Assembly (NCBI GenBank): GCA_964348785.1
Contig: CAYGDO010000001.1
Span: 21,724 to 85,723 of the forward strand
Length of the DNA: 64,000 nt
Reading direction: 5' to 3'
Origin: an uncultured Candidatus Saccharibacteria bacterium
GTDB taxonomy: Bacteria > Patescibacteriota > Minisyncoccia > Phycocordibacterales > 2-02-FULL-43-11
How positions within the stretch are numbered: position 1 is the first letter of the stretch; the number at the start of each line of letters is the position of its first letter. The translations under genes and the position numbers were made by a program. Shown here piece by piece: positions 1 to 64,000 of the stretch. The notes under the pieces are model-generated. The model was given only the letters and a program-made list of their open reading frames with translations, was not told the DNA's origin and ran no database searches.

Positions 1-1362
1 TCGGCAATAATAGGAATGTGTCTGAAATTAATATGATTTGTTGGTTCATCTAAAATTAAAAGTCCGGGTTTTTGAAGTACAAGACGAGCAAAAGAAACTA
101 GACCCTTTTGACCTTCTGACAAGTCACCAATTTTACTAAAAATCATATCTCCTGTTATCAAAAAACTGGCAGCGGTTGAACGCATATGTTCAACAATTTG
201 TTTTTCCATTACAGATAACAACGAATCATAAACAGTATCTTCAAAATTTAAAGTCGAGAAATCCTGTCTGTAATAACCAACCTTAACGCCTGGAGTGATC
301 TTGGCTCCTTTGGCGTTTCCTGTAGCCAAAGATTCGAGCAAAGAACTCTTGCCTATTCCGTTTGGACCAGCCAGTAATAAATGCTCTCGTTTTTTCAAAG
401 AAATGCCCATCTTTCTTGTAACAGGTTTATGATTTTTTATTACTGTAAAAGAAGAGATACTCAAAACTTCTGGAGCCACATCTTGCTGAACAGGGATAAC
501 AAACGGCTTAATCGTCTTGTCCTCTCTTCTAACATCAACTTTTTCTTCTTCTAAAATTTCAACTTTCTCACGCATTCTTTTTGCCACCAATCTCATTTGT
601 CCACCTTTCATGGCGAAAAAATTGGCCTTGTCCTTGTTTTCTTGGATTTCTTTTGCCAACTGAGCATTTTTTCTATTCTCTTTTTCAATACGAGCAGAAA
701 TTTCTTTCATCACATCAAAATAGTCACCGACATATTGTTCAATCTTTTTAGTATAGACATCAAGATAAATAACTCCATGAGTAAAAGCATTTAGAAAATC
801 GGCATCATGGGAAATGACCATCACTGTTTTATCATAATCAACCAAAAACTTTGTAAGATGTTCAATTCCGGCTTTATCCAAATTATTAGTTGGCTCATCA
901 AGAAGCAACAAATCAGCATCTTGAATTAAAGCTGAAGCCAAAAGAAGTCTAGCCTGTTGCCCACCAGAAAATGAACCGACGATTCTGTCTTTTATATCCG
1001 CATGAGGATTTTTTAAATTCACCAACTCCAAAACCTCATCAATTCTAGGATCAATGTCATAAATTTTCTTCTCAAAGGATTTTTGGAAAAATTCTCTTAC
1101 GGTAATTTTTAGTTGATCACGTGGAATGACTTGCCTAGCGCTCGCAATAGAAACATTATTCATCACATTTATCACTCCCTCTTCAGGCTCCAACTCTCCA
1201 TTAATCAATTTAAAAATCGTACTCTTCCCAGCACCATTTTGCCCCATAAGGGTTATTTTTGATCCACGTCTCAAAGAAAAACTGGCTTCTTCCAAAATCG
1301 GCTGATTTATCCCAAAACCAAAAGATACGTCTTCAAATTTAAGTATTGTGTCATTTTTTGAC
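1..1362 (-). CDS. ABC-F family ATP-binding cassette protein (Uup/EttA-like translation factor), partial (C-terminus beyond window start)
   Basis: Reverse-strand translation from ATG at 1362 gives MSKNDTILKFEDVSFGF... with two ABC ATPase cassettes (Walker A GQNGAGKST and GPNGIGKSS; signature LSGGQQARLLLA and LSEGQKGLVSFA) separated by a charged linker; runs off the window edge. Confidence 0.8.
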
Positions 1363-1510
1363 ATAACTGGGACATACTAACACAAATTTGGCAAAAAGCC
1401 TCTTTTTTATAATAAAAAAATCATAACGAAACGACCACTGAGGCCGAAACAGAAAGGGTGCAAAAGCCTTTTTAAATTAGCCCTTTCAACTTACAACCTT
1501 AACCTTTAAT

Positions 1511-2461
1511 CTATTTCAAACACACCCTGCCATCTCTAAAAATCTCAACTGGATATTTAAAATCTTTAATACTGTCCCCATCAAATTCAACGAGGACCGC
1601 CAAACCATTTCGGACACCGTCTTCCCAATACTGATCAAAAATAAAATTGCCAAGAGAATAATAAACCGGCACGCCATCAATATTTTCATTTGGTAAAACT
1701 ATGTGAGGATGAGAACCAACAATCAAATCCGCACCATTTTCTATAAAAACTTCAGCAATTTTTCGCAGACTATCAACGTCTTCTTTATACTCCTCCCCCC
1801 AATGAGTAAAAACTATTACTTTATTTCCAAAATCATCTTCAGCTTTAATTTTTCTAGCCACTAAATCAAAATCATCACCGCCAAAAGCATTGAAAGAAAT
1901 AAAAGAAAAATTAACCCCCCCAATATTTTCAAAATAGATTTTTTCTTCTCCCTTCAATCCACCAAAATATCCAACGCCTGATCCTTCTAAAAACTTAATA
2001 GTTTCTAAAAAACCCTCTGACCCAAAATTACCAATATGATTGTTACCCAAATTAACAATTTTAATATTATGTTTAAAAAGCAAACCGGCAGTAGTTGTTG
2101 GAAAAGTAAACCTATAATTGTTTGGACTGCCAACAACGCTACCCTTACTTACTGACTTATTACTAGTTATAGGACCTTCTAAATTCCCCACCACAACATC
2201 CGCCCTTTTTAATAAATCATCTACGCAAGAAAAAATATAATCGCCACCATTCTTCTCAGTAATTTCTCTGATCCTTCTATCAAACATCATATCACCCACG
2301 AATAAAATCCTTGTCTTTTTAGATTTTTTATTTTCCCATTTTTTTTCAAATTGAATGTTTTGCTTTTGTTCTTTAAAGTCCATTGGAAAATAGTCCGTCA
2401 CAATTAAAACCACTCCAATAAAAAAACAAGAAAAAGCTATAATCTTTAAGAACCTAGACAT
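1511..2461 (-). CDS. CapA/PgsA-family metallophosphoesterase-like protein (poly-gamma-glutamate/capsule synthesis family)
   Basis: 316 aa ORF; N-terminal TM; motifs ILFVGDMMFDR, VVVGNLEGP, LGNNH, VGSHPHIVLP typical of CapA family. Confidence 0.65.
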   Translation of the reverse strand: MSRFLKIIAFSCFFIGVVLIVTDYFPMDFKEQKQNIQFEKKWENKKSKKTRILFVGDMMFDRRIREITEKNGGDYIFSCVDDLLKRADVVVGNLEGPITSNKSVSKGSVVGSPNNYRFTFPTTTAGLLFKHNIKIVNLGNNHIGNFGSEGFLETIKFLEGSGVGYFGGLKGEEKIYFENIGGVNFSFISFNAFGGDDFDLVARKIKAEDDFGNKVIVFTHWGEEYKEDVDSLRKIAEVFIENGADLIVGSHPHIVLPNENIDGVPVYYSLGNFIFDQYWEDGVRNGLAVLVEFDGDSIKDFKYPVEIFRDGRVCLK

Positions 2462-2539
2462 ATAAACAGAATATAGCTTTATTAAATTTTAGACAATAAT
2501 TAAACAATAAAAAAGCTCGACCTAAAAAGCCGAGCAAAA

Positions 2540-2884
2540 TCAATTCCGTGCCATCTTGGGAGAACTCACACGAGGAGACACCACAACCGCCCCGGAAACC
2601 ATAGCAAGGTTGGAATGTTCTGCGACCATTGCCTCGATTTCTTGAAGCGTATAACACAACTTCCAACCAATGAGACCCCCAAGTAGCAACGCCCTAGAGG
2701 CCTCTAAAACCGCCCGAGGAATATTGCCATCCTCTGGGTAAGGAATAGAATATGCCCCACCTCGAACCAGCAATTCTTTGATGGGGCTGTCTTTCTTAAC
2801 CGGCCCCCACACTCCATAGCACCAAAAAACGACAGTACCACGGTGAACCTGCACCTTCTTAGCGCGTTTTCTTTTTGAGCTCAT
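2540..2884 (-). CDS. hypothetical small protein, locally GC-richer
   Basis: 114 aa ORF with AGGAT upstream of ATG; basic N-terminus; no family recognised. Confidence 0.35.
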   Translation of the reverse strand: MSSKRKRAKKVQVHRGTVVFWCYGVWGPVKKDSPIKELLVRGGAYSIPYPEDGNIPRAVLEASRALLLGGLIGWKLCYTLQEIEAMVAEHSNLAMVSGAVVVSPRVSSPKMARN

Positions 2885-3041
2885 TCTAACCTAAATCCTA
2901 CACACACATCCAAAAAAGACAAATATTAAATATGCTTGGGCAAAAAACACATCTATTTCAAACATATTTAAGCACATTAGTTAAATCTAACAAAAAAGGT
3001 CAAATTTATGCATTACCCCACGCTATTGAATTATAATAAAA

Positions 3042-5318
3042 ATGTTTTATAATTATCATCTTATGATTGGTTATCCAAAATCAAGCCAGCCTTGGATTGT
3101 CTACGTGTCCACTTTTCCCCCTCGCACCTGTGGTATAGCCACTTTTACTCAAGATCTAATGGATACATTTGATAATCTTTACGCACCAAAAGAAAAATCC
3201 AAAGTAATAGCTATGAATATTGATAAAAAATCAAATTTCAAATATGACAAAAACAGAGTAATTTTTAAAATAAACCAAAATGAAAAAGAGGAATACATAA
3301 AAACAGCGGAACAAATAAACAACCTTCAAAACGTAATGGTTGTTAATATTCAGCACGAATTTGGTATTTTTGGAGGTGAATATGGAGATTATATTATTGA
3401 TTTTATAAAAGAACTGTCAAAACCCATCGTCCTTACCTTACACACAGTCCTTCCGTCACCCAACGAAAAACTTAAAAAAAACGTTGAGGAATTAGGAAAA
3501 AATGTCGATGTAATCATAGTGATGACAGAAACTTCAAAAAAGATTCTATTAAAAGATTACACAATTGACGAAAATAAAATTAAAATAATTCCACACGGTA
3601 TTCACCCTGAACTATTTTCAGACGGTATAAAAGAAAAAGCTATTCTAGGGCTATCCAATAAAATTGTTTTATCTACATTCGGATTATTAAGCAAAGGCAA
3701 GGGTATTGAATACGGAATTGAAGCTCTACCTCAAATAGTTGAAAAATATCCCGATGTTGAATACCACATAATAGGCGCCACTCACCCCGTAGTAGTAAAG
3801 GAAGAAGGTGAAGTATACAGAGAATCTTTAATTGAAAAAGTAAAAAAACTAAAATTAGAAAAAAATGTATTTTTTCACAACAAATACTTAGATCTTTCTG
3901 AGTTACTCTGTTTTTTAAAAGCTACAGACATATATATGTCACTTCCTCTTGATCCCAACCAGGCAGTTTCAGGAACTCTTTCTTATGCATTAGGAACAGG
4001 TAGACCAGTTATCGCCACTTCGTTCGCACAAGCAAAAGAAGATGTTACCCCAGAAATCGGTATTCTAGTTGATTTTAAAAATCCAAAAGAAATCACGGAG
4101 GCACTCTTCAACCTTCTTGATAAACCTGAACAATGTAAAGAAATGGGTAAAAAAGCCTACTTTAGAACTCGAAGTAAAACTTGGCAAAATGCAGCTTTAT
4201 CATATATGAATGAATACATAAAACTTGCACCGAATTTGGCCAAAATTGAAAAAAATCTTCCACAAATTAAACTCGACCATATTATTGAATTAACAGATGA
4301 ATTTGGAATGATTCAGTTCGCCAAACTAACGAAGCCCGATACATCATCTGGTTACACCATAGATGATAATGCTCGCGCCCTTATTGCAATCACAAAGTGT
4401 TTCGAGCAACATAAAAGTGAAAAATTACTTGATTTGATAAAAATTTACCTAAATTTTATTGATTACGTAGCTCAATTTTTTGGAGAATTTTATAACTACG
4501 TAAATTATGATCGCAGTATCCCAATTGAAAAAAACCATACTGACAGTTTAGAAGATGCCCGAGCTAGAGCTCTATGTGCCCTATCTTACGTCGCCACATC
4601 TTCATCAATTCCAGAAAATCTTAAAGACAAAGCTTCAACCTTATTCAAATACAGTATGGAGACCTTTTTTCCAGAACACCCACGCTCTATCGCTTTTTTT
4701 ATAAAATCTTTAACAACTTGGTATTCAGTTGATTCATCAGAAAAAAATAAATCAAAAATAATTGAATTGTCAGACAAAATAATAACGATGTACAGAGAAA
4801 ATTCAAATCAAAACTGGCACTGGTTCAGTGACTCCTTAACGTATTCTAACGCCATCCTACCAGAAGCCTTAGCTCTGGCTTACAAAATAACACAAAAAGA
4901 AGAATTTCTAAAAATTTCTGAAGAAAGTATGGACTTTTTAATAAATTACAGTTTTGGTGAAAAATTATGTATGCCTATAGGTCAAAAAGGTTGGTTGCAA
5001 AAAGGGGGTGAAAAACAATTATATGATCAGCAACCAGAAGAGGTATCTACTTTAATAGAAGCACTGGTGACCTTATATAAAATTACAAAAAAAGAACGCT
5101 ATAAAGAATTATCAAGAAATGCATTTGATTGGTTTTTGGGACATAACACTCTACAACAAGTAGTCTATGACCAAACAACTGGGGGTTGTTACGATGGCGT
5201 AGGAAAAGAATATATCAACCTTAATCAAGGAGCGGAATCAACAGTCATGTACCTGTTGGCACGAATAGCAATAGAAAATATTTCAGAAAATATCTCCGAT
5301 TTATACGACCCCGCTTAA
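3042..5318 (+). CDS. glycosyltransferase family 4 (GT1-fold) protein with long C-terminal alpha-helical (glycoside-hydrolase-like) extension
   Basis: 758 aa; N-terminal half resembles Glycos_transf_1 (HIIGATHP... EXXXXXXE-type region GTGRPVIATSFAQAKEDV); C-terminal 350 aa of unknown function. Confidence 0.65.
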   Translation: MFYNYHLMIGYPKSSQPWIVYVSTFPPRTCGIATFTQDLMDTFDNLYAPKEKSKVIAMNIDKKSNFKYDKNRVIFKINQNEKEEYIKTAEQINNLQNVMVVNIQHEFGIFGGEYGDYIIDFIKELSKPIVLTLHTVLPSPNEKLKKNVEELGKNVDVIIVMTETSKKILLKDYTIDENKIKIIPHGIHPELFSDGIKEKAILGLSNKIVLSTFGLLSKGKGIEYGIEALPQIVEKYPDVEYHIIGATHPVVVKEEGEVYRESLIEKVKKLKLEKNVFFHNKYLDLSELLCFLKATDIYMSLPLDPNQAVSGTLSYALGTGRPVIATSFAQAKEDVTPEIGILVDFKNPKEITEALFNLLDKPEQCKEMGKKAYFRTRSKTWQNAALSYMNEYIKLAPNLAKIEKNLPQIKLDHIIELTDEFGMIQFAKLTKPDTSSGYTIDDNARALIAITKCFEQHKSEKLLDLIKIYLNFIDYVAQFFGEFYNYVNYDRSIPIEKNHTDSLEDARARALCALSYVATSSSIPENLKDKASTLFKYSMETFFPEHPRSIAFFIKSLTTWYSVDSSEKNKSKIIELSDKIITMYRENSNQNWHWFSDSLTYSNAILPEALALAYKITQKEEFLKISEESMDFLINYSFGEKLCMPIGQKGWLQKGGEKQLYDQQPEEVSTLIEALVTLYKITKKERYKELSRNAFDWFLGHNTLQQVVYDQTTGGCYDGVGKEYINLNQGAESTVMYLLARIAIENISENISDLYDPA

Positions 5319-5332
5319 AACACTATTAAAAA

Positions 5333-5980
5333 CTAGACTTCCACCTCTTTTAAGCCAGATATTATGGGCAAAATACTTTGATCGGTTACATCTTCAGGTT
5401 TCATAAAAGTCTTAGAAAATATTTCTTTCTCAATTCTTTTTAATGATTCAACCACCGTTTCAAAATCCTCATTACTATATTTTTCCAAAATTATTTTCCC
5501 ATATCTTTCTCGTAAATCTTTCATTCTTTGATCTAAAGAAACGACTCCGTGAGGCCCAACCCTCATATCAGAATATGAACAAATTTTCTGCTCCAAAGAT
5601 CCGTTTTTTTCTATCTCCGGTACATTACCAAAACCAATTTTTTCTATAATATTCAAAACTCTTTCTGGTAAATTAAGTTCTTTGGATATAGACATAGTGG
5701 CCAAGTGAACATCATCACCATATTTTTCAATAAAATCACTCTTAACTTTTTGCCAATACTCTAAACCCTCGGGTTGTACAAAATCGGGAAACTTACTTAA
5801 ATCTGATTTAATAATATTTCCCATATCATGAAAAAGGCAGGCCAAAACCAAATCCTTAGAATCTATTTTTGTGGAGAAACTACTGGATATTAAATCAGCA
5901 ACAGAGGCCACCCTAAAATGATGCTCTGCTAGACTAGGCGGAATTTTATAAGAAGAATATATATTTTGAATTTTGGACAT
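5333..5980 (-). CDS. HD-domain phosphohydrolase
   Basis: 215 aa; HHF...LFHDMGN motif of HD superfamily. Confidence 0.6.
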   Translation of the reverse strand: MSKIQNIYSSYKIPPSLAEHHFRVASVADLISSSFSTKIDSKDLVLACLFHDMGNIIKSDLSKFPDFVQPEGLEYWQKVKSDFIEKYGDDVHLATMSISKELNLPERVLNIIEKIGFGNVPEIEKNGSLEQKICSYSDMRVGPHGVVSLDQRMKDLRERYGKIILEKYSNEDFETVVESLKRIEKEIFSKTFMKPEDVTDQSILPIISGLKEVEV

Positions 5981-6064
5981 AAAATTATTTTAGCTACAAA
6001 CAGATTATATCAGATAGAAAAAATTCCCAGTAGGTTTAATCTGGAATATAATTAGATAAAGTTA

Positions 6065-6553
6065 ATGAATAACAAAATAAAAATTTTTGCTGTTTTAATA
6101 ACTTGCCTATATTTCTGGTATTACGTTTTTACATATACAGAATGGCATTTTATAGACTCAGTTAATCTGGCCTTTCACGAAGCGGGACACGCAATATTTT
6201 TCTTTTTAGGTAAATTCCTCAACATTCTTGCAGGGAGCGCTTTTCAAATTATTCTACCAACGGCACTCTCGTTATATTTTTTCTATAAAGGTGAAAAAAT
6301 TTCTGGTTCGCTCTGTCTCCTTTGGGTAGCGCAAAATTTCCTAAATACCTCTATTTATGTAGGAGACGCAATGAAAATGGAACTAGATCTTATTGGCGGA
6401 GAGTATGTTACCCACGATTGGAATTATATTCTCAACACTTTGGGAATCATAAAATACACCAACACCATTTCAACAATATTTTATAATCTAGGAATGATGA
6501 TTATGACCGCCGGCACAGTTCTATCCATATTTTTTAGCACCAAAGACAACTAA
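6065..6553 (+). CDS. integral membrane protein with HExxH motif (putative membrane metallopeptidase-like, DUF3267-like)
   Basis: 162 aa, 4 hydrophobic segments, HEAGHAIFF motif. Confidence 0.45.
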   Translation: MNNKIKIFAVLITCLYFWYYVFTYTEWHFIDSVNLAFHEAGHAIFFFLGKFLNILAGSAFQIILPTALSLYFFYKGEKISGSLCLLWVAQNFLNTSIYVGDAMKMELDLIGGEYVTHDWNYILNTLGIIKYTNTISTIFYNLGMMIMTAGTVLSIFFSTKDN

Positions 6554-6590
6554 CAAAAAACCTCCGACATCGGAGGTTTTTTGTTAGTTG

Positions 6591-7127
6591 TTATTTAGTC
6601 TTTTTTGCTGAAGCTTTTTTCTTTTTTGGTTTAGAATTTACGTCTTTAACTTCTCCATCCTTATTGGCCAAAGAAGAAACCACGACTTCTTTCAAAGTGG
6701 TCTTATCTTGAACTGGTTTACTAGAAGAAATAGATTTAACAACTTCAGTTAATCTATCAATCTTTGAACTCAATTCTTCAATTTTTTTAGAAAGATTGTT
6801 ATCTCCACCTACATTAGATGTACTTGATCCTCCAAAACTAGATCTTTGAGGTCTATCATTAAACTCTCTTCTGTCACCACCAAATCTTTCTTCTCTTCCC
6901 GCGCCACCACCATTAAGTTTAAAACAATCACTGCAATAAACTGGCTTACCGCTAGTTGGTCTAAAAGGCACTTCACAAGATTTTCCGCACTCGCTACAAG
7001 TGGCCTTATGCATTTCTTTATCAAATCCACCTCCAAAACCACCACTTCTTCTTGGCCCTCCGCCAAAACTAGGCCTACCACCTCTTCCTCCTCCTCCAAA
7101 ACCACCACCTCGATTAAAATTACCCAT
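6591..7127 (-). CDS. Gly/Arg-rich (RGG/GAR-like) protein with CxxC...CxxC zinc ribbon
   Basis: 178 aa; N-terminus GNFNRGGGFGGGGRGGRPSFGGGPRRSGGFGGGFD; CSECGKSCEVPFRPTSGKPVYCSDCF zinc-ribbon; C-terminal Lys-rich tail. Confidence 0.5.
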   Translation of the reverse strand: MGNFNRGGGFGGGGRGGRPSFGGGPRRSGGFGGGFDKEMHKATCSECGKSCEVPFRPTSGKPVYCSDCFKLNGGGAGREERFGGDRREFNDRPQRSSFGGSSTSNVGGDNNLSKKIEELSSKIDRLTEVVKSISSSKPVQDKTTLKEVVVSSLANKDGEVKDVNSKPKKKKASAKKTK

Positions 7128-7271
7128 ATATATTATTTATTATATAAAACTTACTAAAGTCTATGCCCTTCTATCGCTAATAGCAAGAAACATACAGACC
7201 TATTTAAAATAAACTCGTTCGGCCAAAAGAAAACCACCCATCACTTACGTTCTGGGTGGTTTTCTTAAAAG

Positions 7272-7469
7272 TTATGCCTTGGCTACGTTTGTAGCAGCTG
7301 GCCCCTTTTCAGTTTGAACAACTTCAAAAGTGACATTGTCACCGACTTTGAGTTCTTCAAATGTTACGCCATTCAACTCTTTTGAGTGAAAGAAAAGATC
7401 CTTTGTCTCACCTGGGCGAGCAATGAATCCAAATCCTTTTTCTGTAAGAGTCTTGATTGTTCCGTTCAT
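7272..7469 (-). CDS. cspA: cold-shock protein (CspA family)
   Basis: MNGTIKTLTEKGFGFIARPGETKDLFFHSKEL... classic CSD RNP1/RNP2 motifs; start placed at internal ATG (7469) rather than track start 7535. Confidence 0.85.
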   Translation of the reverse strand: MNGTIKTLTEKGFGFIARPGETKDLFFHSKELNGVTFEELKVGDNVTFEVVQTEKGPAATNVAKA

Positions 7470-7577
7470 TTGTTTGTTTAATTTTTTTGAGAAACCCGAC
7501 TTCGTTTTTCCGTACTTAAATGTACGTAAGGTCAAGTATATACCAAAAGCAATATTTTGTCAAGACAATTTACAAAC

Positions 7578-8192
7578 CTATATAGCTTTTGATGCGCCTA
7601 CAACTTTTCTAGTTGCATCATTTTCGCGAGCCATCCCACAAGAAATATCTAACAAATCCTTTAATCCTGCCACATAAGCTTGAGCCCCCAATGCTTGTCT
7701 ACCAAACTCTTTCCAATCATTATCTGATATAGCTCTCTTGCAATCCTGTAATCTAGTTTTCAACTGAGAAAGAGCTTGCGACTCAGCTTTCACTTCGTAT
7801 CGAGTAATAACATCGAGATAACCATCTATCACTAAAACTTCCTCTTTCCTCTTCCTATCTAAAAATCTCTGAAGAGCGGTTTGTAAATCAGCCTCAGAAA
7901 TTTCTTCTGGTTTTGTAGAACTCAAGCCCAAATTTCTGACTGCATATCTCCTCGGATCATCAATGGTTTGTTGAACATAATCTGGTATCGAATCAGATTT
8001 TAAAAAGCCACTACAAACCAATAAATCTTCCATCACCATTTTTGCTCTCAATAAATCTTGAAATCCCCTTTTTTCGTTAAAGGCCCGTTCTCTTTTTCTA
8101 ACTTCTACAATCTCAGGAGTTTCCAATTCATCCTCTCTACGATCATATCTCGACAAATCTTGTTCGCCCAGATTAAATCTTTCAAAACCCAT
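7578..8192 (-). CDS. hypothetical protein
   Basis: 204 aa ORF, charged, no recognised family. Confidence 0.45.
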   Translation of the reverse strand: MGFERFNLGEQDLSRYDRREDELETPEIVEVRKRERAFNEKRGFQDLLRAKMVMEDLLVCSGFLKSDSIPDYVQQTIDDPRRYAVRNLGLSSTKPEEISEADLQTALQRFLDRKRKEEVLVIDGYLDVITRYEVKAESQALSQLKTRLQDCKRAISDNDWKEFGRQALGAQAYVAGLKDLLDISCGMARENDATRKVVGASKAI

Positions 8193-8305
8193 AAATTTAA
8201 AATTAAATAATAAAAACTAAATAAAATCCTACTAAGATACATTATAGAACAAGCCCAAAAAAGGTCTACCACCTCCCCAATCTCAAAAAACCTAAAACCC
8301 ACAAA

Positions 8306-10024
8306 CTATTTCTTATAAAACAACTTGGCCAAACGTATCAAATCATAAGAATGTTGGCCATCTAAATATTCAAAAACCGGTTTCAATTTTTCCGTCCCAA
8401 TTTTATCAAACGCCAAATGAATTTCTTTAATTTCTAAAGCTTTCTTTTTGTCTTGAGGTATAACTTTCATTAAATCAGTATTATCAATTTGTTTTAAAGA
8501 TAAGAGGTGTTCCAAATGATCAACAACGGTTCCCTGCTTTATTCCTCTTAAAAGAGCGATCTCAGAAACACTTTTGCCTTGAAAAAGTAACTCCTTCGTC
8601 TCACCGTAAGTATCTCTTCCAACACTTGTACTTTTTTTATAAATTTTTTGTGATTTTCCTAAACTTAAATCAGTTTTCAGTTCTTCCTCAGTTTTAAATT
8701 TTCCTCCAAGTGCTTTTATGAAATTTTTATGAAATTCCAAAAGCTCTTCGGCGTTAATTGATTCAAATTTGACCCTAGCTTCCGCCGAAGCCAATTTAAA
8801 TTCCCTATCTTTCTCTAAAATATCAGGATGAACTTTTAAAGATTTTTCATTAAAACCTTCCAAAAATAAACCGGACAAACGACGCACCCGTGAAAGAGCC
8901 ACATAACCCTGACCGTATTCAAAAACATCTGATAAATTCATAACCGCTTCATCAAGCGACATTCCCTGACTCTTATGTATCGTTATAGCCCAAGCCAAAC
9001 GAAGTGGCGTCTGCATTATACGCGCTTTCACCTGGCCGTTTTCTTCAAGCAACCATTCCATTGGTTCTATTTCAATTTTTCTTCCTGATTTAGTTCGGAC
9101 AATCGGATTGCCCATCGTTTTTTCAAAATCAACAACCTCACCCAAAGTACCATTTACAAATCCTTTGGTGGGATTATTTTTTGTGCACATCACAATCGCA
9201 CCAACTTTCAATTCCAAATTTTCAGGTGACAAGCATCCCCTCTTTAAAGATTCCACAGGGCCTTCTTTACCCGAAGTGCCCATCACAAACATTTTCACCT
9301 TGCCATCTATCATTCCCAATCTTTCGTTGTTCAATCTATCAACATTTTCATTGTGAGAAAAAAGTCTAGTCATAGTATGAGTTTTGTCTTCATGTTTACC
9401 CAGTCTTTTTTTGAGAGAAATTCTATGATCATCATTAAAACTATTTTTCCTAATTGAAGAAAGCAAGGATAAATATTCTTTATCATCTTGTCTGTGTTGT
9501 TCAGATAAATAGCAGACAATCGGTTTTGCATCACGCCAAGTTCGTGAATTATATGAAAAGTTGGGCGACATCTCTCCGTTAGCCACAATTGGTGGCAACT
9601 GAAAAAAATCTCCAACAAAAACAACTTGCATACCCCCGAAGGCCTCCATCGGATTACCTCTAACATTTCTACATACAGCATCAGCCGATTCCATAGTTGA
9701 AGCATCAAGCATAGACACCTCATCAATTATCAAAACTTGAGTATTTTTTATACGTTTATATATATTAGATTTATCGGCAATAGTTTCCACTTCATATTTT
9801 GAAAGATTTTTCTTTGTGCCAATTCCAGACCATGAATGAATCGTCATACCGTGAATATGAGTTGAAGCAATGCCAGTTGAAGCTGTTATGGCTGGTTCAA
9901 TTCCAAAATTACGCAAATACTCAACATACGTTCTTATAGTATGAGATTTTCCACTTCCTGGCTCGCCTGTTAAAAAAACATTGGCGCCAGTTTTCAAAAT
10001 CTGCAAAGCAGTTTCCTGAGTCAT
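8306..10024 (-). CDS. PIF1/RecD-like AAA ATPase DNA helicase with C-terminal helix-turn-helix-like domain
   Basis: 572 aa; Walker A GEPGSGKSH, Walker B VLIIDEVSML, FVGDFFQLPPI motif typical of Pif1/RecD helicases. Confidence 0.75.
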   Translation of the reverse strand: MTQETALQILKTGANVFLTGEPGSGKSHTIRTYVEYLRNFGIEPAITASTGIASTHIHGMTIHSWSGIGTKKNLSKYEVETIADKSNIYKRIKNTQVLIIDEVSMLDASTMESADAVCRNVRGNPMEAFGGMQVVFVGDFFQLPPIVANGEMSPNFSYNSRTWRDAKPIVCYLSEQHRQDDKEYLSLLSSIRKNSFNDDHRISLKKRLGKHEDKTHTMTRLFSHNENVDRLNNERLGMIDGKVKMFVMGTSGKEGPVESLKRGCLSPENLELKVGAIVMCTKNNPTKGFVNGTLGEVVDFEKTMGNPIVRTKSGRKIEIEPMEWLLEENGQVKARIMQTPLRLAWAITIHKSQGMSLDEAVMNLSDVFEYGQGYVALSRVRRLSGLFLEGFNEKSLKVHPDILEKDREFKLASAEARVKFESINAEELLEFHKNFIKALGGKFKTEEELKTDLSLGKSQKIYKKSTSVGRDTYGETKELLFQGKSVSEIALLRGIKQGTVVDHLEHLLSLKQIDNTDLMKVIPQDKKKALEIKEIHLAFDKIGTEKLKPVFEYLDGQHSYDLIRLAKLFYKK

Positions 10025-10120
10025 TAAAACAGTTTACATTAAATGTGATACGCAAACCACAAAAAAACAACAACAAAACACATTACAGAGTACGTATGTA
10101 TAAAGTACCTGCGTAATGTT

Positions 10121-11107
10121 CTATTTTGCTTTGGCGATAAATTTTCTGTTTAAATAAACAGTCATGTAGCCAACACCAATAACCAAAAAACCAATTAGGA
10201 TAAGAGCAAGAGACCAATTTATTGAATCACGGAAAAATCTCGATGTCAGTTTGATAATATGCCCGACTAGAAAACCTGAGCTCAAAACAAGCATTATTCC
10301 GCTTCTCAAAAATACACTAGCGTAAAAAGCACCAAATAAAATAAGGATGAAAATAAAATCAAACGAGCCTCCAAAAGCAATTCCCGATCCTAAAACGGCC
10401 AGAGTCCCAAGCCCGTAAAAAATATTCTGAACAATTTTTCTCTCCTTGTCGCCGATAGACGAATAATCGGCCCAAAGACGCTTGAAAGCATAAGCCAAAA
10501 AGATATAAGAAAAACCAAGAAGCATAGTGGCCCACTTAACCAAATCACCATCAAAATCAGAAAAATTAAATATCTTTGAAAGCAAGGCGTAGTATGCCCA
10601 AGTTAAAAAACCGATAACGGAAACAAAAAGAATACTTTTCTTACTTATATACATAGCAACACCAAATATGATAGACAAAATGATTGCCGTGAAAAAATTA
10701 CTTTGCCAATTAAAACTAACTGACATTTCTTTGAGTAAAACAAAAGCACCTATCGGAGCAAGAATTACTGAAATGCCAAACATCACGTTGGACATAATAG
10801 AGTGCTCATTATCCCTTACCAAAAGACCTGCAACATAACAAACAAAAGCCACACCCAATGTTGATAATAACCTACCAACGGCACCGATATCGTTCCAATT
10901 TTGTGCAATCAACGTAATGACTCCAATTACAGCGATAATTCCACCTATAAGATAAAAAAGGTTTGTTAATTTTTTACCAAAAGAAACAGGCTCAAAATTA
11001 TCAGATTCTAAAATTTCATGATTTAAAAATCCAAGTAACTCCTCTCTGGAAACGTTTCCCCCTTGGAGTTCAGAGCTAATCAGAGAAAATAGTTGTTTTT
11101 TATCCAT
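10121..11107 (-). CDS. polytopic membrane protein, hypothetical
   Basis: 328 aa, about 8 hydrophobic helices. Confidence 0.5.
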   Translation of the reverse strand: MDKKQLFSLISSELQGGNVSREELLGFLNHEILESDNFEPVSFGKKLTNLFYLIGGIIAVIGVITLIAQNWNDIGAVGRLLSTLGVAFVCYVAGLLVRDNEHSIMSNVMFGISVILAPIGAFVLLKEMSVSFNWQSNFFTAIILSIIFGVAMYISKKSILFVSVIGFLTWAYYALLSKIFNFSDFDGDLVKWATMLLGFSYIFLAYAFKRLWADYSSIGDKERKIVQNIFYGLGTLAVLGSGIAFGGSFDFIFILILFGAFYASVFLRSGIMLVLSSGFLVGHIIKLTSRFFRDSINWSLALILIGFLVIGVGYMTVYLNRKFIAKAK

Positions 11108-11111
11108 AAAA

Positions 11112-11714
11112 TTATTTTATCCAACCAATAAGGTTGAAGTCGCCGTTATAATAATAAGAAGTATTTGATGTCGTTAGACCTTCAAGCCTTTTTTTAGCCT
11201 TTCCTTTAGAAATAAAGTAGCCTCGATTGCTATTGTCAGAACCAAATAGTTCAAAAATACCATAATTACCACCCTCATAAGTGACGTTGTAACCATCAGG
11301 TGATGACGGACCAGCATCAAACGTCATCTTCTTTGCCTCCTCAAAAGAAATTTTCTTTGAAGAACTGTTTTTAACATCATACACAAACAAATCTGGAGCT
11401 TCTTTCCTATTTTCAACCTTATCGTAACTGTTTAAAGGTATTGGTGACAAAACCAAATTTCCATCTTTTATATCGTATTTATTTTTATAGCCATAACTTA
11501 CATAACCATCTGCACTGTAAATAAAATTATAAGTTGGTTTTATTGAAAATGTTGGTAAAAAAACCACTAACAAAATTACTGCTAAAAAGACTATAGGTAA
11601 TGCTATAGCCACTATAATTGGCAAGTTTTTATTATTCATACTCTCAATTCTACACCCATTAGCCCCTCCTGCAAATGTAGACTCGCAGATGTTACAGATG
11701 GTGCCCATCTGCAA
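11112..11714 (-). CDS. membrane-anchored hypothetical protein
   Basis: 200 aa; single TM then soluble domain; true start may be internal MNNKN. Confidence 0.45.
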   Translation of the reverse strand: MQMGTICNICESTFAGGANGCRIESMNNKNLPIIVAIALPIVFLAVILLVVFLPTFSIKPTYNFIYSADGYVSYGYKNKYDIKDGNLVLSPIPLNSYDKVENRKEAPDLFVYDVKNSSSKKISFEEAKKMTFDAGPSSPDGYNVTYEGGNYGIFELFGSDNSNRGYFISKGKAKKRLEGLTTSNTSYYYNGDFNLIGWIK

Positions 11715-11720
11715 TTGATA

Positions 11721-12350
11721 TTATTTTTCACCAAACATCATCTTTAAGGTAGGCGGTAAATCTTCGGGTCTATCAATTATTTTATAAGGATTACCAAGTA
11801 AAAGAGTTTCTCTATTATGAAAACCCCAACTTACAGCCAACGATTTTACACCTGTTTCGGTGGCTTCTTTTACATCTCCCAAAGTATCAGTCACAAAAAC
11901 GCAATCGCGCGGACCAATATTATATTTAGCAAAAACCATTTTAATCTTTTCTACCTTACTTGTATGAACATCATTCCCCATAATTTCTGTAAAATGTTTT
12001 GCCAAATCAAATTTCACCAAAATTTCCAATAAAGGAGCAGAAATTGTAGAAGAAATGACAATGAGAATATAATCCTTAGAAATTTTTTCTATCGCCTGTT
12101 TCATGCCAGGAAAAACTTTAACCTGAGAACGCATTCTAGGAACATATTCATCAAAAAAATTTATATCATGACGACATTTATCAGAATGTTTTTCATCAAA
12201 CTTTTCCCAATCATTTATATTGCCTTCAAATCGCTTTTTGTGACCCTCAGCGGTGATATGTGGACACATCATTTGAGCAACACCAAGCGCAATGTTAAAA
12301 GAATCAACAATTACCCCATCAAAATCAAAAAGTATAAAAGATTTTTTCAT
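11721..12350 (-). CDS. HAD-superfamily hydrolase
   Basis: 209 aa; motif I FDFDGVIVDS, C-terminal VTDTLGD. Confidence 0.7.
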   Translation of the reverse strand: MKKSFILFDFDGVIVDSFNIALGVAQMMCPHITAEGHKKRFEGNINDWEKFDEKHSDKCRHDINFFDEYVPRMRSQVKVFPGMKQAIEKISKDYILIVISSTISAPLLEILVKFDLAKHFTEIMGNDVHTSKVEKIKMVFAKYNIGPRDCVFVTDTLGDVKEATETGVKSLAVSWGFHNRETLLLGNPYKIIDRPEDLPPTLKMMFGEK

Positions 12351-12466
12351 ATTATTTTTTTATCCAATTTTTTGACAAATTAAGAATCCGACACCTGCCA
12401 TTAAATCCTTTATTATCAATGTATTATAACAATTTTCCGCTTATTCACATCAATATATTAAATACC

Positions 12467-12495
12467 ATTGACACTATTAAATTGACGTGGTAATT
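12467..12495 (+). promoter_or_regulatory. sigma70-like promoter TTGACA-N17-TAATTT driving GC-rich cassette gene 1 (contains internal TTGAC direct repeat)
   Basis: cattgacactattaaattgacgtggtaattta; near-identical copy at 13287-13315. Confidence 0.55.
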
Positions 12496-12541
12496 TACTC
12501 TCTAACTTGCCCAACGCGGGCGAGAGTACACCAAGAATCAA

Positions 12542-13159
12542 ATGAGCACACAGGCAAAAACCCCGGAAACCCCGACTCCCAACGCCAAACCCGAACCGCC
12601 GAAGGCCTCCGTGCCTCCGCCGCTACCGAAGCCGTCACTCGAGCAGGTCTTCACGACCCGCCTCGACGCGATCTTCGCAGGCCAGCGGACCCCCGAAGCG
12701 GAGCTGTTCGAGCCCCTCGAAAGGCTCGACCCCAGAAAGCACGAGATCATCGGGATCGTCACCGACCAGAAGAGCCGGGAGCTCTTCTCCCTGGCCCGGC
12801 GACTGGAGGAAGAGCAGAAAGGTGTCCCTCTGGCCCGCAAGCCCGGACAAATCCCCCAACACGAGACCGATGTCGCGACGATCAACAATCAGCGCAAAAC
12901 GGTCTTGAGCCTCTTCTGGCATCATGCCAAAGCAACGGGCATCAAGGCGGGAACGCCCACCGACATGTCGATTGGGATCGTGCAGGGATGGAAACTGGTC
13001 ATTGCTCCCAGTGAGGGAGAAGTCCTCGGTGGACTCGTCGAAATCATGGGCATGGGGCTTCCTCCCGGGCTCCTCGACCACCTCCGTCGCGGTCAAGACG
13101 GTGATCCCGGCGACGACCGCCGGCCCAGCAGGGGCTTCGGTAGCCCCGAAGGCGACTAA
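12542..13159 (+). CDS. GC-rich Pro-rich hypothetical protein, paralogue 1 of tandem cassette
   Basis: 205 aa; shares RLDAIFAGQRTPEAELFEP / DQKSRELFSLARRLEEE block with paralogue 2 (RLAAIFTGATTPKEDLFEP / DQRSRELYSLAQLLKEE); flanked by promoter and terminator on + strand. Confidence 0.55.
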   Translation: MSTQAKTPETPTPNAKPEPPKASVPPPLPKPSLEQVFTTRLDAIFAGQRTPEAELFEPLERLDPRKHEIIGIVTDQKSRELFSLARRLEEEQKGVPLARKPGQIPQHETDVATINNQRKTVLSLFWHHAKATGIKAGTPTDMSIGIVQGWKLVIAPSEGEVLGGLVEIMGMGLPPGLLDHLRRGQDGDPGDDRRPSRGFGSPEGD

Positions 13160-13188
13160 ACCCGCCTCGCTCACCTCGACCCCCTCAC

Positions 13189-13222
13189 GCGCAGCGTCCT
13201 CCCTGGACACTGCGCTTTTTTT
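13189..13222 (+). terminator. rho-independent terminator (GCGCAGCGTCC-TCCC-TGGACACTGCGC + T7)
   Basis: hairpin plus U-run; near-identical copy at 14147-14180. Confidence 0.7.
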
Positions 13223-13286
13223 ATTCAAAATTTTAAATACCCTTCAAAATATTTTTTACTCATTATAATCTCCATATTTTCCATCA

Positions 13287-13315
13287 TTGACACTATCAAA
13301 TTGACGTGGTAATTT
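13287..13315 (+). promoter_or_regulatory. second copy of cassette promoter TTGACA-N17-TAATTT
   Basis: catcattgacactatcaaattgacgtggtaattta. Confidence 0.55.
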
Positions 13316-13376
13316 ATTTTCACTTGGCCAATGGTGGTCAAGAGTACACACAAGAACCAAATCATCAGGCAAAACC

Positions 13377-14114
13377 ATGAATCCTCAACACGAGACACCG
13401 CCCGACAGCGCCAGTGCCGTCCCGAACGAAGTGCCCCCGCCGACCGAAGGCGAGCAACAACAGGGACTTCCTCCTGTGATCGGCCCGGAACTCACCGCCG
13501 CACCGCCCGAACCCCAGGTCGCCGCTGAAGGAAACGATGCACCCCCGACCACGAAACCGGCGCCGGAGACTCAGCCGGCACCCTCGCTGGCGTGGGTCTT
13601 CATGAATCGCCTGGCCGCGATCTTCACGGGAGCAACCACCCCGAAAGAGGACCTGTTCGAGCCGATCCAGGACTACGGCTTCGACCGAATCGACGGACTT
13701 GAATTCGCCGGCGTCATCCACGACCAGCGGAGCCGGGAGCTCTACTCCCTCGCACAGCTCCTCAAGGAAGAACGGGGCTCCCTCCGTCAACCCCGCAAGT
13801 CGAAAGAGGTCAAAGACCACGACCTGCGGAGTGCGATTCTCCAGGAGCAAGAGAAACTCGCCATGGCACTCTTCGTCCAAGCGGTCAAAGCCGAACTGCC
13901 GAAGGCCGACGTTAACGACCTCACTATCGCTGTGTTCGAGGACTGGCGAGTCGGCGTCGCAAGGCAAGACAATCAGGATGGTGGTTTCCAGTCCCGTCTC
14001 GCCGAGGCCATCGGCCTTCCGCCGGAGCTCATCGCCCATCTCAGTCGCCGTTCGCGCGACGAAGACCCCCACGCTCGCGAAGAGCGACTCTACCCCGGTG
14101 GCGGACGCGGTTGA
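13377..14114 (+). CDS. GC-rich Pro-rich hypothetical protein, paralogue 2 of tandem cassette
   Basis: 245 aa; paralogous to 12542-13159 at protein level with synonymous-type nucleotide divergence. Confidence 0.55.
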   Translation: MNPQHETPPDSASAVPNEVPPPTEGEQQQGLPPVIGPELTAAPPEPQVAAEGNDAPPTTKPAPETQPAPSLAWVFMNRLAAIFTGATTPKEDLFEPIQDYGFDRIDGLEFAGVIHDQRSRELYSLAQLLKEERGSLRQPRKSKEVKDHDLRSAILQEQEKLAMALFVQAVKAELPKADVNDLTIAVFEDWRVGVARQDNQDGGFQSRLAEAIGLPPELIAHLSRRSRDEDPHAREERLYPGGGRG

Positions 14115-14146
14115 GTGATTCTCTCCAGTCCGAATCGACCTCTCGC

Positions 14147-14180
14147 GCGCAGCGTCCTCCCTGGACACTGCGCTTTTTTT
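14147..14180 (+). terminator. rho-independent terminator, copy 2
   Basis: gcgcagcgtcctccctggacactgcgcttttttt. Confidence 0.7.
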
Positions 14181-14212
14181 ATTCAAAATTTTTTATGCTC
14201 TTAACTAAAAAA

Positions 14213-14833
14213 CTAAATAGTTGCCCCATCTCCAAGGCCCATTCTTTCTTTGTATTGTTCAATAACTTCTGGATATTTTCCTTCTTTACATTCCGCAACA
14301 AATTTATCCGCCTTCTCTCCATTTTCAAATGTCATATACATCAATGATTCTTCACATACAACATTTATATTTAATTTTCCTTGAACTGCGGGTGAACTTG
14401 ATAACATTTTTGTAACAGTAAATATTCCCTCCATATTATATCTGCCCCACTGATTGGCACTTAACGCTTCTTTAATTACGGTGAAACCTTCAGCTTTAAT
14501 TTTTTTACCATTAGTAAAATCCTTTATAGCTTGAGATGATGCACCAAAATTTACAGCGTAATATTTTCCATCATCTGTCTTAATTCCAAAAGTACATTCG
14601 TCTGGATACAAACGAGTATTATCTTTGTGAGGTAAACAAACATAAACACCACTAAGAGTCACATTTTTTGGAGTTGGGTCTAAATCAGTATTAACCTTTC
14701 CTGAATTACTAAAAAAGATTGGATACGGCTCAGCTGGTCTTCTTCTTGAATTATCAAAAAAGAAATAGCAGGCACTCAGTATGTTCAATATAACAAAAAT
14801 TATAAAAAAAATAATTATATTTTTTGTTTTCAT
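14213..14833 (-). CDS. secreted/membrane-anchored hypothetical protein
   Basis: 206 aa with N-terminal hydrophobic signal-like segment. Confidence 0.5.
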   Translation of the reverse strand: MKTKNIIIFFIIFVILNILSACYFFFDNSRRRPAEPYPIFFSNSGKVNTDLDPTPKNVTLSGVYVCLPHKDNTRLYPDECTFGIKTDDGKYYAVNFGASSQAIKDFTNGKKIKAEGFTVIKEALSANQWGRYNMEGIFTVTKMLSSSPAVQGKLNINVVCEESLMYMTFENGEKADKFVAECKEGKYPEVIEQYKERMGLGDGATI

Positions 14834-14861
14834 AATTTAAATAAAAAAATAATAAAATTTG

Positions 14862-15482
14862 TTACCTCAAAACAGATATTAACACTGGGTACACTTTCTC
14901 CGCAATAATTTTATACCCTTCATCGTTTGGATGTATGCCATCCGACATAAATTTTGGATTACCAAACAATCCATCAAGAACATTAGGAACAAAAGCTGTC
15001 CGATACTTCTGACTAATTTCTTTAAATTCAGGTTTAAACTTATCTCCAAGCAATCCACCCTTTACTCCAAGAAGCAAAACAACCGCTCCAGTCGAATGAA
15101 CTTTTTGTATAATCAACTCTAAATTTTTAAACGTGGTTTCAGTCTTTATTCTTCTTATTGCATCATTGCCCCCCAGCAATATCATAACCACCTTTGGATT
15201 ATATTTTTCAATTTCTCCAATGCGTTTCAAACCATCTTCAGTCGTGTTGCCTGAAATCCCAAGATTCATAATTTCTCTCCCAGTTTTTTTGGACAACAAA
15301 GATACAAAATCATTTCCCACCGTAGAGCCTACCCCTTCAACCAAACTGTCTCCAAAAGCAATAATTTCTGTACCAGAAGAGGGATAATTTTTTATCTGAT
15401 AATTGTCTTTTTTGAATAACCAAAAAAAGCCGATGATCAAAAACACCAGCGCAATTATCAATAAATAATATTTTTTGCTCAT
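14862..15482 (-). CDS. SGNH/GDSL-family hydrolase (arylesterase/lipase-like)
   Basis: 206 aa; IIAFGDSLVEG (block I GDS), LGGNDA (block III), DGIHPN (block V). Confidence 0.7.
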   Translation of the reverse strand: MSKKYYLLIIALVFLIIGFFWLFKKDNYQIKNYPSSGTEIIAFGDSLVEGVGSTVGNDFVSLLSKKTGREIMNLGISGNTTEDGLKRIGEIEKYNPKVVMILLGGNDAIRRIKTETTFKNLELIIQKVHSTGAVVLLLGVKGGLLGDKFKPEFKEISQKYRTAFVPNVLDGLFGNPKFMSDGIHPNDEGYKIIAEKVYPVLISVLR

Positions 15483-16027
15483 TTAGCAAAAATCTTAACA
15501 CTGTCTTTAATCGTTACAAAATCCTGAATTATTTGCTCGCCCATTTCTAAATAAGTGACAGAAAAAACATAGACCCAATTTGGTTGTGCTGTAACGATTG
15601 TTGTACCCTCATAAAGCCCAGACCAGCGATAAGAAAGTGCAGGAAAACTACCGATAGTTGTTGAAGATAATCTACCTTCGCCAAGTTTGAAATTTGATTC
15701 ACTCGTATTACGTATCCAATCTTCCGTCGTCTGTTTATCAAGATTATTCTGATAGATATCTATATTTATAGACACAGGACCTTCACCTCCAACTGGTGGT
15801 GGCAAATCTTTTTTTTGGATTAAAGTAATAATGTGATGTTTTCTCATTCCACTTCCCGGAGCATCTATTTCCGTCAAAACGTAATCTTTTGGATAATAAA
15901 ATAAAATACCGTATTCATCACTTGAATATTTTAAAATATCAGCTTTCTTAGTTGTTAAAGCTAAATAAATAGTCACAGCAACTAATAAAACTAAAATGAG
16001 TACAAATAATTTTTTTAATGTTTTCAT
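15479..16027 (-). CDS. membrane-anchored hypothetical protein
   Basis: 182 aa, N-terminal TM, overlaps downstream gene start by 4 nt. Confidence 0.5.
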   Translation of the reverse strand: MKTLKKLFVLILVLLVAVTIYLALTTKKADILKYSSDEYGILFYYPKDYVLTEIDAPGSGMRKHHIITLIQKKDLPPPVGGEGPVSINIDIYQNNLDKQTTEDWIRNTSESNFKLGEGRLSSTTIGSFPALSYRWSGLYEGTTIVTAQPNWVYVFSVTYLEMGEQIIQDFVTIKDSVKIFAK

Positions 16028-16042
16028 AAATTATAAATAAAA

Positions 16043-16651
16043 TTAAGCTCCCACCTGCCAAGCTTTTACCGCTTCAGATGGATAAACAAACATAAGAATG
16101 TTTAATAACAAACCGTCACGCACAAAATAAGCCGTCATAATTTCAAAAACTACAGCAATCAAGACAATAGACCAGACCGGCAATTTTCTTGCCATAACAA
16201 AACCGATAGCCATCCAAACAACATCAAAAACTGAATTCAAAATGCTATCGCCGATATAACCAAGAGAGACTGTATTGTTTCTATAATATTCAATTATCCA
16301 GGTTGAATTTTCAATAACCTCCCAAGTGGTTTCCAAAAGCACAGCACCAATAAACATTAGACCGAGAGGCAAACCGCCTTTTTTCCCGAAAAATTTTTTG
16401 GAAATCCAAATAAAAAAACCATAAAACACGAAGCCGTGAATGATATGAGAAAAGGTATACCAATCAGCGATTTGTTGAGAATTTGAAGAGCTCATCACAT
16501 CACCCTCCCAAAATTTTATAAAACCACACTCACATATTGCCTGCCTACCCATAACATAGAGAATTAAAATCTGGGCCAAAACAATGCCAAGGAAAATAAG
16601 CACATAAGTCGGCACCGTTATTTTTTTATACCAAGGAGAATTTTCTTGCAT
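16043..16651 (-). CDS. integral membrane protein, hypothetical
   Basis: 202 aa, multiple hydrophobic helices. Confidence 0.5.
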   Translation of the reverse strand: MQENSPWYKKITVPTYVLIFLGIVLAQILILYVMGRQAICECGFIKFWEGDVMSSSNSQQIADWYTFSHIIHGFVFYGFFIWISKKFFGKKGGLPLGLMFIGAVLLETTWEVIENSTWIIEYYRNNTVSLGYIGDSILNSVFDVVWMAIGFVMARKLPVWSIVLIAVVFEIMTAYFVRDGLLLNILMFVYPSEAVKAWQVGA

Positions 16652-16668
16652 ATGCCTCTATTCTAGCA

Positions 16669-17214
16669 TTATTTCGAGTTCATTTTCACCAACTCGCTTA
16701 ATTTCCTAACAGTATTCACATTTCTTGCTGTCATATTTTTATATAACAACGAACCAATAAATTTATTCATACCACTTTTTGTGTAATTTTTTCTATCAAT
16801 ATTCCAAATTATCGCCCCATCAACATAAATCAAATTATCAATACCCTCTTTTTTATTGATTAAATCAAGAGATTTTTTATTATCAAATTCTTCCCATAAA
16901 AACAAAACATCAGTTTTCATATCATCATTATTTTCCCATTTGGTAGGAATATTTTTACAAACTTTTTCAATATTTTTGCCGTCTCTTAAAACCACTCTAA
17001 TTTCAAATTTAAAATTATCTTTTAGTGCTTTCTCTATTTCTTTTTTTAACATCTCATCATTTTTCTCTTCAGTCTCAAAAATGACATTCCCAGTATTTAT
17101 ATATGTAGAAACATTCAAATAACCCAAATCCTCAAAAGTCTTTTTAAGTTTTGGCATCTCAACCTTATTATTTCCTCCAACATTTATTCCTCTAAGTAAT
17201 GCGATGTATTTCAT
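16669..17214 (-). CDS. DUF1697-family protein
   Basis: 181 aa; N-terminal MKYIALLRGINVGGNNKV characteristic of DUF1697. Confidence 0.55.
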   Translation of the reverse strand: MKYIALLRGINVGGNNKVEMPKLKKTFEDLGYLNVSTYINTGNVIFETEEKNDEMLKKEIEKALKDNFKFEIRVVLRDGKNIEKVCKNIPTKWENNDDMKTDVLFLWEEFDNKKSLDLINKKEGIDNLIYVDGAIIWNIDRKNYTKSGMNKFIGSLLYKNMTARNVNTVRKLSELVKMNSK

Positions 17215-17676
17215 TTACAACATTCCCAATTTAGTAAAAAGTTCAACAGAAGGCGGACTAAGTTTAAAATTTTTCAAATCCGATATTTCCACCCACTCAT
17301 ATTCATCAAATTCTTCAATATCAAGAACAACAGATATTTCCTTTGCAGGTTTATCCAAAACAACTTTATAAGTGAAAAATTTCATTTTGGCGATAACTCG
17401 CTCACCCGTATCACGTAAAGTTTTTTCTGCTTCGCCGATCATAGAATCATCTACCAATTCTGCTTCACAAAAAGAAACGTCAATACCTGTTTCCTCTTTC
17501 ACTTCTCTTATTAAAGCTTCGATTCTTGTTTCTCCACTTTCTACACCACCACCGGGAATTTTCCAACAATCGCCATAAACCACACCAGCATTGGCCTTAG
17601 TATTTCTGGCCAAAAACAATTTTCCATCACTTGAATATATATGTCCTGCTACAATTTCACGTTCTATAGTTCTCAT
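17215..17676 (-). CDS. NUDIX hydrolase
   Basis: 153 aa; Nudix box GGGVESGETRIEALIREVKEETG. Confidence 0.7.
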   Translation of the reverse strand: MRTIEREIVAGHIYSSDGKLFLARNTKANAGVVYGDCWKIPGGGVESGETRIEALIREVKEETGIDVSFCEAELVDDSMIGEAEKTLRDTGERVIAKMKFFTYKVVLDKPAKEISVVLDIEEFDEYEWVEISDLKNFKLSPPSVELFTKLGML

Positions 17677-18005
17677 AAAAGTCTAAACTTAATCATCTTT
17701 ACAACACTGTCCTCATTTACTTTTTCTCCGTAATATTTTTTGTAAGTTTCAAACATCCTTTCTTTACTTTCAAATTTTTCATGCCCGTCAAAATCATTGA
17801 CCTCAATTTCCCCGAGTCTTTTTTCTCTAACAGAAAGAACAACAGCTTCCCCAAATTTCTTTCCACTTTCTTTTTCCACCAAAGATAACTTATCACCAAC
17901 TTTTAAATCCTTATCGTCAAAAAGACGCCAAGTAGAATCTTTCTCTCCTGAAAGAATCAAAGAGACAAGTTTGCTGACAAATTTTAAAGTTTTATTATTT
18001 TTCAT
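17673..18005 (-). CDS. ASCH-domain protein
   Basis: 110 aa; ILSGEKDSTWR motif and beta-barrel-like pattern. Confidence 0.5.
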   Translation of the reverse strand: MKNNKTLKFVSKLVSLILSGEKDSTWRLFDDKDLKVGDKLSLVEKESGKKFGEAVVLSVREKRLGEIEVNDFDGHEKFESKERMFETYKKYYGEKVNEDSVVKMIKFRLL

Positions 18006-18548
18006 TTATTCTAAAATATAATCCCACCCTGGTTTCCAAGATTTTGTTTTTCTCCAATCTTCAGCAAAAGCTTGTTCCCAAGTCTTACCCTTCAAAATAA
18101 CATCAAGAGCAAGTTGAGGGGCTTTGTGAGCAACTATCGCAACACTTTTTCCATCATAATTATTTTTTAAATCTTTTAAAAAATTTAGAATTCTCATCCT
18201 AACATCCTCATAACTTTCTCCATTTGGCATAGGATTAAAAATTGATTTTTCTTGAAGAGGTTCAACAATGTCTGATAACTTTCCATTATAATCCCCATAA
18301 TTACATTCTCGTAATCTTTTATCTTGAACAATTGGCACAATTCCACCAAAAGTTAACTCCGCCGAATCAACCGCCCTTTTCAAATCAGAGGTAAAAACAA
18401 CATCAAATTTCTTATCTATTTGAGATAATAAATCTTTTGACTGTTTAATACCAAGTGGAGATAATTCAGCATCGTTCCAACCTGATGAAATTCCATTTTC
18501 ATTATCTATTGTCGTGCCGTGGACAAAATAAGTAATTTTTATTGACAT
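18006..18548 (-). CDS. histidine phosphatase superfamily protein (phosphoglycerate mutase-like)
   Basis: 180 aa; ITYFVHGTTIDN (RHG-like catalytic His), later AIVAHKAPQ. Confidence 0.65.
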   Translation of the reverse strand: MSIKITYFVHGTTIDNENGISSGWNDAELSPLGIKQSKDLLSQIDKKFDVVFTSDLKRAVDSAELTFGGIVPIVQDKRLRECNYGDYNGKLSDIVEPLQEKSIFNPMPNGESYEDVRMRILNFLKDLKNNYDGKSVAIVAHKAPQLALDVILKGKTWEQAFAEDWRKTKSWKPGWDYILE

Positions 18549-18643
18549 CTAGTGATTTTACCAGACAAAAGACTTTGAATAAATTAGAAACTTTTTTTGA
18601 CTTTAATAAACAAATTCGTTAATTTGTGATAAGGAGAAAACGC

Positions 18644-18916
18644 ATGAGCACGACGATAAAAAACCGACCTGTCGTTGGACAAGTTGTCCGATGGATTGAA
18701 CCGGGTGAGTACCCAAGAAACCCAGAATACATCACCAAAAAAAAGGCGGATTACCCAGGCGAACTGAGAATTCACTCAATTGAGAATCAGCCATCACGTG
18801 GGAAAGGATTCTTTTTCGTCACAGTATCTCACAACGGCTCGCCCATTATGAGCGCGGTAGACACGGGACGCCCTGCAATTTTTGATCCCTCTTGGTTCCA
18901 CTGGGATGGCGAGTAA
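18644..18916 (+). CDS. hypothetical small protein (moderately GC-rich)
   Basis: AGGAG 7 nt upstream of ATG at 18644; 90 aa. Confidence 0.4.
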   Translation: MSTTIKNRPVVGQVVRWIEPGEYPRNPEYITKKKADYPGELRIHSIENQPSRGKGFFFVTVSHNGSPIMSAVDTGRPAIFDPSWFHWDGE

Positions 18917-19147
18917 GTTCCTTACCATACATCTCCCAAACTGCCGATTCCCGGCGGTTTTTTTATTTACCCGCCAAACTTTATTACCGAACAATATTTA
19001 ATTTCTAATGTAATGCGCCTTACTTCTTTTATTAAAAAATCTCAAACATCTCAATTTCCATAAAGTTAGGCGGGTGAATCCCTAAAAAATTATAAAAACA
19101 ACGTACTTTAAATCCTTAAAGTACGTTGTCGACACTTCGCCATTCAA

Positions 19148-20548
19148 TCAACCAGAAAGAAGGTATCCGATGGCATCTGATGCTGTGTATGAGCCACGCT
19201 CGTGCGTCATTAACTGGCGCAAATACGCATGATCTTTCCCGAGCGTGACAATTGCAGATTCTCCTGGACTGCCGAGACCTACGGTCGCGGTCAACCCATT
19301 ACAAAGGCACCTAGCACCAATTGTATCTTCGGCTCGCCCACCCAGTCGTCCGTAATCACTAACAGGTTGTGCCCTGCAACGAAAACCGATTTCACCATCA
19401 GGTCTCTGATATGCGACTGACAGCGCGCACAAGTCACACACGCGAGGTCGATCTTCGTACACCTTTGCATCTGACAACGTGCCAGGTAGTTGCACTACCT
19501 GGAATGGAAACCCTGTAGGAGACGCGTTCGGATCGCTTAGGACCTCGAGTTCCCCCCGAAAACCCAGACGCCGAATTTCATTGCGATACTGTGACAAAAT
19601 GCCAGAATTATCGGAAAGCGCAAACATAGAGCCCACCTGAATTCCTGTTGCACCAAGATCTTGGGCTTCTCGTAGTCCAGCCGGAGAAGCAAGACTACCC
19701 CCAATCCAGAACGGGCGACCTAAATCGCGAATCTTTTGAAGGTTCGGCACATCACGTACGCCATAGACTGGTTCGCCTCGCGGATTCAATACCAACTGAC
19801 CACGAGGTGATGCATTATGTCCACCAGCACATTTTTTCTCAACGACAAATCCATAAATACCATCTCCAAGGCGTGCGTCCATTGCCATCGCAAGCACGTG
19901 AGATGAGACAATTGGCAAAAATAGCGGACGTGTTAGTCTCGGAAGCTTGTCTCCGAAATACCTCCTCGGATCAAAGTGAACCTCAATGTAACCAAGTGAA
20001 CTTCCTTCAACTACAACGCGGTACACCGCCGGCTCTCCTTTTGCGTATGCATCAAGTACTCCCGGCACCATCATGGGAATACCTGCTCCCATCGTCACGA
20101 CATGAACACCCGCAAGCATCGCGCCGTAAAGCTGGGCAAGAAGCATACACTGCATTTTCTCGAGCAAATTGATGCTGATTAATGCGCTGTGATCTTCCTT
20201 TGCCAACCAAACAATGGCGAATGTTGAAGCGACAGTAAGCTCAACCAGATCTGGACTTGGATTGAGATGAAATGCCGGCACAGGCTTAAACTGCTCTCCC
20301 TGTGCAATTCCACCATCAACGTAATACTTGCTGACAATCCTATCCGCAACACCTGCAAAAGGAAAATGCGCAAGTGCTCGCCTGAAGTGGCCACCAACAT
20401 CTCCCAGCTGAAGAATGCGCGACACCACAAACCAAGACGCAACACCGCTAACTGTAGACAAAACATCTGGAGATTTTGCACCTTCTTGTGCCAAATCCTT
20501 ATTAGAAACAGCGACACCCATACCGCCGATGATTATTCTTTTGTTCAT
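19148..20548 (-). CDS. nitronate monooxygenase/FabK-like NAD(P)H-dependent flavin oxidoreductase family protein (GC-rich)
   Basis: 466 aa; IIIGGMGVAVS N-terminus and GATGIQVGSMF TIM-barrel FMN motifs; AAAGGTG RBS. Confidence 0.5.
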   Translation of the reverse strand: MNKRIIIGGMGVAVSNKDLAQEGAKSPDVLSTVSGVASWFVVSRILQLGDVGGHFRRALAHFPFAGVADRIVSKYYVDGGIAQGEQFKPVPAFHLNPSPDLVELTVASTFAIVWLAKEDHSALISINLLEKMQCMLLAQLYGAMLAGVHVVTMGAGIPMMVPGVLDAYAKGEPAVYRVVVEGSSLGYIEVHFDPRRYFGDKLPRLTRPLFLPIVSSHVLAMAMDARLGDGIYGFVVEKKCAGGHNASPRGQLVLNPRGEPVYGVRDVPNLQKIRDLGRPFWIGGSLASPAGLREAQDLGATGIQVGSMFALSDNSGILSQYRNEIRRLGFRGELEVLSDPNASPTGFPFQVVQLPGTLSDAKVYEDRPRVCDLCALSVAYQRPDGEIGFRCRAQPVSDYGRLGGRAEDTIGARCLCNGLTATVGLGSPGESAIVTLGKDHAYLRQLMTHERGSYTASDAIGYLLSG

Positions 20549-20640
20549 AGCTCACACCTTTCTATCAATGAACTGTTAGAGTTGTTTAAAGTCTCACTCG
20601 CTAAATAATAACAGTTCTAAAAAAAATAATCCGAAGAAAT

Positions 20641-20949
20641 TTATAAAACTGAAGTGTAAACCAACAAAAACAACATAAGAGCTACAAAACAAAAAAATGT
20701 AACTAAAGTTTTAACAAAAAAAGATAGGGCTTCTTGCCTTTTATTTTCTAACAGCAATCTAACCGGTTCAAAAAAGAAAAGTATAGCCATGACAGCCACA
20801 GAAAGGACAAGCAGGCTAAGCATTGTCATAGGAATAATTATAGTATCTTCTGTTCCCATAATGCCTTTAATTATTGTACTCATTACAAGAACCCCTCCGA
20901 CTATATAACCTCCAGCCATCAATGCATTTATAAATGGATTTTTTAACAT
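20641..20949 (-). CDS. small membrane protein
   Basis: 102 aa, three hydrophobic segments. Confidence 0.4.
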   Translation of the reverse strand: MLKNPFINALMAGGYIVGGVLVMSTIIKGIMGTEDTIIIPMTMLSLLVLSVAVMAILFFFEPVRLLLENKRQEALSFFVKTLVTFFCFVALMLFLLVYTSVL

Positions 20950-21027
20950 TTTATTTTTTTATTATATAACAGAAACTGCTAAATAAGATGAGTTGTTACT
21001 TTTCTACCTCACAAAAATAAAATGATA

Positions 21028-21055
21028 TTTTTACAAAGGTCGAACCTTTGTAAAA
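21028..21055. repeat. perfect palindromic repeat TTTTACAAAGG-TCGAA-CCTTTGTAAAA (copy 1)
   Basis: 11-bp inverted arms, 5-nt loop; further copies at 24421-24448, half copy 23164-23183, inverted variant 45971-45990. Confidence 0.8.
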
Positions 21056-21108
21056 CAGTTGTTCCTACTTTACTTGACTAAACCACTACACTTTGATAAA
21101 GTGACGGC

Positions 21109-21423
21109 ATGAATTGGGAAAACAAAGAAAAAATAAAACTAATAAACGCCATTCTGGCCATCGAAACCGTTGATGAAGCCAGACGTTTTTTGCGTGACTT
21201 AATGACTGAATCCGAGATACAAGAATTTTCTAAACGACTTCAAACGGCCGAGTTGTTATCCAATAACATTCCCTACTCAACAATTGAAGAAAAGACCGGC
21301 TTAAGTTCAACAACTATCGCCCGAGTATCAAAATGGCTAAACGGCCGACAGGGTGGTTATAAAAATATAATAAATAAATTACATCATCACAGCTCTGCTC
21401 AAACAAGGAGAGGGTTGTCTTGA
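21109..21423 (+). CDS. YerC/YecD-family TrpR-like DNA-binding protein
   Basis: 104 aa; ...ARRFLRDLMTESEIQEFSKRLQ...TIARVSKWLNG pattern typical of Trp-repressor-like YerC family. Confidence 0.6.
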   Translation: MNWENKEKIKLINAILAIETVDEARRFLRDLMTESEIQEFSKRLQTAELLSNNIPYSTIEEKTGLSSTTIARVSKWLNGRQGGYKNIINKLHHHSSAQTRRGLS

Positions 21424-21546
21424 TATATGTAAAACAAGATTAATGAAGCTAACCCCCTCCTTGTTTGGAGGGGGTTTCGTTTGAGTTGTTGCAGACAACT
21501 CTCAAAAGAACTCGCCTTGAGTAACTAGCAGTTCATTAAAATCCAA

Positions 21547-22245
21547 TTGACTACCTACATGAATCCGCTCACTAAGATAGAGAAACTCCGGTCAGTAAGA
21601 CGAGTTGTGCATCCGAAGGAAATCTTTGGGATTACAAAAATCGACTTCCTGTTTTTTGTCTGCCCCAAAATGAAGAGTCCCGGCATCGTGGTAGAGAACG
21701 GCAAGTTGACCGCTCGATATGTTAACGGGCTTTCCAGCTTCACAAATGCCAGAATCCAAAAGGTAAATGCTTTTTTGGATGAATTGCGAGCGATTGAAAT
21801 AGATGGGTACGCCTTTTCGATCAAAGCGATTTTTGCCTCCGCCGACTCCTTCATTCTCTTCGAAACGCCAGTCGAACCTCCGAGCATGACTCCGGCCATT
21901 CCAGGCATTGAAGTCGTCAGCAATCTAGAGATATACAAAAGAAACCGCCCCACTAATCTAGAAACTCTTCTTGAGGAACGTCCATGGGAAAAAATACCGT
22001 CCAGACACCTTGAAGAACAAAGGCTGAAGAAACTTCTACCTGCTGATGCGACACGAGAGATGAGGCAACGCTTTGTCGAGAGGACATTTGCGGGGTTTGC
22101 TCTAGACGGCGTAGTCATCCGACATGATGCCTTTTCTTCCACTGCTCGCAACCCAGTAATTCTTGGAGTGGAGTCACCGGGGGTTGCCGACCTCCAAAAT
22201 GCGCAACTTGGAGAACATCCAATCCCGGTAGTTCAGTTGGTGTAA
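21547..22245 (+). CDS. hypothetical protein (moderately GC-rich); track start is TTG, alternative ATG at 21559
   Basis: 232 aa ORF followed by terminator. Confidence 0.45.
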   Translation: MTTYMNPLTKIEKLRSVRRVVHPKEIFGITKIDFLFFVCPKMKSPGIVVENGKLTARYVNGLSSFTNARIQKVNAFLDELRAIEIDGYAFSIKAIFASADSFILFETPVEPPSMTPAIPGIEVVSNLEIYKRNRPTNLETLLEERPWEKIPSRHLEEQRLKKLLPADATREMRQRFVERTFAGFALDGVVIRHDAFSSTARNPVILGVESPGVADLQNAQLGEHPIPVVQLV

Positions 22246-22251
22246 GCAGGT

Positions 22252-22290
22252 GGCGGGGCAGAGTTTTCTCTCCCCCGCCCCTATTTTTTT
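22252..22290 (+). terminator. rho-independent terminator
   Basis: GGCGGGGcagagttttctctCCCCCGCC + ctattttttt. Confidence 0.65.
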
Positions 22291-22314
22291 ACTTTTTAAT
22301 TCATCATAAATATT

Positions 22315-23157
22315 ATGTCTAAAAAAACAGAAACGATTATCAACCAGATAGAAAAATTTTCTTCAATACCTATCGAAAACAGGCCCTTGTTTTCAAGTTA
22401 CATTGACCAATCGCTTGAAGAAAACACACCGGTAACTTTTTATAACTGGGAATGTCCACCGCGCCGTATAAGCTATACCAAAAAAGGTGCGCCATTCATT
22501 AATTACGATATAGATCTTAAGGAGATATTTTTGAATAAAAAAATGGACAGGTATACTGAAATACCTAGGGTTGTGGCACAACAAAATAAGGAAATATCAA
22601 TAATCTCTTTTTTGAAAAGTCTCAACTTCCCATTTCGTTTTATAAAAATCGTAGCTGACACTAACGCCTATTATTTAACACCGGAATCCCTTGCCATCAC
22701 AGGTGAAAAAAAGATTTCAAAAAAATTTTCCGAGTTTAAAGACCTAATCCTCTCGACCAGCATTAATTACCCGATCAAAACGGAGGTCTTGCTATTCACA
22801 AAAATACTCCAGCCCTTTTTGGATACATACAAAAAAACATACAGTATCTGTTACAAAATTCTAAAAGAAAATCCCGAGATACTTTTACCCTTAACCACCC
22901 TTAACGAACAATTGGTCCGTACTAAAAAACACGTTGGTATAACCGACAAAAATTGGACTCTGGATTTTAGCATGAAAACAATTGCCACATATGCCGCAGA
23001 GGGTATAGTTTTCGATCGTCTTAGTAAAACAAGTGCTTTTTCAAACTGCGTCTGGCTTAACAATCACGAGGTAGACCGAAGGACTATAAAGATTACTAAC
23101 TGTTACAGAAAGAAAAAGAGAATCGGTAATTTACCGATGGTATTTTTTGATGGTTAG
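22315..23157 (+). CDS. hypothetical protein
   Basis: 280 aa AT-rich ORF. Confidence 0.5.
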   Translation: MSKKTETIINQIEKFSSIPIENRPLFSSYIDQSLEENTPVTFYNWECPPRRISYTKKGAPFINYDIDLKEIFLNKKMDRYTEIPRVVAQQNKEISIISFLKSLNFPFRFIKIVADTNAYYLTPESLAITGEKKISKKFSEFKDLILSTSINYPIKTEVLLFTKILQPFLDTYKKTYSICYKILKENPEILLPLTTLNEQLVRTKKHVGITDKNWTLDFSMKTIATYAAEGIVFDRLSKTSAFSNCVWLNNHEVDRRTIKITNCYRKKKRIGNLPMVFFDG

Positions 23158-23163
23158 CAATAA

Positions 23164-23183
23164 TTTTACAAAGGTCGAACCTT
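23164..23183. repeat. half copy of the palindromic repeat
   Basis: ttttacaaaggtcgaacctt. Confidence 0.6.
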
Positions 23184-23210
23184 AAATCATAAATTAAGGC
23201 GCGGTTTTAC

Positions 23211-24338
23211 TTATTGATAATTCTCATGCCCAAAATCTTTTAAATCCTTTTTTGCTTTGTTTACAAATTTTCCAAAATTCTTACTTTTTTGTCTTTTCTG
23301 ACTAGCGCTCATATCATTATATTCTGCCTCTTTTTTTAAATTAACGTAATTTGTATATTTCTCTCCATCTATCTGTCCAGATTTAACTGCACTTATGACA
23401 ACGCAACCAGGTTCATGAGTATGAGTACAATCAATATATTTACACTTTTGCCCCAACGCAGTAATTTCTTCAAAAAAGATATCAACACCCTCTCCGGCAT
23501 CAACTATACCGACCTCGCGAATTCCAGGATTATCTATAACAATTCCACCATTATCTAAAAAATACATTTGTCTTCTAGTGGTGGTATGTTTCCCCCTATC
23601 TGAGTAAAAACCGACATCACTAGTTATTATCAATTCTTCACCAATTAGCTTATTAATAAGTGAGGACTTGCCAACACCCGACGAACCAAGAAAACAATAC
23701 GTTTTACCTTTCTCAACATAATTTTTTAATTTATTGAGTCCGTCACTACTAACTGTGCTCACCATAATAATATCAATATTAGGAAATCTATCTTTTAATT
23801 CACTCAGTTTGACCTCCCTCTCTTTATCAGACAAAAGATCTATTTTATTTAAAATAATGGTCCCTTTCACTTCACTGTCTTTCAAAATAGTAAGATATCT
23901 CTCAAAACGGTTCAGATTATAATCACGATCAACAGATTCAACAACAAAACCTACATCTATGTTTGAGGCGATAATTTGAACATCACCTTTTTCTCCATAT
24001 TTGTTTTTATCGCCAAATCTTCTTTTTATTATTGTTTGTCTAGGTAATATACTTTTAATAACTACCTGCTCATTATCCGTTTCAGAGATTAAAACCCAAT
24101 CTCCAACAGCTGGATAATCTTCCCTACTTGTAGCTTCAAACCTTCGTTTGCCTGTTATTTTAGCCAAAAATTCTCCATTTATATTTTTAACTTTATACGC
24201 TCCCTTGTGTTCAGCAATTACTCGGGCAGGAGAAAAATGACCAGAATCCGCTTCATTTACTTTTGATTCGAAAAATGGATTAAAGCCCAACTCATTCAAA
24301 TTGTTGATCTTTTTTGAAACCTCTCCCATGAATACCAT
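23211..24338 (-). CDS. rsgA: ribosome small-subunit-dependent GTPase A (circularly permuted GTPase)
   Basis: 375 aa; permuted order NKIDL (G4) before GSSGVGKSSLINKL (G1) and DNPG (G3); C-terminal CxHxxExGC zinc knuckle. Confidence 0.75.
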   Translation of the reverse strand: MVFMGEVSKKINNLNELGFNPFFESKVNEADSGHFSPARVIAEHKGAYKVKNINGEFLAKITGKRRFEATSREDYPAVGDWVLISETDNEQVVIKSILPRQTIIKRRFGDKNKYGEKGDVQIIASNIDVGFVVESVDRDYNLNRFERYLTILKDSEVKGTIILNKIDLLSDKEREVKLSELKDRFPNIDIIMVSTVSSDGLNKLKNYVEKGKTYCFLGSSGVGKSSLINKLIGEELIITSDVGFYSDRGKHTTTRRQMYFLDNGGIVIDNPGIREVGIVDAGEGVDIFFEEITALGQKCKYIDCTHTHEPGCVVISAVKSGQIDGEKYTNYVNLKKEAEYNDMSASQKRQKSKNFGKFVNKAKKDLKDFGHENYQ

Positions 24339-24420
24339 TGTAACCTGTCCCGGGCTCCAACCAAATGAGTGTCTTGAAATGTAGTTATTCTAAAATTAGT
24401 AAAAAATACAGCTAGAAGAA

Positions 24421-24448
24421 GTTTTACAAAGGTCGAACCTTTGTAAAA
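24421..24448. repeat. palindromic repeat copy 2 (overlaps last codons of 24424-24813 gene)
   Basis: gttttacaaaggtcgaacctttgtaaaaac. Confidence 0.8.
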
Positions 24449-24813
24449 ACTACTTTGAAAAAAAAATCTAACAGTTTTGAAATTAAATCTTTCTGATTAA
24501 AATAAATAATAAAATCAGAAGCTATATATTTTAATGAATTCGACACCTTGCCACCTTCTTCCTTTGAAATACAAAGTATGGGTATATTCATTGTGTTTGC
24601 CCAACCTAATTCAATCCCTTGCCCCGTTGAAGGAAAAGAGACTTCAGCAATAACTAAATCACAATCTTTTAAAATTTCTTTGGTATTCAAATCTTTTTGG
24701 CCTTCGTGTGGAAAAAAGAAAGTATGTGATTCATTCAAAACCGACTCTCTTAATGGTTTATAGAGTTCATTTTCAAAATCAAATTTTCCAGAATGCGAGA
24801 TATATACTTTCAT
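24424..24813 (-). CDS. nucleoside 2-deoxyribosyltransferase-like protein
   Basis: 129 aa; MKVYISHS..., GQGIELGWA motif of the NDT/Rcl-like fold. Confidence 0.45.
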   Translation of the reverse strand: MKVYISHSGKFDFENELYKPLRESVLNESHTFFFPHEGQKDLNTKEILKDCDLVIAEVSFPSTGQGIELGWANTMNIPILCISKEEGGKVSNSLKYIASDFIIYFNQKDLISKLLDFFFKVVFTKVRPL

Positions 24814-24865
24814 ATGTGTATTATTTAATACCTAATACAAAATCAAAAACATTTTCAGCCACACT

Positions 24866-26347
24866 CTAAGATAATTTCCGAACAATTCCCTTATCAGCAT
24901 CAACTTCTATTATATCGCCATCTTTCAAAACTTTAGTAGCAATTTTAGTGCCAATAATACAAGTTTTATTTAATTCTCGACTGACGATCGCTGCGTGGCA
25001 AGTAATACCACCTTCATCAGTCACAATTGCACCTGACCTTTTCATAAGCGGAACAAATTCTGGCCTTGTCATACCAGTAACCAATATATCACCGTCTTTA
25101 AAATGTCCACCGAGTTCTGCATCAAGAATAATTCGTGCGATACCACGCACCTTACCCTTACAAGCAATCTGTCCTTTTATGATGTTTTCAACAGCCGGCT
25201 GTTCCAATTTAATATGATGCTCATTAATTTCTTTTTTTATTTCAACAAAATTATCATAATTAATTTTTATATCACCGTTAAACAACATATATATTATGTA
25301 ACCATCCGCCCTTTTTTCAATTTCTTTTTTAATAGATTTTATAAACTCAACACCTTTTGTAAGTTCCACAGTTGGCAAGACAAATCCAATATATTTTGGA
25401 TCAATACTTGCCTCTTTAAATATCCTTTCGGCTATACGCCAATTTACAGTTAAAACTTTAGCGAAAAAGTTTTTACGACGATCACGCACACGCATTACAG
25501 TCTGACAATAATCAGCAATGACTTTTTCTTCATCTAATAATTCTTTATACCACTTATTATATTCTTCAAGATTTTTTTTCTCATTAAAAAGAATCTCTTG
25601 CCTTTTATTTTCTGCATCAACTGTGTTTATGTCTCCGTATTTACTCATTAAACGTTTCCGAACTTCTGGCAACAATTGCACATCCCTGTAAGTTGCATAA
25701 AAGAATTGGCAATCTTCAGCTATCTCGGAAATCGTTTTACCTTGCGCAAGTAATGACAACCCAAAATATTCTTGCTCTCCGTCAAAAGATCTAAATATAG
25801 GCACCGTGGCTTTTTCCCATAATTTATCTAAATTTTCTTTTGTGATTGGATACTTTTTAGAAGAAAGAACGTTTGCGCACAATTCTTTATCAAAATAAAG
25901 CGAAAAATATAAAGATGAGTTAGAAATGTGAATTAAGTCAAAAGCTTTTTGTATCAATGGGTAAAGCACCTCTATGTTTTCATTCTTTATACGTTCATAT
26001 GTATATTCTTTATATATTTCATCAACCTGTCTTTCATTTTTGAGAAAATTATCTTCAAGATTTTTTGTAAAAAAACGATCATCCAAATAACGATTAAAAC
26101 CCTCTATTGAGTCATTAACAATTGGGTTCGTAGGTAAATATACCGTCAAGCTTTCTCCGTCATTTATATTTAACGCGGAATAATTAAAATGTTTCGTATA
26201 CGGTGTAAGTTTAAAATATTTCTCAGTATTAAATCCTGAACTAAAATAAAAAAGCCCGCAATTATTCATGGGCCATATTTTACCGGTACCCACATCCCCT
26301 AAAAAACCTTCTAAAATCTGTTGTTCTGTATTTCTTGAAATCATCAA
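24866..26347 (-). CDS. PEP-utilising-enzyme mobile (phosphohistidine swivel) domain protein with novel N-terminal domain (paralogue G)
   Basis: 493 aa; C-terminus [46 protein letters not shown] matches PEP-utilizers mobile domain with catalytic His. Confidence 0.7.
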
Positions 26348-26402
26348 TAAATTATACCAATATTAAAAAAGCTTGGTATGAAGTTGAGACTTATTTCAAA
26401 GC

Positions 26403-26945
26403 CTAAAAGTTCATCTTATACCAGTCCAAACCATAAGTATCCTGAATAAGGATTCTCTCGCCTTTCGCCCAAGTAGGATTTTTCCCTAATCCCAATAAAT
26501 CTATTGCTTCTTTTATATGTTCCTCACTGATACCTTCAATTTCTAAATATGCAGGCATCTTTGGATATTGGTCTATATCAAACTGCCAATCTTTATAAGA
26601 AAAAGATGTCCTATCTTTTTCTTGATGCGCATATTTCTCAAGTCCCAACTCTTCAAACAAATCCCCCAATTTTTCAGGTTCTTGAATATTAAAATTAATC
26701 TCTTTGTGTTTACGAACCACGCCCAATATATCAGATTTTGCCTTCCACGTTACTTCATGTTTACCTTCTGAATTAGACCGAATTCTCAAAAACCAAGGGT
26801 CTTCTCCTTCTTTGACTCCTTTTATTCGAAACCAATCAACAACCAGTCTTGTTTCTTGGATTTTCTTTGCACCAAGGGAATTTAATGCATTCTTTATGTT
26901 ATTCGCATCAATATCTAAAACTTTTGTTTCTATCTCATGTGCCAT
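26403..26945 (-). CDS. CYTH-domain protein (CyaB/thiamine-triphosphatase-like)
   Basis: 180 aa; N-terminal EIETKVL (ExExK) signature. Confidence 0.55.
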   Translation of the reverse strand: MAHEIETKVLDIDANNIKNALNSLGAKKIQETRLVVDWFRIKGVKEGEDPWFLRIRSNSEGKHEVTWKAKSDILGVVRKHKEINFNIQEPEKLGDLFEELGLEKYAHQEKDRTSFSYKDWQFDIDQYPKMPAYLEIEGISEEHIKEAIDLLGLGKNPTWAKGERILIQDTYGLDWYKMNF

Positions 26946-26969
26946 GTGGAATATTGTACTACAATCTAA

Positions 26970-27527
26970 CTATAAATTACTTACTGTTTTTTGATACAAT
27001 TCATTCAAATCTTTATCCTCAAATTTAATTTGTTCGATAAATTTACGAGCGCCCTTAGACATTCGTCTATACATAAAGATTATTTTATCTCTAGTTTGTT
27101 CTTCGCTATGTGTCTTTCTATACCAAGGAACAGAACCTTCAAAATAAGAAAGGCTGTCAGAATCAGTAAGAATTTGTAAATCATTATCATTACCTCCGAC
27201 TTCGTGATTTTTAATCAAGTATTCTACCTTCTTAATATCATCAGAAGGAAAATTAAACTTTGACATCAAACTTGCTACCATACGAGCAGATTTTTCTGCA
27301 TGAACTTGTTTATATTTTTCATAACTTTCATAATTTTCGCGTCTTTCTCTATCCGGGAAACTTCGTTCATAATCGTGAGCAAGAATCGCTATTTGCAAAG
27401 GGATATCAGCATCTGGCTTTTGTTTTAAAACCCACTTCCATGCGAGTTGAGAATGTGCGTTCTCATCAAATTCAGATTTTTTTAACTGATTTTCTATTTC
27501 TTTTTTAATTAAAACAAAATTTTCCAT
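26970..27527 (-). CDS. HD-domain protein
   Basis: 185 aa; ILAHDYERSF motif. Confidence 0.45.
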   Translation of the reverse strand: MENFVLIKKEIENQLKKSEFDENAHSQLAWKWVLKQKPDADIPLQIAILAHDYERSFPDRERRENYESYEKYKQVHAEKSARMVASLMSKFNFPSDDIKKVEYLIKNHEVGGNDNDLQILTDSDSLSYFEGSVPWYRKTHSEEQTRDKIIFMYRRMSKGARKFIEQIKFEDKDLNELYQKTVSNL

Positions 27528-27702
27528 AAATTAATTAGCGAGATAAAGCCTAAAAACATGGCACATTCACTCTACACCACAAGAGTACTCCCAAATTTCT
27601 AACTCTTAAATCTCATAAGAAATTTTGGTCGCTGAGCTCAGTATTCCCTCACTCACGTTCGGTTGCTGAACGCTTGGTATGAAGTGGAAACCTATTTCGA
27701 TT

Positions 27703-28074
27703 CTAAATCGGAAACTTTTTAGCATCATAATACTCTCTAAGCGAGCTAAACTTTCCATTTCTGTAAGTAAAAATGCCAACTTCTTTCATCTTTATCCTTA
27801 TTTGTCTGACAACATCAGTAAACTCTGCCTGCCATTCTGCAATAACAGTTTCCTTATCAATCCAAATATTCTGTAAATTAAATTTTATATCCGATTGCCC
27901 CTTAACAACTTTTTCTTGCCAATATTTTTTTATAGCTTGTTTCCCAATATTAATCGGCTCATGCGGATCATCATAAGTGGCATCCTCAGTAAATATTGTG
28001 GTTATTAAATCTGAATCGCGGTCCACCCAAGCTTTACCATAAACATCTAAAAGTTTTTTTATCTGAATTTCCAT
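27703..28074 (-). CDS. SnoaL/NTF2-like fold protein
   Basis: 123 aa; LLDVYGKAWVDRDSDLITTIFTEDATYDDP pattern. Confidence 0.5.
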   Translation of the reverse strand: MEIQIKKLLDVYGKAWVDRDSDLITTIFTEDATYDDPHEPINIGKQAIKKYWQEKVVKGQSDIKFNLQNIWIDKETVIAEWQAEFTDVVRQIRIKMKEVGIFTYRNGKFSSLREYYDAKKFPI

Positions 28075-28088
28075 CCATTAATTATAGC

Positions 28089-28109
28089 TTACAAACTGGG
28101 GGACTTGGA
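28089..28109 (-). repeat. 21-nt direct copy of tRNA-Gln 3' end (TTACAAACTGGGGGACTTGGA), about 180 bp downstream of the tRNA
   Basis: identical to 28271-28291. Confidence 0.8.
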
Positions 28110-28277
28110 ACGTGATTACACTTCTCGACTTCGACTCAAAGTTCGCCGTCTCTCACTTTGGTCTAGTCACCAGCTCGTCCGTTTCTTTTACTAAAGAAAC
28201 ATGACTCCGCTGTTCGAGTCCAAGTCGTAAGCAAAGCAGTTTACTTACTTCCCCACAGTTTTTCACTGCGTTACAAA

Positions 28278-28348
28278 CTGGGGGACTTGGACTCGAACCA
28301 AGATACTAGGCTTCAAAGGCCCATGTCCTACCATTAGACGATCCCCCA
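28278..28348 (-). tRNA. tRNA-Gln (anticodon TTG)
   Basis: Reverse strand folds as cloverleaf: acceptor TGGGGGA/TCCCCCA, D arm GTCT..GGAC, anticodon stem TGGGC/GCCTA with loop CTTTGAA, T arm CTTGG-TTCGAGT-CCAAG, discriminator G; CCA not encoded. Confidence 0.8.
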
Positions 28349-28577
28349 ATATTTAAAACTCAATCCTATACATTCAATCTTCACATTCGCCCTTCTGGGC
28401 TCAGTACTCCTTCGTTCTCACTCGGTCGCTGGGCTCAGTGTTTCCTCACACCACAAGGGCACTTCCAATTTCATAGTCGCTTCACTCCTTGAAATTTAGG
28501 TCGCTCTCGCTCGGTCATAAAATACCTTTTTTTGGTTAAAATTTCAACCCGATTTCTTATATTTGATATTTAATTTT

Positions 28578-29618
28578 TTACTTTTGATTTTGTTCTAGCG
28601 TCTCCACCACAGCTATCTCAAGCGGAATAGCGGGCATATCAGAACGAGCAGATTCGCCTTGAGCGACAAGAAGTCGGGACAAAGTTTTAGAAGTTATTTT
28701 TTCGCCATTTTTACCAGCAAGATTTTGAATAAATTTAAAATCTTCTTCAGAAAATTCTTGCTTCTTTGTTTCAATCAACTCCGGAGCAAAACGTAAGAGC
28801 ATAATTTGTCTAACTTTTTCAATCACTAAATTCAAAAAAACTTTAAAATCAAAATTACCCACTTCAACATCATTGATTACAGAAAGCGCTTTTGAAACTT
28901 CCCCACCAGCCAAAGCCAAAATAAAATCCTGGACCAAAGATTTTTTTGGAGCACCAGAAATAGACACGACATCTTCTTCTGTAATTTTGCTTTTCTTTGA
29001 TAAAGAAATGGCTTTTTGCAAAACCCCATGCGTATCACGAAAAGAGCCATCTCCCAAAACCACAATCAAATCAACTGCTTCTTTTTCTATTTCAAAACCT
29101 TCTTTCTTTGCCACTTTTTCAACCATCTGTTTCAAGATGGCATGATTTGGTTTTTTAAACATAAAATGCTGACATCTGGAAAGAATAGTTTCTGGCAATC
29201 GATCAGGTTCGGTTGTAGCTAAAATAAAAATGACGTGCGAGGGTGGTTCCTCAAGAGTTTTTAAAAGCGCATTAAATGCTTCTTTAGTCATCATATGAGT
29301 CTCGTCAACAATATAAACTTTATATTTTGATTCAAAAGGTAAAGTTAAAACGGCCTCTTTTAAAGCCCTTACTTCATCAATGCCTCTATTTGAAGCAGCG
29401 TCCATTTCATAAAGGTCATTATTTGAAGTACCAATAGCTTTTGCAAAAATTCTAGCAACAGAAGTCTTGCCTGTGCCACGTCCGCCAGAAAATAAATAAG
29501 CGTGAGAAATTTTCTCCTCTTTTATAGCACTTTTAAGAGCTTTAACTATATGCTCTTGTCCCAAAACTTCATCAAATTCTTGAGGACGATATTTTCTATA
29601 AAGCGATAATTCCGACAT
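28578..29618 (-). CDS. dnaX: DNA polymerase III subunit gamma/tau (short form)
   Basis: 346 aa; YRPQEFDEVLGQEHIV, GGRGTGKTS Walker A, IVDETHMM Walker B, SRC sensor. Confidence 0.75.
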   Translation of the reverse strand: MSELSLYRKYRPQEFDEVLGQEHIVKALKSAIKEEKISHAYLFSGGRGTGKTSVARIFAKAIGTSNNDLYEMDAASNRGIDEVRALKEAVLTLPFESKYKVYIVDETHMMTKEAFNALLKTLEEPPSHVIFILATTEPDRLPETILSRCQHFMFKKPNHAILKQMVEKVAKKEGFEIEKEAVDLIVVLGDGSFRDTHGVLQKAISLSKKSKITEEDVVSISGAPKKSLVQDFILALAGGEVSKALSVINDVEVGNFDFKVFLNLVIEKVRQIMLLRFAPELIETKKQEFSEEDFKFIQNLAGKNGEKITSKTLSRLLVAQGESARSDMPAIPLEIAVVETLEQNQK

Positions 29619-29769
29619 AAAAAGATTATAACATAGGATAAATTATCAATTTCCCACTCTATTTTATTTGGCAAAATAGGAGCAATAACCAATTTTCTAA
29701 GACCTAGCAGACTAACATCAATAATTAAATTCTTCAATTTAAGAAATAAAAAAGGATTGAATAAACAAA

Positions 29770-29925
29770 CTTTCAATCCCTGCCTTTGTCCGCAGTAGGA
29801 CCACCGGGCAAATGATATGCCCAACCGGAAGTTATGGGGTTCCCCCAAGCGTCAGTAGGACGTCCATCGGTGGAGCTCTTACGACTGCCACCTTTGCGTC
29901 TCGGTTTCCGAGGGTGGTTTTTCAT
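29770..29925 (+). ncRNA. candidate structured small RNA (unclassified) with intrinsic terminator
   Basis: AT-rich promoter-like region 29650-29760 then GC-rich segment with nested stems (CCACCG...CGGTGG, GGGCA...TGCCC) ending CCACC-tttgcgt-CTCGG-tttc-CGAGG-GTGG-TTTTT. Confidence 0.3.
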
Positions 29926-30145
29926 TCCAAATAAATTTTATCAAATATTTAAAAATATGAAAATAGAAGGGGTCGACCAAAATTACAAACTGGTCGACCC
30001 AGACACATTGCCCCTGCCTGTTTTGGGCGAACGCGTCTTAAATGTGGGAGAGTGACTTTGCCCTTAGTCGTAGATGTGACTTTGCCTTTAGCCACTCTGA
30101 AGATGATTTCATCCCACACAACTCAACTAAACCTATAATACGTCT

Positions 30146-30195
30146 TTAAAATATAAAAAGAAAGTCCCGAGGCCTGCGCGCACCTCGGGACCAAT
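30146..30195 (-). terminator. rho-independent terminator on minus strand (GTCCCGAGG-N10-CCTCGGGAC + T-run)
   Basis: perfect 9-bp stem followed on minus strand by TTTCTTTTTATATTTT. Confidence 0.55.
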
Positions 30196-30399
30196 CAGGA
30201 TGGAACAAGTTCAGCGTCAATGCAAAGACGCCGGGATGAGTGAGCCTTGGATGCTCTAGAGGAGTCTCATCTCTCCTTTTCGGAGGAAGGGCAGATGCCC
30301 GACCAAACGTCGTCTTCGACAAACCTTCCTCCTAGAAACCAGCAACCTCAAAACAACCCATATAAATCATAAACCTAGTAAAATAAAAGTAAAGGGGCG

Positions 30400-30435
30400 G
30401 TCGCATTGCGAACGACCGCCCCCGAACTGCAGACC
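30400..30435 (-). terminator. rho-independent terminator on minus strand (GGGGCGGTCG-loop-CGACCGCCCC + TTTACTTTTATTTT)
   Basis: perfect 10-bp GC stem, T-rich tail on minus strand. Confidence 0.55.
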
Positions 30436-30639
30436 AACCGATCCCCACTTTTCAGCGTGCCAAGAAGTCACGACAAGGGATCGGCTCTGACAGTCATCCT
30501 CCAAGCTGTCCCGTTAAAGACGCCAAGAAGAAAAGACTCCAGAAAAGAGCTGGAAAGTTCGAGCGCAAATTACGGCGAAGAACCGGATAGCTCAAACTGC
30601 TCTCTAAATGAATATGATGAACCTGATTTTAAAAAAGTA

Positions 30640-30675
30640 AAGCACCGCCCCGATTTTATCGGGGCGGTGCTTACA
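30640..30675 (-). terminator. terminator of the 544-aa surface-protein gene
   Basis: GCACCGCCCCGAT-aaa-ATCGGGGCGGTGC followed on minus strand by TTTACTTTTTT. Confidence 0.65.
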
Positions 30676-30681
30676 TGACTG

Positions 30682-32316
30682 TTATGAATTCAAGTATGGA
30701 CAATTTGTAGCAATTTCAGAAGTCATTTTTACTTTGCCAGTTTTAACATCCTTTGCATCTGGACATACAAATTTTGGTCTTGGACTTGGAAGCTGGATAT
30801 TTTTATAGTTCGTACTCTTCTTACAAACAATATCGTTTATTTTAGCTTTCGTAGTTATATACACACAACCAGTTGAACAATCTAATCCCCAACTTTCTTT
30901 CAAAACATCAAGCGCATATCTTTCTTGGAATTTTCTGACAATTTCAAATGTTGCATCATCATAAAGACCGGTAATCTTGATGTCGTATCCTTCATAATCT
31001 CTTAAGAATTTCTGAAGTTTAATAACTTCACTCTTTGCATCACCAAATCCACAACCAAGATAAGTTTTAAGATAAGGTTCACAAGGAGCGACAGGTTTAA
31101 CAATAGGTTTAGACTTTACAGCCTCAACAACTGTTGCCACCTGACTTTTAGTTTTTACTGAACCATTATAAACAGACCCCGTTTGCTTACTACCGCTAAA
31201 AAACGATCCTGATCTAGTTCCACCATTAAAAACAGATCCTGACTGTCCGCCTCCGCTAAAAATAGATCCTGAATCGTTACCATCATTTCCAACAGAAGAT
31301 AAATCTGTATTACCGTTTTGATCGGAACCATTTCCATAACTATCGCTATCCAAGTTCCCACCAAAAATATTATCTAAATTATTATTATCATTACCAAGAG
31401 AACCGTTATCACTAGAATCATTTCCACTTGAACCAGAATCTAAATTATTGTTTCCATAAGATAAATTAGTTTGACTTCCTGAACCATAAGAATAATTCCA
31501 GTATGAATCAGAATTTATAGAAGAAACATTTATCGCAACATTACCGCTTGAAATATTACCAGCTTGAATTGGCACAGAGTTACCCAAATTATTATTTCCA
31601 TTATTAAAGGAATTATTATTTGCAGATTGATTATTCAAAGAATTATTCAAAACTCCCCCAGTTTGAGAATTAAAATTAGAAGATGATTGAGAATTATTAA
31701 CACCGTTATTTTGTGATTGATTATTAGCTGAACCGCCTGAAACACTATTATTACCAGTAGTATTATTTAGTGATGATTGCGAATTAGAAGAATTATTATT
31801 TAAAACGCTATTACCAGTAGTTATATTATTAGCTGAATTAACATTTTGATTATTGTTAGAAACCGTTCCGCTTCTGTTAGTAGAACTATTTTGATTATTA
31901 TTTTGAGTAATACCAGATGACAAATTAGCATTCGATGAAGAAACGCTTGGAGTAATGCTGTTAGAAGCCGGTGACGGTCTCATTGCACTAATACCAACAC
32001 CCACAGAATTTGAATTGGAATTACCAACATTACTTTGAGTATCAAAAACTGAAGAAGCACCATGGCTTTGAATTTCAGAAGCACTAAATCCGTAAAAACT
32101 TAAAGGTTTCACTCCATCTGAAAAACTATTTTGTGTTGGAGTCGAACCGGTTCTAGGTAAAGGTTCAGAAGCTCCAGGAATAATCTGATAGTTGATTGTA
32201 TTGTCAGCAAAAATTGAAACTGGAAAAACCATTAATAACAAAACTGCAAAACACATAATTTTGCCCAAAAAATTCAAAGCAATTCCTCTTTTTACCGTAA
32301 AAATGTTTATACTCAT
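30682..32316 (-). CDS. secreted/cell-surface protein: signal/TM, long Ser/Asn/Gly-rich low-complexity region, C-terminal peptidoglycan-binding (PG_binding_1-like) domain and Cys-rich tail
   Basis: 544 aa; ...LKTYLGCGFGDAKSEVIKLQKFLRDYEGYDIKITGLYDDATFEIVRKFQERYALDV matches PG-binding domain. Confidence 0.6.
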   Translation of the reverse strand: MSINIFTVKRGIALNFLGKIMCFAVLLLMVFPVSIFADNTINYQIIPGASEPLPRTGSTPTQNSFSDGVKPLSFYGFSASEIQSHGASSVFDTQSNVGNSNSNSVGVGISAMRPSPASNSITPSVSSSNANLSSGITQNNNQNSSTNRSGTVSNNNQNVNSANNITTGNSVLNNNSSNSQSSLNNTTGNNSVSGGSANNQSQNNGVNNSQSSSNFNSQTGGVLNNSLNNQSANNNSFNNGNNNLGNSVPIQAGNISSGNVAINVSSINSDSYWNYSYGSGSQTNLSYGNNNLDSGSSGNDSSDNGSLGNDNNNLDNIFGGNLDSDSYGNGSDQNGNTDLSSVGNDGNDSGSIFSGGGQSGSVFNGGTRSGSFFSGSKQTGSVYNGSVKTKSQVATVVEAVKSKPIVKPVAPCEPYLKTYLGCGFGDAKSEVIKLQKFLRDYEGYDIKITGLYDDATFEIVRKFQERYALDVLKESWGLDCSTGCVYITTKAKINDIVCKKSTNYKNIQLPSPRPKFVCPDAKDVKTGKVKMTSEIATNCPYLNS

Positions 32317-32402
32317 TACTTATATATTATAACAAATTTATTAGCTATCTGTCAAGTCAATTTATAACGTTTATTCAAGCCTTAAATTAAGTTTTTCAGG
32401 AA

Positions 32403-32440
32403 ATAAAAAGGGGCCGACAAGCAAAGCTTGTCGGCCCAGA
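32403..32440 (-). terminator. rho-independent terminator
   Basis: GGGCCGACAAGC-tttg-GCTTGTCGGCCC then CTTTTTATTT on minus strand. Confidence 0.65.
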
Positions 32441-32456
32441 ATCCCAGCGTGGTTAT

Positions 32457-33587
32457 TCACCACCCGAGACGAAAGAAGCGTGAGGGCTCGAGTGCTCTCC
32501 CCACAACCACACCACGGTCGTAGATCGGGACTGTCCCGATATTGACCGGGTACTTGCCCGGCCAAATGGGATAGTCATAGACAGGAGCCCACGGACCCCG
32601 AGCGTCCGTCGCTGAGTACAATCGGGCCTGCTGGCTCCCGGTCGCTTGGAAGTCCATGAAGACTTGCCCCGCCCGAGAAATTTCCAACGTGAACGAAATC
32701 GGTGGCGAATAGCCCACCGGCAGGTCCAATCGGAGTTCCGCGAGGAGCTTTCCGGTAATGGCGCCCCAAACCCGATACCAGAAAACGTACTTGTTACAGG
32801 ACTGAAAGTCCCGTTGAATCTGGTAAAGATCACCAGAATACCTGGCCTCCTTGGCGGTGTAGAAACCGAGGGAATACAACTCATTCACACCCTGATAGTC
32901 AGGACCGGCCCGGATTGACTTGTCGTCACTCGTGCCCTTCCGACCATCGGGTCCGTATTGCACTCCTTGATTGGCGAAGCCGTAATCACCCAACCCGTAA
33001 TTCCAGAAGCTGTCGGTCCAGGGGTTTACTCCCCGAGAACCGTACTCGACTCGCTCGAGATTAACCGGCTCCGGCGATTGACGAATGGCGAGAAGTGCCA
33101 CCACTCGTGTACCCTGTTGAATGCACTCTTCGGATCGCAACTCCTGATTTCTCCAGAATCGAACGTTGCTTCCAGTGGCATCAACGAAGTCGTGCCACGC
33201 CAGTCCAGCGACCGGTGTAAAATCGGTAGGGGTATTCTGAACCGGGCTGGCCCCGCGTCCAGTCTGCAACCAACGCATGGCGTTCAAATTCCATGCATCC
33301 ACCGAGCATTCGGATGCCGGCGAAACGGCAATAGTGATGTCAGCGATGACTCCCGCGGCAAGGTAATTATTGGCAGGAGGGATTCCTTGCTTGGGATACC
33401 AGTCCCAGCTCTTCCAATCCTCCGCCCACGGATCCGTATCCGTGTAGAAGTGGATGGGCGCCGGTGTCCCGCACCCGTCACACCCGATAGTGGCCGGTTG
33501 GGTCACCGCGCCACCAATGGTGGCTTGGCCGAAGAGGTTGAGAACGAAACCGAAGACGAATCCGAGGGTAACGATACTGGTTTTCAT
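32457..33587 (-). CDS. GC-rich secreted hypothetical protein (Trp/Tyr/Gly-rich)
   Basis: 376 aa with N-terminal signal peptide; strongly GC-biased codons unlike neighbours. Confidence 0.5.
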   Translation of the reverse strand: MKTSIVTLGFVFGFVLNLFGQATIGGAVTQPATIGCDGCGTPAPIHFYTDTDPWAEDWKSWDWYPKQGIPPANNYLAAGVIADITIAVSPASECSVDAWNLNAMRWLQTGRGASPVQNTPTDFTPVAGLAWHDFVDATGSNVRFWRNQELRSEECIQQGTRVVALLAIRQSPEPVNLERVEYGSRGVNPWTDSFWNYGLGDYGFANQGVQYGPDGRKGTSDDKSIRAGPDYQGVNELYSLGFYTAKEARYSGDLYQIQRDFQSCNKYVFWYRVWGAITGKLLAELRLDLPVGYSPPISFTLEISRAGQVFMDFQATGSQQARLYSATDARGPWAPVYDYPIWPGKYPVNIGTVPIYDRGVVVGRALEPSRFFRLGW

Positions 33588-34087
33588 GGATTTCTGAGTG
33601 TCGAGGGTTGTTTGTGAAAAAGTTTTTTCGCTTCTTCCCTTATTTTTTTAGAAAAGAGCGAAACTCATCTCTTATTACTATAAAATTGACGAAAAGTCAA
33701 TGATATTGGGAATGAAAAAATGAAATCAAATTATGCTATTTTATTAATAAAATATTTTTACAAATTTACTATTTTTTCACACATACACCATTTTTTCGCT
33801 ATAGTGAAAAAATGGTGTATAGGTATTTGTTGTTTAATTGTTGTTTGAAATTTATTCACCCTAAAAATTTTATGGAAAATATTTTTTAACTATACTTTCT
33901 TTATAAAAATCAAAAAACAAATGCTTTGTAAAATAACTGTTGTTCAGTAATAAAATTGGGGGTCCATCCTATAAACTTTTTTGACATGTAAAATTTAGAA
34001 ACAAATCTAAAAATGTACAAAAGCAAAAGATAGTTTATAAAAAAGTTTTTAGGATAAATAAAAAAGACCCAGCATCTAGGACCCTTC

Positions 34088-34130
34088 AGGGGGATCTTTC
34101 GATGCTGGGTTCGCAAACGTGTGGTTGAGG
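34088..34130 (-). terminator. rho-independent terminator on minus strand
   Basis: ACCCAGCATC-loop-GATGCTGGGT followed on minus strand by CTTTTTTATTT. Confidence 0.55.
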
Positions 34131-34240
34131 CGGCCCGCCCGCTCCGTAGCGGGGATGAGTTATTTTCGGGGCTGATCATCACAGCCCTGAGATCTCGAGT
34201 TCGAGTTGCATGAGGAAGGTCCTCTGCGCGCCGGGGGACT

Positions 34241-34360
34241 TCAGGCGATGATGCCGATGGCGACGCCGATGGCCGTGGACGCGGAATTGACGATGGCGCT
34301 CTTGGTGCCGATGGTGTTCACGGTGATGTGCGCCGGGGGCGCGTGTTCGGTGGGCTTCAT
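34241..34360 (-). CDS. candidate 39-aa GC-rich small hydrophobic peptide (MKPTEHAPPAHITVNTIGTKSAIVNSASTAIGVAIGIIA)
   Basis: GAGGA 8 nt upstream of ATG; terminator about 110 nt downstream; alternative longer ORFs overlap in other frames. Confidence 0.3.
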   Translation of the reverse strand: MKPTEHAPPAHITVNTIGTKSAIVNSASTAIGVAIGIIA

Positions 34361-34511
34361 GGTGTTTGTCCTCGAGCTTGGTCGCGAATCTGCCCAATGC
34401 GGAGTTAGTGCCACACCAGTGACACACCTTTGGCAAAAGCCTTAGGTCGATAACTTGCAAAGAGCTGGGCAACCAAATAAAAATGCTACACCTGCCCCAA
34501 AAACCTGTCAA

Positions 34512-34523
34512 CCCCGTTAGAAG
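34512..34523 (-). repeat. CTTCTAACGGGG motif copy flanking GC-rich island at 34.1-34.5 kb
   Basis: accccgttagaagtaggacacgg. Confidence 0.55.
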
Positions 34524-34569
34524 TAGGACACGGACAAAATGTTTATGTTTCTAAAATTATGATAAAAAA

Positions 34570-35556
34570 TTATTTGAGTTTTAAATTTTTGATACTAGCT
34601 TTTATCAAACCTGCTACTTCTTTAGCAGAATTACAATTCATAAGTTCAATACGAAGTTCCTTTGCACCGTCAAATCCGCCACAATATGCCTTAAAATGTT
34701 TTTTCATAATTGCAAAATTTTTTCGCCCTTTAAACATTTTTTCAAACAATAAAGTATGCTCTCTTAAAACTTCCAATTTTTCTTTTGGAGAAATTGGAAG
34801 TTTTTTTCTTTTATTAAAAAGCCAAGGATTGCCAAAAATCGCTCTTCCCAGCATCACACCGTCTGCACCCGAATATTTTGCTTTCTCTTTTGCATCTTTT
34901 AAATCTTTTACATCCCCATTCCCCACTATCAAAGTTTCTGATTTTAATTCATCTCTAATTTGTACGGCTTTCTTGACCATATCCCACCTAGCTGGAACGA
35001 GTGACATTTCATTCCTGGTTCTTGCGTGTACGGTAATGACAGCAGGTTCCGTTTCAAGTAGTGCTTTAAGCCAGGTATCTAATTCGTCTTTTGCATAACC
35101 AATTCTTGTTTTTACAGAAACTGGAATTTTTTTGCCCGCAAGTCTAACACCCTCTTTAGCAGATAAAATAATTTGTTTAGCCAAATCATGATTTTTTATA
35201 AGACAAGCGCCTGCGCCACTTTTTTCAATTTTTCTTTCAGGGCAACCCATATTTATATCAATACCATCAAAACCCATTTTAGCTACCATTTTTGAGGCTT
35301 TTTTCATTGCGAGAGGATTTCCACTAAAAAGTTGAGCGACGATTGGCTTTTCCTTTTTAGAAAAAATTAAATTCATCATCAAAGCTTTTTTACCGTCTTT
35401 ATGGCACAGACCATCAGCTGAAGTAAATTCAGTCCAAGTAACATCGGGTTTACCGTATTTAGTAATAATCTGTCGAAAAGCGGCGTCTGTAACATCCGCC
35501 ATGGGCGCAAGACAGAAAAACGGTTTTTTCAATTTTTTCCAAAATCCTAATTCCAT
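34570..35556 (-). CDS. dus: tRNA-dihydrouridine synthase
   Basis: 328 aa; CLAPMADVTDAAFR, FMN TIM-barrel motifs, catalytic Cys region. Confidence 0.8.
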   Translation of the reverse strand: MELGFWKKLKKPFFCLAPMADVTDAAFRQIITKYGKPDVTWTEFTSADGLCHKDGKKALMMNLIFSKKEKPIVAQLFSGNPLAMKKASKMVAKMGFDGIDINMGCPERKIEKSGAGACLIKNHDLAKQIILSAKEGVRLAGKKIPVSVKTRIGYAKDELDTWLKALLETEPAVITVHARTRNEMSLVPARWDMVKKAVQIRDELKSETLIVGNGDVKDLKDAKEKAKYSGADGVMLGRAIFGNPWLFNKRKKLPISPKEKLEVLREHTLLFEKMFKGRKNFAIMKKHFKAYCGGFDGAKELRIELMNCNSAKEVAGLIKASIKNLKLK

Positions 35557-35581
35557 ACACTTCTAAACTATCAGAATAATA

Positions 35582-35616
35582 GAAAATAAAAAAGGCCACC
35601 TGAGAAAGTGGCCCCT
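35582..35616 (-). terminator. rho-independent terminator
   Basis: GGCCAC-ctgagaaa-GTGGCC with T-run on minus strand. Confidence 0.55.
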
Positions 35617-35634
35617 TAAAGAACACATCGAGAC

Positions 35635-37014
35635 TTACGCGTACTGGTCCGGTTTCCCTGGAACAGGATCTACGGACCGATACACTTCGAGTCTCAACCT
35701 ATCAACCCTGAAAATCGGGGCGAGCAGACGAAAGAGTCGTTCGTTTCGAACCGCATGTGATTTCGAACTAGCAGAGGTAAATAGATACTTAGACATATCT
35801 CTGCCAGAAAGAATTGAGGCGACGCCACTCTCCGCCGTAAGCAAGCTGGTCAAGACAATGTAGAAATGCACATCAAGCACCAACCTCTTTCGGGCCGGCA
35901 ACTGACAAGTGCAGTCCGCGTCCAAACCTGCCATTTCAACGAAAGAAGTGATGACATTGTCCACCGCTTCAGAGAGTGGGAATGACAGATTCCCCTCAAA
36001 GAACAATCGCTGGCTGTCCGCTGACAGAAAGCGATGAGTCTCTCCCTTCTCGTCAATCAAGCGATAGAAACGGCTAGGATCAGAGTTCGAGATTTCCTTG
36101 AGCACCCGCCTCAATCGTTCTTCGCCCAATGACCGAAACAAGAACGCCGAAGCCAACTCCACCTGCGGAAACATCACTTTGGTTGCGGCGACGTGGAAAG
36201 CAAACGGGCTCGCCGCCCGCAGGGCAATCCCCGGCAAACCATGATTCAAACTCTCCGGTAAGGTCCTGCTGGACCAGCGTGCAGAACCCGGCCAAAGGTT
36301 CTCATCGTCGGAAATGCGCACCCCAACACAATGGCACACACTGTGACCTTCGTTGTACGCACGTTCCATGAACTCGTGCATGAGAACCTTGCGCCCAGTA
36401 CGCGCCACCTCTTCAGGATTGGCACCGTGCCAAGAGCCAACGTGAGTCGTCCGAATACAACTTGGCGGGAGACCACTTATGTCTTTGTAGCCAGCATCGA
36501 CTACGACAAACAGTTTTTCCTCCTTCCTACGTGAGTCATCACCGTAAGGCCAGATGCAGAGATGATCGGCCCTGTCAGTCCAGTTCCTGCCGTGGAGCAC
36601 CCAAGTACTGATGATATTCCTAGCTAGACTATCCAAACGGCGATCAGTGTATTCCCTCCTCGTTCCCAACTTCCAAATGGCTGGCGAGACATTGGCGTAC
36701 CGACCAACTGAAAGGACCCAGATATCTCCCTCCTGCCTCGCGTCTTTCATCGAGCACGAGCAACTTTCAGGAGCATCCTCAAGAAACAAGCCCTCTTTCC
36801 GACCCAGAACGAGAGCAAGAGGCCTGGTCTCGCCAGTCACTTTAAAAGTCACCTGGCCTGTCCACTCACCGTCACCTGAAGATGAAAAAGAAAGTCCGAC
36901 CTGATCGGTGGAAAAGCCTCCAGCGATTTTTCTGAGGATGACCTCCGCGACCCCGCCCGAGTTAGCCGAGATAACCGACACCAACTCACTACCAGGTTTA
37001 ATTGTCGTTGTCAT
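35635..37014 (-). CDS. GC-rich hypothetical protein (about 459 aa from ATG at 37014)
   Basis: Track ORF extends to 37167 but upstream extension is AT-rich and contains a terminator hairpin (GGGCCC-tcaaacg-GGGGCC+TTTTCTT at about 37090-37120); no family recognised. Confidence 0.5.
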   Translation of the reverse strand: MTTTIKPGSELVSVISANSGGVAEVILRKIAGGFSTDQVGLSFSSSGDGEWTGQVTFKVTGETRPLALVLGRKEGLFLEDAPESCSCSMKDARQEGDIWVLSVGRYANVSPAIWKLGTRREYTDRRLDSLARNIISTWVLHGRNWTDRADHLCIWPYGDDSRRKEEKLFVVVDAGYKDISGLPPSCIRTTHVGSWHGANPEEVARTGRKVLMHEFMERAYNEGHSVCHCVGVRISDDENLWPGSARWSSRTLPESLNHGLPGIALRAASPFAFHVAATKVMFPQVELASAFLFRSLGEERLRRVLKEISNSDPSRFYRLIDEKGETHRFLSADSQRLFFEGNLSFPLSEAVDNVITSFVEMAGLDADCTCQLPARKRLVLDVHFYIVLTSLLTAESGVASILSGRDMSKYLFTSASSKSHAVRNERLFRLLAPIFRVDRLRLEVYRSVDPVPGKPDQYA

Positions 37015-37361
37015 TGCTTGCCTTGTTGTTTTGCCTGTTTTCGTCAAAGAACTTATCGCCCGTCTCCACACGGAGTAGCGATTAAGAAAAGGCCCCCGTT
37101 TGAGGGCCCGTTTCTTCAATTGATTTTTGCAATAAGAGAAACCGACCCTCAAACTTGTGGGGACCAAAAGCTAAAATAAAAGTTTGCAGTTCGGAATTTC
37201 ATAGTTATATATAAATCATACATAATCGTTTTTTTATGTCAAATGTAAAAAATCCACACCCCAAGGTCACACCTCCTATAAAAAACACTGTCAAACTAAG
37301 AGTGATTTTAAGATCTATATATGTAAAAAGTACAAAGTTCGACCTTGTAAGTAATTTGGTT

Positions 37362-39860
37362 TTAGTTTCTAACCTTAATCAAATCCTCAGAGCCAAAAAC
37401 AATTTTTGTTCCAGCAGGAGCTTCACCACGTAAAATTTTATCCGCCACCATGGTTTCTATTTTGTCCTGTATTGCCCTGTTCATAGGTCTAGCGCCAAAC
37501 GTAGGATCAGTACCTCTTTCAACTAAAGCATTTATGAGTTCAGGTGTAATCAAAACTTCCAAACCTTTTTCAACCAAACGCTTATTTAATTTTTTCATCA
37601 TAAGTTCTGCGATCTTGGCCAAATAAACTCTTGTTAGAGGTTTAAAGATTATGGCGCCATCAAAACGATTGATCAATTCTGGTTTAAAAATTCCTTGATT
37701 TACTATATAAGAAATAATTTCATCTTTGTTAATTGCGTTCTCCCCTTTCTCTTTAACAATCTTCCAAATCATTTCACTGCCAGCGTTTGATGTGGCGATA
37801 ATTATCAAATTTCTAGCATTCACTTTTCTGCCTGACATATCTGAAAAAATTCCTTCATCAAGAATCTGCAAAAATAAATCCATAACGTCTTTAGAAGTCT
37901 TTTCAAACTCATCCAAAAGCAACACACCATAAGGCTTATCCCGAAGCATTGAAGTTAAAACGCCTGGCTTTCCAATTGCAAAATTTCCTATAAGTCTTTC
38001 TAAGGCATCAATGGTTTTATATTCAGACATATCAAGACGCATAATGGCACCTTCGCCTCCAAAAAATGCGTCAGCCAAAGCCTTTGTGGTTTCCGTCTTT
38101 CCAACACCTGTAGGACCCAAAAATAAGAATGAGCCCATGGGACGATTTGGATTGCCCACTCCAGAATGAGAACGTCTTATGGCACTAGCTACAGACCTCA
38201 CGGCTTCTTCTTGCCCTATTACTCTTTCTAAAAGCAAATTCTCCAAATTTAATAAAATAGAAATATTCTTTTTATCTTCCGCGATGTTGGTTGGAACACC
38301 GGTTTTTTGCTCTACTACCTTCATAATATCTTCTCTGCCGATTGTCTTTCCCTTTGAACTATTCAAAGAAGCAACCTCAACTAGCAAATCGTCGGCCTTA
38401 CCTTCAACAGAAGATCCAAAGAAAAATCTTTCAGCACTTTCAGCGGAAGCACGCAATGCTTGATACAAAAAGTAAACTCCAGTCTGGCTTTCTATCCTTA
38501 AAGCTTCATCTTCCAAATATTTTAAAACTGGGCCAAGACCAACTGATTTCATAAGAACTCTTTCAAAGTTTCTCATAATTGCATCATTATTTTCCATTGT
38601 GGCATGAAAACTAGATACTGAAGCTGTTCCAATAATATGTACCTGTGGTGCATTAAAATACCAAGACAAAAGAGCAATCATATCAGAACCAATTTCTTTG
38701 GCAGAAGATATAAGGCCAGGCAAATCTTTTAAAACTAAAATAATATTGCCGGCTCTCAATGTTTCATTCAAAGCTGAACGAAAATGAGCTTCAAAAACAG
38801 TTTTTTCTTTTGAGGAAGAGATTATATTTGTATAATCTAAGACATAGATAAGTTTATGTTCCAAATTGGGAAAAACTAATCCTTTTTCTATCATATAACC
38901 CAGTCCACCAATAATTGACAGGGCTTCTTCGTTTGTGTCGGCTACGATTACCGCATTGGCTCCTTTTATTTTAGAAAGAACTTGTTCCAAATCCTCAATT
39001 TCCGTTTTCCTAATTGAAACAACATCCTCGGCACCATTGTAATATGGAGAATTAGTAATTAACGAAGCATATTTTGAAAGAGTAGGCACATCAGCATAAG
39101 CCCAATCTTTCCCAATGCCAGGAATCCTTCCCAATCTATCCTTACTCCACCACCTACCCCTCTTTCTAAGATTCAAAAGCATATTTTCAGCCCACAAAGA
39201 CGCGCCTACAAAATCCTCCTTTGTAACTCCTCTTGAGGAAAGAAAGATAACAAAATCTTTGTCAGCTTCAATAAGACCTCGTGAAAAATTTTCAAATCTA
39301 ATTTTTTGAGAATCGCTTTTAATTGAAAGGGAGTTGAGAGTTATTTTAGAAACAGATTTTGAATAAAAATCCACCACTTCGCTAAAATTTAGACCCAACC
39401 TTGATAAAGTAACCAATCCTGTTTTTGAATATAAAAAAGCTTCAACTGCCAACGTGCTTGAGTTCCTATAGAAAATCGAAGCGGATTCAAAAGTCATTTG
39501 CATATCATTTTCTTTCCCATCTTCATTCACCAAATCCAAAAAAGCATAAGAATGATAAAAAGCTTTTAATGCCAAAATCATTAGTTGAAACGCTAGACAT
39601 AAAAGAAAAGTACCGAAAACAATTGGTTCCCAATGTTCTATATCAGAAATAAACTTTTCCGAAAAGAAAACATTGGAATTCAACTTTGATGACAGAAAAA
39701 ATAACGATAAAAACCCGGAAACAACCGATAAAATATTTAAAACGAAACTGTATAGACTATGTGAAGAAAAACCAAAAAATTTATCGAGAAAAATCGCGGG
39801 ATAAAATCTTAGCGCTTCTCTTCTTAATTCTTCAATTGTTTTGTTATTGTTTTCAGTCAT
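37362..39860 (-). CDS. Clp/Hsp100-like AAA+ ATPase with N-terminal transmembrane region, degenerate first AAA module and intact ClpB-D2-like module
   Basis: 832 aa; LLERVIGQEEAV..., GPTGVGKTE Walker A, LLLDEFEK Walker B, sensor-2 region GARPMNRAIQ. Confidence 0.6.
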   Translation of the reverse strand: MTENNNKTIEELRREALRFYPAIFLDKFFGFSSHSLYSFVLNILSVVSGFLSLFFLSSKLNSNVFFSEKFISDIEHWEPIVFGTFLLCLAFQLMILALKAFYHSYAFLDLVNEDGKENDMQMTFESASIFYRNSSTLAVEAFLYSKTGLVTLSRLGLNFSEVVDFYSKSVSKITLNSLSIKSDSQKIRFENFSRGLIEADKDFVIFLSSRGVTKEDFVGASLWAENMLLNLRKRGRWWSKDRLGRIPGIGKDWAYADVPTLSKYASLITNSPYYNGAEDVVSIRKTEIEDLEQVLSKIKGANAVIVADTNEEALSIIGGLGYMIEKGLVFPNLEHKLIYVLDYTNIISSSKEKTVFEAHFRSALNETLRAGNIILVLKDLPGLISSAKEIGSDMIALLSWYFNAPQVHIIGTASVSSFHATMENNDAIMRNFERVLMKSVGLGPVLKYLEDEALRIESQTGVYFLYQALRASAESAERFFFGSSVEGKADDLLVEVASLNSSKGKTIGREDIMKVVEQKTGVPTNIAEDKKNISILLNLENLLLERVIGQEEAVRSVASAIRRSHSGVGNPNRPMGSFLFLGPTGVGKTETTKALADAFFGGEGAIMRLDMSEYKTIDALERLIGNFAIGKPGVLTSMLRDKPYGVLLLDEFEKTSKDVMDLFLQILDEGIFSDMSGRKVNARNLIIIATSNAGSEMIWKIVKEKGENAINKDEIISYIVNQGIFKPELINRFDGAIIFKPLTRVYLAKIAELMMKKLNKRLVEKGLEVLITPELINALVERGTDPTFGARPMNRAIQDKIETMVADKILRGEAPAGTKIVFGSEDLIKVRN

Positions 39861-39872
39861 TATCTAAAAAAT

Positions 39873-40259
39873 CTAAACCTGCAAAATAAAAAAACTTATT
39901 CCATACAAAATTAAACCGCCAAAAATTAAAGGTAAAGCTAACCAAAATATAAAACCCACAAAAAGAAATAAGGTAGCAAAGAGCGTAACAATTAGACCAA
40001 AAATTATAGTTGCACTCCTTATAAAGAAACCGCTAATTCTCATCAGAATGTTAACGATAAAATCGGTAAAAGCATTGGAGTGTCCATATTCATCTTTTGA
40101 AAGACGTTTCCAAGGAGAAAACAAAGTCTCAGTCAACAAACCAATTGAGAAAAAATTAGTTAAAAACCAAATAAGATTCTTTGAGACTCTAACATAATCT
40201 GTTAAAGCTCCCACATAATGCCACGCTAAATAAGTTGGAAGGATAGTTAAAAATCTCAC
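39873..40259 (-). CDS. small integral membrane protein
   Basis: 128 aa, four hydrophobic helices. Confidence 0.4.
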   Translation of the reverse strand: MRFLTILPTYLAWHYVGALTDYVRVSKNLIWFLTNFFSIGLLTETLFSPWKRLSKDEYGHSNAFTDFIVNILMRISGFFIRSATIIFGLIVTLFATLFLFVGFIFWLALPLIFGGLILYGISFFILQV

Positions 40260-40294
40260 ATCTAATATTATAACTTTTTTAAAAAACTAAATCA

Positions 40295-41101
40295 CTACCT
40301 CTTTATAAAAGCTCTATCTGAAAACCTCAAATCTATGTATTTAAAAAGTGGGTTGCCTTTTTCCATCTCTTGTTTTATCAAATCTAACTTATTTATAGTT
40401 TCATCTAAAATAAAATCTTCTGACAACTTGATTTCTGAATCAGATTTCAAAGAAATAACATAAAAACCCTCATAAACTGCTATCCGGTAAACTTTCCAAT
40501 CAAATTTTTCTAGAGCATTAGCCAAATCAACCACCTTTTTTACATCACCAAAAAAATTATCGCCGATTTTTGGTGATGTTGTGCTGACCTTGTCATCAAT
40601 TAAAAATATTTCAGTTTCAAAATCATTTTTGGAAAATTTTTTAAAAGCAAACCCTAGATCATCCACAATTAAACACTGCTCAGGTAAATCCTTTTGGCTA
40701 TAACACCAAACAGCAAATCCACTTCTCTCTGAAATTTTCAAAGTTAAATTCTTTAAACCGTCAAAATTAGCATCCAAATCTTTAACAATCGGATCTAGCG
40801 CATAAACCTGACCAAGAAAATTTTTCTTATCAAAAAAAATAAAGTTGTCGGTATCGATTAGGCCAAATAATTTTTGACTCTTTACGTTATCAAAAATTTT
40901 ATTAAGAGAATCTGTCGATATTTCTTTATTACCTACAACAGAAAAATTTTTAATAGAAATATAGTCTGAAGAGAAAAAAACATTAAGGCCAAAAAAAACA
41001 CAGCCAATTAAGATTAAAGATAAAGAAAACAAGAAAAAATACTTGGTTCTACGCTTTTTTTGCAATTTAGGTGAAGAAAGACATGCTTTTCGCAATTTCA
41101 T
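40295..41101 (-). CDS. membrane-anchored protein, possibly FtsQ/POTRA-like
   Basis: 268 aa, N-terminal TM, IKNFSVVGNKEIS region resembles FtsQ POTRA. Confidence 0.35.
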   Translation of the reverse strand: MKLRKACLSSPKLQKKRRTKYFFLFSLSLILIGCVFFGLNVFFSSDYISIKNFSVVGNKEISTDSLNKIFDNVKSQKLFGLIDTDNFIFFDKKNFLGQVYALDPIVKDLDANFDGLKNLTLKISERSGFAVWCYSQKDLPEQCLIVDDLGFAFKKFSKNDFETEIFLIDDKVSTTSPKIGDNFFGDVKKVVDLANALEKFDWKVYRIAVYEGFYVISLKSDSEIKLSEDFILDETINKLDLIKQEMEKGNPLFKYIDLRFSDRAFIKR

Positions 41102-41112
41102 CTAAATTAGAA

Positions 41113-42378
41113 TTATTTGCTAATGATATTTTTTCCAAAATATTTATGTAGAGCTTCTGGTATCAAAATGCTTCCATCCGCTTGTTGAAAATTTTCAACC
41201 ATAGAAACCAAAATCCTAGGAGTTGGAATAGCTGTGCAATTTAAAGAATGGGTATATTTTAATTTTCCATCAACATCTTTATATTTCGTATTAAATCTTC
41301 TTGTTTGAAAATCGTGAAAATATGAAGCTGAAGAAATTTCTCTATATTTATTTTCTTTTGGTACCCAGAGTTCAATATCATATTTCTTAACCTGACCAAG
41401 ACCTAAATCACCACCACAATTTAAAACAGTGTGATACGGAATGCCCAGTGATTCAATAAATTCTTCCGTGTTTCTATTTAATTCTTCGTGGTACTTAACT
41501 GACGTTTCGTGACTAGCTTCACATAAAATAACTTGTTCAAGTTTATAAAATTCATGAACACGAATGAGTCCTTTTACATCCTTACTGTGACTTCCTGCCT
41601 CCCTTCTAAAACACGGGGAAAATCCGATATACCTTTTTGGCAACTCATTATGATCTAAAACTTCATCGGCATGATAACCCATAACAGGCACCTCAGCCGT
41701 TCCAGCCAAAGCATCTTGGTCTTGAGTCATATAATAGTCCTCAACATCTCCAGGCAAATGACCGGTACCATACAAATTTATCTTTCTAACAATTACCGGC
41801 GGAATAACTGGAGTAAAATTCTTTTTTGAAAAAAAGTCCATTGCGTAATTCCAGATAGCAAAAGATAACCTTGCTCCTTCACCAGTTAAAAAATAACCTC
41901 TAAAACCGTGAACTTTCGCCCCTCTTTCAAAATCAACCATCTTTAAGTTAGTCATGAGTTCAACATGGTCTTTAGCGGGAAAAGTGAAATTTGGTTTGTT
42001 GCCCCAAGTCTTCACTTCTTTATTTTGAGCGTCACTATCACCATCAGGCACAGACATATCAGGAATATTAGGCACTTGAAGCATCAGCGCTTGCCACTCA
42101 CCCATTATTTTTTTCAAAGATTCTTCATCTTTTTGCATTGATTCTTTCAAAATTTTCATTTCAGAAAGCAATTGATTTTTTTCCTCAGGAGTTTTCAAAG
42201 AGGCTATTTTCAAAGACGCAGAATTTTGTTCTGCTCTTTTACCTTCGACGGAAAGAAGGAGTGCTCTTCTTTCATCATCTTTCTTTATTAGTTCATCAAC
42301 GGAAAAATTGACATGCTTTTTCTTTGCACCTAATGCCACTAAATCCTTATTTTCCCTTATGAACTTTATGTCCAACAT
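41113..42378 (-). CDS. serS: seryl-tRNA synthetase
   Basis: 421 aa; N-terminal coiled coil, class II motifs (FRREAGS, GLGQ...). Confidence 0.9.
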   Translation of the reverse strand: MLDIKFIRENKDLVALGAKKKHVNFSVDELIKKDDERRALLLSVEGKRAEQNSASLKIASLKTPEEKNQLLSEMKILKESMQKDEESLKKIMGEWQALMLQVPNIPDMSVPDGDSDAQNKEVKTWGNKPNFTFPAKDHVELMTNLKMVDFERGAKVHGFRGYFLTGEGARLSFAIWNYAMDFFSKKNFTPVIPPVIVRKINLYGTGHLPGDVEDYYMTQDQDALAGTAEVPVMGYHADEVLDHNELPKRYIGFSPCFRREAGSHSKDVKGLIRVHEFYKLEQVILCEASHETSVKYHEELNRNTEEFIESLGIPYHTVLNCGGDLGLGQVKKYDIELWVPKENKYREISSASYFHDFQTRRFNTKYKDVDGKLKYTHSLNCTAIPTPRILVSMVENFQQADGSILIPEALHKYFGKNIISK

Positions 42379-42454
42379 ATAAAAATATTAAAACCTAAAA
42401 TTAAAAATGAAACCTTAGTAACAATAATATCAAAAGTGATAAAATAAAGAAACC

Positions 42455-43309
42455 ATGGAAAAAACAATTATTGAAACAAAAATAATTCCAAGACGTCTAA
42501 AGGAAATTCCCGATCCTCCAAAAAAATTATTCATAAAAGGCAAAATACCTGATGAAAACTTTAAATGGCTTTGCGTTGTTGGTTCAAGAAAATATAGCCT
42601 TTATGGCAAACAAGTCACTGAAAAACTTATTAAATCTCTACGAGGTCTTCCTGTTGCCATCATTTCTGGCCTTGCTATTGGAATTGATTCGATAGCCCAC
42701 GAATCAGCGCTAGAAGTTGGCTTGCCCTGTGTTGGAGTTCCGGGTTCAGGGATTGATGACAAAGTCATATATCCAGCCCTTTCTAAAAATCTAGCTAAAA
42801 ATATTGTTAAAAATGGCGGATGTTTAATCTCAGAATTTGAACCGGATTTTAAAGCCACAACTTGGAGCTTTCCAAAAAGAAATAGAATTATGGCCGGACT
42901 TTCAGATGCAATATTAGTAATAGAAGCGGAGATAAAATCCGGCACTCTTATTACCTCAAAACTGGCGACCGAATACAACAGAAATGTGCTGACAGTACCG
43001 GGGTCTATTTTCTCTTCCAATTCAGAAGGACCAAATATGCTAATAAGACTCGGCGCCACCCCAATAACAAATGAGAACGATTTAAAAGAAGCTTTAGGTT
43101 TTAGCACTGAGCAACTAAATTTAAAAAAAGATTACAAAGACTGTTCCCAAGATGAATTAAAGATTATTGATCTTCTAAAAAATCCAATGGAAAAAGAAAT
43201 GCTTATAGAAATATCAGAAATGAATATAGGTAAAATAAACTCGATCATCTCTATTTTAGAAATTAAAGGAATTATAAAAGAAGAAATGGGAGAAATAAGA
43301 CTTGTTTGA
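42455..43309 (+). CDS. dprA: DNA processing protein DprA (Smf)
   Basis: 284 aa; CVVGSRKYSLYG, GLAIGIDSIAHESAL, Rossmann-like fold motifs. Confidence 0.8.
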   Translation: MEKTIIETKIIPRRLKEIPDPPKKLFIKGKIPDENFKWLCVVGSRKYSLYGKQVTEKLIKSLRGLPVAIISGLAIGIDSIAHESALEVGLPCVGVPGSGIDDKVIYPALSKNLAKNIVKNGGCLISEFEPDFKATTWSFPKRNRIMAGLSDAILVIEAEIKSGTLITSKLATEYNRNVLTVPGSIFSSNSEGPNMLIRLGATPITNENDLKEALGFSTEQLNLKKDYKDCSQDELKIIDLLKNPMEKEMLIEISEMNIGKINSIISILEIKGIIKEEMGEIRLV

Positions 43310-43763
43310 CTAAAATATAATTTGATTGCAATATCTAGGGAGAATGCACCCCAGACAGGCTATACTAGAAGTGGTAATTGGGGATACCATATCGCTCCCC
43401 AAAATGACCACAATAGTTCCTACGGTGGATAGTAGCCACACGGAACATATAGATGAAGGAAGAGAGGCAACCGTAGTTGAAGTAGACGGAAATAAAATCA
43501 CGGTTGAAATATTGGTTTTAATACCAACTTGCTATGGCGAACTCGAGGGCAATTACCGAAAACTCCACCGAATAACTTTCGTAGGAGAAGCAAGGTTTGG
43601 CTTAAGAACAATAAGAAGAACACCTCCAAAAGTCGCCCCCATACCAGAAGAAATTGGTGGCTGGTAACCGCAAGACTCTGCAACAGCGGAGTATTTTTTT
43701 GCAAAATTTTATACACAAATTTGCTCATTTTTTATTTTCCATGTAATACTTAACTTACAAAAT

Positions 43764-45962
43764 ATGAAATTGCTCATCGTGGAGTCGCCTTCAAAAGCGA
43801 AAACTATAGAGAAATATCTTGGAGGTAAATACAAAGTTGTAGCTTCGGTTGGACATGTCCGAGATTTACCAAAAAGCAACAAAAAGGCTATTGATATAGA
43901 AAATGGCTTTATTCCCCATTACGAAATTTCACCCGGTAAGGAAAAAGTAATAAACGAAATAAAAGAGTTGGTTGAGAAAGCAGATGAAGTACTCCTTGCG
44001 ACAGACCCTGATCGAGAAGGCGAAGCGATTGCTTGGCATTTAAAAGAAGCCCTGGGTCTTAAAAAATCTAAATTTAAAAGAGTCACATTCCACGAAATTA
44101 CTCCTGAAGCAATAGAAGAAGCTATAAAAGAACCGAGAGATATAGACGATAATTTAAAAAAGGCTCAAGAGGCAAGAAGGGTACTGGACAGAATTGTGGG
44201 GTACGATTTATCAGGTTTAATTTGGAAAAAAGTTAGATACGGTCTTTCGGCTGGCCGTGTCCAATCTCCCGCTCTTCGTATAGTAATGGAAAGAGAAAGA
44301 GAAATCAGAGCTTTCAAAAGTGAAAAATACTGGATTATCAGTGCAAAAGTAAAAACCAAAAAAGGTGAATTTTTTGAATTAAATTGTTCCAAAGAAATAT
44401 TTGATGAAAAAGAAGCAGGAAGAATTCTTGAAGTCGGTAAAAAAGCTAATTGGCAAATCTTAAAAGTAGATGAATCTGAAACTACCAGATCCCCACGTCC
44501 GCCATTTATGACTTCAACTCTCCAGCAATCAGGGAGCACCCGTCTTGGTTTTTCTCCAGGAAGAACTATGTCTATTGCTCAGAAACTCTACGAAGCTGGT
44601 CTCATTACATATATGAGAACAGACAGCACTCACCTTTCAACAGTTGCCGTCGCAGAGATAAAAGAAGCTGTAACAAAAAATTTTGGAGCAGAACATTTTT
44701 CTGAAAGAGTTCACAAAAATAAAGTAAAAAATGCTCAAGAAGCACACGAAGCCATTAGACCAACGCATGCAATAGATAAAAATGCTGGCAATGGCCCTGA
44801 TTTTAAAAAGCTATATGAATTGATTTGGAAAAGAACCGTCGCCTCTCAAATGACCGATGCCAGATTATTTAAAACCCGAATCTCTATATCTATAGAAGAT
44901 AAAATTCCTGAATTTTCGGCAAATGGTAGCCGTCTAATATATCCAGGATGGCTCTTGGCTGATCCAGAATCACGAGGAGAAGATGTCGAATTGCCAAAAG
45001 TCATAGAAGGTGAAAATTTGGAACTTATAGAAATAAATTCCACAGAAAAAGAAACCGAGCCACCAGGAAGATACACAGAAGCCGGACTCATAAAAGAATT
45101 GGAAAAAAGAGGAATTGGTAGGCCTTCAACCTACGCCTCAATTATGTCCACGCTTGAAAACAGAGGTTATTTAATAAAAGAAAATAAATCATTAAGACCA
45201 ACGGATACAGGTGAAGTCGTCAGTGATTTTATTGAAACAAATTTCAAAGACTATATTAGTGACACTTTTACAGCTGACATGGAAGACCAACTAGACCAAA
45301 TAGCTGATGGCACTCGTGAGTATGAAAAAACTCTCTCCACCTTCTACAAACCATTTCATAAAGATGTAAAATCCAAAGAAAAATTGGAAAAGGCCACAAA
45401 TTTGGGAGACGCCGATCCAAAATTTAAATGTCCAAAATGTGGTGATCCAATGATCATAAAACTAGGCCGTGGCGGAAAATTTATATCCTGTAAAAAATAT
45501 CCAGACTGTGATGGTGCTCTAACTATTGAAGGTGTACCACTTGAAGGACCAAAAGAAACAGGTGAAATGTGTCCTGACTGCCCGAATTCAACAAATCGTG
45601 CAATTCGAGAAAAACCTGGAAAACTTTTACAAAGAGATGGCCGTTTTGGAAAATTTATCGCCTGTTCAAATTATCCCAAGTGCAAATTTATTAAAAATGA
45701 CGAAAGTGTAAAACCAAATAGCAGTGGTGTTAAATGTCCGACTTGTACCGAAGGTGAAATTGTAGAAAGACGAGGTAGATTTGGAATTTTTTGGAGTTGC
45801 GCCAATTATCCAAAATGTAAATTCGCCATCAAAGCAAAACCGACAGGAAAAACTTGTCCTATGTGCAATTCTTTGATGATGCTTGGAACAAAAACCATAC
45901 CCGAACGTTGTTCAAATAAAACTTGCCTCAACCATAATCCTCATAAAATTTCTAAACCGTAA
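43764..45962 (+). CDS. topA: DNA topoisomerase I with C-terminal zinc ribbons
   Basis: 732 aa; Toprim MKLLIVESPSKAKT, DPDREGE, active-site region and four CxxC zinc-ribbon repeats. Confidence 0.9.
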   Translation: MKLLIVESPSKAKTIEKYLGGKYKVVASVGHVRDLPKSNKKAIDIENGFIPHYEISPGKEKVINEIKELVEKADEVLLATDPDREGEAIAWHLKEALGLKKSKFKRVTFHEITPEAIEEAIKEPRDIDDNLKKAQEARRVLDRIVGYDLSGLIWKKVRYGLSAGRVQSPALRIVMEREREIRAFKSEKYWIISAKVKTKKGEFFELNCSKEIFDEKEAGRILEVGKKANWQILKVDESETTRSPRPPFMTSTLQQSGSTRLGFSPGRTMSIAQKLYEAGLITYMRTDSTHLSTVAVAEIKEAVTKNFGAEHFSERVHKNKVKNAQEAHEAIRPTHAIDKNAGNGPDFKKLYELIWKRTVASQMTDARLFKTRISISIEDKIPEFSANGSRLIYPGWLLADPESRGEDVELPKVIEGENLELIEINSTEKETEPPGRYTEAGLIKELEKRGIGRPSTYASIMSTLENRGYLIKENKSLRPTDTGEVVSDFIETNFKDYISDTFTADMEDQLDQIADGTREYEKTLSTFYKPFHKDVKSKEKLEKATNLGDADPKFKCPKCGDPMIIKLGRGGKFISCKKYPDCDGALTIEGVPLEGPKETGEMCPDCPNSTNRAIREKPGKLLQRDGRFGKFIACSNYPKCKFIKNDESVKPNSSGVKCPTCTEGEIVERRGRFGIFWSCANYPKCKFAIKAKPTGKTCPMCNSLMMLGTKTIPERCSNKTCLNHNPHKISKP

Positions 45963-45970
45963 AACATAAA

Positions 45971-45990
45971 TACAAAGGTTCGACCTTTGC
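45971..45990. repeat. variant copy of palindromic repeat immediately after topA stop
   Basis: tacaaaggttcgacctttgc. Confidence 0.6.
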
Positions 45991-46134
45991 GGTTATCATT
46001 GACTTAATGGGTATATTTGTGTTAAGGTTTTTTTGGAATAGTTAGCCGAACTTTCCGAACCGATGAAAGTCTTCTCGGGTCGGGAGACTTGGGAAGATGC
46101 CTGAAAGCCATCAGTTCCAACTAGGCAAATTGAC

Positions 46135-46833
46135 ATGAACGAACAGACAACCTTCGGTGGACTCAACCTCAACAACCTGGACCGCACGCCGATCTGGTTG
46201 AGAGAAATTATCGGGCACCGCGATTTTGCTCAAGCCCTAGCATGGGCTGAGGCCCAAAAGAACCGGAGCGATTCCTACCACAAATGGGGATGGCGAGTTG
46301 CGCTGCTCGGGATGATTTTGACACTTCTCATCTTAGGGTTCTTTGGCCTAGCACTAAAGCATAAGTTCGAGATTCCCCCGCAAAGCGTGATGACCTTGTT
46401 TTTCTTACCGGTCATCATAATCTCTGTTGGGCTATACCTGCTCTATACATCCAGTGAGCATAAGCGCAAGGCTAACGAAGCCTTGAAGACAGAATTTTTC
46501 AAGATCACTCCGTTCATTGACCTGCTCACAGAGCTAGGGCTCGGACACATTTTGGTGACAGAATCCCACCACGGAGTGGGAAAGGAAGTCGAGATAAAAT
46601 TGATTGAATTCGCAGAGAGAGTCCTCAGTCTGGAAATTGAGTTCTCAAAGATCAGGTCAAGAGGTACCGGAATGGAGGGTTTTACCGATTTAATGCAGTT
46701 TGGTGATGGAATTCGCCAATTCAGGGGACTGTTAAACGGACTATGTGGTCATTTTGTACCCTGGAAGATGCCCTTCCAAATCGGACAGATTTTCAACAAA
46801 GCGGAAAACAGGATCCCCAAACCCGCCGCCTAA
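46135..46833 (+). CDS. membrane protein, hypothetical (moderately GC-rich)
   Basis: 232 aa, 2-3 TM segments, terminator at about 46850-46885. Confidence 0.45.
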   Translation: MNEQTTFGGLNLNNLDRTPIWLREIIGHRDFAQALAWAEAQKNRSDSYHKWGWRVALLGMILTLLILGFFGLALKHKFEIPPQSVMTLFFLPVIIISVGLYLLYTSSEHKRKANEALKTEFFKITPFIDLLTELGLGHILVTESHHGVGKEVEIKLIEFAERVLSLEIEFSKIRSRGTGMEGFTDLMQFGDGIRQFRGLLNGLCGHFVPWKMPFQIGQIFNKAENRIPKPAA

Positions 46834-46962
46834 TCCGCCGCCCCAGCAAGCTTTCACACCCCGTCCTCCATGGATGGGGCTTTTTTATATTCAAATATAC
46901 ACCGCGGGTAATTCTTTGTTATTCTCCTTGCACATATTTTAAATGAGCTATAACCTATAGTT

Positions 46963-48495
46963 ATGGCCACCTTTGAAGAAATAACAGCTCCAATAAAAGA
47001 TTTGTCTGAAAAGGATAAAAAACTTATTGAAAAAGCCTACAACTTTGCCGAAATTGCCCATAAAGAACAAAAAAGATTTTCTGGCGACCCGTATTTTTTG
47101 CATCTAACAGAAACGGCGAAAATTTTAGCGGAAACCAATATGGGAGCTTTGACGATTTCTGCTGGTCTTCTACACGACTCCATTGAAGATGCCAATGTAA
47201 CTCCTGAAACTATAGAAAGAGAGTTTGGCAAAGAAATAAAATTTATGGTTGAAGGCGTGACCAAACTTGGCAAACTTCGATATCGAGGAGCAGAAAGATA
47301 TGTTGAAAGCCTTCGAAAACTTTTTGTAGCAATGTCCCAAGATCTACGAGTTTTAATTATTAAACTTTGCGACAGACTACACAATGTAAGAACGCTCCAG
47401 TATGTCAGGCCGGAAAAACAAAGGCGAATCGCTCTTGAAACTCTTGAAATATATGCCCCTCTTGCCTACAGATTGGGAATCAGAAAACTCCACAGAGAAT
47501 TGGAAGACTTGTCTTTCCCCTACGTCTACCCTGATGAATACAAAAAAGTAAAAAATCTTTTAAAAAAGAAAAGCAAAGAAAATGCAAAAAACCTAGAACA
47601 TTTCCGCAAATCAATAATGAAATGTCTGGCCAAAGCTAATATAACAAGAGTTCACATTGATTACAGAATAAAAGGTCTGTACAGTTTATATAAAAAATTG
47701 GAAAGAAAAGAATGGGACATTGATGTCATCTACGACATTATGGCCACACGTGTGGTGGTAAAAGATGTTGAAGATTGTTACAAAGCCCTGGGTTTGATAC
47801 ACGGACACTGGAGGCCTCTACCGGGACGTATTAAAGACTATATTGCTTTTCCAAAACCAAACGGCTATCAGAGTCTTCACACCACAGTCTTCACAGGAGA
47901 TGGAAGTATTACAGAAATCCAAATCAGAACGGAAGAAATGCATAGAGAATCCGAGTACGGTATCGCCTCGCATTTTGGCTACAAAGAAAGTTTTGACCAA
48001 AAAAGCTTAAGAAGTAAAAACTCTTTCTCTTGGATAACACAATTTATGCCTTTATTTAATGCATCGGAAAAATCTGGAGAATTTGCCAAAAGCGGCATTA
48101 TAAATGCCGACATACCCACCTGGCTCAAAGAATTAGCCAAAGTAGAAACGATGGCGGAAGAACACGATGAATTCATAAAAGATATAAAATCGGACTTTTT
48201 CAAAACCAGAGTTTTTGTTTTTACACCAAAAGGAGATGTCGTTGATTTACCATCAGAGGCAAATCCTATAGATTTTGCTTATGCTATACATTCAAACATT
48301 GGTGATCATATGTCCGGAGTAAAAATAAACGGCAAACTGGTAGCCATTGATACACCCTTAAAAAATGGCGATATTGTTGAAATTGTTGCAAAAGAAAATT
48401 CTAAGCCAACGACACGTTGGGTTGAAATGGCAAAAACCAACCTAGCCAAAAGACACATAAGAAGTCTATTAAGTAAGAAAAATAATAGAAAATAA
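46963..48495 (+). CDS. rel: RelA/SpoT-family (p)ppGpp synthetase/hydrolase (short, HD + synthetase + TGS)
   Basis: 510 aa; HD motif HLTETAKIL...HDSIED, synthetase RVHIDYRIKGLYSLYKK...DIMATRVVV, TGS-like C-terminus VFVFTPKGDVVDLP. Confidence 0.8.
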   Translation: MATFEEITAPIKDLSEKDKKLIEKAYNFAEIAHKEQKRFSGDPYFLHLTETAKILAETNMGALTISAGLLHDSIEDANVTPETIEREFGKEIKFMVEGVTKLGKLRYRGAERYVESLRKLFVAMSQDLRVLIIKLCDRLHNVRTLQYVRPEKQRRIALETLEIYAPLAYRLGIRKLHRELEDLSFPYVYPDEYKKVKNLLKKKSKENAKNLEHFRKSIMKCLAKANITRVHIDYRIKGLYSLYKKLERKEWDIDVIYDIMATRVVVKDVEDCYKALGLIHGHWRPLPGRIKDYIAFPKPNGYQSLHTTVFTGDGSITEIQIRTEEMHRESEYGIASHFGYKESFDQKSLRSKNSFSWITQFMPLFNASEKSGEFAKSGIINADIPTWLKELAKVETMAEEHDEFIKDIKSDFFKTRVFVFTPKGDVVDLPSEANPIDFAYAIHSNIGDHMSGVKINGKLVAIDTPLKNGDIVEIVAKENSKPTTRWVEMAKTNLAKRHIRSLLSKKNNRK

Positions 48496-48506
48496 AAAAA
48501 AGATGG

Positions 48507-48731
48507 TCAAAACCATCTTGTCCAATAGTGGTTAGTTAGAAAAAACCCCAACCACAACGCCGTCATCCAATAAATAACACGGTACATCTTGTTGGCAATT
48601 CTAGCCCTCTCTACATTTCGTGAGGTGCCGTTGATCAGAGCTAGAATTCTAGTCCTTGAGACCATGCGACGTCCGGTCATAAAAGCCACTACTGGCACGA
48701 TCACAAACCCAAACACGTCGAGAACATTCAT
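48507..48731 (-). CDS. small membrane protein, hypothetical
   Basis: 74 aa hydrophobic ORF. Confidence 0.3.
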   Translation of the reverse strand: MNVLDVFGFVIVPVVAFMTGRRMVSRTRILALINGTSRNVERARIANKMYRVIYWMTALWLGFFLTNHYWTRWF

Positions 48732-48808
48732 ATTGGTATTTCGTGTAAATCGTTAAAAACAATTGTAATTAAAGAAAACAAAAAAATCAATAAAAAAGAC
48801 GCCCCCAA

Positions 48809-49039
48809 TTAGGACGCCCGACCGATAGGAAAAAGAAAGGCAAGCGTGATCAAAAAATACAGCCCCGCCAAAATTACCGTAAAAAACCACGCGACCGCAG
48901 TCGCACAGCCGGCGCTTACCCGAAGCCAGGTATCGCTTGAATATCGAGTCTGCCGTCTCATGAAAAATGCTAAACAGTGAACACTCGCGCAAAGAATGCC
49001 CGGGCCCACAACAAAAGCGAAAAATTGCAATGCTGTCAT
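48809..49039 (-). CDS. small membrane protein, hypothetical
   Basis: 76 aa, two hydrophobic helices; overlapping alternative frame 48753-48992 less convincing. Confidence 0.3.
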   Translation of the reverse strand: MTALQFFAFVVGPGILCASVHCLAFFMRRQTRYSSDTWLRVSAGCATAVAWFFTVILAGLYFLITLAFLFPIGRAS

Positions 49040-49116
49040 TGAGTACTTTTACCTTTCTACAAAAACATTAACACAAAATTTGTTCAAAGTAAATACTGTC
49101 TGAATTAAACCCCAGC

Positions 49117-50094
49117 TTATACAGAAAAATTCTTTATAGAATATAGATCCTCACTATTTTCTTCAGCAACTTTTTCTTCCTTACTTCTATCGTCTATTGG
49201 AGTTTCAAGCTCTACATTTTGTGTTTCTTTCGGAATATTTACCCCTTCCGTGTTTGAACCGAGATTATTGGCATTTTCCAATTTTTGCATTATATCTTTC
49301 AAATCATCAACAGAGAAAAAATCTATAGAAATTCTCCCGCCAGCTTCTTTCTTTTCTATACGCACTCTCGTACCCAAAAATACTTTTAGCTTATCCTCCA
49401 TATCAATCATATCTGGATCAATCATTCGATCAGGACGTCTAGCTCTTTCATAAGCAATACGTCTTGAAATTCCTTCGGCTTCTCTAACCGTCATTTTTTT
49501 AGCCATAATTTCTTTGAACAAAGTTCTTTGTTCCTCTGGTCGGTCAGTTAACATCAAAAGCGGTCTTGTATGCCCTTCAGTAATTTTTCCTTCAGCGAGA
49601 GCATCAATCATTTCTTCCGGCATATTCAAAACACGAAGAGTGTTTGCAACATATTCCCTACTTCGTCCCATCTTCTTTCCTATTTCACCGTGCTTCAAAC
49701 CAAATTCATCAACCAATCTTTTGAAAGCTCTGGCTCGATCAACCACATTTAAATCCTCTCTTTGCAAGTTTTCAATAATGGCCATCTCAAGTCTTTCTCT
49801 ATCAGAATCCTCCCCATCTCTAATCAAAACTGGTACTTGAACAAGTCCGGCCAGTCTAGAAGCACGCAATCTTCTTTCGCCAGAAATAAGTTCATACTCT
49901 GTAGAAAAACTACCGTCATCTCTTGCAACCTCTTTTCGAGTTACTACCAAAGGTTGCATCACTCCATACATTTTTATTGAATCAGAAAGTTCCTGGAGTT
50001 TTGCTTCATCAAATTCTTTTCTTGGCTGAAAGGGATTGGGTCTTATCTTATCAACCTCTACCCAAAATATTGCATCGTTAAAAAATTGAGACAC
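49117..50094 (-). CDS. parB: ParB/Spo0J chromosome-partitioning protein
   Basis: 325 aa; GERRLRASRLAGL ParB box, HTH region. Confidence 0.8.
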   Translation of the reverse strand: MSQFFNDAIFWVEVDKIRPNPFQPRKEFDEAKLQELSDSIKMYGVMQPLVVTRKEVARDDGSFSTEYELISGERRLRASRLAGLVQVPVLIRDGEDSDRERLEMAIIENLQREDLNVVDRARAFKRLVDEFGLKHGEIGKKMGRSREYVANTLRVLNMPEEMIDALAEGKITEGHTRPLLMLTDRPEEQRTLFKEIMAKKMTVREAEGISRRIAYERARRPDRMIDPDMIDMEDKLKVFLGTRVRIEKKEAGGRISIDFFSVDDLKDIMQKLENANNLGSNTEGVNIPKETQNVELETPIDDRSKEEKVAEENSEDLYSIKNFSV

Positions 50095-50186
50095 GTTTTT
50101 GTGAATTAAAATAAAAGATTATTTACATTTTAACATAAAAAAACCGCCCGGGAAGACACGGAGCGGTGATGAAGGTGGCATTTTGT

Positions 50187-50672
50187 TCAAATCTCACCGA
50201 AAAGTCGGTGGACAGAGATAACCCGTTCATAGTAAAACCTTGCATCTCTAGGCCACCGACGCATCATCTGACATTCTTCAAGGTAGGCCGTCCTAATAAT
50301 AAAAAAGTAGTAGGCTCCCGCGATGAGGAGTGCAAGGGCAGAATGATCGTAAGCAAGAAACACCAAATCAGCGACGATGTACGATGCGTAGGCGGGATGG
50401 GCGACAAACCGAAACGGTCCGTCCACTTTTAGCCTGAGGGCCCCCTGAACCATTTGTCGTGATAGGGAAAACAACACCCAACCGACAAACAAGATCCAAA
50501 GGACGATACCGACCTTGAGGAAAACGATGTGTTCCTGGGGCGCCTTCGCCCACAGAAAACGGTACGAAAACCAGTACCGGACGACCGCCAAGGCCATCAT
50601 CAGATACCAGTTGAAGTTGGAACGAAAAGACAAAGAGCTTGTATTCATGACTCGCGAGAAATTAACACTCAA
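50187..50672 (-). CDS. isoprenylcysteine carboxyl methyltransferase (ICMT/PEMT)-family membrane methyltransferase
   Basis: 161 aa; GPFRFVAHPAYASYIV motif. Confidence 0.6.
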   Translation of the reverse strand: MSVNFSRVMNTSSLSFRSNFNWYLMMALAVVRYWFSYRFLWAKAPQEHIVFLKVGIVLWILFVGWVLFSLSRQMVQGALRLKVDGPFRFVAHPAYASYIVADLVFLAYDHSALALLIAGAYYFFIIRTAYLEECQMMRRWPRDARFYYERVISVHRLFGEI

Positions 50673-50743
50673 TTATTGATATGTCAAACATTTATACCCG
50701 GTCTTGAATAATCAAAAATTTTAGAATAAACTATCCCCTACTT

Positions 50744-50827
50744 GCCGCGGTGGCGGAATTGGCAGACGCACGGGACTCAAAATCCCGCGATCGCGAGGTC
50801 ATGAGGGTTCAACTCCCTCCCGCGGCA
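50744..50827 (+). tRNA. tRNA-Leu (anticodon CAA)
   Basis: GCCGCGG acceptor, anticodon stem CGGGA/TCCCG with loop CTCAAAA, long variable arm, T arm GAGGGTTCAACTCCCTC, discriminator A. Confidence 0.8.
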
Positions 50828-50940
50828 TCAATCCTTACCTAGCTTTCAAAGAAAGCGTCAGGTGGGAGTTGAAGCCTTGTTGAGAAATTTTATAAGCGTA
50901 GCGAAATAAAATATCCAACAAGGGGACTGAAACTGTAAGT

Positions 50941-50960
50941 TTCAACTCCCTCCCGCGGCA
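50941..50960 (+). repeat. 20-nt direct copy of tRNA-Leu 3' end (TTCAACTCCCTCCCGCGGCA), about 110 bp downstream of the tRNA
   Basis: identical to 50808-50827. Confidence 0.8.
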
Positions 50961-51080
50961 CAAAACAAAGAAGTCTGATGTAACACATCAGCGACTATTA
51001 TTTTGTAGTACGCAAATTTGAGTTAAAAGACGGAGGCATTTTTATGATATTATAAAAACAATATAATTTTATAAAAATCT

Positions 51081-52178
51081 ATGGAACAAAATCTAGATAC
51101 CAATTCGTCAGAAAATTTTAAAACAACCACCACAACAAAAAGAAACCTTTTATGGCCCGTTGTGATATTAATAACAATTATCGCAATAGGATCAATAGGA
51201 TGTTTTATTTATTTAAAAAAATCCCCTGAAACAATAGCCACATCCAACCAAAACGCAAAAATTTCCTGGAAATACAATCCTTCAAAATTAATTTTCAACT
51301 TACCACAGAAAAATAATAATTCTACTATCAATATTGCCGCTATGTGTCTAAATGGAACAGATTGTAAAGACACTATCAATTCTAAACAAGAAAACCCGAG
51401 CTACTATACCTGCACTTCGGATAAACAATGTTCTTTTTTCAATGGATTCACTGGAGTAAAAAGTAAAAATGAACAACCCCTAAACAATGTCCCAGGGGAA
51501 ACAAGAAGAGCTGTTTCTGCATCAAATCAAAAACCAGGCGAAGGTACTACGATTACGGAACCTGCCCTACCAAAACAAAGCGCTGGTTCCTCAGAATGTT
51601 TCAATAAAGAAGAGCTAATAAAAAACGCGCTTAATAAAAACGAATTAAAAGAAGACCTTTCTATACAATGTGAGTGTGGAATCAAACCTCCAACAAATTC
51701 AGTTACCGCTTCTCCAAGTATAATAAATGCCGAAACAGGAGAAACTACACCCGGAACTATTTCAAATATTAAAAATAAAGCCGAAGATTTATGGGTTTGC
51801 ATGCAACCAGAGGCACGCCCAGATATTATGACTGATAATTTTATATTTCCTCAAAATATTGGCGTCAATGAACCCTTCTCAATTTCTTTTAATTACAAAA
51901 ATGTTGGAACAAAAGAATGTCTAGAAAGTTATTTTCAAGCTGATGTAACTAGAAAAACAGATAACAAAATAGAAAATCTGGGCTCAATCGGCGCACATTT
52001 ACTTTATGCAATACCTCTTAGTCCAAATAAAAATGAATCTTTTGTATTTGGTCATCAATTACTTCCAAAATTTGATATTGCCGGAGACTATCAATTAGAT
52101 ATTACAATGTTCTGCGAATTACCATTAGAAACACACATGATAAACGGCTTAAAAGAAATACATATTAAAGTAAATTAA
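51081..52178 (+). CDS. membrane-anchored extracellular hypothetical protein
   Basis: 365 aa, N-terminal TM, Cys-containing ectodomain. Confidence 0.5.
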   Translation: MEQNLDTNSSENFKTTTTTKRNLLWPVVILITIIAIGSIGCFIYLKKSPETIATSNQNAKISWKYNPSKLIFNLPQKNNNSTINIAAMCLNGTDCKDTINSKQENPSYYTCTSDKQCSFFNGFTGVKSKNEQPLNNVPGETRRAVSASNQKPGEGTTITEPALPKQSAGSSECFNKEELIKNALNKNELKEDLSIQCECGIKPPTNSVTASPSIINAETGETTPGTISNIKNKAEDLWVCMQPEARPDIMTDNFIFPQNIGVNEPFSISFNYKNVGTKECLESYFQADVTRKTDNKIENLGSIGAHLLYAIPLSPNKNESFVFGHQLLPKFDIAGDYQLDITMFCELPLETHMINGLKEIHIKVN

Positions 52179-52183
52179 TTTGC

Positions 52184-53119
52184 ATGTATCCTAGAAAAAG
52201 ATTTCTAATTCCTCTAATTTTTGCGACTCTATTTTTTATTTATTTCTACAAAAACCCAGAAGACATCTTTTACGTTCAAAAATTATTTGGCATAGCTCCT
52301 TGCCAAAAACCCATAACCTATAAAATTGAAGATTTAGATAGCGGATTCAATTTATCCAAGGAGGAGTTCATAAAAAATTTAAAACAAGCTGAGTTGGTTT
52401 GGGAAAAATCAATAGGAATAAATCTGTTTGAGTACAATCCTGAAGGCAAAATAAAAGTCAGTCTGATTTACGACTACAGACAAGAGACTACAAATGCCTT
52501 AAAAACCATAGACAAAAATATATCGAGTTCTAGACGGGAATACGAAAGGTTAAAATCAGAATACCTTAGTTTAAAAAACACTTACGAAACTAAAGACCGA
52601 GAATATGATTCTTTGGTTCTAGAATTGAATAAAGATAAAATAAATTTTGAGCAAAAAATAAAATCTTGGAACCAAAAAGGTGGTGCGCCAGAAAATGTGT
52701 ACCAAGAATTAAATATAGAAAAACAAGAATTGCAAAACAGAATTACTGAACTTAATAAAATAAATTATGAACTAAATGGTTTGATTTCTACTATAAATCA
52801 AAAAGCTTCAAATTTAAATAATTTAGCTAAAAGCTTAAACTTACACGTTGATACATACAATACAGTTGGACAAAAAACTGCAAAAGAATTCAACGAGGGT
52901 ATATATGAACAAAAAGGAATAGAGCAATCAATAAAAATCTATCAGTTTGAAAACAAAACAAAACTTATAAGAGTTTTGGCCCACGAATTTGGCCACGCCC
53001 TTAATCTTGATCATATAAACGAGAAAGAAGCCATAATGTATGAACTAAACACATCAAACAATATGACACCCACCCAAACAGAACTCAATCAATTAAAACA
53101 AATCTGCCACGTAAATTAA
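52184..53119 (+). CDS. matrixin/metzincin-like zinc metalloprotease with coiled-coil insert
   Basis: 311 aa; HEFGHALNLDH...M (HExxHxxGxxH + Met-turn candidate). Confidence 0.55.
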   Translation: MYPRKRFLIPLIFATLFFIYFYKNPEDIFYVQKLFGIAPCQKPITYKIEDLDSGFNLSKEEFIKNLKQAELVWEKSIGINLFEYNPEGKIKVSLIYDYRQETTNALKTIDKNISSSRREYERLKSEYLSLKNTYETKDREYDSLVLELNKDKINFEQKIKSWNQKGGAPENVYQELNIEKQELQNRITELNKINYELNGLISTINQKASNLNNLAKSLNLHVDTYNTVGQKTAKEFNEGIYEQKGIEQSIKIYQFENKTKLIRVLAHEFGHALNLDHINEKEAIMYELNTSNNMTPTQTELNQLKQICHVN

Positions 53120-53157
53120 CCTTATTTAATATTTTTGATATTTAATTTTTAATTTAT

Positions 53158-53379
53158 TTAAACTAATTTCTTCAATTCATCTTGATATTTCTTCATCACC
53201 TCCATCGTAACAGTCATTTGATCTCTTCCTGATTTCATTGCTTCTTCAATTTCTTTGCCTATTTTTGTAAACAAATCTGGATTTTTTTCCATCATAGCAA
53301 AAACCTTTTCTTGCTGATCTTTTGGAACATCTTTCATCTTTGCCTGTAATAATTTCTTCATCAAAAACTCTTTAAACAT
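53158..53379 (-). CDS. small charged hypothetical protein
   Basis: 73 aa. Confidence 0.35.
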   Translation of the reverse strand: MFKEFLMKKLLQAKMKDVPKDQQEKVFAMMEKNPDLFTKIGKEIEEAMKSGRDQMTVTMEVMKKYQDELKKLV

Positions 53380-53438
53380 AATTATGATTTTATCTTGTAA
53401 ATATAAATTAAATAAATTTCTTTAAATTCTATCACCTG

Positions 53439-53450
53439 CTTCTAACGGGA
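53439..53450 (+). repeat. CTTCTAACGGGA motif copy (upstream of GC-rich histidine phosphatase)
   Basis: same motif at 54395-54407 (+), 63738-63746 (+, partial), 54295-54307 (-), 34512-34523 (-), degenerate 61642-61653. Confidence 0.6.
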
Positions 53451-53594
53451 CAAGTCAAAAAATCTAATAATTTAGACCTTAAATTTAACATAATTTTAGA
53501 CCTTTTCTGAATTTGACTATTTACCACAAAAATGTTATTGTCCTTTTTGGATTCTTTTCCAACAACAGGCAAACCTCAACCTCAATCCTGAATA

Positions 53595-54236
53595 ATGAAC
53601 ACCACACCCAAAATCTGGGAATTGGTCAGTGTCCTTATCCTCGCCCGGCACGGCAAAGCCGTCGCCGCCGAAGGTCGCCCAGACGCCGAACGCAAGCTCA
53701 ACGAACTCGGGATCGCCCAGGCCAACGCCCTCGGCTTCTCCGTTCAAAAGCTCGAGATCGACATCGTTCTGTCATCCCCGCTCAAGCGGGTGGTGAGCAC
53801 CATGCGCACCGCGACCAACGACACTATCCCGATCCATCCGGTCGCCGAACTCACCTGCTCGGATGATCCGATTGACCCGATCCAGATCATGTGGGGCAAG
53901 CTCGGCAATGTCCCCATCTCTCGATACTTCGCTGAGGCCGCCGGCGAATATCTCAAGGTCTGGGGGCAAACAGCCCTCGGTGCCATCATCCGCGAACTCC
54001 AAAATGGCGGACACGACCAGAAGGTTCTCGTCGGCGGACATGCCGTTCTCCAGAATGCCCTCTTATGGGCAATCTCCCAGTCAGTCTCCGAGGACTGCTG
54101 GGCGGCGGCAGGAATGGACGAGGTCAATGAAATAGCCTGCCAAAACCTTCTCGGAGAAGGCGAGGCCTTCGTCCTGAGATTCCCATCACATGAGGCCGGT
54201 GTCACCACATGTGAACACCTCCGCCCCATGGCGTAA
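53595..54236 (+). CDS. histidine phosphatase superfamily protein (SixA/PGM-like), GC-rich
   Basis: 213 aa; LILARHGKA (RHG), SSPLKRVVSTM, VGGHA motifs; TTGACT-N17-TATTGT promoter-like upstream. Confidence 0.6.
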   Translation: MNTTPKIWELVSVLILARHGKAVAAEGRPDAERKLNELGIAQANALGFSVQKLEIDIVLSSPLKRVVSTMRTATNDTIPIHPVAELTCSDDPIDPIQIMWGKLGNVPISRYFAEAAGEYLKVWGQTALGAIIRELQNGGHDQKVLVGGHAVLQNALLWAISQSVSEDCWAAAGMDEVNEIACQNLLGEGEAFVLRFPSHEAGVTTCEHLRPMA

Positions 54237-54265
54237 CTCCGCTCACCCAGTTCTTTCTCTCAAGT

Positions 54266-54292
54266 CCCGATCCGCATCGGGGCTTTTTTATT
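54266..54292 (+). terminator. rho-independent terminator
   Basis: CCCGAT-ccgc-ATCGGGG + CTTTTTTATTT. Confidence 0.6.
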
Positions 54293-54294
54293 TA

Positions 54295-54307
54295 CCCCGT
54301 TAGAAGC
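54295..54307 (-). repeat. CTTCTAACGGGG motif copy (inverted) just after the histidine-phosphatase terminator
   Basis: ccccgttagaagc. Confidence 0.6.
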
Positions 54308-54394
54308 AACGTACACCAAATTTAAACCAAGAGACATTCTTAAAATTAATTTTAATCTAAAACCTACCAGAAAATGTTTGACCGGCCGTGTCCC

Positions 54395-54407
54395 GCTTCT
54401 AACGGGG
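54395..54407 (+). repeat. GCTTCTAACGGGG motif copy at the downstream boundary of the swivel-domain array
   Basis: gtgtcccgcttctaacggggt; close match to reverse complement of 34512-34535. Confidence 0.6.
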
Positions 54408-54440
54408 TTTATCCAAAAAACTTTATTACTAAAAAAACAG

Positions 54441-55727
54441 TTAACTACTTTTTATAATTTTTACTACACCCTTCTCCGCATCAACCTCTACCAAATCACC
54501 ATCTTTAAGAACTTTCGTGGCAATTTTGGTACCAATGATACAAGGCTTTTTCATTTCTCTAGCGACAATCGCAGCGTGAGAAGTTATCCCTCCTTCATCC
54601 GTGATAAAAGCTGAGGCTTTATTCATACCAATAATATACGAGGGCGCAGTAGTTGGAGCAACCAAAATATCTCCTTCTTTTACTTTTTCAATTTCATAAG
54701 CAGTCATTACAATTTTCACCGTCCCCCTTAAAACACCCTTATACGCAATTGCACCTTTTAACTCTTTAACATCGGCATAATCAGAAATAGCTAAAATCGG
54801 GCCTTCAAACAAAACTTGCTCCTCACCCATACCTACACAAGATACATTTTTATAAAACTTTAATTCACCAGAAATTAAACTATCGAAATCATACCACTTC
54901 AAATCTTCGAATTTAATTTTATATAAACTAGCGACCTCCTTTAAAATAGGCCTTAATCTATACATAAATTCCCAAAGGACATCCGTCCTAAATGTCCTGA
55001 AATAGACTAATTCTTGAGTGGCGACCACTAGATCTGATAATTCATCTGGTACATTCGGTCGATTAAATTTTTCTGTTATCCCATCTTTTTTAAGCCTTTG
55101 CCTTTCGGATGATAATTCCTCAATACTGTAAGGTTCGCCAAAGCCATCCCTTATTTTTATCCAGCCAAATTCTTGTTGAATTTTCTCCAAATCATCATCC
55201 CCCAAAAGAGCTTCTAAAAAATATGAATGCTTATTTTTCTTAACAGGATAACTAACATCACCAATAAATTTATTTATATCGCCTTGATAATATTTTGGTA
55301 TCTCTAATTTTAATTTATTTAAGTATAAATGTTCGAAAGCGTGTGTTAGCCAGGTATAAGCTATATTTTCACGAATCAATTTTCTAATTTCCATTAATTT
55401 ATCAGGGACCCGATCAGATGAATCTAAAATAGATTTTACCCTTTTTTTACCACTCTCATAAAATTTTTCACAATTACTTACAACCTCAAACAAATCAATT
55501 TTATTTTTGATTAATAAATCAACCTGTATATCCAAGACCTTGAGTGATTTATAAAAAGCACCGTTTTGAAATAAAAAAGCTTTTTGTTCCCAGTTTAAAC
55601 CAATTGTTTTAAAAGTCTGATAGCCATTTGCCATAAGAGAAAGCACAAAAGCTCCAAATGGACGATCCGCCCAATGTTCCCAATCATTGTAATCTAAAAC
55701 TTTCTTTTTTATTTCCTCTTTTGTCAT
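54441..55727 (-). CDS. PEP-utilising phosphohistidine swivel-domain protein, paralogue A (no ATP-grasp domain)
   Basis: 428 aa; C-terminus [46 protein letters not shown]. Confidence 0.7.
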   Translation of the reverse strand: MTKEEIKKKVLDYNDWEHWADRPFGAFVLSLMANGYQTFKTIGLNWEQKAFLFQNGAFYKSLKVLDIQVDLLIKNKIDLFEVVSNCEKFYESGKKRVKSILDSSDRVPDKLMEIRKLIRENIAYTWLTHAFEHLYLNKLKLEIPKYYQGDINKFIGDVSYPVKKNKHSYFLEALLGDDDLEKIQQEFGWIKIRDGFGEPYSIEELSSERQRLKKDGITEKFNRPNVPDELSDLVVATQELVYFRTFRTDVLWEFMYRLRPILKEVASLYKIKFEDLKWYDFDSLISGELKFYKNVSCVGMGEEQVLFEGPILAISDYADVKELKGAIAYKGVLRGTVKIVMTAYEIEKVKEGDILVAPTTAPSYIIGMNKASAFITDEGGITSHAAIVAREMKKPCIIGTKIATKVLKDGDLVEVDAEKGVVKIIKSS

Positions 55728-57175
55728 TTATTTAAAATCCTAACAACTCCACTGTTTGCGTCAACCTCCACCAAATCCCCGTCTTTAAGAACTTTCGTAG
55801 CAATTTTAGTGCCAATGATACAGGGTTTATGCATTTCGCGAGCCATGATGGCAGCATGGCAAGTAATCCCCCCTTCATCAGTAACAAATGCTACAGCTTT
55901 TTCTAAAGCAGGCATAAATGATGGAATAGTCATTGGAGCAACAACCACATCTCCTTTTTGGACTTTAACATTATCTGCGTCAGTTTTAAGAATTTTTACA
56001 ACCCCAGTTGCAAATCCTTTGTACGCAATTTTTCCCTTTAGTTCCTTTTGGTCATCATTTTGTCTTTTCAAAAAAGAATGGTTTTCGATAAATTTTTCAA
56101 CCTCACCCCCTTCCAAAACTACCGGTTCACCTAATCCGTAATAAATCAAAAAATTCTTTTTTCTTTCTTCAATATTTTTTTTATAATCTAATTTTCCTCG
56201 TAAAGCCAAAACTATTTCAGGAACACATAAATTGAGCATATTGTTGTAAGAAACATTAAGCACAAAGGCCACCTTAGACAGCAAAGGTCTAATGTGATAA
56301 CCCGATTCATGAAAGAAATCAGCGCGTTGATTCCTGACAAAAATTATTTCTCTAATTTTATCAACTATTTTTTTATCATCTACACTAAAATTTTTTGTTA
56401 AAACTTTAATTTTTTCTTCTTTTTCGAGTCGTTTATTCAATCTTTTTTCTAATTCTTTTTTTGCTTCTTCTTTAGAAATATTGTTAAGTCTATTCAATAC
56501 ATCCTCAGTCCTCCACGGCTCACCCAAGAAAAATCTCAAAGAAATCCAACCATATTTTTTAGCATGTTTACTGGCCAGTTCTTCTTTATTTAAAACATCA
56601 CTCGAAGCCAAAATTAAAAAATCTTTCTGTTCTTCTTCAACAACAGTATCTTTATTTGATACTGAAATGGCACTTAGTAATTCTTCAAACTCCTTTTCAT
56701 CTTTTGAATATTTTTTAACAAGACTCTTTGCAATATCAGTGGTCGGACCTTCAAATTGAGTTATGTTGTAAAAAACCGTGTACTTTATTTCTGTATCAAA
56801 AAACTCTTCCATCAACCTTGCTAATTCCTCATGATCTTCAATAAACAATGATTTTGCCGATAATTCCTTACATCTTTCCTGTAACTCATTGCCGAAAACC
56901 ATACATTTTTTAACCAACTCACTGACATAATCTAAGCCCTTAGAAGAAAATTTAAATTTTATTTCTTCTTCCTGCTTTTTTAAATCATTAATAAATTGAT
57001 AGAAAAAATAATTAACTTGTAACCATCTAACCAAAGTGTCTAAATCAAAAATTTCCTTTGTGGCTCTTTTATCCAACATTCCCCCAATTAAAAGATGGGA
57101 AATCATATAAGGCTCGATTCTCTCTCCAAAATAAACAATGTCCTCCTTTTTTAAATTTTCCAACTCTTTTGTCAT
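55724..57175 (-). CDS. PEP-utilising swivel-domain protein, paralogue B
   Basis: 483 aa; C-terminus [46 protein letters not shown]; 4-nt overlap with A. Confidence 0.7.
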   Translation of the reverse strand: MTKELENLKKEDIVYFGERIEPYMISHLLIGGMLDKRATKEIFDLDTLVRWLQVNYFFYQFINDLKKQEEEIKFKFSSKGLDYVSELVKKCMVFGNELQERCKELSAKSLFIEDHEELARLMEEFFDTEIKYTVFYNITQFEGPTTDIAKSLVKKYSKDEKEFEELLSAISVSNKDTVVEEEQKDFLILASSDVLNKEELASKHAKKYGWISLRFFLGEPWRTEDVLNRLNNISKEEAKKELEKRLNKRLEKEEKIKVLTKNFSVDDKKIVDKIREIIFVRNQRADFFHESGYHIRPLLSKVAFVLNVSYNNMLNLCVPEIVLALRGKLDYKKNIEERKKNFLIYYGLGEPVVLEGGEVEKFIENHSFLKRQNDDQKELKGKIAYKGFATGVVKILKTDADNVKVQKGDVVVAPMTIPSFMPALEKAVAFVTDEGGITCHAAIMAREMHKPCIIGTKIATKVLKDGDLVEVDANSGVVRILNK

Positions 57176-58632
57176 TTATTTAAAATCCTAACAACTCCCT
57201 TCTCCGCATCAACTTCTACCAAATCGCCGTCTTTAAAAACGTCAGTGGCGTTATTTATACCTACAACACAAGGAATCCCTAATTCACGAGAAACAACGGA
57301 CACATGAGCAGTAATGCCTCCATCTTCAGCCACCACGCCAGAAGCCTGGATCAAAACTGGCATAAAATCCGGACTCGTATTGGCCGCTATTAAAATATCA
57401 CCCTTATTAAACTTCTTAAAATCTTCCCCAGACAATACAACCTTAGCTATTCCTTTTGCAAATCCTTTTGAGGCCACTCTGCCTTTAAATTCTTTCTTAC
57501 CAATATCCTTATTTATCAAAAACCTTTCTTCAAACTTTTTAGCATCTTTTCCTAAAAGAATATTCAATTTGTTAGGAACGGCAATAACAATATTATATTT
57601 CGATCTTTCTTTGACCAAACTTTCGTCAGGCATCTGTCCACCTAGCGCAAATTCGATTATCTCCCTAGGATGTAAATCTTTTATAAAACCTATCGAGACA
57701 TCCTTCCTCCTTGCCAATTCCCCAAACAAAGGTTCGGCATAATACTCCAGCTTGTTTATACAAGATTTGTAATAATCTTTAAGATATGTAGCGAAAGATG
57801 CAATTCTTGCCAATTCTTTACCCTTTTCATCAAGTGATTTAACTAAATTTTCATAAGTTTTTTTATCATCAACAATTTTTTTCAAAAAATTATTTCTCTT
57901 TTGCGTAGGATTATCTTTTAATAAACCATCCAGCGTATTTTTGTAATCATTATATTCTTTAGGCTTTTCATCAAAATAACCCATAACGCCCCAAGCATAT
58001 TTACCAACAATTTCCGCAATTTTTTCTTTAATAGATTGAGAATTTATATCTTCTTTTTTTTCAAAAATAGAGGATGCTAGGTTGAGCAAATCTAATTCTT
58101 CAGATACAGATAACGTTGGCTTAATGGGTTGGGCTAAATTTATAATTATCTGATCAACATCAGATTGATTTAAAAAATGTTCCCTAATCTTTTTAACAAC
58201 AACTCTATCCAAAATTCTTAAAGTGCCCGCCGTCACCATAAATTCCCAATAAAACGTAAAATAACTATCGAAGACTTCAGCCAAATCATCATCTGTTAAT
58301 TTATTTAAATCCTTCAAAAATATTTTCTTTACGCCTTGTTCCATCTTTTCGGTAAGATATTTTTCCATTTCTTCCAATAACCCTTTATCTTTCCAAAAAC
58401 GATCAAAAACTTTTTGAAAATCTTCGTCGCTTAAAACAAAAATCCATTTTACATAGTGTTCGTTCATTAAAGAAATAATAAAACCTGTATGGGGCCAAAT
58501 TGTATGTATCTGTGAATATTGTGTAGTTATTAAATAGCATGGGTAAAAATAAGAAACACGGCCACCTTCTGAGTAAAGCTGTTTATTTTCAAAAATATTC
58601 CAATCAATTTTTTCATCTCCTTCAAAATTCAT
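57172..58632 (-). CDS. PEP-utilising swivel-domain protein, paralogue C
   Basis: 486 aa; C-terminus EDGGITAHVSVVSRELGIPCVVGINNATDVFKDGDLVEVDAEKGVV. Confidence 0.7.
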   Translation of the reverse strand: MNFEGDEKIDWNIFENKQLYSEGGRVSYFYPCYLITTQYSQIHTIWPHTGFIISLMNEHYVKWIFVLSDEDFQKVFDRFWKDKGLLEEMEKYLTEKMEQGVKKIFLKDLNKLTDDDLAEVFDSYFTFYWEFMVTAGTLRILDRVVVKKIREHFLNQSDVDQIIINLAQPIKPTLSVSEELDLLNLASSIFEKKEDINSQSIKEKIAEIVGKYAWGVMGYFDEKPKEYNDYKNTLDGLLKDNPTQKRNNFLKKIVDDKKTYENLVKSLDEKGKELARIASFATYLKDYYKSCINKLEYYAEPLFGELARRKDVSIGFIKDLHPREIIEFALGGQMPDESLVKERSKYNIVIAVPNKLNILLGKDAKKFEERFLINKDIGKKEFKGRVASKGFAKGIAKVVLSGEDFKKFNKGDILIAANTSPDFMPVLIQASGVVAEDGGITAHVSVVSRELGIPCVVGINNATDVFKDGDLVEVDAEKGVVRILNK

Positions 58633-58645
58633 AAAATTTACTTAA

Positions 58646-60040
58646 TTACAATGAATTGTTTTTAAGAATTGTGACCACACCCCTCTCCGCATCAACTTCC
58701 ACCACGTCACCGTCCTTAAGAACTTTAGTGGCGATTTTGGTGCCAATGATACATGGCTTTTTCATTTCCCGTGCAACAATAGCGGCATGAGAACTTATGC
58801 CCCCTTCATCAGTCACAAATGCCCCGGCAATTTTCATAAAAGGTAAAAATTCTGGTCTGGTCATGCTTGTAACTAAAATCTCTCCTTCTTCCATTTTTTT
58901 AGCATCTTCAGAGTGTGGATTCAAAATAACTCTCACTCTTCCTTTAACTAATCCCTTACAAGCCACAGAGCCTTTCAAATCAATATTTTTAGACTCTTGA
59001 GTATTTAAAACCTGTTCAACCATTTTCCAACATTTTTGACCTTCTTCAGAAAAATAATAATTATACTCTCCGTCTTCTGTCATGTGAACAAAAAAGCCTT
59101 CCTCTATTCTCTTTTTCAAATCATTTTCAGCTACAGTAGCAAAAAATAATTCCTCTACTCTATCAGGAATAAGACCGTTTAATAATTTTAAATCAATTTT
59201 CTGTCTTTTAGCTACCTCCCTTAAAATTTTCAACATTCCAAACAAACCAACGTAATTCAGTCTTTTTCTTTCATCACGCCATTTGGTTAATAAAACAAAT
59301 ACATCATATGGATTTTTATCAAGACCATATTTCTTTAAAATTAACTTCTTGTCAGGAGCTTCGATAATTTTTGATTCATCTAATTTTTGTAATTCAAGAT
59401 CAATAAAACCATCATCCACTTCAACAAAAGAAGAATAGTCTATTCCGTACCAGAAAAAAAGTTTCTTTAATTCATCTCTTGTTATTATCCCATTCTTTAA
59501 GTCAGACAATTTCTTATCCCATAAAGTAATAAATGATGGCTCATCTGGAATAAGAAGACTTTGTTTTTCTTCAATACCAAATTTATAGTTATTAGAAATC
59601 TTTTCTATCTCTTCGTGATCAATCCCTATATCAAAAGAATCTATAAAAATTCCACATGCCCACATTTCAAGATCCTTCTTATAAATTTCGTTATATCTTT
59701 TTATAAGATCTTCAATGTCTATAGAAGATAAATCAGTTTTGTATATTTCATACGATAGTAGTGTTAACTCTTTATCTAAAATATTCCAATCTTTTAGCCA
59801 ATCATCTACCCCTCCATCCTCAAATTTATTTAAAAAAGATTCTGATACTTTTCTCCATTGATCTTCATAAAAAGCAGCCCATAGATAATTATTTTTATAA
59901 AACAAAAAACCCTCACCCCAACTAAAAGGGAGATACTTCTGCATCATCTTACCTGCCGTCATGTACGGTAAAATAACTTGAAAGGCCCCGCATTTTCCTT
60001 CTTGTTTATAAAGTTTTCTATTGGGGTCTATTTTTATCAT
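58646..60040 (-). CDS. PEP-utilising swivel-domain protein, paralogue D
   Basis: 464 aa; C-terminus [46 protein letters not shown]. Confidence 0.7.
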   Translation of the reverse strand: MIKIDPNRKLYKQEGKCGAFQVILPYMTAGKMMQKYLPFSWGEGFLFYKNNYLWAAFYEDQWRKVSESFLNKFEDGGVDDWLKDWNILDKELTLLSYEIYKTDLSSIDIEDLIKRYNEIYKKDLEMWACGIFIDSFDIGIDHEEIEKISNNYKFGIEEKQSLLIPDEPSFITLWDKKLSDLKNGIITRDELKKLFFWYGIDYSSFVEVDDGFIDLELQKLDESKIIEAPDKKLILKKYGLDKNPYDVFVLLTKWRDERKRLNYVGLFGMLKILREVAKRQKIDLKLLNGLIPDRVEELFFATVAENDLKKRIEEGFFVHMTEDGEYNYYFSEEGQKCWKMVEQVLNTQESKNIDLKGSVACKGLVKGRVRVILNPHSEDAKKMEEGEILVTSMTRPEFLPFMKIAGAFVTDEGGISSHAAIVAREMKKPCIIGTKIATKVLKDGDVVEVDAERGVVTILKNNSL

Positions 60041-60073
60041 TTTTCATTTAGCAGACAAAGTCTTAATCAGTCT

Positions 60074-61573
60074 TTAATCTTCTTCGTATCTTTTAATAAT
60101 CTTTACAACACCTTCATTTACATTAACTTCTACCAAATCCCCATCTTTCAAAACTTTCGTGGCAATTTTCGTGCCGATAATGCAGGGAATTCCCAACTCT
60201 CTTGAAATAATCGCTGCGTGGCAAGCAATACCGCCTTCGTTTGTAATAATCGCTTTTGCTTTTCTCATTAATGGCACGAACTCAATTCTGGTCATTGATG
60301 TAACCAGAATCTCTCCGTCTTCAAAAATATCCTTGGAGGGATCAAGTACTACTCTGACTTTTCCTGAGAAATTACTTACACCTCCTCTACTTGCAACTTG
60401 TCCTTTTACAAAACCCTCGAATTTAAAAGCTGTCGCTACTGAAAAAAGCTCCTTGGCTTCGCCATCATAGAATATTTTCGCATTTTGTCCTTTTTCCCAT
60501 ACCATAAAAACTCCCGCTTTTCTTCTTCTTATCTCTTCCACATTTAATTTATATTCACTTTCTAAACATTTACCGAACTCATCAAAAGTATAAACCGCTA
60601 AATCCTCATAAGGAATATTGGATACTTTAGCAGTATGATCCATAGTCATTGCCAAGTAATAAAAAAATCTCATCATTCCGATTTTTCTTAAATCAATCCA
60701 CTGAATAACAAGTTTCGCAAAAGCTAAATCTCTTTTATCTATTTCGGTTAGCTCTATTGTACCCAGAATTTTTTTACGATTTTCATGTAAGACATCAAAA
60801 TTTTGTCTATTTTTTTCTATTTCCAATTCAATGCCCTCTTTTTTATTCTTAGAAATTTCAACGTAAACTTCTTTTAGAATTTTTTCCGGAGTAGTTTCTT
60901 CAGCCTTATAAAAATCACTTCGGAACCAAAAATACTTATCAATGTAACTTTTAATATTTTCTTTAAGAATTTTTCCAGAGGATACTTCAATGCAAATCCT
61001 CAAGAAATCCTCTCTTTCAAGATTGAAAACGGTTGGTTCTTCCGGATGTGCCAAAGTATTAAATATCTCATCTGCCTTATTAATTTCTAAATTATGACGT
61101 TTGGCAAAATGAGGAACTATTTCCTTATTTATAATAGCCCCCTTATCCTCCCAAAGAGAACAATAATGAAACCACTCTCCTGAAAGAATCGAAAATTTTT
61201 TATAAAAATCAAAAATTTTCTCTTTTGAATAAGTCGCGCCATTTTTAAAATATTCTTCCCAAGCTTTTTCTATCTCCTTTTCCAAAAAAATCTGACGTTC
61301 TATCATTTTATCTGCGCTCTTTGGATCACGTAAATAATCGTCGTATACTTTTTTAGCAATATCCTCAATTATCTTCTTAGCATTAAATTGATGGAACGAA
61401 CCCATCTTATCAAAAGAGAAAAAAGCGAAACCTGGACTGTATAGAACACCATGAAGCGAATCAGATTCTGTGTAAGACTTGAAAGCCATATCAAGCGCCA
61501 CCAAAGAGACGCCGGCAATAGCATTATCTAACTCATTATTTTTGAGATAGTTTATTATTTCGCCTTTTGTCAT
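60074..61573 (-). CDS. PEP-utilising swivel-domain protein, paralogue E
   Basis: 499 aa; C-terminus [46 protein letters not shown]. Confidence 0.7.
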   Translation of the reverse strand: MTKGEIINYLKNNELDNAIAGVSLVALDMAFKSYTESDSLHGVLYSPGFAFFSFDKMGSFHQFNAKKIIEDIAKKVYDDYLRDPKSADKMIERQIFLEKEIEKAWEEYFKNGATYSKEKIFDFYKKFSILSGEWFHYCSLWEDKGAIINKEIVPHFAKRHNLEINKADEIFNTLAHPEEPTVFNLEREDFLRICIEVSSGKILKENIKSYIDKYFWFRSDFYKAEETTPEKILKEVYVEISKNKKEGIELEIEKNRQNFDVLHENRKKILGTIELTEIDKRDLAFAKLVIQWIDLRKIGMMRFFYYLAMTMDHTAKVSNIPYEDLAVYTFDEFGKCLESEYKLNVEEIRRRKAGVFMVWEKGQNAKIFYDGEAKELFSVATAFKFEGFVKGQVASRGGVSNFSGKVRVVLDPSKDIFEDGEILVTSMTRIEFVPLMRKAKAIITNEGGIACHAAIISRELGIPCIIGTKIATKVLKDGDLVEVNVNEGVVKIIKRYEED

Positions 61574-61670
61574 AAGTTATTTTTTAGAATTGTGACTACC
61601 CCCTCTCCGCATCCATCCCAGTAGCAAAAATCAGAATTTCGCTACGGGACAAGCCTCCACCAATATATCA

Positions 61671-63722
61671 TTACTTACCCACTCTTTTAATTATTTTGAC
61701 AATGCCCTCGTTTGCATTAACTTCGACCTCATCACCGTCTTTCAAAACCTTCGTAGCAATTTTGGTGCCGATAATGCAAGGAATTCCTAATTCTCTAGAA
61801 ACTATTGCTGCATGAGATATTATTCCTCCCTCATCAGTTATGATTGCCCCAGCTTTTTTACAAGCCAATATCATTTCAGGGCCAGTAGAGCCCGCCACCA
61901 ACACTTCACCCTCCTTCATCATTTCTATTTCCGTCTTAAAATCAGTATCTGCGCTAAACATTATCTTTTTAACTTTCCCTTTATAAATTCCTTTATGTGC
62001 GACATTTCCCTTAAAACTCTCTAAATCTTTATCAACTTCTAAAAACTGCTTATAAAGAATTTCTGCTTCTTCACCCACGACATCTTCACCATTAGAAAAC
62101 AAGCCACGAACAATTGCGCCAGATCTTTTCGAAACTGAGATTTTGCGTCCACGTAACATTTCCACCAGTTCAGTGTATTTATAGTCCTCCACAGACAATT
62201 CAAGTGTAAGGCGTCTGGAAATTTCATCTAAAAAGGGCTTGAGAATATTAGGATCATACATTGTAAAATTAAGAAGTTTACGATATTCAAATTTTAATTC
62301 ACCAGCTTGTTTCAATTTTTTCTCTAAAGCAGGGTCTTTTTGCAACTTTGCAGCCACCAAATCTAAACTGTGATATTCCAAAGGAAAATAATTACGCCAC
62401 ATCTCTATAGACAAGATGGCTGATTTTTCCAAGAACTCTGCCAGTTCTTCATTCGAAAGCTTTTCCGTTTTTATCGTCAGTAATTCACTTATACTTTTTT
62501 CAAATTTCACCATCTTCTGTCTTAAGTCTGTCGTAAACTCTTCATATCTCTTAATAAATAAATTTAAACCTTCCTCCCCGAGTCTCTCGTGTTCAACCTT
62601 ACTAACAAAAAGACTGTTCGAACGCTCTTTGATAAAGAGGATAAAATCCTTATCTGCATAACCCGAATAGAAATGAGCGTCAGAAAAAATATACGGCACA
62701 CCAAACGTCCAAAGAAAATCATAATCTTTTACACTAGGAAAATTTTTAGGCTTTTCTTCTAAAATATCAATTTTCTTAGACAAAGTCGTAATTGGTCTCG
62801 ACTGAACAATATAGAATTTACCAGCCTCGTATGCCCATTCAATATCGCAAGGAAAACCATAGTGCTTTTCTATGCCGAGAATAATTTCCGACAATTCCAA
62901 AATTTGCTTTTCGCTTAATTTTTGCTTTTCGCCCTCAACGGCGGAAATATCTCTCCATTCATTTCCACCACCTACTTTCCTGAATAAGCCACGTTCCTGA
63001 ACGGAAATGTTTGAGTCAATAATTCTTCTTGGTTCTTTTTCTACAACATAAGAATCTGGCGTAATCTGTCCAGACACAATCGCTTCGCCAAGACCAAACC
63101 CGGCTTCAATAATCATCTGATTATAATCCTCTGTTACAGGGTGAACAGAAAAAGCGATTCCAGACACTTCGGATTCAACCATTTTTTGCACCACCACTGC
63201 CACAGAAATTTTTGTTTTATGTAAATCTTTTTCAAAACGATAAAAAATAGCACGAGGAGTAAACAAAGACGCCCAACACTTCCTCACATTTTTCAAAAGA
63301 TCAGACTCTTCTGTATTCAAAAAACTATCAAGTTGCCCTGCCCAAGCAGCAGAACTAGAATCTTCTGCCGTAGCAGAAGACCGAACAGCGACAAACCTAG
63401 CGCCTAACGCCTTAAAACCTTTCCTAATTTCCTCTCTAATATCTTCAGGCATTTCTTTTGCCAAAATCAAAGATTGAATTTGTTCTGATGCGTTTTCAAC
63501 TGTATGCATTTCAGCATGTTTTACCTTGTGAAGGATTGAATCTATTTCAATATTTAAATCTGTTTCTTCGCAAAATCTTTCAAAAGCACCAGCAAGAACA
63601 ACAAAACCCGGTGGAACCGGAATCCCCGCATTGGTCATTTCTCCAAGCGACGCACCTTTTCCTCCCGCAATTTCTGCATCATTTTTCGAAAGCTCTTTGA
63701 ATTCCTTGGTGAATTTTTGCAT
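61671..63722 (-). CDS. PEP synthase/rifampicin-phosphotransferase-like enzyme: N-terminal PEP/pyruvate-binding ATP-grasp domain (PPDK_N-like) + middle domain + C-terminal swivel domain, paralogue F
   Basis: 683 aa; N-terminus EIAGGKGASLGEMTNAGIPVPPGFVV... (PPDK_N), C-terminus [46 protein letters not shown]. Confidence 0.75.
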   Translation of the reverse strand: MQKFTKEFKELSKNDAEIAGGKGASLGEMTNAGIPVPPGFVVLAGAFERFCEETDLNIEIDSILHKVKHAEMHTVENASEQIQSLILAKEMPEDIREEIRKGFKALGARFVAVRSSATAEDSSSAAWAGQLDSFLNTEESDLLKNVRKCWASLFTPRAIFYRFEKDLHKTKISVAVVVQKMVESEVSGIAFSVHPVTEDYNQMIIEAGFGLGEAIVSGQITPDSYVVEKEPRRIIDSNISVQERGLFRKVGGGNEWRDISAVEGEKQKLSEKQILELSEIILGIEKHYGFPCDIEWAYEAGKFYIVQSRPITTLSKKIDILEEKPKNFPSVKDYDFLWTFGVPYIFSDAHFYSGYADKDFILFIKERSNSLFVSKVEHERLGEEGLNLFIKRYEEFTTDLRQKMVKFEKSISELLTIKTEKLSNEELAEFLEKSAILSIEMWRNYFPLEYHSLDLVAAKLQKDPALEKKLKQAGELKFEYRKLLNFTMYDPNILKPFLDEISRRLTLELSVEDYKYTELVEMLRGRKISVSKRSGAIVRGLFSNGEDVVGEEAEILYKQFLEVDKDLESFKGNVAHKGIYKGKVKKIMFSADTDFKTEIEMMKEGEVLVAGSTGPEMILACKKAGAIITDEGGIISHAAIVSRELGIPCIIGTKIATKVLKDGDEVEVNANEGIVKIIKRVGK

Positions 63723-63737
63723 ATAAACATTATATTA

Positions 63738-63746
63738 TCTAACGGG
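63738..63746 (+). repeat. TCTAACGGG motif copy in the promoter region at the upstream boundary of the swivel-domain array
   Basis: ttatctaacgggataaat. Confidence 0.45.
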
Positions 63747-63780
63747 ATAAATATTACACTTTTATAGAAAATCAGCAAAG

Positions 63781-63812
63781 AAAAAACCACTCTTTAAAAA
63801 TGGTTTTTTCTT
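63781..63812 (-). terminator. terminator of upstream partial gene (GAAAAAACCA-loop-TGGTTTTTTC)
   Basis: A/T-rich 9-bp stem followed by T-run on minus strand. Confidence 0.4.
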
Positions 63813-63833
63813 TTGAACAATACTAACGCTAAC

Positions 63834-64000
63834 CTACATTGTAGACGGAGTAGAAACGCACTCCTTACAAGTACTCTTGTGAGTTGCAACCTCAACGATT
63901 GCAGCAACACCAACAAGAACATAGACGATCATTTCAACCGTAGGCCAATTTCCCAAAAGCATATTAACAACATTGTAATCGAACGCTGTTAAGCCCCAGT
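63834..64000 (-). CDS. C-terminal part of a membrane-protein gene running off the window end
   Basis: minus-strand frame ...MIVYVLVGVAAIVEVATHKSTCKECVSTPSTM* ending at TAG (63834-63836). Confidence 0.3.
   Translation of the reverse strand, partial: WGLTAFDYNVVNMLLGNWPTVEMIVYVLVGVAAIVEVATHKSTCKECVSTPSTM

Follow-up and report, generated by a model that had tools for sequence, protein, structure and literature searches.

The window, i.e. the whole 64-kb stretch of DNA analysed here, belongs to one Patescibacteria-like genome of the candidate phyla and is built around an AT-rich backbone that includes the housekeeping genes serS, topA, dnaX, a relA/spoT-like gene (relA below), clpB, dus and parB, as the first-pass annotation of this DNA had stated. 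GC-rich islands lie between these genes (Table 1). Nine GC-rich intervals had been listed before, all of which indeed stand out from a background of 0.33–0.34, and they had rightly been described as discrete, mostly single-gene units with terminators of their own, some coding for enzymes and others for secreted or membrane proteins. The list was not complete, however, as it missed four small units, island M and two small membrane ORFs whose GC is moderately raised. In addition, the interval 18644-20548 is GC-rich but not a single unit, since two units, E and D, converge there on an AT-rich spacer. The interval 34140-34450 is likewise GC-rich and part of segment H, where a 39-aa hydrophobic peptide encoded on the minus strand (34241-34360), rather than the 110-aa ORF, is most likely the only product of the ~420-nt GC-rich transcript.

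Table 1. GC-rich units of the window, in positional order, with their products and signals
Feature	Position	Strand	Product or content	GC	GC3	Signals
Island A	2540-2884	-	114-aa ORF	0.50	0.49	own terminator ~2505-2535
Island B unit	12467-13223	+	CDS 12542-13159, 205 aa	0.63	0.75	
Island C unit	13286-14181	+	CDS 13377-14114, 245 aa	0.64	0.72	
Island E	18644-18916	+	90-aa ORF	0.49	0.49	Shine-Dalgarno AAGGAG; own terminator ~18945-18975
Island D	19148-20548	-	nitronate monooxygenase (NMO) family, 466 aa	0.50	0.41	Shine-Dalgarno site; own terminator
Island F	21559-22245 (listed interval 21547-22245)	+	228-aa ORF	0.48	0.48	GC hairpin terminator 22250-22285
Four mini-units	29745-30615	-	~150-250 nt each	0.48		own hairpin terminators
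Island G unit	32411-33680	-	CDS 32457-33587, 376 aa	0.57	0.64	leader ~90 nt; terminator 32411-32437
Island H unit	34062-34533	-	GC-rich segment 34080-34477	0.60		terminator 34062-34087
Island I unit	35590-37242	-	CDS 35635-37014, 459 aa	0.53	0.57	terminator 35590-35617
Island J	46135-46833	+	232-aa two-TM protein	0.48	0.58	leader ~100 nt; own terminator ~46870-46895
Two small membrane ORFs	48507-48731, 48809-49039	-	74 aa and 76 aa, between relA and parB	patches 0.48-0.51		
Island M	50187-50648	-	ICMT-like membrane protein, 153 aa; adjoins tRNA-Leu(CAA)	0.50	0.59	
Island K unit	53513-54292	+	CDS 53595-54236, 213 aa	0.60	0.72	terminator ~54268-54292
24-nt motif copy CCGTGTCCYRCTTCTAACGGGGTT	54386-54409	+	near K			

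The two gene classes do not overlap in GC. In detail, the backbone genes (n=47) have a GC of 0.339 (sd 0.029, maximum 0.44) and a GC3 of 0.266 (sd 0.045), whereas the island genes (n=11) range from 0.48 to 0.64 and from 0.41 to 0.75, respectively, which corresponds to z values of 3.3–10.7 against the backbone. GC3 at four-fold sites is raised as well (0.37–0.79 versus 0.28 in the backbone), as is the share of G, A, R and P residues (0.24–0.36 versus 0.19), so the bias shows at synonymous sites as well as in amino-acid usage; in island D, with a four-fold GC3 of only 0.37, it is mostly one of amino-acid usage. The islands also have their own codon dialect, in which CTC accounts for 60% of the leucine codons (5% in the backbone) and C3 reaches 0.34–0.50 (0.11 in the backbone). 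The untranslated regions of the islands have a GC of 0.32–0.55 at the 5' and 0.54–0.73 at the 3' side compared with 0.27 in intergenic DNA, which, together with the mostly non-coding H, indicates that the bias extends to untranslated parts.

As predicted from sequence, each island is transcribed as a self-contained unit with a common layout: the promoter is AT-rich and of the sigma-70 type, the leader measures 40–190 nt, is often CA-rich and mostly lacks a Shine-Dalgarno site, and the GC-rich coding sequence ends in a strong terminator formed by a GC hairpin. Backbone genes, on the other hand, appear to be mostly leaderless and island genes leadered when both classes are assigned from promoter motifs: a TATAAT-like box ends 4–12 nt ahead of the start codon in 21 of the 47 backbone genes, and only five of the 47 have a Shine-Dalgarno site, whereas all of 12 island genes have a leader, with their closest -10 box 16–200 nt upstream and in ten of them at least 56 nt. 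When folded against shuffled sequences (20 shuffles for long RNAs), island transcripts gave z values of -3.5, -4.1 and -2.7 and two backbone genes -1.3 and -1.4, a comparison biased by the terminators that the island transcripts include.

Islands B and C are paralogues that share 38% amino-acid identity. The promoter of B is ATTGACACTATTAAATTGACGTGGTAATTTA, followed by a leader of ~40 nt with a 5' hairpin, and its terminator is GCGCAGCGTCCTCCCTGGACACTGCGC with a T run behind it; relative to C, the promoter (31 nt) and the terminator (47 nt) are 100% identical and the leader ~85%. In the C protein, a conserved domain follows a proline-rich N-terminus, and ~35 representative homologues of the protein with 28–48% identity were found, the best one on a contig of 0.52 GC (L015) that also carries the leader hairpin of the C family and, behind it, GTRCACACAA. 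The best 120 homologues of D are nitronate monooxygenases with 49–61% identity, those with a named taxon being nearly all from Patescibacteria; D homologues are GC-elevated in three other genomes too, and a GC-rich NMO island is present on a second Patescibacteria-type contig of the same sample (L012/L013). Island K encodes a member of the histidine phosphatase superfamily with an RHG motif (Pfam His_Phos_1, E 1.7e-12), behind the promoter TTGACT-17-TATTGT and a CA-rich leader of ~55 nt.

The G protein is predicted to be secreted and to comprise a signal peptide and a beta-sandwich domain (AlphaFold2 model moderate, pLDDT 76). For I, a good AlphaFold2 model was obtained (pLDDT 89); its promoter TTGACA-16-TATGAT (37242-37215) precedes a leader of ~190 nt, in which a terminator-like hairpin occupies 37090-37109. 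J and M gave weak matches only, to SLATT_4 (E 0.01) and to Pfam ICMT (E 6e-4), respectively. No match was found for A in Pfam, NCBIfam, PHROG or PADLOC, and among 1.84 billion representative proteins it matched only itself; E and F gave no match to any protein family either. The four mini-units, whose terminators include 30423-30393 and 30192-30163, had no Rfam match and could be small RNAs or mini-proteins, a candidate for the latter being a basic ORF of 50 aa (29773-29925). Among them, the second alone folds better than its shuffles (z -3.65). The H transcript has a folding z of -2.7, and the -35 box of its promoter (TTGACA at 34511) is overlapped by a 24-nt motif that recurs near K. The degenerate 24-mer has two exact matches, where none is expected, at H and K only, and short GCTTCTAACGGG copies flank K at 53439-53450 (plus strand) and 54295-54306 (minus strand).

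The backbone gene order parB-relA-topA-dprA-serS-(clpB)-dus-dnaX is kept in ~30–40 loci of related Patescibacteria. Islands I, H, G, the four mini-units and J occupy gaps that measure 12–2300 bp in these relatives; the gap between topA and relA, in which J lies, is 20–440 bp in most of them, and relA and parB, separated here by the two small ORFs, are mostly adjacent. All islands with a checkable position (I, H, G, the mini-units, J and the two small ORFs) are thus additions to a conserved backbone. Counting DNA with a GC above the median plus 0.12 across at least 250 bp, island density is 12.5% in the window, about one eighth. Of 41 related loci with a length of 8 kb or more, 39, seven AT-rich ones included, do not exceed 2%, the other two having 4.3% and 7.5%.

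For at least two of the islands, K and G, orthologous or related genes can be followed, at the same place and just as GC-rich, into related AT-rich genomes. K orthologues with a GC of 0.59 and a GC3 of 0.71 (L097/L098) and of 0.54 and 0.63 (L099) were found in genomes of 0.334 GC each, which were sequenced and assembled independently of one another. In L097, L099 and L100, the orthologues adjoin the same PEP-utilizers array as K does in the window, with identical gene order in L099, where promoter and leader are also conserved to ~90%; L100, a genome of 0.46 GC, holds the fourth homologue, the most GC3-rich gene of its locus. Protein identity is 55–63% for K and 60–84% for the neighbouring genes, and identity at four-fold sites is near random for both (K: 0.34–0.59 observed versus 0.32–0.42 expected; neighbours: 0.28–0.49 versus 0.29–0.33). 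Nevertheless, four-fold GC3 has been held at 0.71–0.82 in K and at 0.27–0.35 in its neighbours, many substitutions in K being C-to-G or G-to-C swaps, and the orthologues use the same CTC/C3 dialect. The order of relatedness of the K copies is that of the neighbouring genes. As to G, a G-family gene with a GC of 0.58 is found in L017, the closest dus relative, where it lies directly downstream of an AT-rich dus and thus at the same position; GC-rich ORFs flank this dus. The two G-family proteins are only 28–31% identical (dus 66–70%) and the comparison concerns one 3-kb contig, so that two separate insertions at a hot spot are conceivable.

The first-pass annotation had reasoned that closest homologues with the same GC bias in related AT-rich genomes would refute its proposal, and such homologues were found for K in the genomes of 0.334 GC and, beside an AT-rich dus, for G. 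Judged from these comparisons, the composition of the traceable genes is not the decaying scar of a recent transfer; as the dialect has been kept while synonymous sites came close to saturation, it would represent a compositional equilibrium different from that of the neighbours. GC richness looks long-maintained for these two islands only, K having been traced in three or four genomes. As an overall explanation we favour, with a probability of about one half, that the islands were acquired long ago and that an active force has since kept them rich in GC.

A possible, but clearly less probable, explanation is ordinary horizontal transfer, according to which the islands are independent, fairly recent and unameliorated single-gene imports from assorted GC-richer donors, Patescibacteria of the same community included, and their differences in GC level reflect different donors or ages. 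This would account for the wide spread of four-fold GC3, for the position of the checked islands in backbone gaps and their absence from ~40 relatives, and for the lack of any homologue of A. The related Patescibacteria span 0.30–0.59 GC, which implies that GC-rich donors exist within the group, and the contig with the second NMO island comes from the same sample. Moreover, C, G and I have their best homologues on contigs of 0.44–0.52 GC in which these are just mildly elevated, so that a simple donor-to-recipient transfer fits these cases, and the untraced islands A, E, F, J, M and H may be ordinary, fairly recent transfers. However, K has diverged together with its neighbours to near synonymous saturation and still has a GC3 of 0.7–0.8 in three AT-rich genomes, with a conserved promoter and leader and a tree order equal to that of the neighbours, and the G-family gene of L017 is GC-rich at the same site. 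Furthermore, the searches gave no island homologue beyond 61% identity, so that no recent donor is visible, and mobility genes were not seen.

It is rather improbable that cassettes are exchanged at fixed docking sites, where either promoter-leader and terminator provide arms of homology or recombination takes place at the 24-nt motif, and that repeated swaps from a wider gene pool keep them GC-rich and divergent. The nearly identical flanks of the divergent B and C, the divergence of G from its counterpart at the same site next to a far better conserved dus, the K promoter and leader conserved despite saturated synonymous sites, the motif at H and K with the inverted short copies around K, and the C-family leader elements in L015 would all be consistent with such swaps. 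Conserved flanks would result just as well, however, from ordinary regulatory constraint in combination with local gene conversion among copies in tandem, and the divergence order of K suggests vertical descent. In addition, the motif occurs at two islands only and was not found beside the K orthologues, and the other islands do not share flanking sequence. The earlier suggestion of cargo genes inserted by a common mechanism finds weak support in the common architecture, but neither a recombinase, integrase or transposase in the window nor a common flanking repeat was found.

The first-pass annotation had also proposed that an episymbiont acquired these genes from a high-GC host or partner, e.g. 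one of the Actinobacteria, which we consider very unlikely. B, C and K have GC values (0.60–0.64) that would suit a high-GC bacterium, and the window contains the competence-associated dprA. On the other hand, the named best matches of D point to Patescibacteria, the closest homologues of K are found in AT-rich relatives with the same gene array, and K, C, G and I have their best homologues on contigs of 0.33–0.52 GC, those for C, G and I (0.44–0.52 GC) carrying no actinobacterial label. Contigs with I and K homologues resemble the window in gene content (PIF1, CYTH, PEP-utilizers array). Leucine codons are typically dominated by CTG in high-GC Actinobacteria, in contrast to the CTC of the islands, and no matches were obtained in a plasmid collection, searched with K alone, or in phage collections. 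Finally, a chimeric assembly or binning that joined GC-rich fragments to an AT-rich contig, which had been named as a possible refutation of the islands, has a negligible probability although the contig was assembled from a metagenome with MEGAHIT: Logan assemblies (two runs, other assembler) match 35243-41367 and 31747-33956 at 100% identity and exclude chimerism at both junctions of I and of G, the island edges coincide with promoters and terminators, and related genomes that were assembled independently contain the K island as well.

According to the favoured reading of old and actively maintained acquisitions, most islands would have entered by old horizontal transfer from GC-richer genomes, largely those of other Patescibacteria. 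We estimate that keeping GC3 near 0.8 against the AT bias needs strong selection or conversion per site, in the order of 4Nes ~ 2–3. Such values are unusual in small-genome symbionts, which counts against this explanation. The force in question might primarily be selection on the transcript or its translation, with the stable, structured and leadered island mRNAs forming an expression class that is handled separately from the AT-rich, mostly leaderless housekeeping mRNAs; as a second choice, the accessory loci might recombine often and undergo GC-biased gene conversion. That the islands are genes is supported by the Pfam match of K, the NMO homologues of D and the protein families with homologues to which C, G and I belong, and the GC-rich islands are best read as real accessory genes that form a separate, lineage-specific class.

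The genes of the window fall into two classes of base composition. Overall GC content is 37%, and a 400-bp profile runs along a floor of 0.27–0.40 interrupted by sharp blocks of 0.45–0.63. Backbone ORFs (n = 47) have a GC of 0.339 ± 0.029 (maximum 0.44) and a third-position GC (GC3) of 0.266 ± 0.045. The 11 island ORFs, with a GC of 0.48–0.64 and a GC3 of 0.41–0.75, show no overlap with this class and are atypical for the genome (z of 4.8–10.4 for GC and 3.3–10.7 for GC3). Four-fold GC3 is 0.37–0.79 in the islands versus 0.28 in the backbone, and the share of Gly, Ala, Arg and Pro is 0.24–0.36 versus 0.19. In B, C, K and G, 60% of the Leu codons are CTC as compared with 5% in the backbone, TTA accounts for 1% rather than 33%, usage moves from AGA to CGN for Arg and from AAA to AAG for Lys, and C3 is 0.34–0.50 versus 0.11. 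All GC-rich intervals listed in the first-pass annotation were recovered by segmentation of the window. The block at 18644-20548 is indeed GC-rich but consists of two convergent units, E and D, and the presumed gene at 34.1–34.5 kb is likewise GC-rich but codes for at most a 39-aa peptide within a ~420-nt minus-strand transcript. Four small units, the membrane protein M and two small membrane ORFs had not been listed (Table). Two additional GC peaks correspond to tRNA-Gln and tRNA-Leu.

Table. Islands and further features of the window
Feature	Coordinates	Strand	Description
Island B	12542-13159		Tandem paralogue of C (38% identity); proline-rich N-terminus and conserved domain; ~35 homologues
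Island C	13377-14114		Tandem paralogue of B, same description
B/C regulatory flanks	12467-12541, 13286-13376, 13181-13244, 14139-14202
AT-rich histidine phosphatase gene	18006-18548	-	GC 0.32; Pfam E 2e-29
Island E	18644-18916
Island D	19148-20548	-	Nitronate monooxygenase family
27-nt palindrome	21029-21055, 24422-24448, 23164-23190		TTTTACAAAGGTCGAACCTTTGTAAAA; exact at two intergenic sites, partial at a third
PEP-utilizers mobile domain genes	24866-26347, 54441-63722		Phospho-histidine domain; seven paralogues, six in tandem
Example backbone sites, leaderless pattern	27703-28074, 28578-29618, 30682-32316, 39873-40259, 46963-48495
Four mini-units	~29745-30615	-	GC-rich, consecutive, each with its own terminator
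Island G	32457-33587		Signal peptide and beta-sandwich domains; pLDDT 76; matches are generic (Ig/Fn3-like) only
Segment H	34080-34477		GC-rich
Peptide ORF in H	34241-34360	-	39 aa
24-nt motif, copy at H	34510-34533	-	CCGTGTCCYRCTTCTAACGGGGTT
24-nt motif, copy at K	54386-54409	+	CCGTGTCCYRCTTCTAACGGGGTT
Island I	35635-37014	-
Island I leader	37015-37207	-	~190 nt; terminator-like hairpin at 37090-37109
Island J			Membrane protein; weak SLATT_4 match
Two small membrane ORFs	48507-49039	-	GC-rich
Island M	50187-50648	-	ICMT-like membrane protein; weak ICMT match
tRNA-Leu(CAA)	50743-50829		Last ~21 nt, TTCAACTCCCTCCCGCGGCA, recur ~115 bp downstream (50940-50962)
Inverted short motif copies around K	53439-53450; 54295-54306	+; -
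Island K	53595-54236	+	Histidine phosphatase superfamily, branch 1; RHG motif; PF00300 E 1.7e-12, 47.9 bits (cut-off 21.7)

A chimeric assembly as the source of this mosaic is rejected at the junctions of islands I and G. The window comes from contig k141_1278861 (222,561 bp) of ENA assembly ERZ27247837, and the Logan assemblies of runs ERR3094292 and ERR3094302, made with a different assembler, match 35243-41367 and 31747-33956 at 100% identity, thus reproducing the junctions of islands I and G, as each matched stretch spans an AT-rich flank, the island and an AT-rich flank.

The islands that were checked occupy gaps of a conserved backbone. Scanning metagenomes with dus as the query gave 80 related loci (dus 54–67% identical to that of the window, GC 0.30–0.59), about 30–40 of which have the order parB-relA-topA-dprA-serS-(x268, x128, clpB)-dus-dnaX in common. 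The dus-dnaX gap, which contains H, G, an AT-rich PG-binding gene and the four mini-units, measures 4952 bp in the window versus 12–2315 bp, with GC near background, in 53 of 54 loci. The topA-relA gap with island J is 1001 bp long versus 20–440 bp in most loci, and the clpB-dus gap with island I is 1806 bp long (100–2000 bp in the relatives). Islands, as called by one detector, cover 12.5% of the window. Of 41 related loci that are 8 kb or longer, 39, among them seven of 0.30–0.36 GC, have 2% or less, and the other two reach 4.3% and 7.5%. Both the gap contents and the island density suggest that the islands are lineage-specific additions of unusual density. I, H, G and J are absent at the syntenic site in about 40 more distant relatives, but K occurs as a GC-rich gene in three loci (L097, L099 and L100), and L017 has a member of the G family at the site of G. 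A ClpB search of genome contigs found only relatives at 32–35%.

Island K carries the strongest evidence that the GC-rich state is a lasting one. Only 15 homologues were found. One of 56% identity belongs to a genome recovered twice (L097, GCA_020049755.1; L098, Logan assembly, SRR11088468) and one of 60% to L099 (SRR27197517). In both, K forms a single sharp GC island in 0.334-GC DNA (GC 0.59 and 0.54, GC3 0.71 and 0.63, respectively) and adjoins the PEP-utilizers paralogue array that it also adjoins in the window. L099 matches the window in the order M10 peptidase - small ORF - K - PEP-utilizer. The neighbours are 60–84% and K is 55–63% identical at the protein level. At four-fold sites of conserved residues, third-position identity is 0.34–0.59 for K and 0.28–0.49 for the neighbours, as compared with 0.32–0.42 and 0.29–0.33 expected for independent sequences, which indicates that synonymous sites are near saturation in K and its neighbours alike; GC3 at these sites is 0.71–0.82 in K and 0.27–0.35 in the neighbours. 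A large share of the synonymous differences in K are swaps between C and G, and the orthologues have the CTC/C3 dialect in common. Promoter and leader are ~90% conserved between the window and L099. In a 0.46-GC genome (L100) a more distant homologue (40%) also lies beside a PEP-utilizers array and exceeds all other genes of its locus in GC3 (0.61 versus 0.39–0.57). From these comparisons we conclude that K is vertically inherited and has been GC-rich throughout, despite the turnover of its synonymous sites. Its composition thus persists, an outcome which the first-pass annotation had itself named as refuting its proposal of transfer.

K and G are the only two islands that were traced into relatives, in an analysis of 64 kb of one genome. 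The 3-kb contig L017 carries the closest dus relative (66% by tblastn, 70% by pairwise alignment). This dus is AT-rich (~0.38 GC) and has on one side a GC-rich ORF (0.55) and on the other, in the position of G, a G-family gene of GC 0.58 that is 28–31% identical to G. The GC-rich state of G probably persists as well, although the case is weaker than that of K.

The nearest homologues of the islands are found in Patescibacteria-type genomes, and there is no evidence toward the Actinobacteria that a suggested origin from a high-GC host would have involved. The best 120 matches of D (49–61% identity) are nitronate monooxygenase (NMO) proteins, and those named by taxon are nearly all from Patescibacteria, including Paceibacterota, Nomura-, Yonath- and Moranbacteria. 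These labels, together with the synteny seen in about 40 metagenomic loci, suggest that the window itself belongs to the Patescibacteria. Gene and flank GC of D homologues are 0.52 and 0.46 in L007, 0.43 and 0.34 in L011, and 0.53 and 0.38 in L012. The latter (GCA_964349945.1, 10001-12014) is another Patescibacteria-type contig (0.38 GC) from the same sample as the window, in which the NMO homologue and an adjoining 159-aa gene form an island of GC 0.53–0.57 whose Leu codons are CTC-rich as in the window. For I, C and G, the contigs that carry the best homologues have a GC of 0.44, 0.52 and ~0.50, respectively, and the genes are only mildly elevated there. No close donor of matching composition was found, the best non-self identity being 61% for D, 60% for K, 48% for the C family, 41% for I and 35% for G. 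Searches by tblastn for K in plasmids and for C, J and G in phages gave no match, an IMG/VR scan for the family of island I was negative, and the islands have no PHROG or PADLOC links.

Each island is a self-contained unit with an AT-rich promoter-like region, a leader of ~40–190 nt that is often CA-rich and in most cases has no Shine-Dalgarno motif, a GC-rich CDS and, at its end, a hairpin of high GC and a T run. In the backbone, a TATAAT-like hexamer ends 4–12 nt 5' of the start codon in 21 of 47 genes, where the histogram of distances peaks, and only 5 of the 47 have a Shine-Dalgarno-like motif. From the peak of these distances the backbone mRNAs appear to be largely leaderless or near-leaderless, with promoters, leaders and leaderless genes all being called from motifs. 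A -10 box this close to the start codon is absent from all 12 island genes. The GC of the island UTRs (0.32–0.55 on the 5' side, 0.54–0.73 on the 3' side) compares with 0.27 in ordinary intergenic DNA. The folding of island RNAs is more stable than that of shuffled sequences (z -3.5, -4.1 and -2.7, as compared with -1.3 and -1.4 for two backbone genes), in a weak comparison based on few shuffles and on island RNAs that included the terminators.

The leader of island I has an upstream segment that can pair (CCCACAAGTTTGAGGG with CCCTCAAACGGGGG), and by its sequence it could be an attenuator or riboregulator; an Rfam search of 29.6–37.3 kb at relaxed threshold, which includes this leader, gave nothing credible. 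RNA genes may underlie H and the four mini-units. Mini-unit 2 contains an internal repeat (GGCAAAGTCAC) and has a folding z of -3.65, and mini-unit 1 has a -10 box immediately 5' of a 50-aa basic ORF. RNA structure as a common property of the mini-units is disfavoured, as just one of the four folds better than shuffles.

The products of the islands are diverse (Table). The LARHGKA sequence is kept in all K orthologues, and K lies beside the PEP-utilizers array in all four genomes examined, a gene arrangement which suggests that the two are functionally paired. The window also holds a histidine phosphatase gene of the opposite, AT-rich composition. D has more than 100 full-length homologues (49–61% identity), most with a precomputed PF03060 assignment; D itself has no match at E < 0.01 in a direct Pfam scan, the family's own matches are flagged 'faint', and family scans give a weak FabK match. 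The family of island I (~45 representatives, no Pfam family) is modelled with confidence by AlphaFold2. Among solved folds, BshC and class I lysyl-tRNA synthetase come closest to the model, on which the family may be one of uncharacterised ligases. A has no homologue among 1.84 billion representative proteins, and E and F, like the orphan islands in general, gave no significant family match in Pfam, NCBIfam, PHROGs and PADLOC.

Genes of atypical composition are routinely taken for recent horizontal gene transfers, and amelioration theory predicts that the deviation fades. In the model of Lawrence and Ochman, acquired genes or islets are said to be recognized by their atypical composition and to ameliorate thereafter. 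Our islands fit this picture in that they deviate in GC, codon and amino-acid usage, are missing in most relatives and lie between backbone genes. They differ from it in that K, and probably G, keep their composition in relatives despite saturated synonymous sites, which is the opposite of amelioration; they are also without mobility genes, are single genes rather than multi-gene islands, and deviate toward high GC within an AT-rich genome, whereas the opposite deviation is the usual one. Plain recent transfer is the best reading for A, E, F, J, M and H, which were not traced, and is possible for C, G and I. For K, a GC3 of 0.7–0.8 in three 0.33-GC genomes, with a synonymous turnover equal to that of its neighbours, points to a force acting gene by gene, either selection on GC or RNA properties or biased conversion.

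As a mechanism, the main alternative to selection is GC-biased conversion at accessory loci that recombine. Lassalle et al. reportedly described it in 2015 for recombining bacterial genes, with effects of a few percent of GC3. It could raise the GC of often-recombining accessory loci, UTRs included, but the reported effects are far below the island shift in GC3 from 0.27 to 0.75.

Cassette exchange at the island loci is suggested by B and C, whose promoters are identical over 31 of 31 nt and terminators over 47 of 47 nt although the proteins are only 38% identical, and by the 24-nt motif found at H and K (two copies versus 0 expected). However, there is no recombinase, Pfam scans of the window having found no integrase or transposase genes, and no copy of the motif lies next to K in L097 or L099. 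The proposal that the islands are cargo inserted by a common mechanism has weak support: the units have an architecture in common, but no recombinase was found, and end sequences, and likewise promoter or terminator motifs, are shared by B and C only. The islands resemble integron cassettes as single-gene units of unknown function that are arrayed or scattered, with B and C sharing their ends; they differ in that every island has its own promoter-like region and intrinsic terminator and in being dispersed, not arrayed. No IntI or other integrase, attI or attC-like repeats between units were found in the window.

Several repeats were seen in the window. The leader hairpin of B and C shows compensatory changes and is followed by GTRCACACAA, which also occurs in the distant homologue on L015 (1510-1608). 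The core of the 24-nt motif, CCCG-CTTCTAA-CGGG, resembles a tRNA anticodon stem-loop, and in the promoter of H the motif copy and the -35 box overlap. CTTCTAACGGGG is no common island motif, as it occurs at H and K only, and the count of the 12-mer alone (5 versus 2.6 expected) does not exceed chance; K is bracketed by inverted copies of the short motif. M adjoins tRNA-Leu, whose repeated 3' end resembles, in sequence, the att-site scar of an integrative element. The position of M and the inverted copies around K were the sole indications of mobility. The 27-nt palindrome is probably a shared bidirectional terminator or small repeat element.

Codon-usage classes within a genome (normal, highly expressed, foreign) were reportedly distinguished by Médigue et al. 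in 1991, and the window genome likewise has two separate codon dialects. Here, however, there is no mild shift of the kind caused by translational selection, island GC3 rising to 0.75 with G3, Lys-AAG and amino acids shifted as well, and orthologues retain the island dialect. Translational selection alone is ruled out as the cause by these same shifts and by that in Arg-CGN. Klein, Misulovin and Eddy are said to have reported in 2002 that GC-rich islands mark structured RNA genes in AT-rich genomes. The islands share the sharp GC peaks in an AT-rich background, as do both tRNAs of the window, but most are protein-coding, as seen from homologues, paralogues and confident fold predictions, and Rfam matched only the two tRNAs over the window and no island. 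Transcription-coupled deamination is ruled out, because the coding strands of B, C and K, the most GC-rich islands, are C-rich and not C-poor.

Our preferred reading, at about even odds, is that the islands were acquired horizontally long ago from GC-richer genomes and that an active force would keep their GC high. Selection on the transcript or its translation is the favoured candidate for this force, given the bias in the UTRs, the distinct mRNA architecture and the better folding compared with shuffles. A more far-reaching proposal, with a probability of roughly one in four, is a Patescibacteria lineage with two dialects. In it, AT-rich and mostly leaderless housekeeping genes would stand beside a conserved accessory set that encodes surface proteins, small peptides and enzymes, among them the PEP-utilizer-associated phosphatase, and selection would maintain this set as GC-rich, leadered and hairpin-capped. 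We found no description of such a persistent GC-rich gene class in the literature.

The finding bears on the question why bacterial GC content departs from mutational equilibrium and on the trust to be placed in composition-based calls of horizontal transfer in candidate-phyla (CPR) genomes. If most islands were plain transfers, the result would still be useful, with other Patescibacteria rather than a high-GC host as donors. The link between composition and mRNA architecture (leadered versus leaderless) provides a testable lead on the control of expression in organisms not yet grown alone. If the two-dialect reading is true, base composition would mark a separately stabilised or separately translated class of mRNAs, such as long-lived mRNAs or those of a translation programme linked to growth state or host attachment, and adjacent genes at equilibria of GC3 0.27 versus 0.8 would constitute a natural experiment on bacterial GC content.

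Follow-up and report, generated by a model that had tools for sequence, protein, structure and literature searches.

Two adjacent genes on the forward strand of the DNA analysed here (a single stretch of 64,000 nucleotides, hereafter the window) belong to an unannotated protein family that is apparently restricted to Patescibacteria, and each is carried in a self-contained unit of its own. In the reading that we regard as probable, if by no means secure, the pair are old paralogues of this CPR family, organised as autonomous monocistronic units whose high GC content at third codon positions (GC3) is kept with the gene and whose mRNA would be abundant and controlled by its leader. The units occupy positions 12466-13234 and 13285-14192, and each consists of a sigma-70-type promoter, a 5' leader hairpin, an ORF and an intrinsic terminator; the tandem arrangement of complete units given in a preliminary description of this DNA is borne out by repeat matches, ORFs and composition. 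The features are as follows.

12468-12496, + strand: promoter of unit 1, with the -35 element TTGACA at 12468-12473, a 17-nt spacer and the extended -10 element TGgTAATTT at 12488-12496
12502-12534, + strand: leader motif of unit 1, with a stem formed by 12506-12512 and 12518-12524, then GUACAC at 12526-12531
12542-13159, + strand: ORF1, family paralogue of 205 aa
13189-13222, + strand: intrinsic terminator of unit 1, an 11-bp stem with one mismatch, then T7
13287-13315, + strand: promoter of unit 2, with one mismatch relative to unit 1
13319-13352, + strand: leader motif of unit 2, with a stem formed by 13323-13330 and 13335-13342, then GAGUACAC
13377-14114, + strand: ORF2 (P0001), family paralogue of 245 aa
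14147-14180, + strand: intrinsic terminator of unit 2, within a 47-nt block at 14146-14192

Both ORFs contain about 63% GC in a genome of about 35%. They stand out in windowed composition, with values of 0.58-0.70 over 12500-14100 against 0.25-0.37 in the flanks, and a recount of the first 60 nt of ORF1 returned the same 37 G+C of 60 as before. The composition steps are sharp and coincide with the promoter and terminator signals. According to the window annotation, the genes around the pair encode a HAD hydrolase, a DUF2157 protein, a PIF1 helicase, a GDSL lipase and a NUDIX protein; the ORF list and a repeat search revealed neither mobility genes nor att sites or flanking repeats around the pair.

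The two units share their regulatory ends. A 32-nt promoter block is present in two copies that differ at one position (12466-12497 and 13285-13316; 0 expected), and the TTGACA-N17-TAATTT promoter described earlier is present in both units, although its start had been placed at 12467 and TTGACA begins at 12468 (13287 in unit 2). Exactly two copies of the 27-nt terminator stem-loop GCGCAGCGTCCTCCCTGGACACTGCGC were found, at 13189-13215 and 14147-14173 (0 expected in shuffles), and the identity spans 47 nt, 13188-13234 being equal to 14146-14192, so that terminators previously called almost identical are fully so over this block.

Both ORFs are real protein genes. Their GC contents at the first, second and third codon positions are 0.675/0.471/0.752 (ORF1) and 0.744/0.455/0.715 (ORF2), three-base periodicity is clear in both, and of the six frames that of the ORF has the highest score (127 bits vs 95.5 or less). 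The proteins share the core reported for them, with 38% identity over 168 aa (E = 3e-31), and an exhaustive HMM search returned 53 homologous clusters at E <= 1e-3, including 29 at <= 1e-10; together with the confident, matching AlphaFold models described below, these homologues show that the forward-strand frames are conserved. The earlier view that the two copies differ largely at synonymous sites was wrong: the 179 aligned codons divide into 41 identical, 29 synonymous and 109 non-synonymous pairs. Relative to the orthologue at locus L006, dN/dS is about 0.3. Public gene calls place an antisense ORF (12635-13228) at unit 1 instead of ORF1, and, with ORF1 missing from the public calls, a word-index protein search with it found nothing. 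This antisense ORF and its counterpart at 13365-14186 were rejected as true genes, since the sense frame scores best and the homologues are all in the sense frame. Both antisense ORFs begin inside the terminator.

The family, as defined here by P0002-P0053 and alignments A2 and A7, comprises proteins of about 200 aa, and a local family HMM gives ORF1 193 bits and ORF2 178 bits. The core profile reads F..R[LI]..I[FY].G ... P ... RE[LF][FY]SL ... P.PR ... LFW ... GW, with G, P, S and W columns that hardly vary. AlphaFold models of the two copies have pLDDT values of 85.5 and 81.6, rising above 90 in the core, and an alpha/beta core of 125 aa is confidently predicted with the same fold in ORF1 and ORF2 (H-E-H-H-E-E-H-H in both). 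In ORF1 the core (residues ~31-156) is preceded by a disordered, Pro-rich, basic tail (residues 1-30) and followed by an acidic tail, and in ORF2 residues 1-65, acidic or Pro-rich, are disordered; the unrelated Pro-rich N-termini noted earlier are thus confirmed, and predicted to be disordered. Across the family the architecture is a basic, disordered N-tail rich in Pro, Ala, Ser and Thr, the 125-aa core and an acidic C-tail, with pI values of about 10, 6.7 and 4.9, respectively. Judged from the sequence, this tail architecture suggests an abundant nucleic-acid-associated protein. That the proteins could not be recognised from sequence alone proved well founded: no Pfam, NCBIfam, PHROG or PADLOC family matched at threshold (there were scattered sub-threshold matches to single members only), the core had no significant fold match among solved (PDB) or viral predicted (BFVD) structures, and literature searches did not find the family described. 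Protein-pattern scans of viral and genome contigs returned no relatives, and a phage DNA search gave no match.

The unit accompanies the family elsewhere. We surveyed eleven family genes at ten loci on Patescibacteria-type contigs, and 10 of the 11 are monocistronic, with a strong promoter, a 5' stem-loop with GURCAC and a terminator of their own. Promoter, hairpin and terminator occur at L003, L005, L006, L014, L017, L020, L021, L022 and L023, the promoter layout of unit 1 recurs upstream of the family genes at L003 and L006, and the full unit was found in both window copies and at 8-9 other loci, where junctions between AT-rich promoter and GC-rich ORF recur. Neighbours of the family genes are unrelated housekeeping genes that vary by locus, none being conserved across the loci examined. 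Promoter-pattern scans of genome and metagenome contigs recovered one already known locus and chance promoters. Sources bear names such as "Patescibacteria group bacterium" and "Candidatus Paceibacterota bacterium", and among all placed members the family is apparently confined to Patescibacteria-type (CPR) chromosomal contigs. The unit structure and the GC- and C-rich, U-poor coding sequence are family-wide and not peculiar to this locus. It was misleading to describe native-looking AT-rich regulatory DNA at the pair, since promoter type, leader motif and terminator layout accompany the family in other genomes; regulatory parts that travel with the gene are not local DNA around a foreign ORF.

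Contrary to the earlier description, the leaders of the two units are not near-identical; their hairpin arms differ by changes that compensate one another. The hairpin is present in the leader MFE fold, covariance model R1 gives the unit 1 leader 34.5 bits and, with filters off, the two unit leaders are its sole matches in the window. Across the family, the stem has a UUG...CAA base and covarying inner pairs and is followed by GURCAC, within a 5' UTR of 40-75 nt; every one of the 6 pairs is 100% paired, both sides have changed in 3 of them, and the covariation score was reached by none of 500 shuffles. The hairpin is weaker or atypical at L005, L014 and L021. It starts 8-12 nt past the -10 hexamer at 8 loci, which places it 1-5 nt from the inferred 5' end (the motif of unit 1 begins about 1-3 nt past the inferred start); we call it 5'-terminal on the basis of a transcription start deduced solely from the -10 position. 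The lack of a Shine-Dalgarno sequence in the leader was dropped as a special feature, as most native genes here also lack one and many look leaderless.

A hairpin at each end of the transcript, the 5'-terminal stem-loop and the 3' terminator, would be expected to yield a long-lived, abundant mRNA. Stem-loops at the 5' terminus stabilise mRNA in Escherichia coli (ompA hp1) and Bacillus subtilis (the aprE and ermC leaders), and the family leader resembles these in having a stable hairpin near the inferred 5' end followed by an unstructured start region, but differs in its sequence conservation (the UUG/CAA base and GURCAC). Conservation of these elements across the protein family goes beyond the needs of a generic stabiliser and suggests a specific ligand. 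Since the motif is sequence-specific and exclusive to the family, it may be a candidate operator for a binding protein, possibly the gene's own product. Abundant small proteins can be governed by autoregulatory leaders, such as those of ribosomal proteins and the cspA 5' UTR. As there, a family-specific structured 5' UTR motif is co-inherited with one protein family; unlike them, the motif consists of one hairpin of 6-10 bp and has no Rfam match, and binding by the product is conjectural.

Sequence comparison identifies ORF1 and ORF2 as old paralogues of one family. In a neighbour-joining tree they form one clade with the L006 copy, the ORF2 copy being sister to ORF1 and P0002, in a tree with long branches and without support values. 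The ends of the units are 97-100% identical and the ORFs about 60% identical, and the promoter of ORF1 resembles that of ORF2 more closely than it does the promoter of the ORF1 orthologue, which is 71% identical. Because of this contrast and the closeness of the two promoters, we propose that the pair arose by tandem duplication within this lineage and that the promoter and terminator ends may later have been homogenised by gene conversion. The genome with locus L005 also has two nearby family copies, with related terminators.

How the GC content is to be explained is less clear. GC3 in the family spans 0.63-0.83, whereas host medians run from 0.25 to 0.76, and at third positions C reaches 0.44 and T only 0.10. 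The principal alternative, which we rate as a serious possibility though less probable than not, is plain transfer: the pair, or each copy, would be a recent arrival, promoter and terminator included, from a Patescibacterium with a GC content of about 60%, and its GC-richness would be no more than an unameliorated donor signature, as in the other GC-rich cassettes of this genome. The codon-position GC values fit a native gene of an approximately 60% GC genome, hosts of up to 0.57 GC carry the family, and at L021 and L020 its GC3 equals that of the host. Transfers detected into Patescibacteria come mostly from other Patescibacteria (PMC12455944), which is in keeping with such an origin. In the window itself, 11 of 53 ORFs have a GC3 of 0.41-0.75, each with its own promoter and strong terminator, and a His_Phos_1 copy (53595-54236) has C3-rich usage like that of the family. 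Some ten unrelated GC-rich single-gene cassettes are present besides the pair, and they point to a general inflow of GC-rich DNA, favouring transfer.

Against plain transfer, no other gene present has a GC3 as high as that of the family gene at 8 of 10 loci, mid- and high-GC hosts included, the pair and the L006 copy form one clade, and signs of mobility (gene, att site or flanking repeat) were not seen around the pair. The neighbourhood is moreover shared with L006: a GDSL lipase, with 70% identity between the genomes, is encoded within 1-2 genes of both ORF1 and its L006 orthologue. Between these genomes, dN is 0.18 for the family gene vs 0.22 for the lipase and dS is 0.6 vs 1.35-2.5, a synonymous divergence 2-4 times below that of the neighbouring native gene (92 codons, one neighbouring gene); synonymous sites are saturated in the lipase, whereas GC3 in the family gene stays at 0.75-0.78. 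The dS contrast is also what more recent gene exchange between the two lineages would produce. The idea that high GC3 results from high expression is weakened by the cold-shock gene of this genome, whose GC3 is only 0.35, so that high expression alone does not raise GC3 here. It seems more likely that high GC3 has been retained with the gene than that it is a fresh donor signature, and it could be kept by synonymous-site constraint, C-ending codons and U avoidance. Retention ranks, in our view, just a little ahead of repeated transfer within the phylum, and selection on synonymous sites and such transfer are not separable from the present data. A bolder proposal, that selection on transcript or DNA holds this mRNA family at about 60% GC, with third positions rich in C and poor in U, across hosts of 32-57% GC and that, with a family-specific 5'-terminal operator hairpin, it forms an autoregulated, unusually long-lived message for an abundant, CPR-specific, nucleic-acid-associated protein, we consider unlikely as a whole.

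It is considerably less plausible that the units are actively mobile cassettes, moron-like or integron-like, which insert as promoter-gene-terminator units. Phage morons, found in lambdoid prophages, combine promoter, gene and terminator in an autonomous unit whose base composition is deviant. The present units match that definition, in that one gene is served by a sigma-70-type promoter and an intrinsic terminator of its own and the boundaries fall at composition steps, and the genomic contexts of family members vary. Yet the pair is flanked by chromosomal housekeeping genes and does not lie in a prophage, neither PHROGs nor the viral contigs searched contain the family, and conservation of its regulatory parts together with the gene extends to distant genomes. 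Integron gene cassettes consist of a promoterless ORF followed by attC, next to intI. In contrast, each unit here has its own strong promoter and its 3' hairpin is a terminator with a GC stem and T7 rather than an attC; the window ORF list shows no recombinase or integrase ORF adjoining the pair.

A structured non-coding or dual-function RNA, of the kind that makes up many GC-rich islands in AT-rich genomes, with the ORFs a by-product of scarce stop codons, is very improbable, and we regard it as largely refuted already. Like the OLE, GOLLD, ROOL and HEARO RNAs, the units are GC-rich islands of 650-750 nt with promoter and terminator in an AT-rich genome, where annotation is missing or on the wrong strand; the strong promoter and terminator resemble those of an RNA gene, long ORFs occur in several frames on both strands (the gene caller took the antisense frame in unit 1), and the unit 1 transcript folds with z = -1.95 (20 shuffles). 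The units are nonetheless protein-coding, as periodicity, the 53 homologues with their invariant G, P and W positions and the confident AlphaFold cores of both copies attest, Rfam covariance models, including those of the four RNAs, gave no match at gathering thresholds or even at E <= 10, and ten family coding sequences fold no better than their synonymous shuffles (z -1.97 to +1.34). An assembly chimera, in which GC-rich foreign reads were joined to an AT-rich contig, might account for sharp composition steps but is scarcely credible, because those steps fall on promoter and terminator, the same AT-rich promoter/GC-rich ORF junctions recur in independent metagenomes and MAGs, and a contig from a second assembler (Logan) covers promoter, leader, ORF2 and terminator at 100% identity (13205-14175), breaking inside both terminator repeats as expected of a genuine repeat.

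In summary, our analysis adds an unannotated, apparently Patescibacteria-only protein family, with a confidently predicted fold that has no match in PDB or BFVD, and a candidate cis-regulatory leader motif, and it puts right a public gene call made on the wrong strand. If transfer is the true explanation, a streamlined, AT-rich symbiont takes in many self-expressing single-gene cassettes from GC-richer relatives. If instead GC3 is held invariant by selection, base composition would be under selection in one gene family and not in the genome, and the family would offer a compact natural test of selection in reduced genomes, both at synonymous sites and on the composition of mRNA.

The GC-rich pair consists of two tandem units, each made up of a promoter, a leader, an ORF and a terminator:

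12466-13234, + strand, unit 1
12542-13159, + strand, ORF1, 205 aa
13285-14192, + strand, unit 2
13377-14114, + strand, ORF2, 245 aa

The GC fraction is 0.58-0.70 over 12500-14100, against 0.25-0.37 on either side and 0.37 in the whole window, and the GC step, repeated promoter and terminator and two ORFs of the preliminary description were all borne out. The terminator stem-loop GCGCAGCGTCCTCCCTGGACACTGCGC occurs exactly twice in the window and a 32-nt promoter block twice with one mismatch (0 expected for each in shuffled sequence), and the terminator block is identical between the units over 47 nt (13188-13234 and 14146-14192). When the units are aligned, high nucleotide identity is confined to their ends, namely the promoter, the terminator and a short stretch past the leader hairpin; identity falls to about 60% in the coding parts, and the proteins are 38% identical over 168 residues. 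The earlier impression that the copies differ mostly at synonymous sites was wrong (109 of 179 aligned codons are non-synonymous). Misassembly of the pair is very unlikely, because an independently assembled Logan contig of 971 nt matches 13205-14175 at 100% and has both ends inside the terminator copies, where a de Bruijn assembler breaks at a true repeat. The source record has unit 1 on the wrong strand: the public gene calls (ENA/NCBI) list an antisense ORF (12635-13228, - strand, 197 aa; protein P0081) instead of ORF1, and therefore a word-index search with ORF1 found no match, ORF1 itself included.

In AT-rich genomes, a GC-rich island that has a promoter and a terminator is often a structured RNA, and the pair contains long ORFs in several frames on both strands. 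The evidence points clearly to protein-coding genes. GC by codon position is 0.675/0.471/0.752 in ORF1 and 0.744/0.455/0.715 in ORF2 (native genes of the window, about 0.44/0.33/0.27), and ORF1 compared with its closest relative gives a dN/dS of about 0.3. The + strand frames are indeed the conserved ones: they were the best of six frame-to-frame comparisons (127 bits vs at most 95.5), and when 1.84 billion representative proteins were searched exhaustively with a profile, 53 clusters came up at E <= 1e-3 (29 at E <= 1e-10), all of them proteins of 130-290 aa, whose alignment has Gly, Pro, Ser and Trp columns that hardly vary. In AlphaFold2 models based on the family alignment, mean pLDDT was 85.5 (ORF1) and 81.6 (ORF2), with cores >90 and the same order of elements in both (helix-strand-helix-long helix-beta hairpin-helix-helix) behind a low-confidence N-terminal tail. 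A structured RNA is very unlikely in view of the codon-position GC, the homologues and the modelled cores, together with the lack of any Rfam match to the pair (gathering thresholds and E <= 10) and the folding of ten family members' coding sequences, which was no better than that of synonymous-codon shuffles (z -1.97 to +1.34).

What emerges is a protein family not annotated before, together with a candidate leader motif that is also new; the kind of genetic unit that carries them is familiar. As in the preliminary description, the family was not recognised: all 41 aligned members were scanned against Pfam, NCBIfam, PHROGs and PADLOC, with isolated sub-threshold matches only, a profile search of PDB sequences gave no match, and neither did Foldseek against PDB and BFVD at E <= 0.001. 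In the family as a whole, some 30-70 residues rich in Pro, Ala, Ser and Thr form the N-terminal tail (median pI near 10), and a core some 125 residues long (pI near 6.7) and a C-terminal tail (pI near 4.9) follow. ORF2 departs from this pattern in that its N-terminal tail is acidic. The window is part of a metagenome contig of 222 kb (ENA/NCBI), and two homologues are labelled by source, as 'Patescibacteria group bacterium' and 'Candidatus Paceibacterota bacterium'.

Nine further family loci were examined as DNA (L003, L005, L006, L014, L017, L020, L021, L022 and L023). They are flanked by unrelated housekeeping genes (DnaB, RecR, L21, trigger factor, ClpP, RNase Y, HU, MurE, RNase HII and L32 among them), and there is no conserved operon partner, nor any phage or mobility setting at the family gene. 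At each, the family gene is a stand-alone unit. The promoter combines TTGACA as its -35 element with a -10 element, the extended -10 block AATTGNCGTGRTAATTT being almost identical in both window units, L003 and L006; a hairpin, weaker or atypical in L005, L014 and L021, starts 8-12 nt past the -10 hexamer and is followed by a GU[AG]CAC-like motif and an A/C-rich unstructured stretch to the ATG, and a GC-stem/T-run terminator lies downstream of the stop codon. Since this layout recurs with the family genes, the regulatory DNA belongs to the gene family, not to local DNA around a foreign ORF, contrary to the earlier picture of native-looking AT-rich DNA wrapped around high-GC codon usage. A promoter and a terminator of their own and a deviant composition make the units resemble phage morons, but they lack the prophage location that defines those. 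The units are judged not to be integron cassettes from their own promoters, from a 3' hairpin that has the form of a GC stem plus T7 terminator and not of attC, and from the lack of an integrase ORF adjoining the pair. Elsewhere in the window, an identical 21-nt repeat, TTACAAACTGGGGGACTTGGA, occurs at 28089-28109 and 28271-28291, one copy overlapping the 3' end of a tRNA-Gln gene (28277-28349, - strand) and the other lying 182 nt beyond; it could be the scar of an integration at the tRNA.

The window pair probably goes back to an old tandem duplication, with gene conversion keeping the ends of the copies alike, as judged from ends that match while the proteins have diverged and from the differing terminators elsewhere in the family. 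The ORF1 and ORF2 promoters differ at 1 of 33 positions with proteins 36-38% identical, and those of ORF1 and its L006 orthologue at 5 of 33 with proteins 71% identical; very strong selection on the promoter may also contribute. A neighbour-joining tree of 54 members, with long branches and no support values, placed ORF2 as sister to ORF1 plus the homologue P0002. In the L005 genome, too, there are two family copies, separated by 2 kb and with a 14-nt terminator core in common (shared stretch GCAGGCAACTGCCG):

L005 3860-4375, + strand, N-terminally truncated copy (P0052), upstream, without an obvious promoter
L005 6001-6639, full copy

A separate head-to-tail array of five paralogous genes (428-499 aa) lies at 54441-61573 (- strand), with a further copy at 24866-26347 (- strand); a PEP-utilizers mobile domain lies at the C-terminus of the members scanned, and the copies show direct repeats of 61-75% identity to one another. 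Beyond the array, within 54441-63722 (- strand), comes a 683-aa gene whose domains are PPDK_N and PEP-utilizers.

Family genes have GC 0.55-0.66 and GC3 0.63-0.83, in host contigs with GC 0.32-0.57 and median GC3 0.25-0.76, and at 8 of 10 loci the family gene ranks first in GC3 among the genes present. Most of the bias comes from pyrimidine-ending codons, where C is preferred to U (TTC 14 vs TTT 0, ATC 17 vs ATT 3, GAC 23 vs GAT 4); CTC makes up 25 of 41 Leu codons, and Glu, Lys and Gln codons end in A and in G about equally often (overall C3 0.44, G3 0.30, A3 0.15, T3 0.10). ORF1 and its L006 orthologue (host GC 0.32) each lie one or two genes from a GDSL lipase, which the two genomes share at 70% identity. 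Between these genomes dN is similar for family gene and lipase (0.18 vs 0.22), and dS is 0.6 vs 1.35-2.5 (saturated), over 92 codons and with one neighbouring gene; codons at conserved residues are identical in 72% and 53% of cases, respectively (saturation expectation about 46-48%). The family-wide GC3, C-ending bias and low dS fit a constraint on synonymous sites or composition, and we slightly prefer a high GC3 kept with the gene to plain transfer.

Plain transfer as the source of the GC-richness is the main rival, and a possible if somewhat less probable one. About ten other unrelated window genes with GC3 0.41-0.72, each with its own promoter and strong terminator, speak for it; nine are listed here (native genes, 0.18-0.38), each apparently a single-gene unit with a GC-stem/TTTTTTAT terminator:

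2540-2884, GC-richer gene
18644-18916, GC-richer gene
19148-20548, GC-richer gene
21559-22245, GC-richer gene
32457-33587, GC-richer gene
35635-37014, GC-richer gene within a GC 0.52 island (35581-37167, - strand)
46135-46833, GC-richer gene
50187-50648, GC-richer gene, 153-aa membrane protein, promoter 50659-50687 (- strand)
53595-54236, GC-richer gene, His_Phos_1

Only the last has a Pfam match; it duplicates an AT-rich native His_Phos_1 gene at 18006-18548, and its C3-rich usage, like that of the family genes, also favours transfer. Counted against synonymous constraint are the coding regions' lack of special folding, the GC3 of only 0.35 in the window genome's cold-shock gene, and a published survey in which most detected transfers into Patescibacteria come from other Patescibacteria (PMC12455944). 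The dS contrast could equally be explained by gene exchange between the two lineages after their split. Against transfer stand the lower synonymous divergence of the family gene than of the nearby lipase and the family gene's first rank in GC3 at 8 of 10 loci. A minority reading, that the family's base composition is itself under selection, appears rather unlikely.

The promoter at 50659-50687 is a third of the pair's type (TTGACA-N17-TAATTT, with AATTGAnGTG before the -10), and its gene adjoins a tRNA-Leu gene (50743-50829). The 1.5-kb island holds an ORF of 459-510 aa with weak codon periodicity (0.55/0.47/0.57) and has no match in Pfam, or in Rfam at E <= 0.1; it may be either protein-coding or an RNA. 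In another GC-rich cassette, at 34080-34510 (- strand), a TTGACA-N17-TAGCAT promoter and a leader of about 130 nt precede a 39-aa ORF (MKPTEHAPPAHITVNTIGTKSAIVNSASTAIGVAIGIIA), with a strong terminator behind it; the product may be a small hydrophobic peptide or a small RNA. A palindromic hairpin, TTTTACAAAGGTCGAACCTTTGTAAAA, between genes at 21029-21055, 23164-23190 and 24422-24448 (two exact, one partial) looks like a reused bidirectional terminator. Most native genes lack a Shine-Dalgarno sequence (mean anti-SD duplex energy -0.9 kcal/mol), and a TATAAT-like box 4-10 nt before the ATG of many (e.g. 28578-29618, 30682-32316, 3042-5318 and 20641-20949) suggests that leaderless mRNAs are widespread in this organism.

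Our analyses show that the family units are autonomous and protein-coding, with a family-specific covarying leader hairpin and strong terminators. In a six-sequence alignment all six pairs of the leader stem are always paired and three have changes on both sides; 0 of 500 shuffles reached the observed covariation score, and shifted registers were only 36-50% paired. The hairpin is present in the minimum-free-energy folds of 5 of 6 leaders folded. A covariance model built on this alignment found only the two leaders in the 64-kb window, even with filters off, and weakly matched L020, a locus outside the training set. The leader would work in the manner of known 5' stabilisers or autoregulatory leaders, but has no Rfam match (gathering thresholds, E <= 10).

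Hairpins near the 5' end protect mRNAs from 5'-end-dependent decay, as in ompA of E. coli and aprE and ermC of B. subtilis. The leader hairpin would lie within a few nucleotides of the mRNA 5' end, and by analogy a stable, abundant message should result when it is combined with the terminator hairpin at the 3' end and a U-poor body. The protein's basic disordered tail, globular core and acidic tail may recall abundant nucleic-acid-associated proteins. The conserved UUG/CAA stem base and GURCAC box go beyond what stabilisation requires and suggest a partner that binds specifically; the simplest candidate would be the family protein itself.

Follow-up and report, generated by a model that had tools for sequence, protein, structure and literature searches.

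The 182 nt that follow the tRNA-Gln gene of this contig are, on balance, probably an intact copy of a small, non-coding and non-autonomous mobile element (element X), one of a family that inserts at tRNA 3' ends in a Paceibacteria (Taylorbacteria-like) lineage. We describe four elements of this kind, X, X2, X3 and X4, each 131-184 nt long and without genes, whose 3' ends copy the last 14-20 nt of the adjoining tRNA up to the discriminator base. The tRNA-matched ends suggest an undescribed means of targeting insertions to tRNA genes.

The tRNA-Gln locus and element X

In the window, by which we mean the whole 64 kb stretch of DNA that was analysed, tRNA-Gln(UUG) lies on the minus strand at 28278..28348. 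It was detected by ARAGORN and by Rfam RF00005 (61.9 bits, model positions 1-71) and is full length, with CCA not encoded. The initial annotation had placed a 21-nt direct repeat and a 15-nt inverted repeat of tRNA-Gln sequence beside this gene, and the repeat search and self-BLAST returned both at the same coordinates. The direct repeat, TTACAAACTGGGGGACTTGGA, is exact between 28271-28291 and 28089-28109 (E 1.1e-4 by self-BLAST of the 64 kb window) and on the tRNA strand comprises the 14 nt of the tRNA 3' end (TCCAAGTCCCCCAG, stopping at discriminator G73) and a 7-nt trailer, TTTGTAA. Copy 1 (28271..28291, minus strand) joins the tRNA 3' end (28278-28291) to the first 7 nt of X (28271-28277), and copy 2 (28089..28109, minus strand) joins the 3' end of X (28096-28109), which again reads TCCAAGTCCCCCAG and stops at the G73-equivalent base, to the adjoining 7 nt on the right (28089-28095, TTTGTAA). 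Only the window copy of X has these additional 7 nt repeated; the right flanks of the other copies are different. The inverted repeat, GTTCGAGTCCAAGTC / GACTTGGACTCGAAC, is exact over 15 nt (28212-28226 against 28284-28298), and its inverted copy proved to be split and longer than first noted, with CTGTGGGG (28251-28258) followed by a 22-nt hairpin and then by GACTTGGACTCGAAC. Shuffling the 182-nt interval 20,000 times never produced a 14-nt direct match, or an antisense match of 15 nt, to the tRNA tail. Positions 28089-28338 are 100% identical in two independent Logan assemblies (ERR3094302 and ERR3094292), and for this reason the sequence is not an assembly quirk of a single contig.

Element X, of core type A, runs on the minus strand from TTTGTAACGCAG to CACGTTCCAAGTCCCCCAG (28096..28277), as delimited by sharp homology boundaries in five copies. 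It is non-coding, with no ORF even when UGA is read as Gly (the neighbouring genes read well in code 11), and neither X nor X2 nor X4 has a family match in Rfam 15, either at the gathering cut-offs or up to E = 10, noise aside. The inverted segment, interrupted by a hairpin, begins 19 nt in from the left end. Its first part is an anti-acceptor segment, CTGTGGGG (28251..28258, minus strand), read from the sequence as the complement of CCCC(C)AG at the 3' end and forming helix 2 of the consensus. Between the two antisense segments lies hairpin H3 (GUAAGUAAA-CUGC-UUUGCUUAC; 28227..28248, minus strand), placed by the alignment and the consensus fold. The second part is the anti-T segment GACTTGGACTCGAAC (28212..28226, minus strand), found by inverted-repeat search, by alignment of the five copies and by the shuffle test; it is the exact complement of the tRNA-Gln T-loop, of the 3' strand of the T-stem and of the 2 nt that open the acceptor 3' strand, and is unchanged in all five copies. 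The 3' end of X pairs with the first 8 nt of this segment, and ACTCGAAC is left without a partner inside X. The remainder is a central domain of three hairpins (28112..28211, minus strand, with hairpins at 28171-28212, 28126-28169 and 28112-28121), defined by the consensus fold and the alignment with X2, in which the loop motifs UGAGCG.CGGCGAA and GAGAAGUGUAAUCAC are conserved and common to X and X2.

Copies of X in related genomes

The five distinct copies of X are 90-98% identical, score 202-226 bits with the covariance model and align from the junction between CAG and TTTGTAAC to the terminal CCCCCAG, where the flanks diverge at once; the right flanks of the five are unrelated, and all left junctions follow the ...CAG or ...GCA of a tRNA-like end. 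The third-codon identity of dnaX between the window and L024 is only 62%, and neutral sites in the genomes that carry X are near saturation. L024 and L028 have identical dnaX DNA, with X copies that are 91.8% identical and right flanks that differ, and the L028 copy is most similar to that of L033. Relationships among the elements do not follow those of their hosts, and conservation of X lies far above that of neutral sites.

Presence of the fragment pair is polymorphic at orthologous tRNA-Gln loci: L025, L027 and L030, in which dnaX is the same or almost so, carry the same tRNA-Gln and no X, these calls being drawn from metagenome contigs in which chimerism at a shared tRNA is possible. X was also not found in at least 20 tRNA-Gln loci of other Patescibacteria, and 13 loci from GTDB and 4 from JGI that share the tRNA 3' end are without it. 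Copy number is low, with three family members in the roughly 80 kb covered of the 222 kb source contig and two copies of X in L024. The 8-11 kb on the 3' side of tRNA-Gln are wholly different in the window and L035, and synteny restarts at DUF1697/DUF2585.

The second copy of X in L024 (6849-7030) occupies a site that is not a tRNA, between ...CATACCAAGCGTTCAG and TAACCGAACG. These two sequences are contiguous in the window at 27677-27660, which is the matching empty site; it reads CCAAGCGTTCAG followed by CAACCG (27666..27677, minus strand), and L024 has X at exactly that junction, between 27666 and 27665. The junctions of the L024 copy share only CAG, the insertion site ends CCAAG..CAG, and the distal repeat of X accompanies the copy. 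A matching empty site is available for this one insertion only; none was found for the tRNA-Gln insertion of the window, because homologues of the SnoaL-like gene downstream do not exceed 67% identity. The initial annotation's reading of a direct repeat of the tRNA 3' end as the mark of site-specific insertion at tRNA-Gln gains support from these comparisons. Its suggestion that the locus is the scar of an excised element does not hold up, since the 182 nt form an intact and sharply bounded element that recurs in five contexts, one of them the non-tRNA site with its matching empty counterpart.

Several other origins were considered and set aside. Five patterns searched in IMG/VR, and searches of INPHARED and PLSDB, gave no match, which disfavours a phage or plasmid origin. 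The intergenic regions downstream hold no repeated att-like sites other than 27666-27677 and a partial copy at 26368-26397, which does not fit an integron cassette array. An invertible switch between the inverted copies is at odds with an internal orientation that is identical in all five copies.

Related elements at other tRNA genes

X2 is a diverged homologue of type A that follows tRNA-Tyr on the same contig as X, scoring 64 bits with model R1 and 133 bits with R2. Its 3' copy has U where the local tRNA has C, and the antisense strand of the element has the compensating A.

The same design recurs in the window at a place that the initial annotation had passed over. The last 20 nt (50808-50827) of tRNA-Leu(CAA) (50744..50827, plus strand) are repeated at the end of the 133-nt element X4, of core type B, which follows this tRNA at 50828..50960 on the plus strand. 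X4 consists, in order, of a hairpin (50840-50862), the anti-T segment GGGAGTTGAA (50864-50873), a long central hairpin, a small hairpin with a UGUAA loop and the 3' end TTCAACTCCCTCCCGCGGCA (50941-50960), identical to that of tRNA-Leu. The G-rich strand carries X and the opposite strand X4, so that orientation tracks the tRNA and not replication, and a replication-strand bias was discarded.

X3, also of core type B, follows tRNA-Tyr in L039 and L040. It is homologous to X4 (87% over 117 nt), and the differences between the two cluster at the tRNA-matched positions. In a match matrix with shuffle tests, direct and antisense matches were found to the cognate tRNA only. Across X, X2, X3 and X4 the internal antisense segment co-varies with the 3' tRNA copy, and we recognise two core types, each matched to two different tRNAs. 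All copies share the orientation of local transcription, as would also suit a role as RNA. No element was found at tRNA-Trp.

Folding and covariation

The minimum-energy fold of X has -65.5 kcal/mol (z = -4.35), and the z-scores of X, X2, X3 and X4 range from -4.3 to -5.3 (X4, z = -4.26). The pairing of GACTTGG with CCAAGTC, that is, of the inverted fragment with the distal copy of the tRNA end, had been anticipated in the initial annotation and is present both in the minimum-energy fold and in the consensus fold of the five copies. The antisense segments towards the 5' side of X pair with its own 3' end, and the single strand is therefore a multi-hairpin body closed by a helix that contains tRNA 3' sequence.

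Among the five copies of X, 98.7% of cells are paired and three pairs show double changes; H3 has two fully compensatory pair changes (pairs 30/51 and 31/50), in the L028 and L033 copies. With X2 added, double changes occur in 27 of 61 pairs and 97.5% of cells remain paired, most of this covariation being contributed by a single diverged sequence, whose alignment used a model of that same structure. The observed values were not attained in any of 500 shuffles, and slid-partner controls yielded at most 6. The closing helices show covariation between X and X2 and again between X3 and X4. Pairing is more complete on the tRNA-sense strand (98.7% of cells) than on the other (93.1%), and G-U pairs are tolerated on the sense strand only. 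The fold of X is backed by compensatory changes and favoured on the tRNA-sense strand.

The hairpins near the two ends of X differ in sequence, and both core types have a hairpin with a (U)GUAA(U) loop 16-17 nt ahead of the 3' end. In X3 and X4 the T-loop copy is paired, and in X and X2 it is absent; ARAGORN and Rfam detected only true tRNAs and no tRNA mimic in the elements. We rejected a decayed inverted tRNA, a tmRNA or a permuted tRNA on the ARAGORN result and because the tRNA-derived part is only 15+8 nt. A likeness by eye to the guanidine-III riboswitch was discarded, there being neither a pseudoknot partner nor an Rfam match. A retroelement primer-binding site was likewise rejected, the complementarity being hairpin-split and without CCA, and no reverse transcriptase being found.

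Recombinases and the tRNA-Gln junction

No recombinase, transposase or reverse transcriptase domain occurs among the 61 ORFs of the window, and none is annotated in the roughly 16 kb of flanking contig that was covered. Specifically, TnpA(Y1), TnpB, tyrosine recombinase, IntI and DEDD proteins were not seen in the window, nor was TnpA(Y1) in the flanks of about 16 kb, and no autonomous parent of X was found in the roughly 80 kb of the 222 kb contig. The enzyme that would move X is hypothetical, because neither the window ORFs nor the annotated flanks contain a recombinase-type domain.

The search for an integrase targeting tRNA-Gln did bear fruit in other genomes. In L009 and L010, and in the close relatives L027 and L030, a large serine recombinase gene runs antisense into tRNA-Gln with its junction at the same base, and L027 and L030 lack X. 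Because this gene has its junction at the same base in relatives, the tRNA-Gln junction is a real recombination site. No similarity was found between X and the recombinase-proximal arms of L027, L030 and L010. Nor is X a remnant of the 3' end of such a gene: the frame that enters the tRNA antisense encodes ...SLRYKLGDLDSNQ, which does not resemble the recombinase upstream of LGDLDSNQ.

Alternative explanations

A chance duplication or an assembly artefact is extremely improbable and effectively refuted. Metagenome contigs are involved and the Logan contigs break within tRNA-Gln, but the three assemblies are identical in sequence, X recurs as five diverged copies in different contexts with homologues at other tRNAs, and the shuffles never reached the observed matches. 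An ordinary integration scar also seems improbable to us, although direct repetition of a tRNA 3' end is classically taken as the signature of att sites (PMC9897764), serine-recombinase elements sit at the very same junction in relatives and a hypervariable accessory region lies 3' of the tRNA. On such an account, X would be a cis-mobilizable remnant (as defined in PMC5704250): a recombinase-bearing island would have lost its interior and left attL and attR about 160 bp apart, with the inverted fragment incidental. Random leftovers would not be expected to stay 90-98% identical across genomes with saturated silent sites, however, nor to keep a fold through 27 compensatory pair changes, and X is unlike the recombinase-proximal arms. 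The scar account is further opposed by the recurrence at four different tRNAs of two conserved cores whose antisense segment co-varies, by the precise non-tRNA insertion that carries a tRNA-Gln-type end, and by finding no integrase gene or remnant inside or beside the non-coding 182 nt.

A less remote alternative, which we nevertheless regard as rather unlikely, is that the elements act as functional RNA modules within the tRNA transcription unit, namely structured 3'-trailer RNAs whose closing helix re-uses the tRNA 3' strand, and which spread by recombination and not by dedicated transposition. They might serve as signals for RNase P or RNase Z processing or for punctuation, in the way of plant mitochondrial t-elements, as stabilisers or as regulators that pair with the T-arm. 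Their orientation is always that of the tRNA, within its transcription unit, and in L039 a 10/12 promoter match precedes tRNA-Tyr and a long hairpin and T-run, read from the sequence, follow X3. The 3' copy stops exactly at the discriminator base in all four elements, the anti-T-loop of X and X2 has no partner other than the tRNA itself, and the strong covariation, the confinement of G-U pairs to the sense strand and the conserved loop motifs point the same way; tRNA-like processing signals also have precedent (PMC1920247). Several points count against the mobile-element reading: the low copy number, the lack of matches in phage, plasmid and IMG/VR collections, the absence of a recombinase from the window ORFs and annotated flanks, and the difficulty of accounting for a guide and 3' copy re-matched to a new tRNA with a core still 87-97% identical. 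Against the RNA reading, close relatives lack the elements at the same tRNA genes, as do tRNA-Trp and many other Patescibacteria tRNA-Gln genes, one copy of X adjoins no tRNA, and the 3' copy is decaying in two of five copies (TCTCCCAT in L024a and CCAAGCCCACCCCAG in L033). Identity between genomes exceeds the expectation for vertical descent, with relationships incongruent with those of the hosts, and the T-loop copy is helical or absent, so that there is no tRNA mimic for ARAGORN or the Rfam tRNA model to detect. The processing or termination structure offered in the initial annotation is weakened by the absences at close relatives' tRNA-Gln, the non-tRNA copy and the lack of a tRNA-like fold, and ranks as a less likely rival to the mobile element.

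Comparison with known systems

X resembles tRNA-targeting integrative elements in being inserted at a tRNA 3' end that leaves the tRNA intact and flanked by direct repeats of its 3' end, at a site that is polymorphic among strains, adjoins a variable accessory region and shares its junction with a serine recombinase in relatives. It differs from them in that the family is only 131-184 nt long, geneless and built on a core that is a conserved single-strand fold; that the distal repeat is part of the element and no displaced host copy, since it moves to the non-tRNA site and co-varies in X2; and that an internal target antisense co-varies with the tRNA, with one core type serving different tRNAs. 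Like a MITE, X is small, non-coding and present or absent between strains, but it has neither terminal inverted repeats at its ends nor a target-site duplication of fixed length.

With integron attC sites, including ORF-less cassettes, and with the folded single-stranded attP of CTX-type phages, X shares inverted segments about 100 nt apart that pair and rebuild a duplex target, a variable structured middle that is tolerated, an architecture kept more than sequence between types, and a site that would be regenerated after insertion, making arrays possible. Unlike attC, X lacks GTTRRRY / RYYYAAC core boxes and has no IntI, attI or dif-like site nearby, and its junction, CAG followed by TTTGTAAC, has two ends that are direct and not complementary in that box. 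Its target is a tRNA end, in contrast to both attC and CTX attP, and the target identity is long (14-20 nt).

IS200/IS605 elements and their non-autonomous derivatives (palindrome-associated transposable elements, REPINs) offer several parallels. X lies 3' of a specific sequence with recognition on the left side only, has no clear target-site duplication and has a right end resembling the target; its folded form is strand-specific, and small hairpin-rich non-coding derivatives exist in IS200/IS605 as well. By analogy, recognition in the X family may likewise operate by pairing with an internal guide, the specificity being resettable by a change of guide. On the other hand, the guide of X is 8 to at least 15 nt long and hairpin-split instead of 4-5 nt, its end hairpins are unlike each other, no Y1 (HUH) transposase or TnpB was seen in the window, and a single guide region seems to serve both target and right end. 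The bridge RNA of IS110/IS1111 is a structured non-coding segment of about 180 nt within a mobile element, complementary to the target and modular in specificity (PMC11208160); X matches it in size, structure and target-complementary sequence, but has no DEDD recombinase gene with it, no conservation of the right side of the target and no evident two-loop bipartite guide layout. Plant mitochondrial t-elements (PMC1920247) are, like X, structured, partly of tRNA sequence, located beside genes and ended by a tRNA-type 3' end. X departs from them in having no cloverleaf mimic and a T-loop not kept as a loop, and in being dispensable, polymorphic and duplicated away from tRNAs.

Proposed mechanism and implications

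The design shared by all four elements is a short leader, a hairpin-split antisense copy of the 3' part of the tRNA (T-loop and T-stem 3' strand, acceptor 3' strand), one to three more hairpins, and a 3' end copying the last 14-20 nt of the tRNA to the discriminator base. Under the mobile-element reading, insertion would occur at or just after the discriminator base, and the target site would be regenerated because the element brings its own copy of it. The form recognised may be a folded single strand, of ssDNA or possibly RNA, in the manner of attC, the CTX-phage attP hairpin and the DNA guides of IS200/IS605. The enzyme would act in trans; candidates are the large serine recombinase that relatives have at this junction and a recombinase so far unseen, whether HUH, tyrosine or of another kind. 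Two junctions are predicted: excision of X would leave tRNA-Gln joined directly to GCTATAATTAATGG, and a circle or tandem of X would read ...AATCACGTTCCAAGTCCCCCAG followed immediately by TTTGTAACGCAG.

We tentatively raise the further possibility, itself rather doubtful, that these are a new class of nucleic-acid-guided insertion elements, in which the antisense guide pairs with the 3' strand of the tRNA gene and with the element's own 3' end and so places the insertion exactly after the discriminator base. Guide and terminal copy would be exchanged between tRNAs and the folded core kept, giving a protein-light, MITE-sized counterpart of IS200/IS605 guides, bridge RNAs or attC, specialised on the tRNA genes of Patescibacteria.

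As a practical matter, elements of this kind give rise to partial tRNA copies and to graph branches, through which metagenome assemblies are broken or mis-joined at tRNA genes. For the biology of these bacteria, the two main readings carry different consequences. tRNA genes are classic landing sites of mobile DNA, and the choice of site is normally credited to the integrase protein. Here a geneless element of 130-180 nt holds a copy of the target and an antisense copy of it, both changing in step with the adjoining tRNA. If the elements are instead functional RNAs, they would represent a new bacterial class of tRNA-linked structured RNAs. If they are mobile, to which the evidence points, the element's own nucleic acid would encode the choice of target, which would be of interest for the mobile-element biology of the poorly known candidate phyla radiation and possibly for programmable insertion.

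The repeats behind tRNA-Gln

The window, which belongs to ENA contig k141_1278861 (222,561 bp), has a G+C content of ~34%, and its DnaX and ClpB proteins have their nearest relatives in Paceibacteria/Taylorbacteria; our analysis covered ~80 kb of the source genome. The minus strand carries, in order, dnaX, a GA-rich short-repeat block, tRNA-Gln, a 182-nt stretch, a SnoaL-like gene, DUF4202, CYTH and a PEP-utilizer paralogue. The tRNA-Gln(UUG) (28278-28348, minus strand; ARAGORN; Rfam 61.9 bits, full model) has no encoded CCA and is followed on its own strand by TTTGTAACGCAGTGAAAAA, then CTGTGGGG and a 22-nt hairpin, then GACTTGGACTCGAAC and ~100 nt of hairpins, and finally ACGT-TCCAAGTCCCCCAG-TTTGTAA, 14 nt past which lies the ATG of the SnoaL-like gene.

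The initial annotation had reported a 21-nt direct repeat of the tRNA 3' end (28089-28109 and 28271-28291) and a 15-nt inverted copy of the T-arm (28212-28226). Both are exact at these positions, the former with a self-BLAST E of 1.1e-4, although the inverted copy is in fact longer than described and split by a hairpin. A chance or assembly-artefact origin of the repeats is very unlikely: 0/20,000 shuffles reached either match, and two independent Logan assemblies carry exactly the same sequence here.

A discrete and polymorphic element

We compared relatives via their dnaX loci (DnaX 93-97% identical to the window's), using a small number of sequences, all of them metagenome assemblies. The 182-nt element (X; 28096-28277, minus strand) recurs after the same tRNA-Gln in L024, L028 and L033, and is absent from L025, L027 and L030, where the same tRNA-Gln beside the same or nearly the same dnaX is followed immediately by other sequence. 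L024 contains a second copy (6849-7030) away from any tRNA. When the five copies were aligned with their flanks, homology began exactly at CAG|TTTGTAAC and stopped at CCCCCAG|, and all five right flanks differed. The scar of an excised element, proposed in the initial annotation as one of two readings, is not what is seen: X has exact boundaries, including at a tRNA-free site, and behaves as a discrete element.

The second L024 copy is flanked by ...CATACCAAGCGTTCAG and TAACCGAACGTG, which are contiguous in the window at 27677-27660, so that the two genomes present a filled and an empty site and X was precisely gained there or precisely lost. This copy retains the tRNA-Gln-type 3' end, and the distal repeat is therefore part of the element. 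Where a tRNA is shared, metagenome contigs may be chimeric, and breaks inside tRNA-Gln do occur in the Logan contigs; the filled/empty pair and the long contigs are independent of this caveat. The breaks (window 28316-28338, in contigs from two runs) imply an assembly-graph branch, meaning that the tRNA has at least two different contexts in the samples concerned.

Copies of X are 90-98% identical to each other, and third-codon identity of dnaX between the window and L024 is 62%. L024 and L028 have identical dnaX DNA, X copies that are 91.8% identical and different right flanks, and the closest relative of the L028 copy is the one in L033, a genome with 85% identical dnaX. The history of the element thus departs from that of its host.

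A conserved fold

On the tRNA strand the predicted fold of X has -65.5 kcal/mol (z = -4.35), and on the opposite strand -54.0 kcal/mol. The consensus fold, built from the five copies, comprises eight helices with 61 pairs, three of which have changes on both sides; 98.7% of cells are paired when read on the tRNA-sense strand and 93.1% when read on the opposite one, the lower value being due to G-U pairs. When a covariance model of X was searched, the window gave no additional copy; a diverged homologue, X2 (64 bits, E ~1e-16), emerged directly after tRNA-Tyr on the same contig, 5.7 kb past the window end (L037 3986-4163). With X2 included, 27/61 pairs show compensatory double changes, compared with at most 6 when the partner is slid, and 0/500 shuffles reached the observed values; the model-fitted alignment of X and X2 is biased toward structure, though the margin over controls is large. 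Loop motifs common to both are GGACUCGAAC, UGAGCG.CGGCGAA and GAGAAGUGUAnUCAC.

Ends matched to the adjoining tRNA

The 3' end of X2 is TCCAGCCTGGCGCA, against TCCAGCCCGGCGCA in its tRNA-Tyr; the antisense segments of X2 read GUGGCAGG and GAUGGACUCGAAC. The single C/U difference from tRNA-Tyr is countered by an A in the antisense strand, indicating that it is pairing inside the element that is conserved.

Scanning all 30 tRNAs in the available sequences revealed two more cases, which share a second core (87% identity over 117 nt). X4 (window 50828-50960) follows tRNA-Leu(CAA), with a 20-nt direct copy TTCAACTCCCTCCCGCGGCA and antisense segment GGGAGTTGAA; X3, in the relatives L039 and L040, follows a different tRNA-Tyr, with a 20-nt copy TTCAAATCCTTCCCTGCGCA and antisense segments GCAGGGAA and GGATTTGAA. 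They differ mainly at tRNA-matched positions, and ClpB third-codon identity between their genomes is 60%. Direct and antisense matches are to the cognate tRNA only. Fold z-scores of X, X2, X3 and X4 all lie between -4.3 and -5.3, and no member matches an Rfam family. No such element was found at tRNA-Trp or at >20 tRNA-Gln loci of other Patescibacteria.

The tRNA-Tyr genes of L037 (3898-3981) and L039 (5351-5436) are only ~75% identical, and the elements behind them belong to different core types, although the adjoining ClpB is 94% identical in protein; the whole tRNA-Tyr and element unit seems to have been replaced between the source genome and the L039 relative. L039 has another inverted T-arm copy (14 nt) ~217 nt downstream of tRNA-Tyr.

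Recombination and variability at tRNA-Gln

Searches of 61 window ORFs gave no integrase, transposase or reverse transcriptase domain, and none is annotated in the contig flanks. A candidate for the integrase targeting tRNA-Gln, which the initial annotation had advised looking for, does appear in X-less close relatives: in L027 (3147-3824) and L030 (5209-5908) a serine recombinase-like ORF abuts tRNA-Gln and runs antisense into it, its C-terminus ...LGDLDSNQDTRLQRPMSYH being encoded by the tRNA antisense strand. It aligns (E 1e-10) to the C-terminal part of the 579-aa large serine recombinase adjoining tRNA-Gln in L010 (3612-5362), a protein with Resolvase, Recombinase and Zn_ribbon_recom domains; L009 has the same antisense arrangement. 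In this lineage, therefore, recombination at the base after G73 of tRNA-Gln is proven. The last ~20 codons (LGDLDSNQ...SYH) lie opposite tRNA-Gln, the junction falls directly after G73, and the arrangement occurs in close X-less relatives and distant Paceibacterota alike.

From tRNA-Gln to DUF1697/DUF2585, the window (17200-28090) and L035 (11460-19620) hold 8-11 kb of wholly unlike small accessory genes before synteny returns at those conserved genes, which makes the region a tRNA-anchored hypervariable island. Seven PEP-utilizer mobile domain paralogues occur at 54441-63722 and 24866-26347, six of the seven in tandem. Short conserved remnants (27666-27695 and 26368-26397; translated E-I/G-x-x-x-F-I-P-S) lie directly behind the SnoaL-like and CYTH stop codons, and the secondary insertion site of X falls within one. 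Five stretches are G+C-rich (46-58%; genome ~33%), at 12542-14186, 19148-20548, 29619-30681, 32457-33587 and 35635-37167, and their long ORFs have no Pfam match; for a non-coding gap of ~1 kb upstream of dnaX, Rfam gave nothing at E up to 1.

GA-rich modules of ~47 nt (minus strand, 28383-28516 and 27560-27665; also L008, L024 and L031-L034) consist of ATGACCGAGCGAGAGCGAGGAAAyACTGAG, a 4-bp hairpin (GCCC-AGAA-GGGC or GGCC-AGCA-GGCC) that covaries, and CGAATGT. Within the window they are confined to the tRNA-Gln locus, between a putative -10 box and the tRNA and past the SnoaL-like gene; elsewhere, one directly follows tRNA-Gln (Kaiserbacteria genome L008) and one directly follows X (L033). Their number and make-up vary in every close relative, and they have no Rfam match. 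Taylorbacteria-like L007 (~230-330) and L031 (~2140-2180) share another conserved tRNA-Gln trailer motif, the hairpin CATACCyGCTGAGAGCrGTATTCAAGACA. JGI metagenome contig L021 (~1640-1715, tRNA strand) has a partial tRNA-Gln copy, spanning the anticodon arm through the T-loop (exact over 13 nt, with similar sequence flanking these), 45 nt downstream of the complete gene.

Nature of the elements

These data reveal a family of gene-less elements, 131-184 nt long and located behind tRNA genes, which have a conserved fold, carry a tRNA-matched 3' end and a tRNA-matched antisense segment and are polymorphic among relatives, one copy of X having moved to, or been precisely lost from, a non-tRNA site. 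Resemblance to known systems is partial. With tRNA-targeting islands the element has an att-type repeat in common, which might make it a simple scar of integration or a cis-mobilizable remnant (PMC5704250; PMC9897764); however, it has neither integrase nor remnant of one and its distal repeat is not host-derived, making this explanation quite unlikely. Though of MITE-like size, it has neither terminal inverted repeats nor a duplication of fixed length, and it shows the one-sided targeting of IS200/IS605 derivatives and the fold-back of integron attC without the defining sequences and enzymes of either. A functional trailer RNA, for instance a processing signal of which t-elements provide a precedent (PMC1920247), is another alternative; the T-loop copy is placed in a helix, which argues against tRNA mimicry, and we regard this account as rather doubtful.

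We favour a mobile element that is small and site-specific for tRNA genes. Insertion would occur at or just after the discriminator base, with the element supplying its own target copy. The antisense segment would have no role for a recombinase working on double-stranded DNA and the T-loop copy lies in a helix, so the form we prefer is one in which the folded single strand would rebuild a duplex copy of the tRNA gene end. Integron attC sites and the CTX attP hairpin follow this logic of a folded single strand rebuilding a duplex site. Alternatively, a guide might base-pair with the strand it targets, as IS200/IS605 guides do and also bridge RNAs (PMC11208160). The searched literature held no description of such tRNA-matched elements, and that they constitute a new class of guided insertion is a tentative suggestion, more probably wrong than right. 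In the reading that we favour, they would be non-autonomous mobile elements of tRNA genes.
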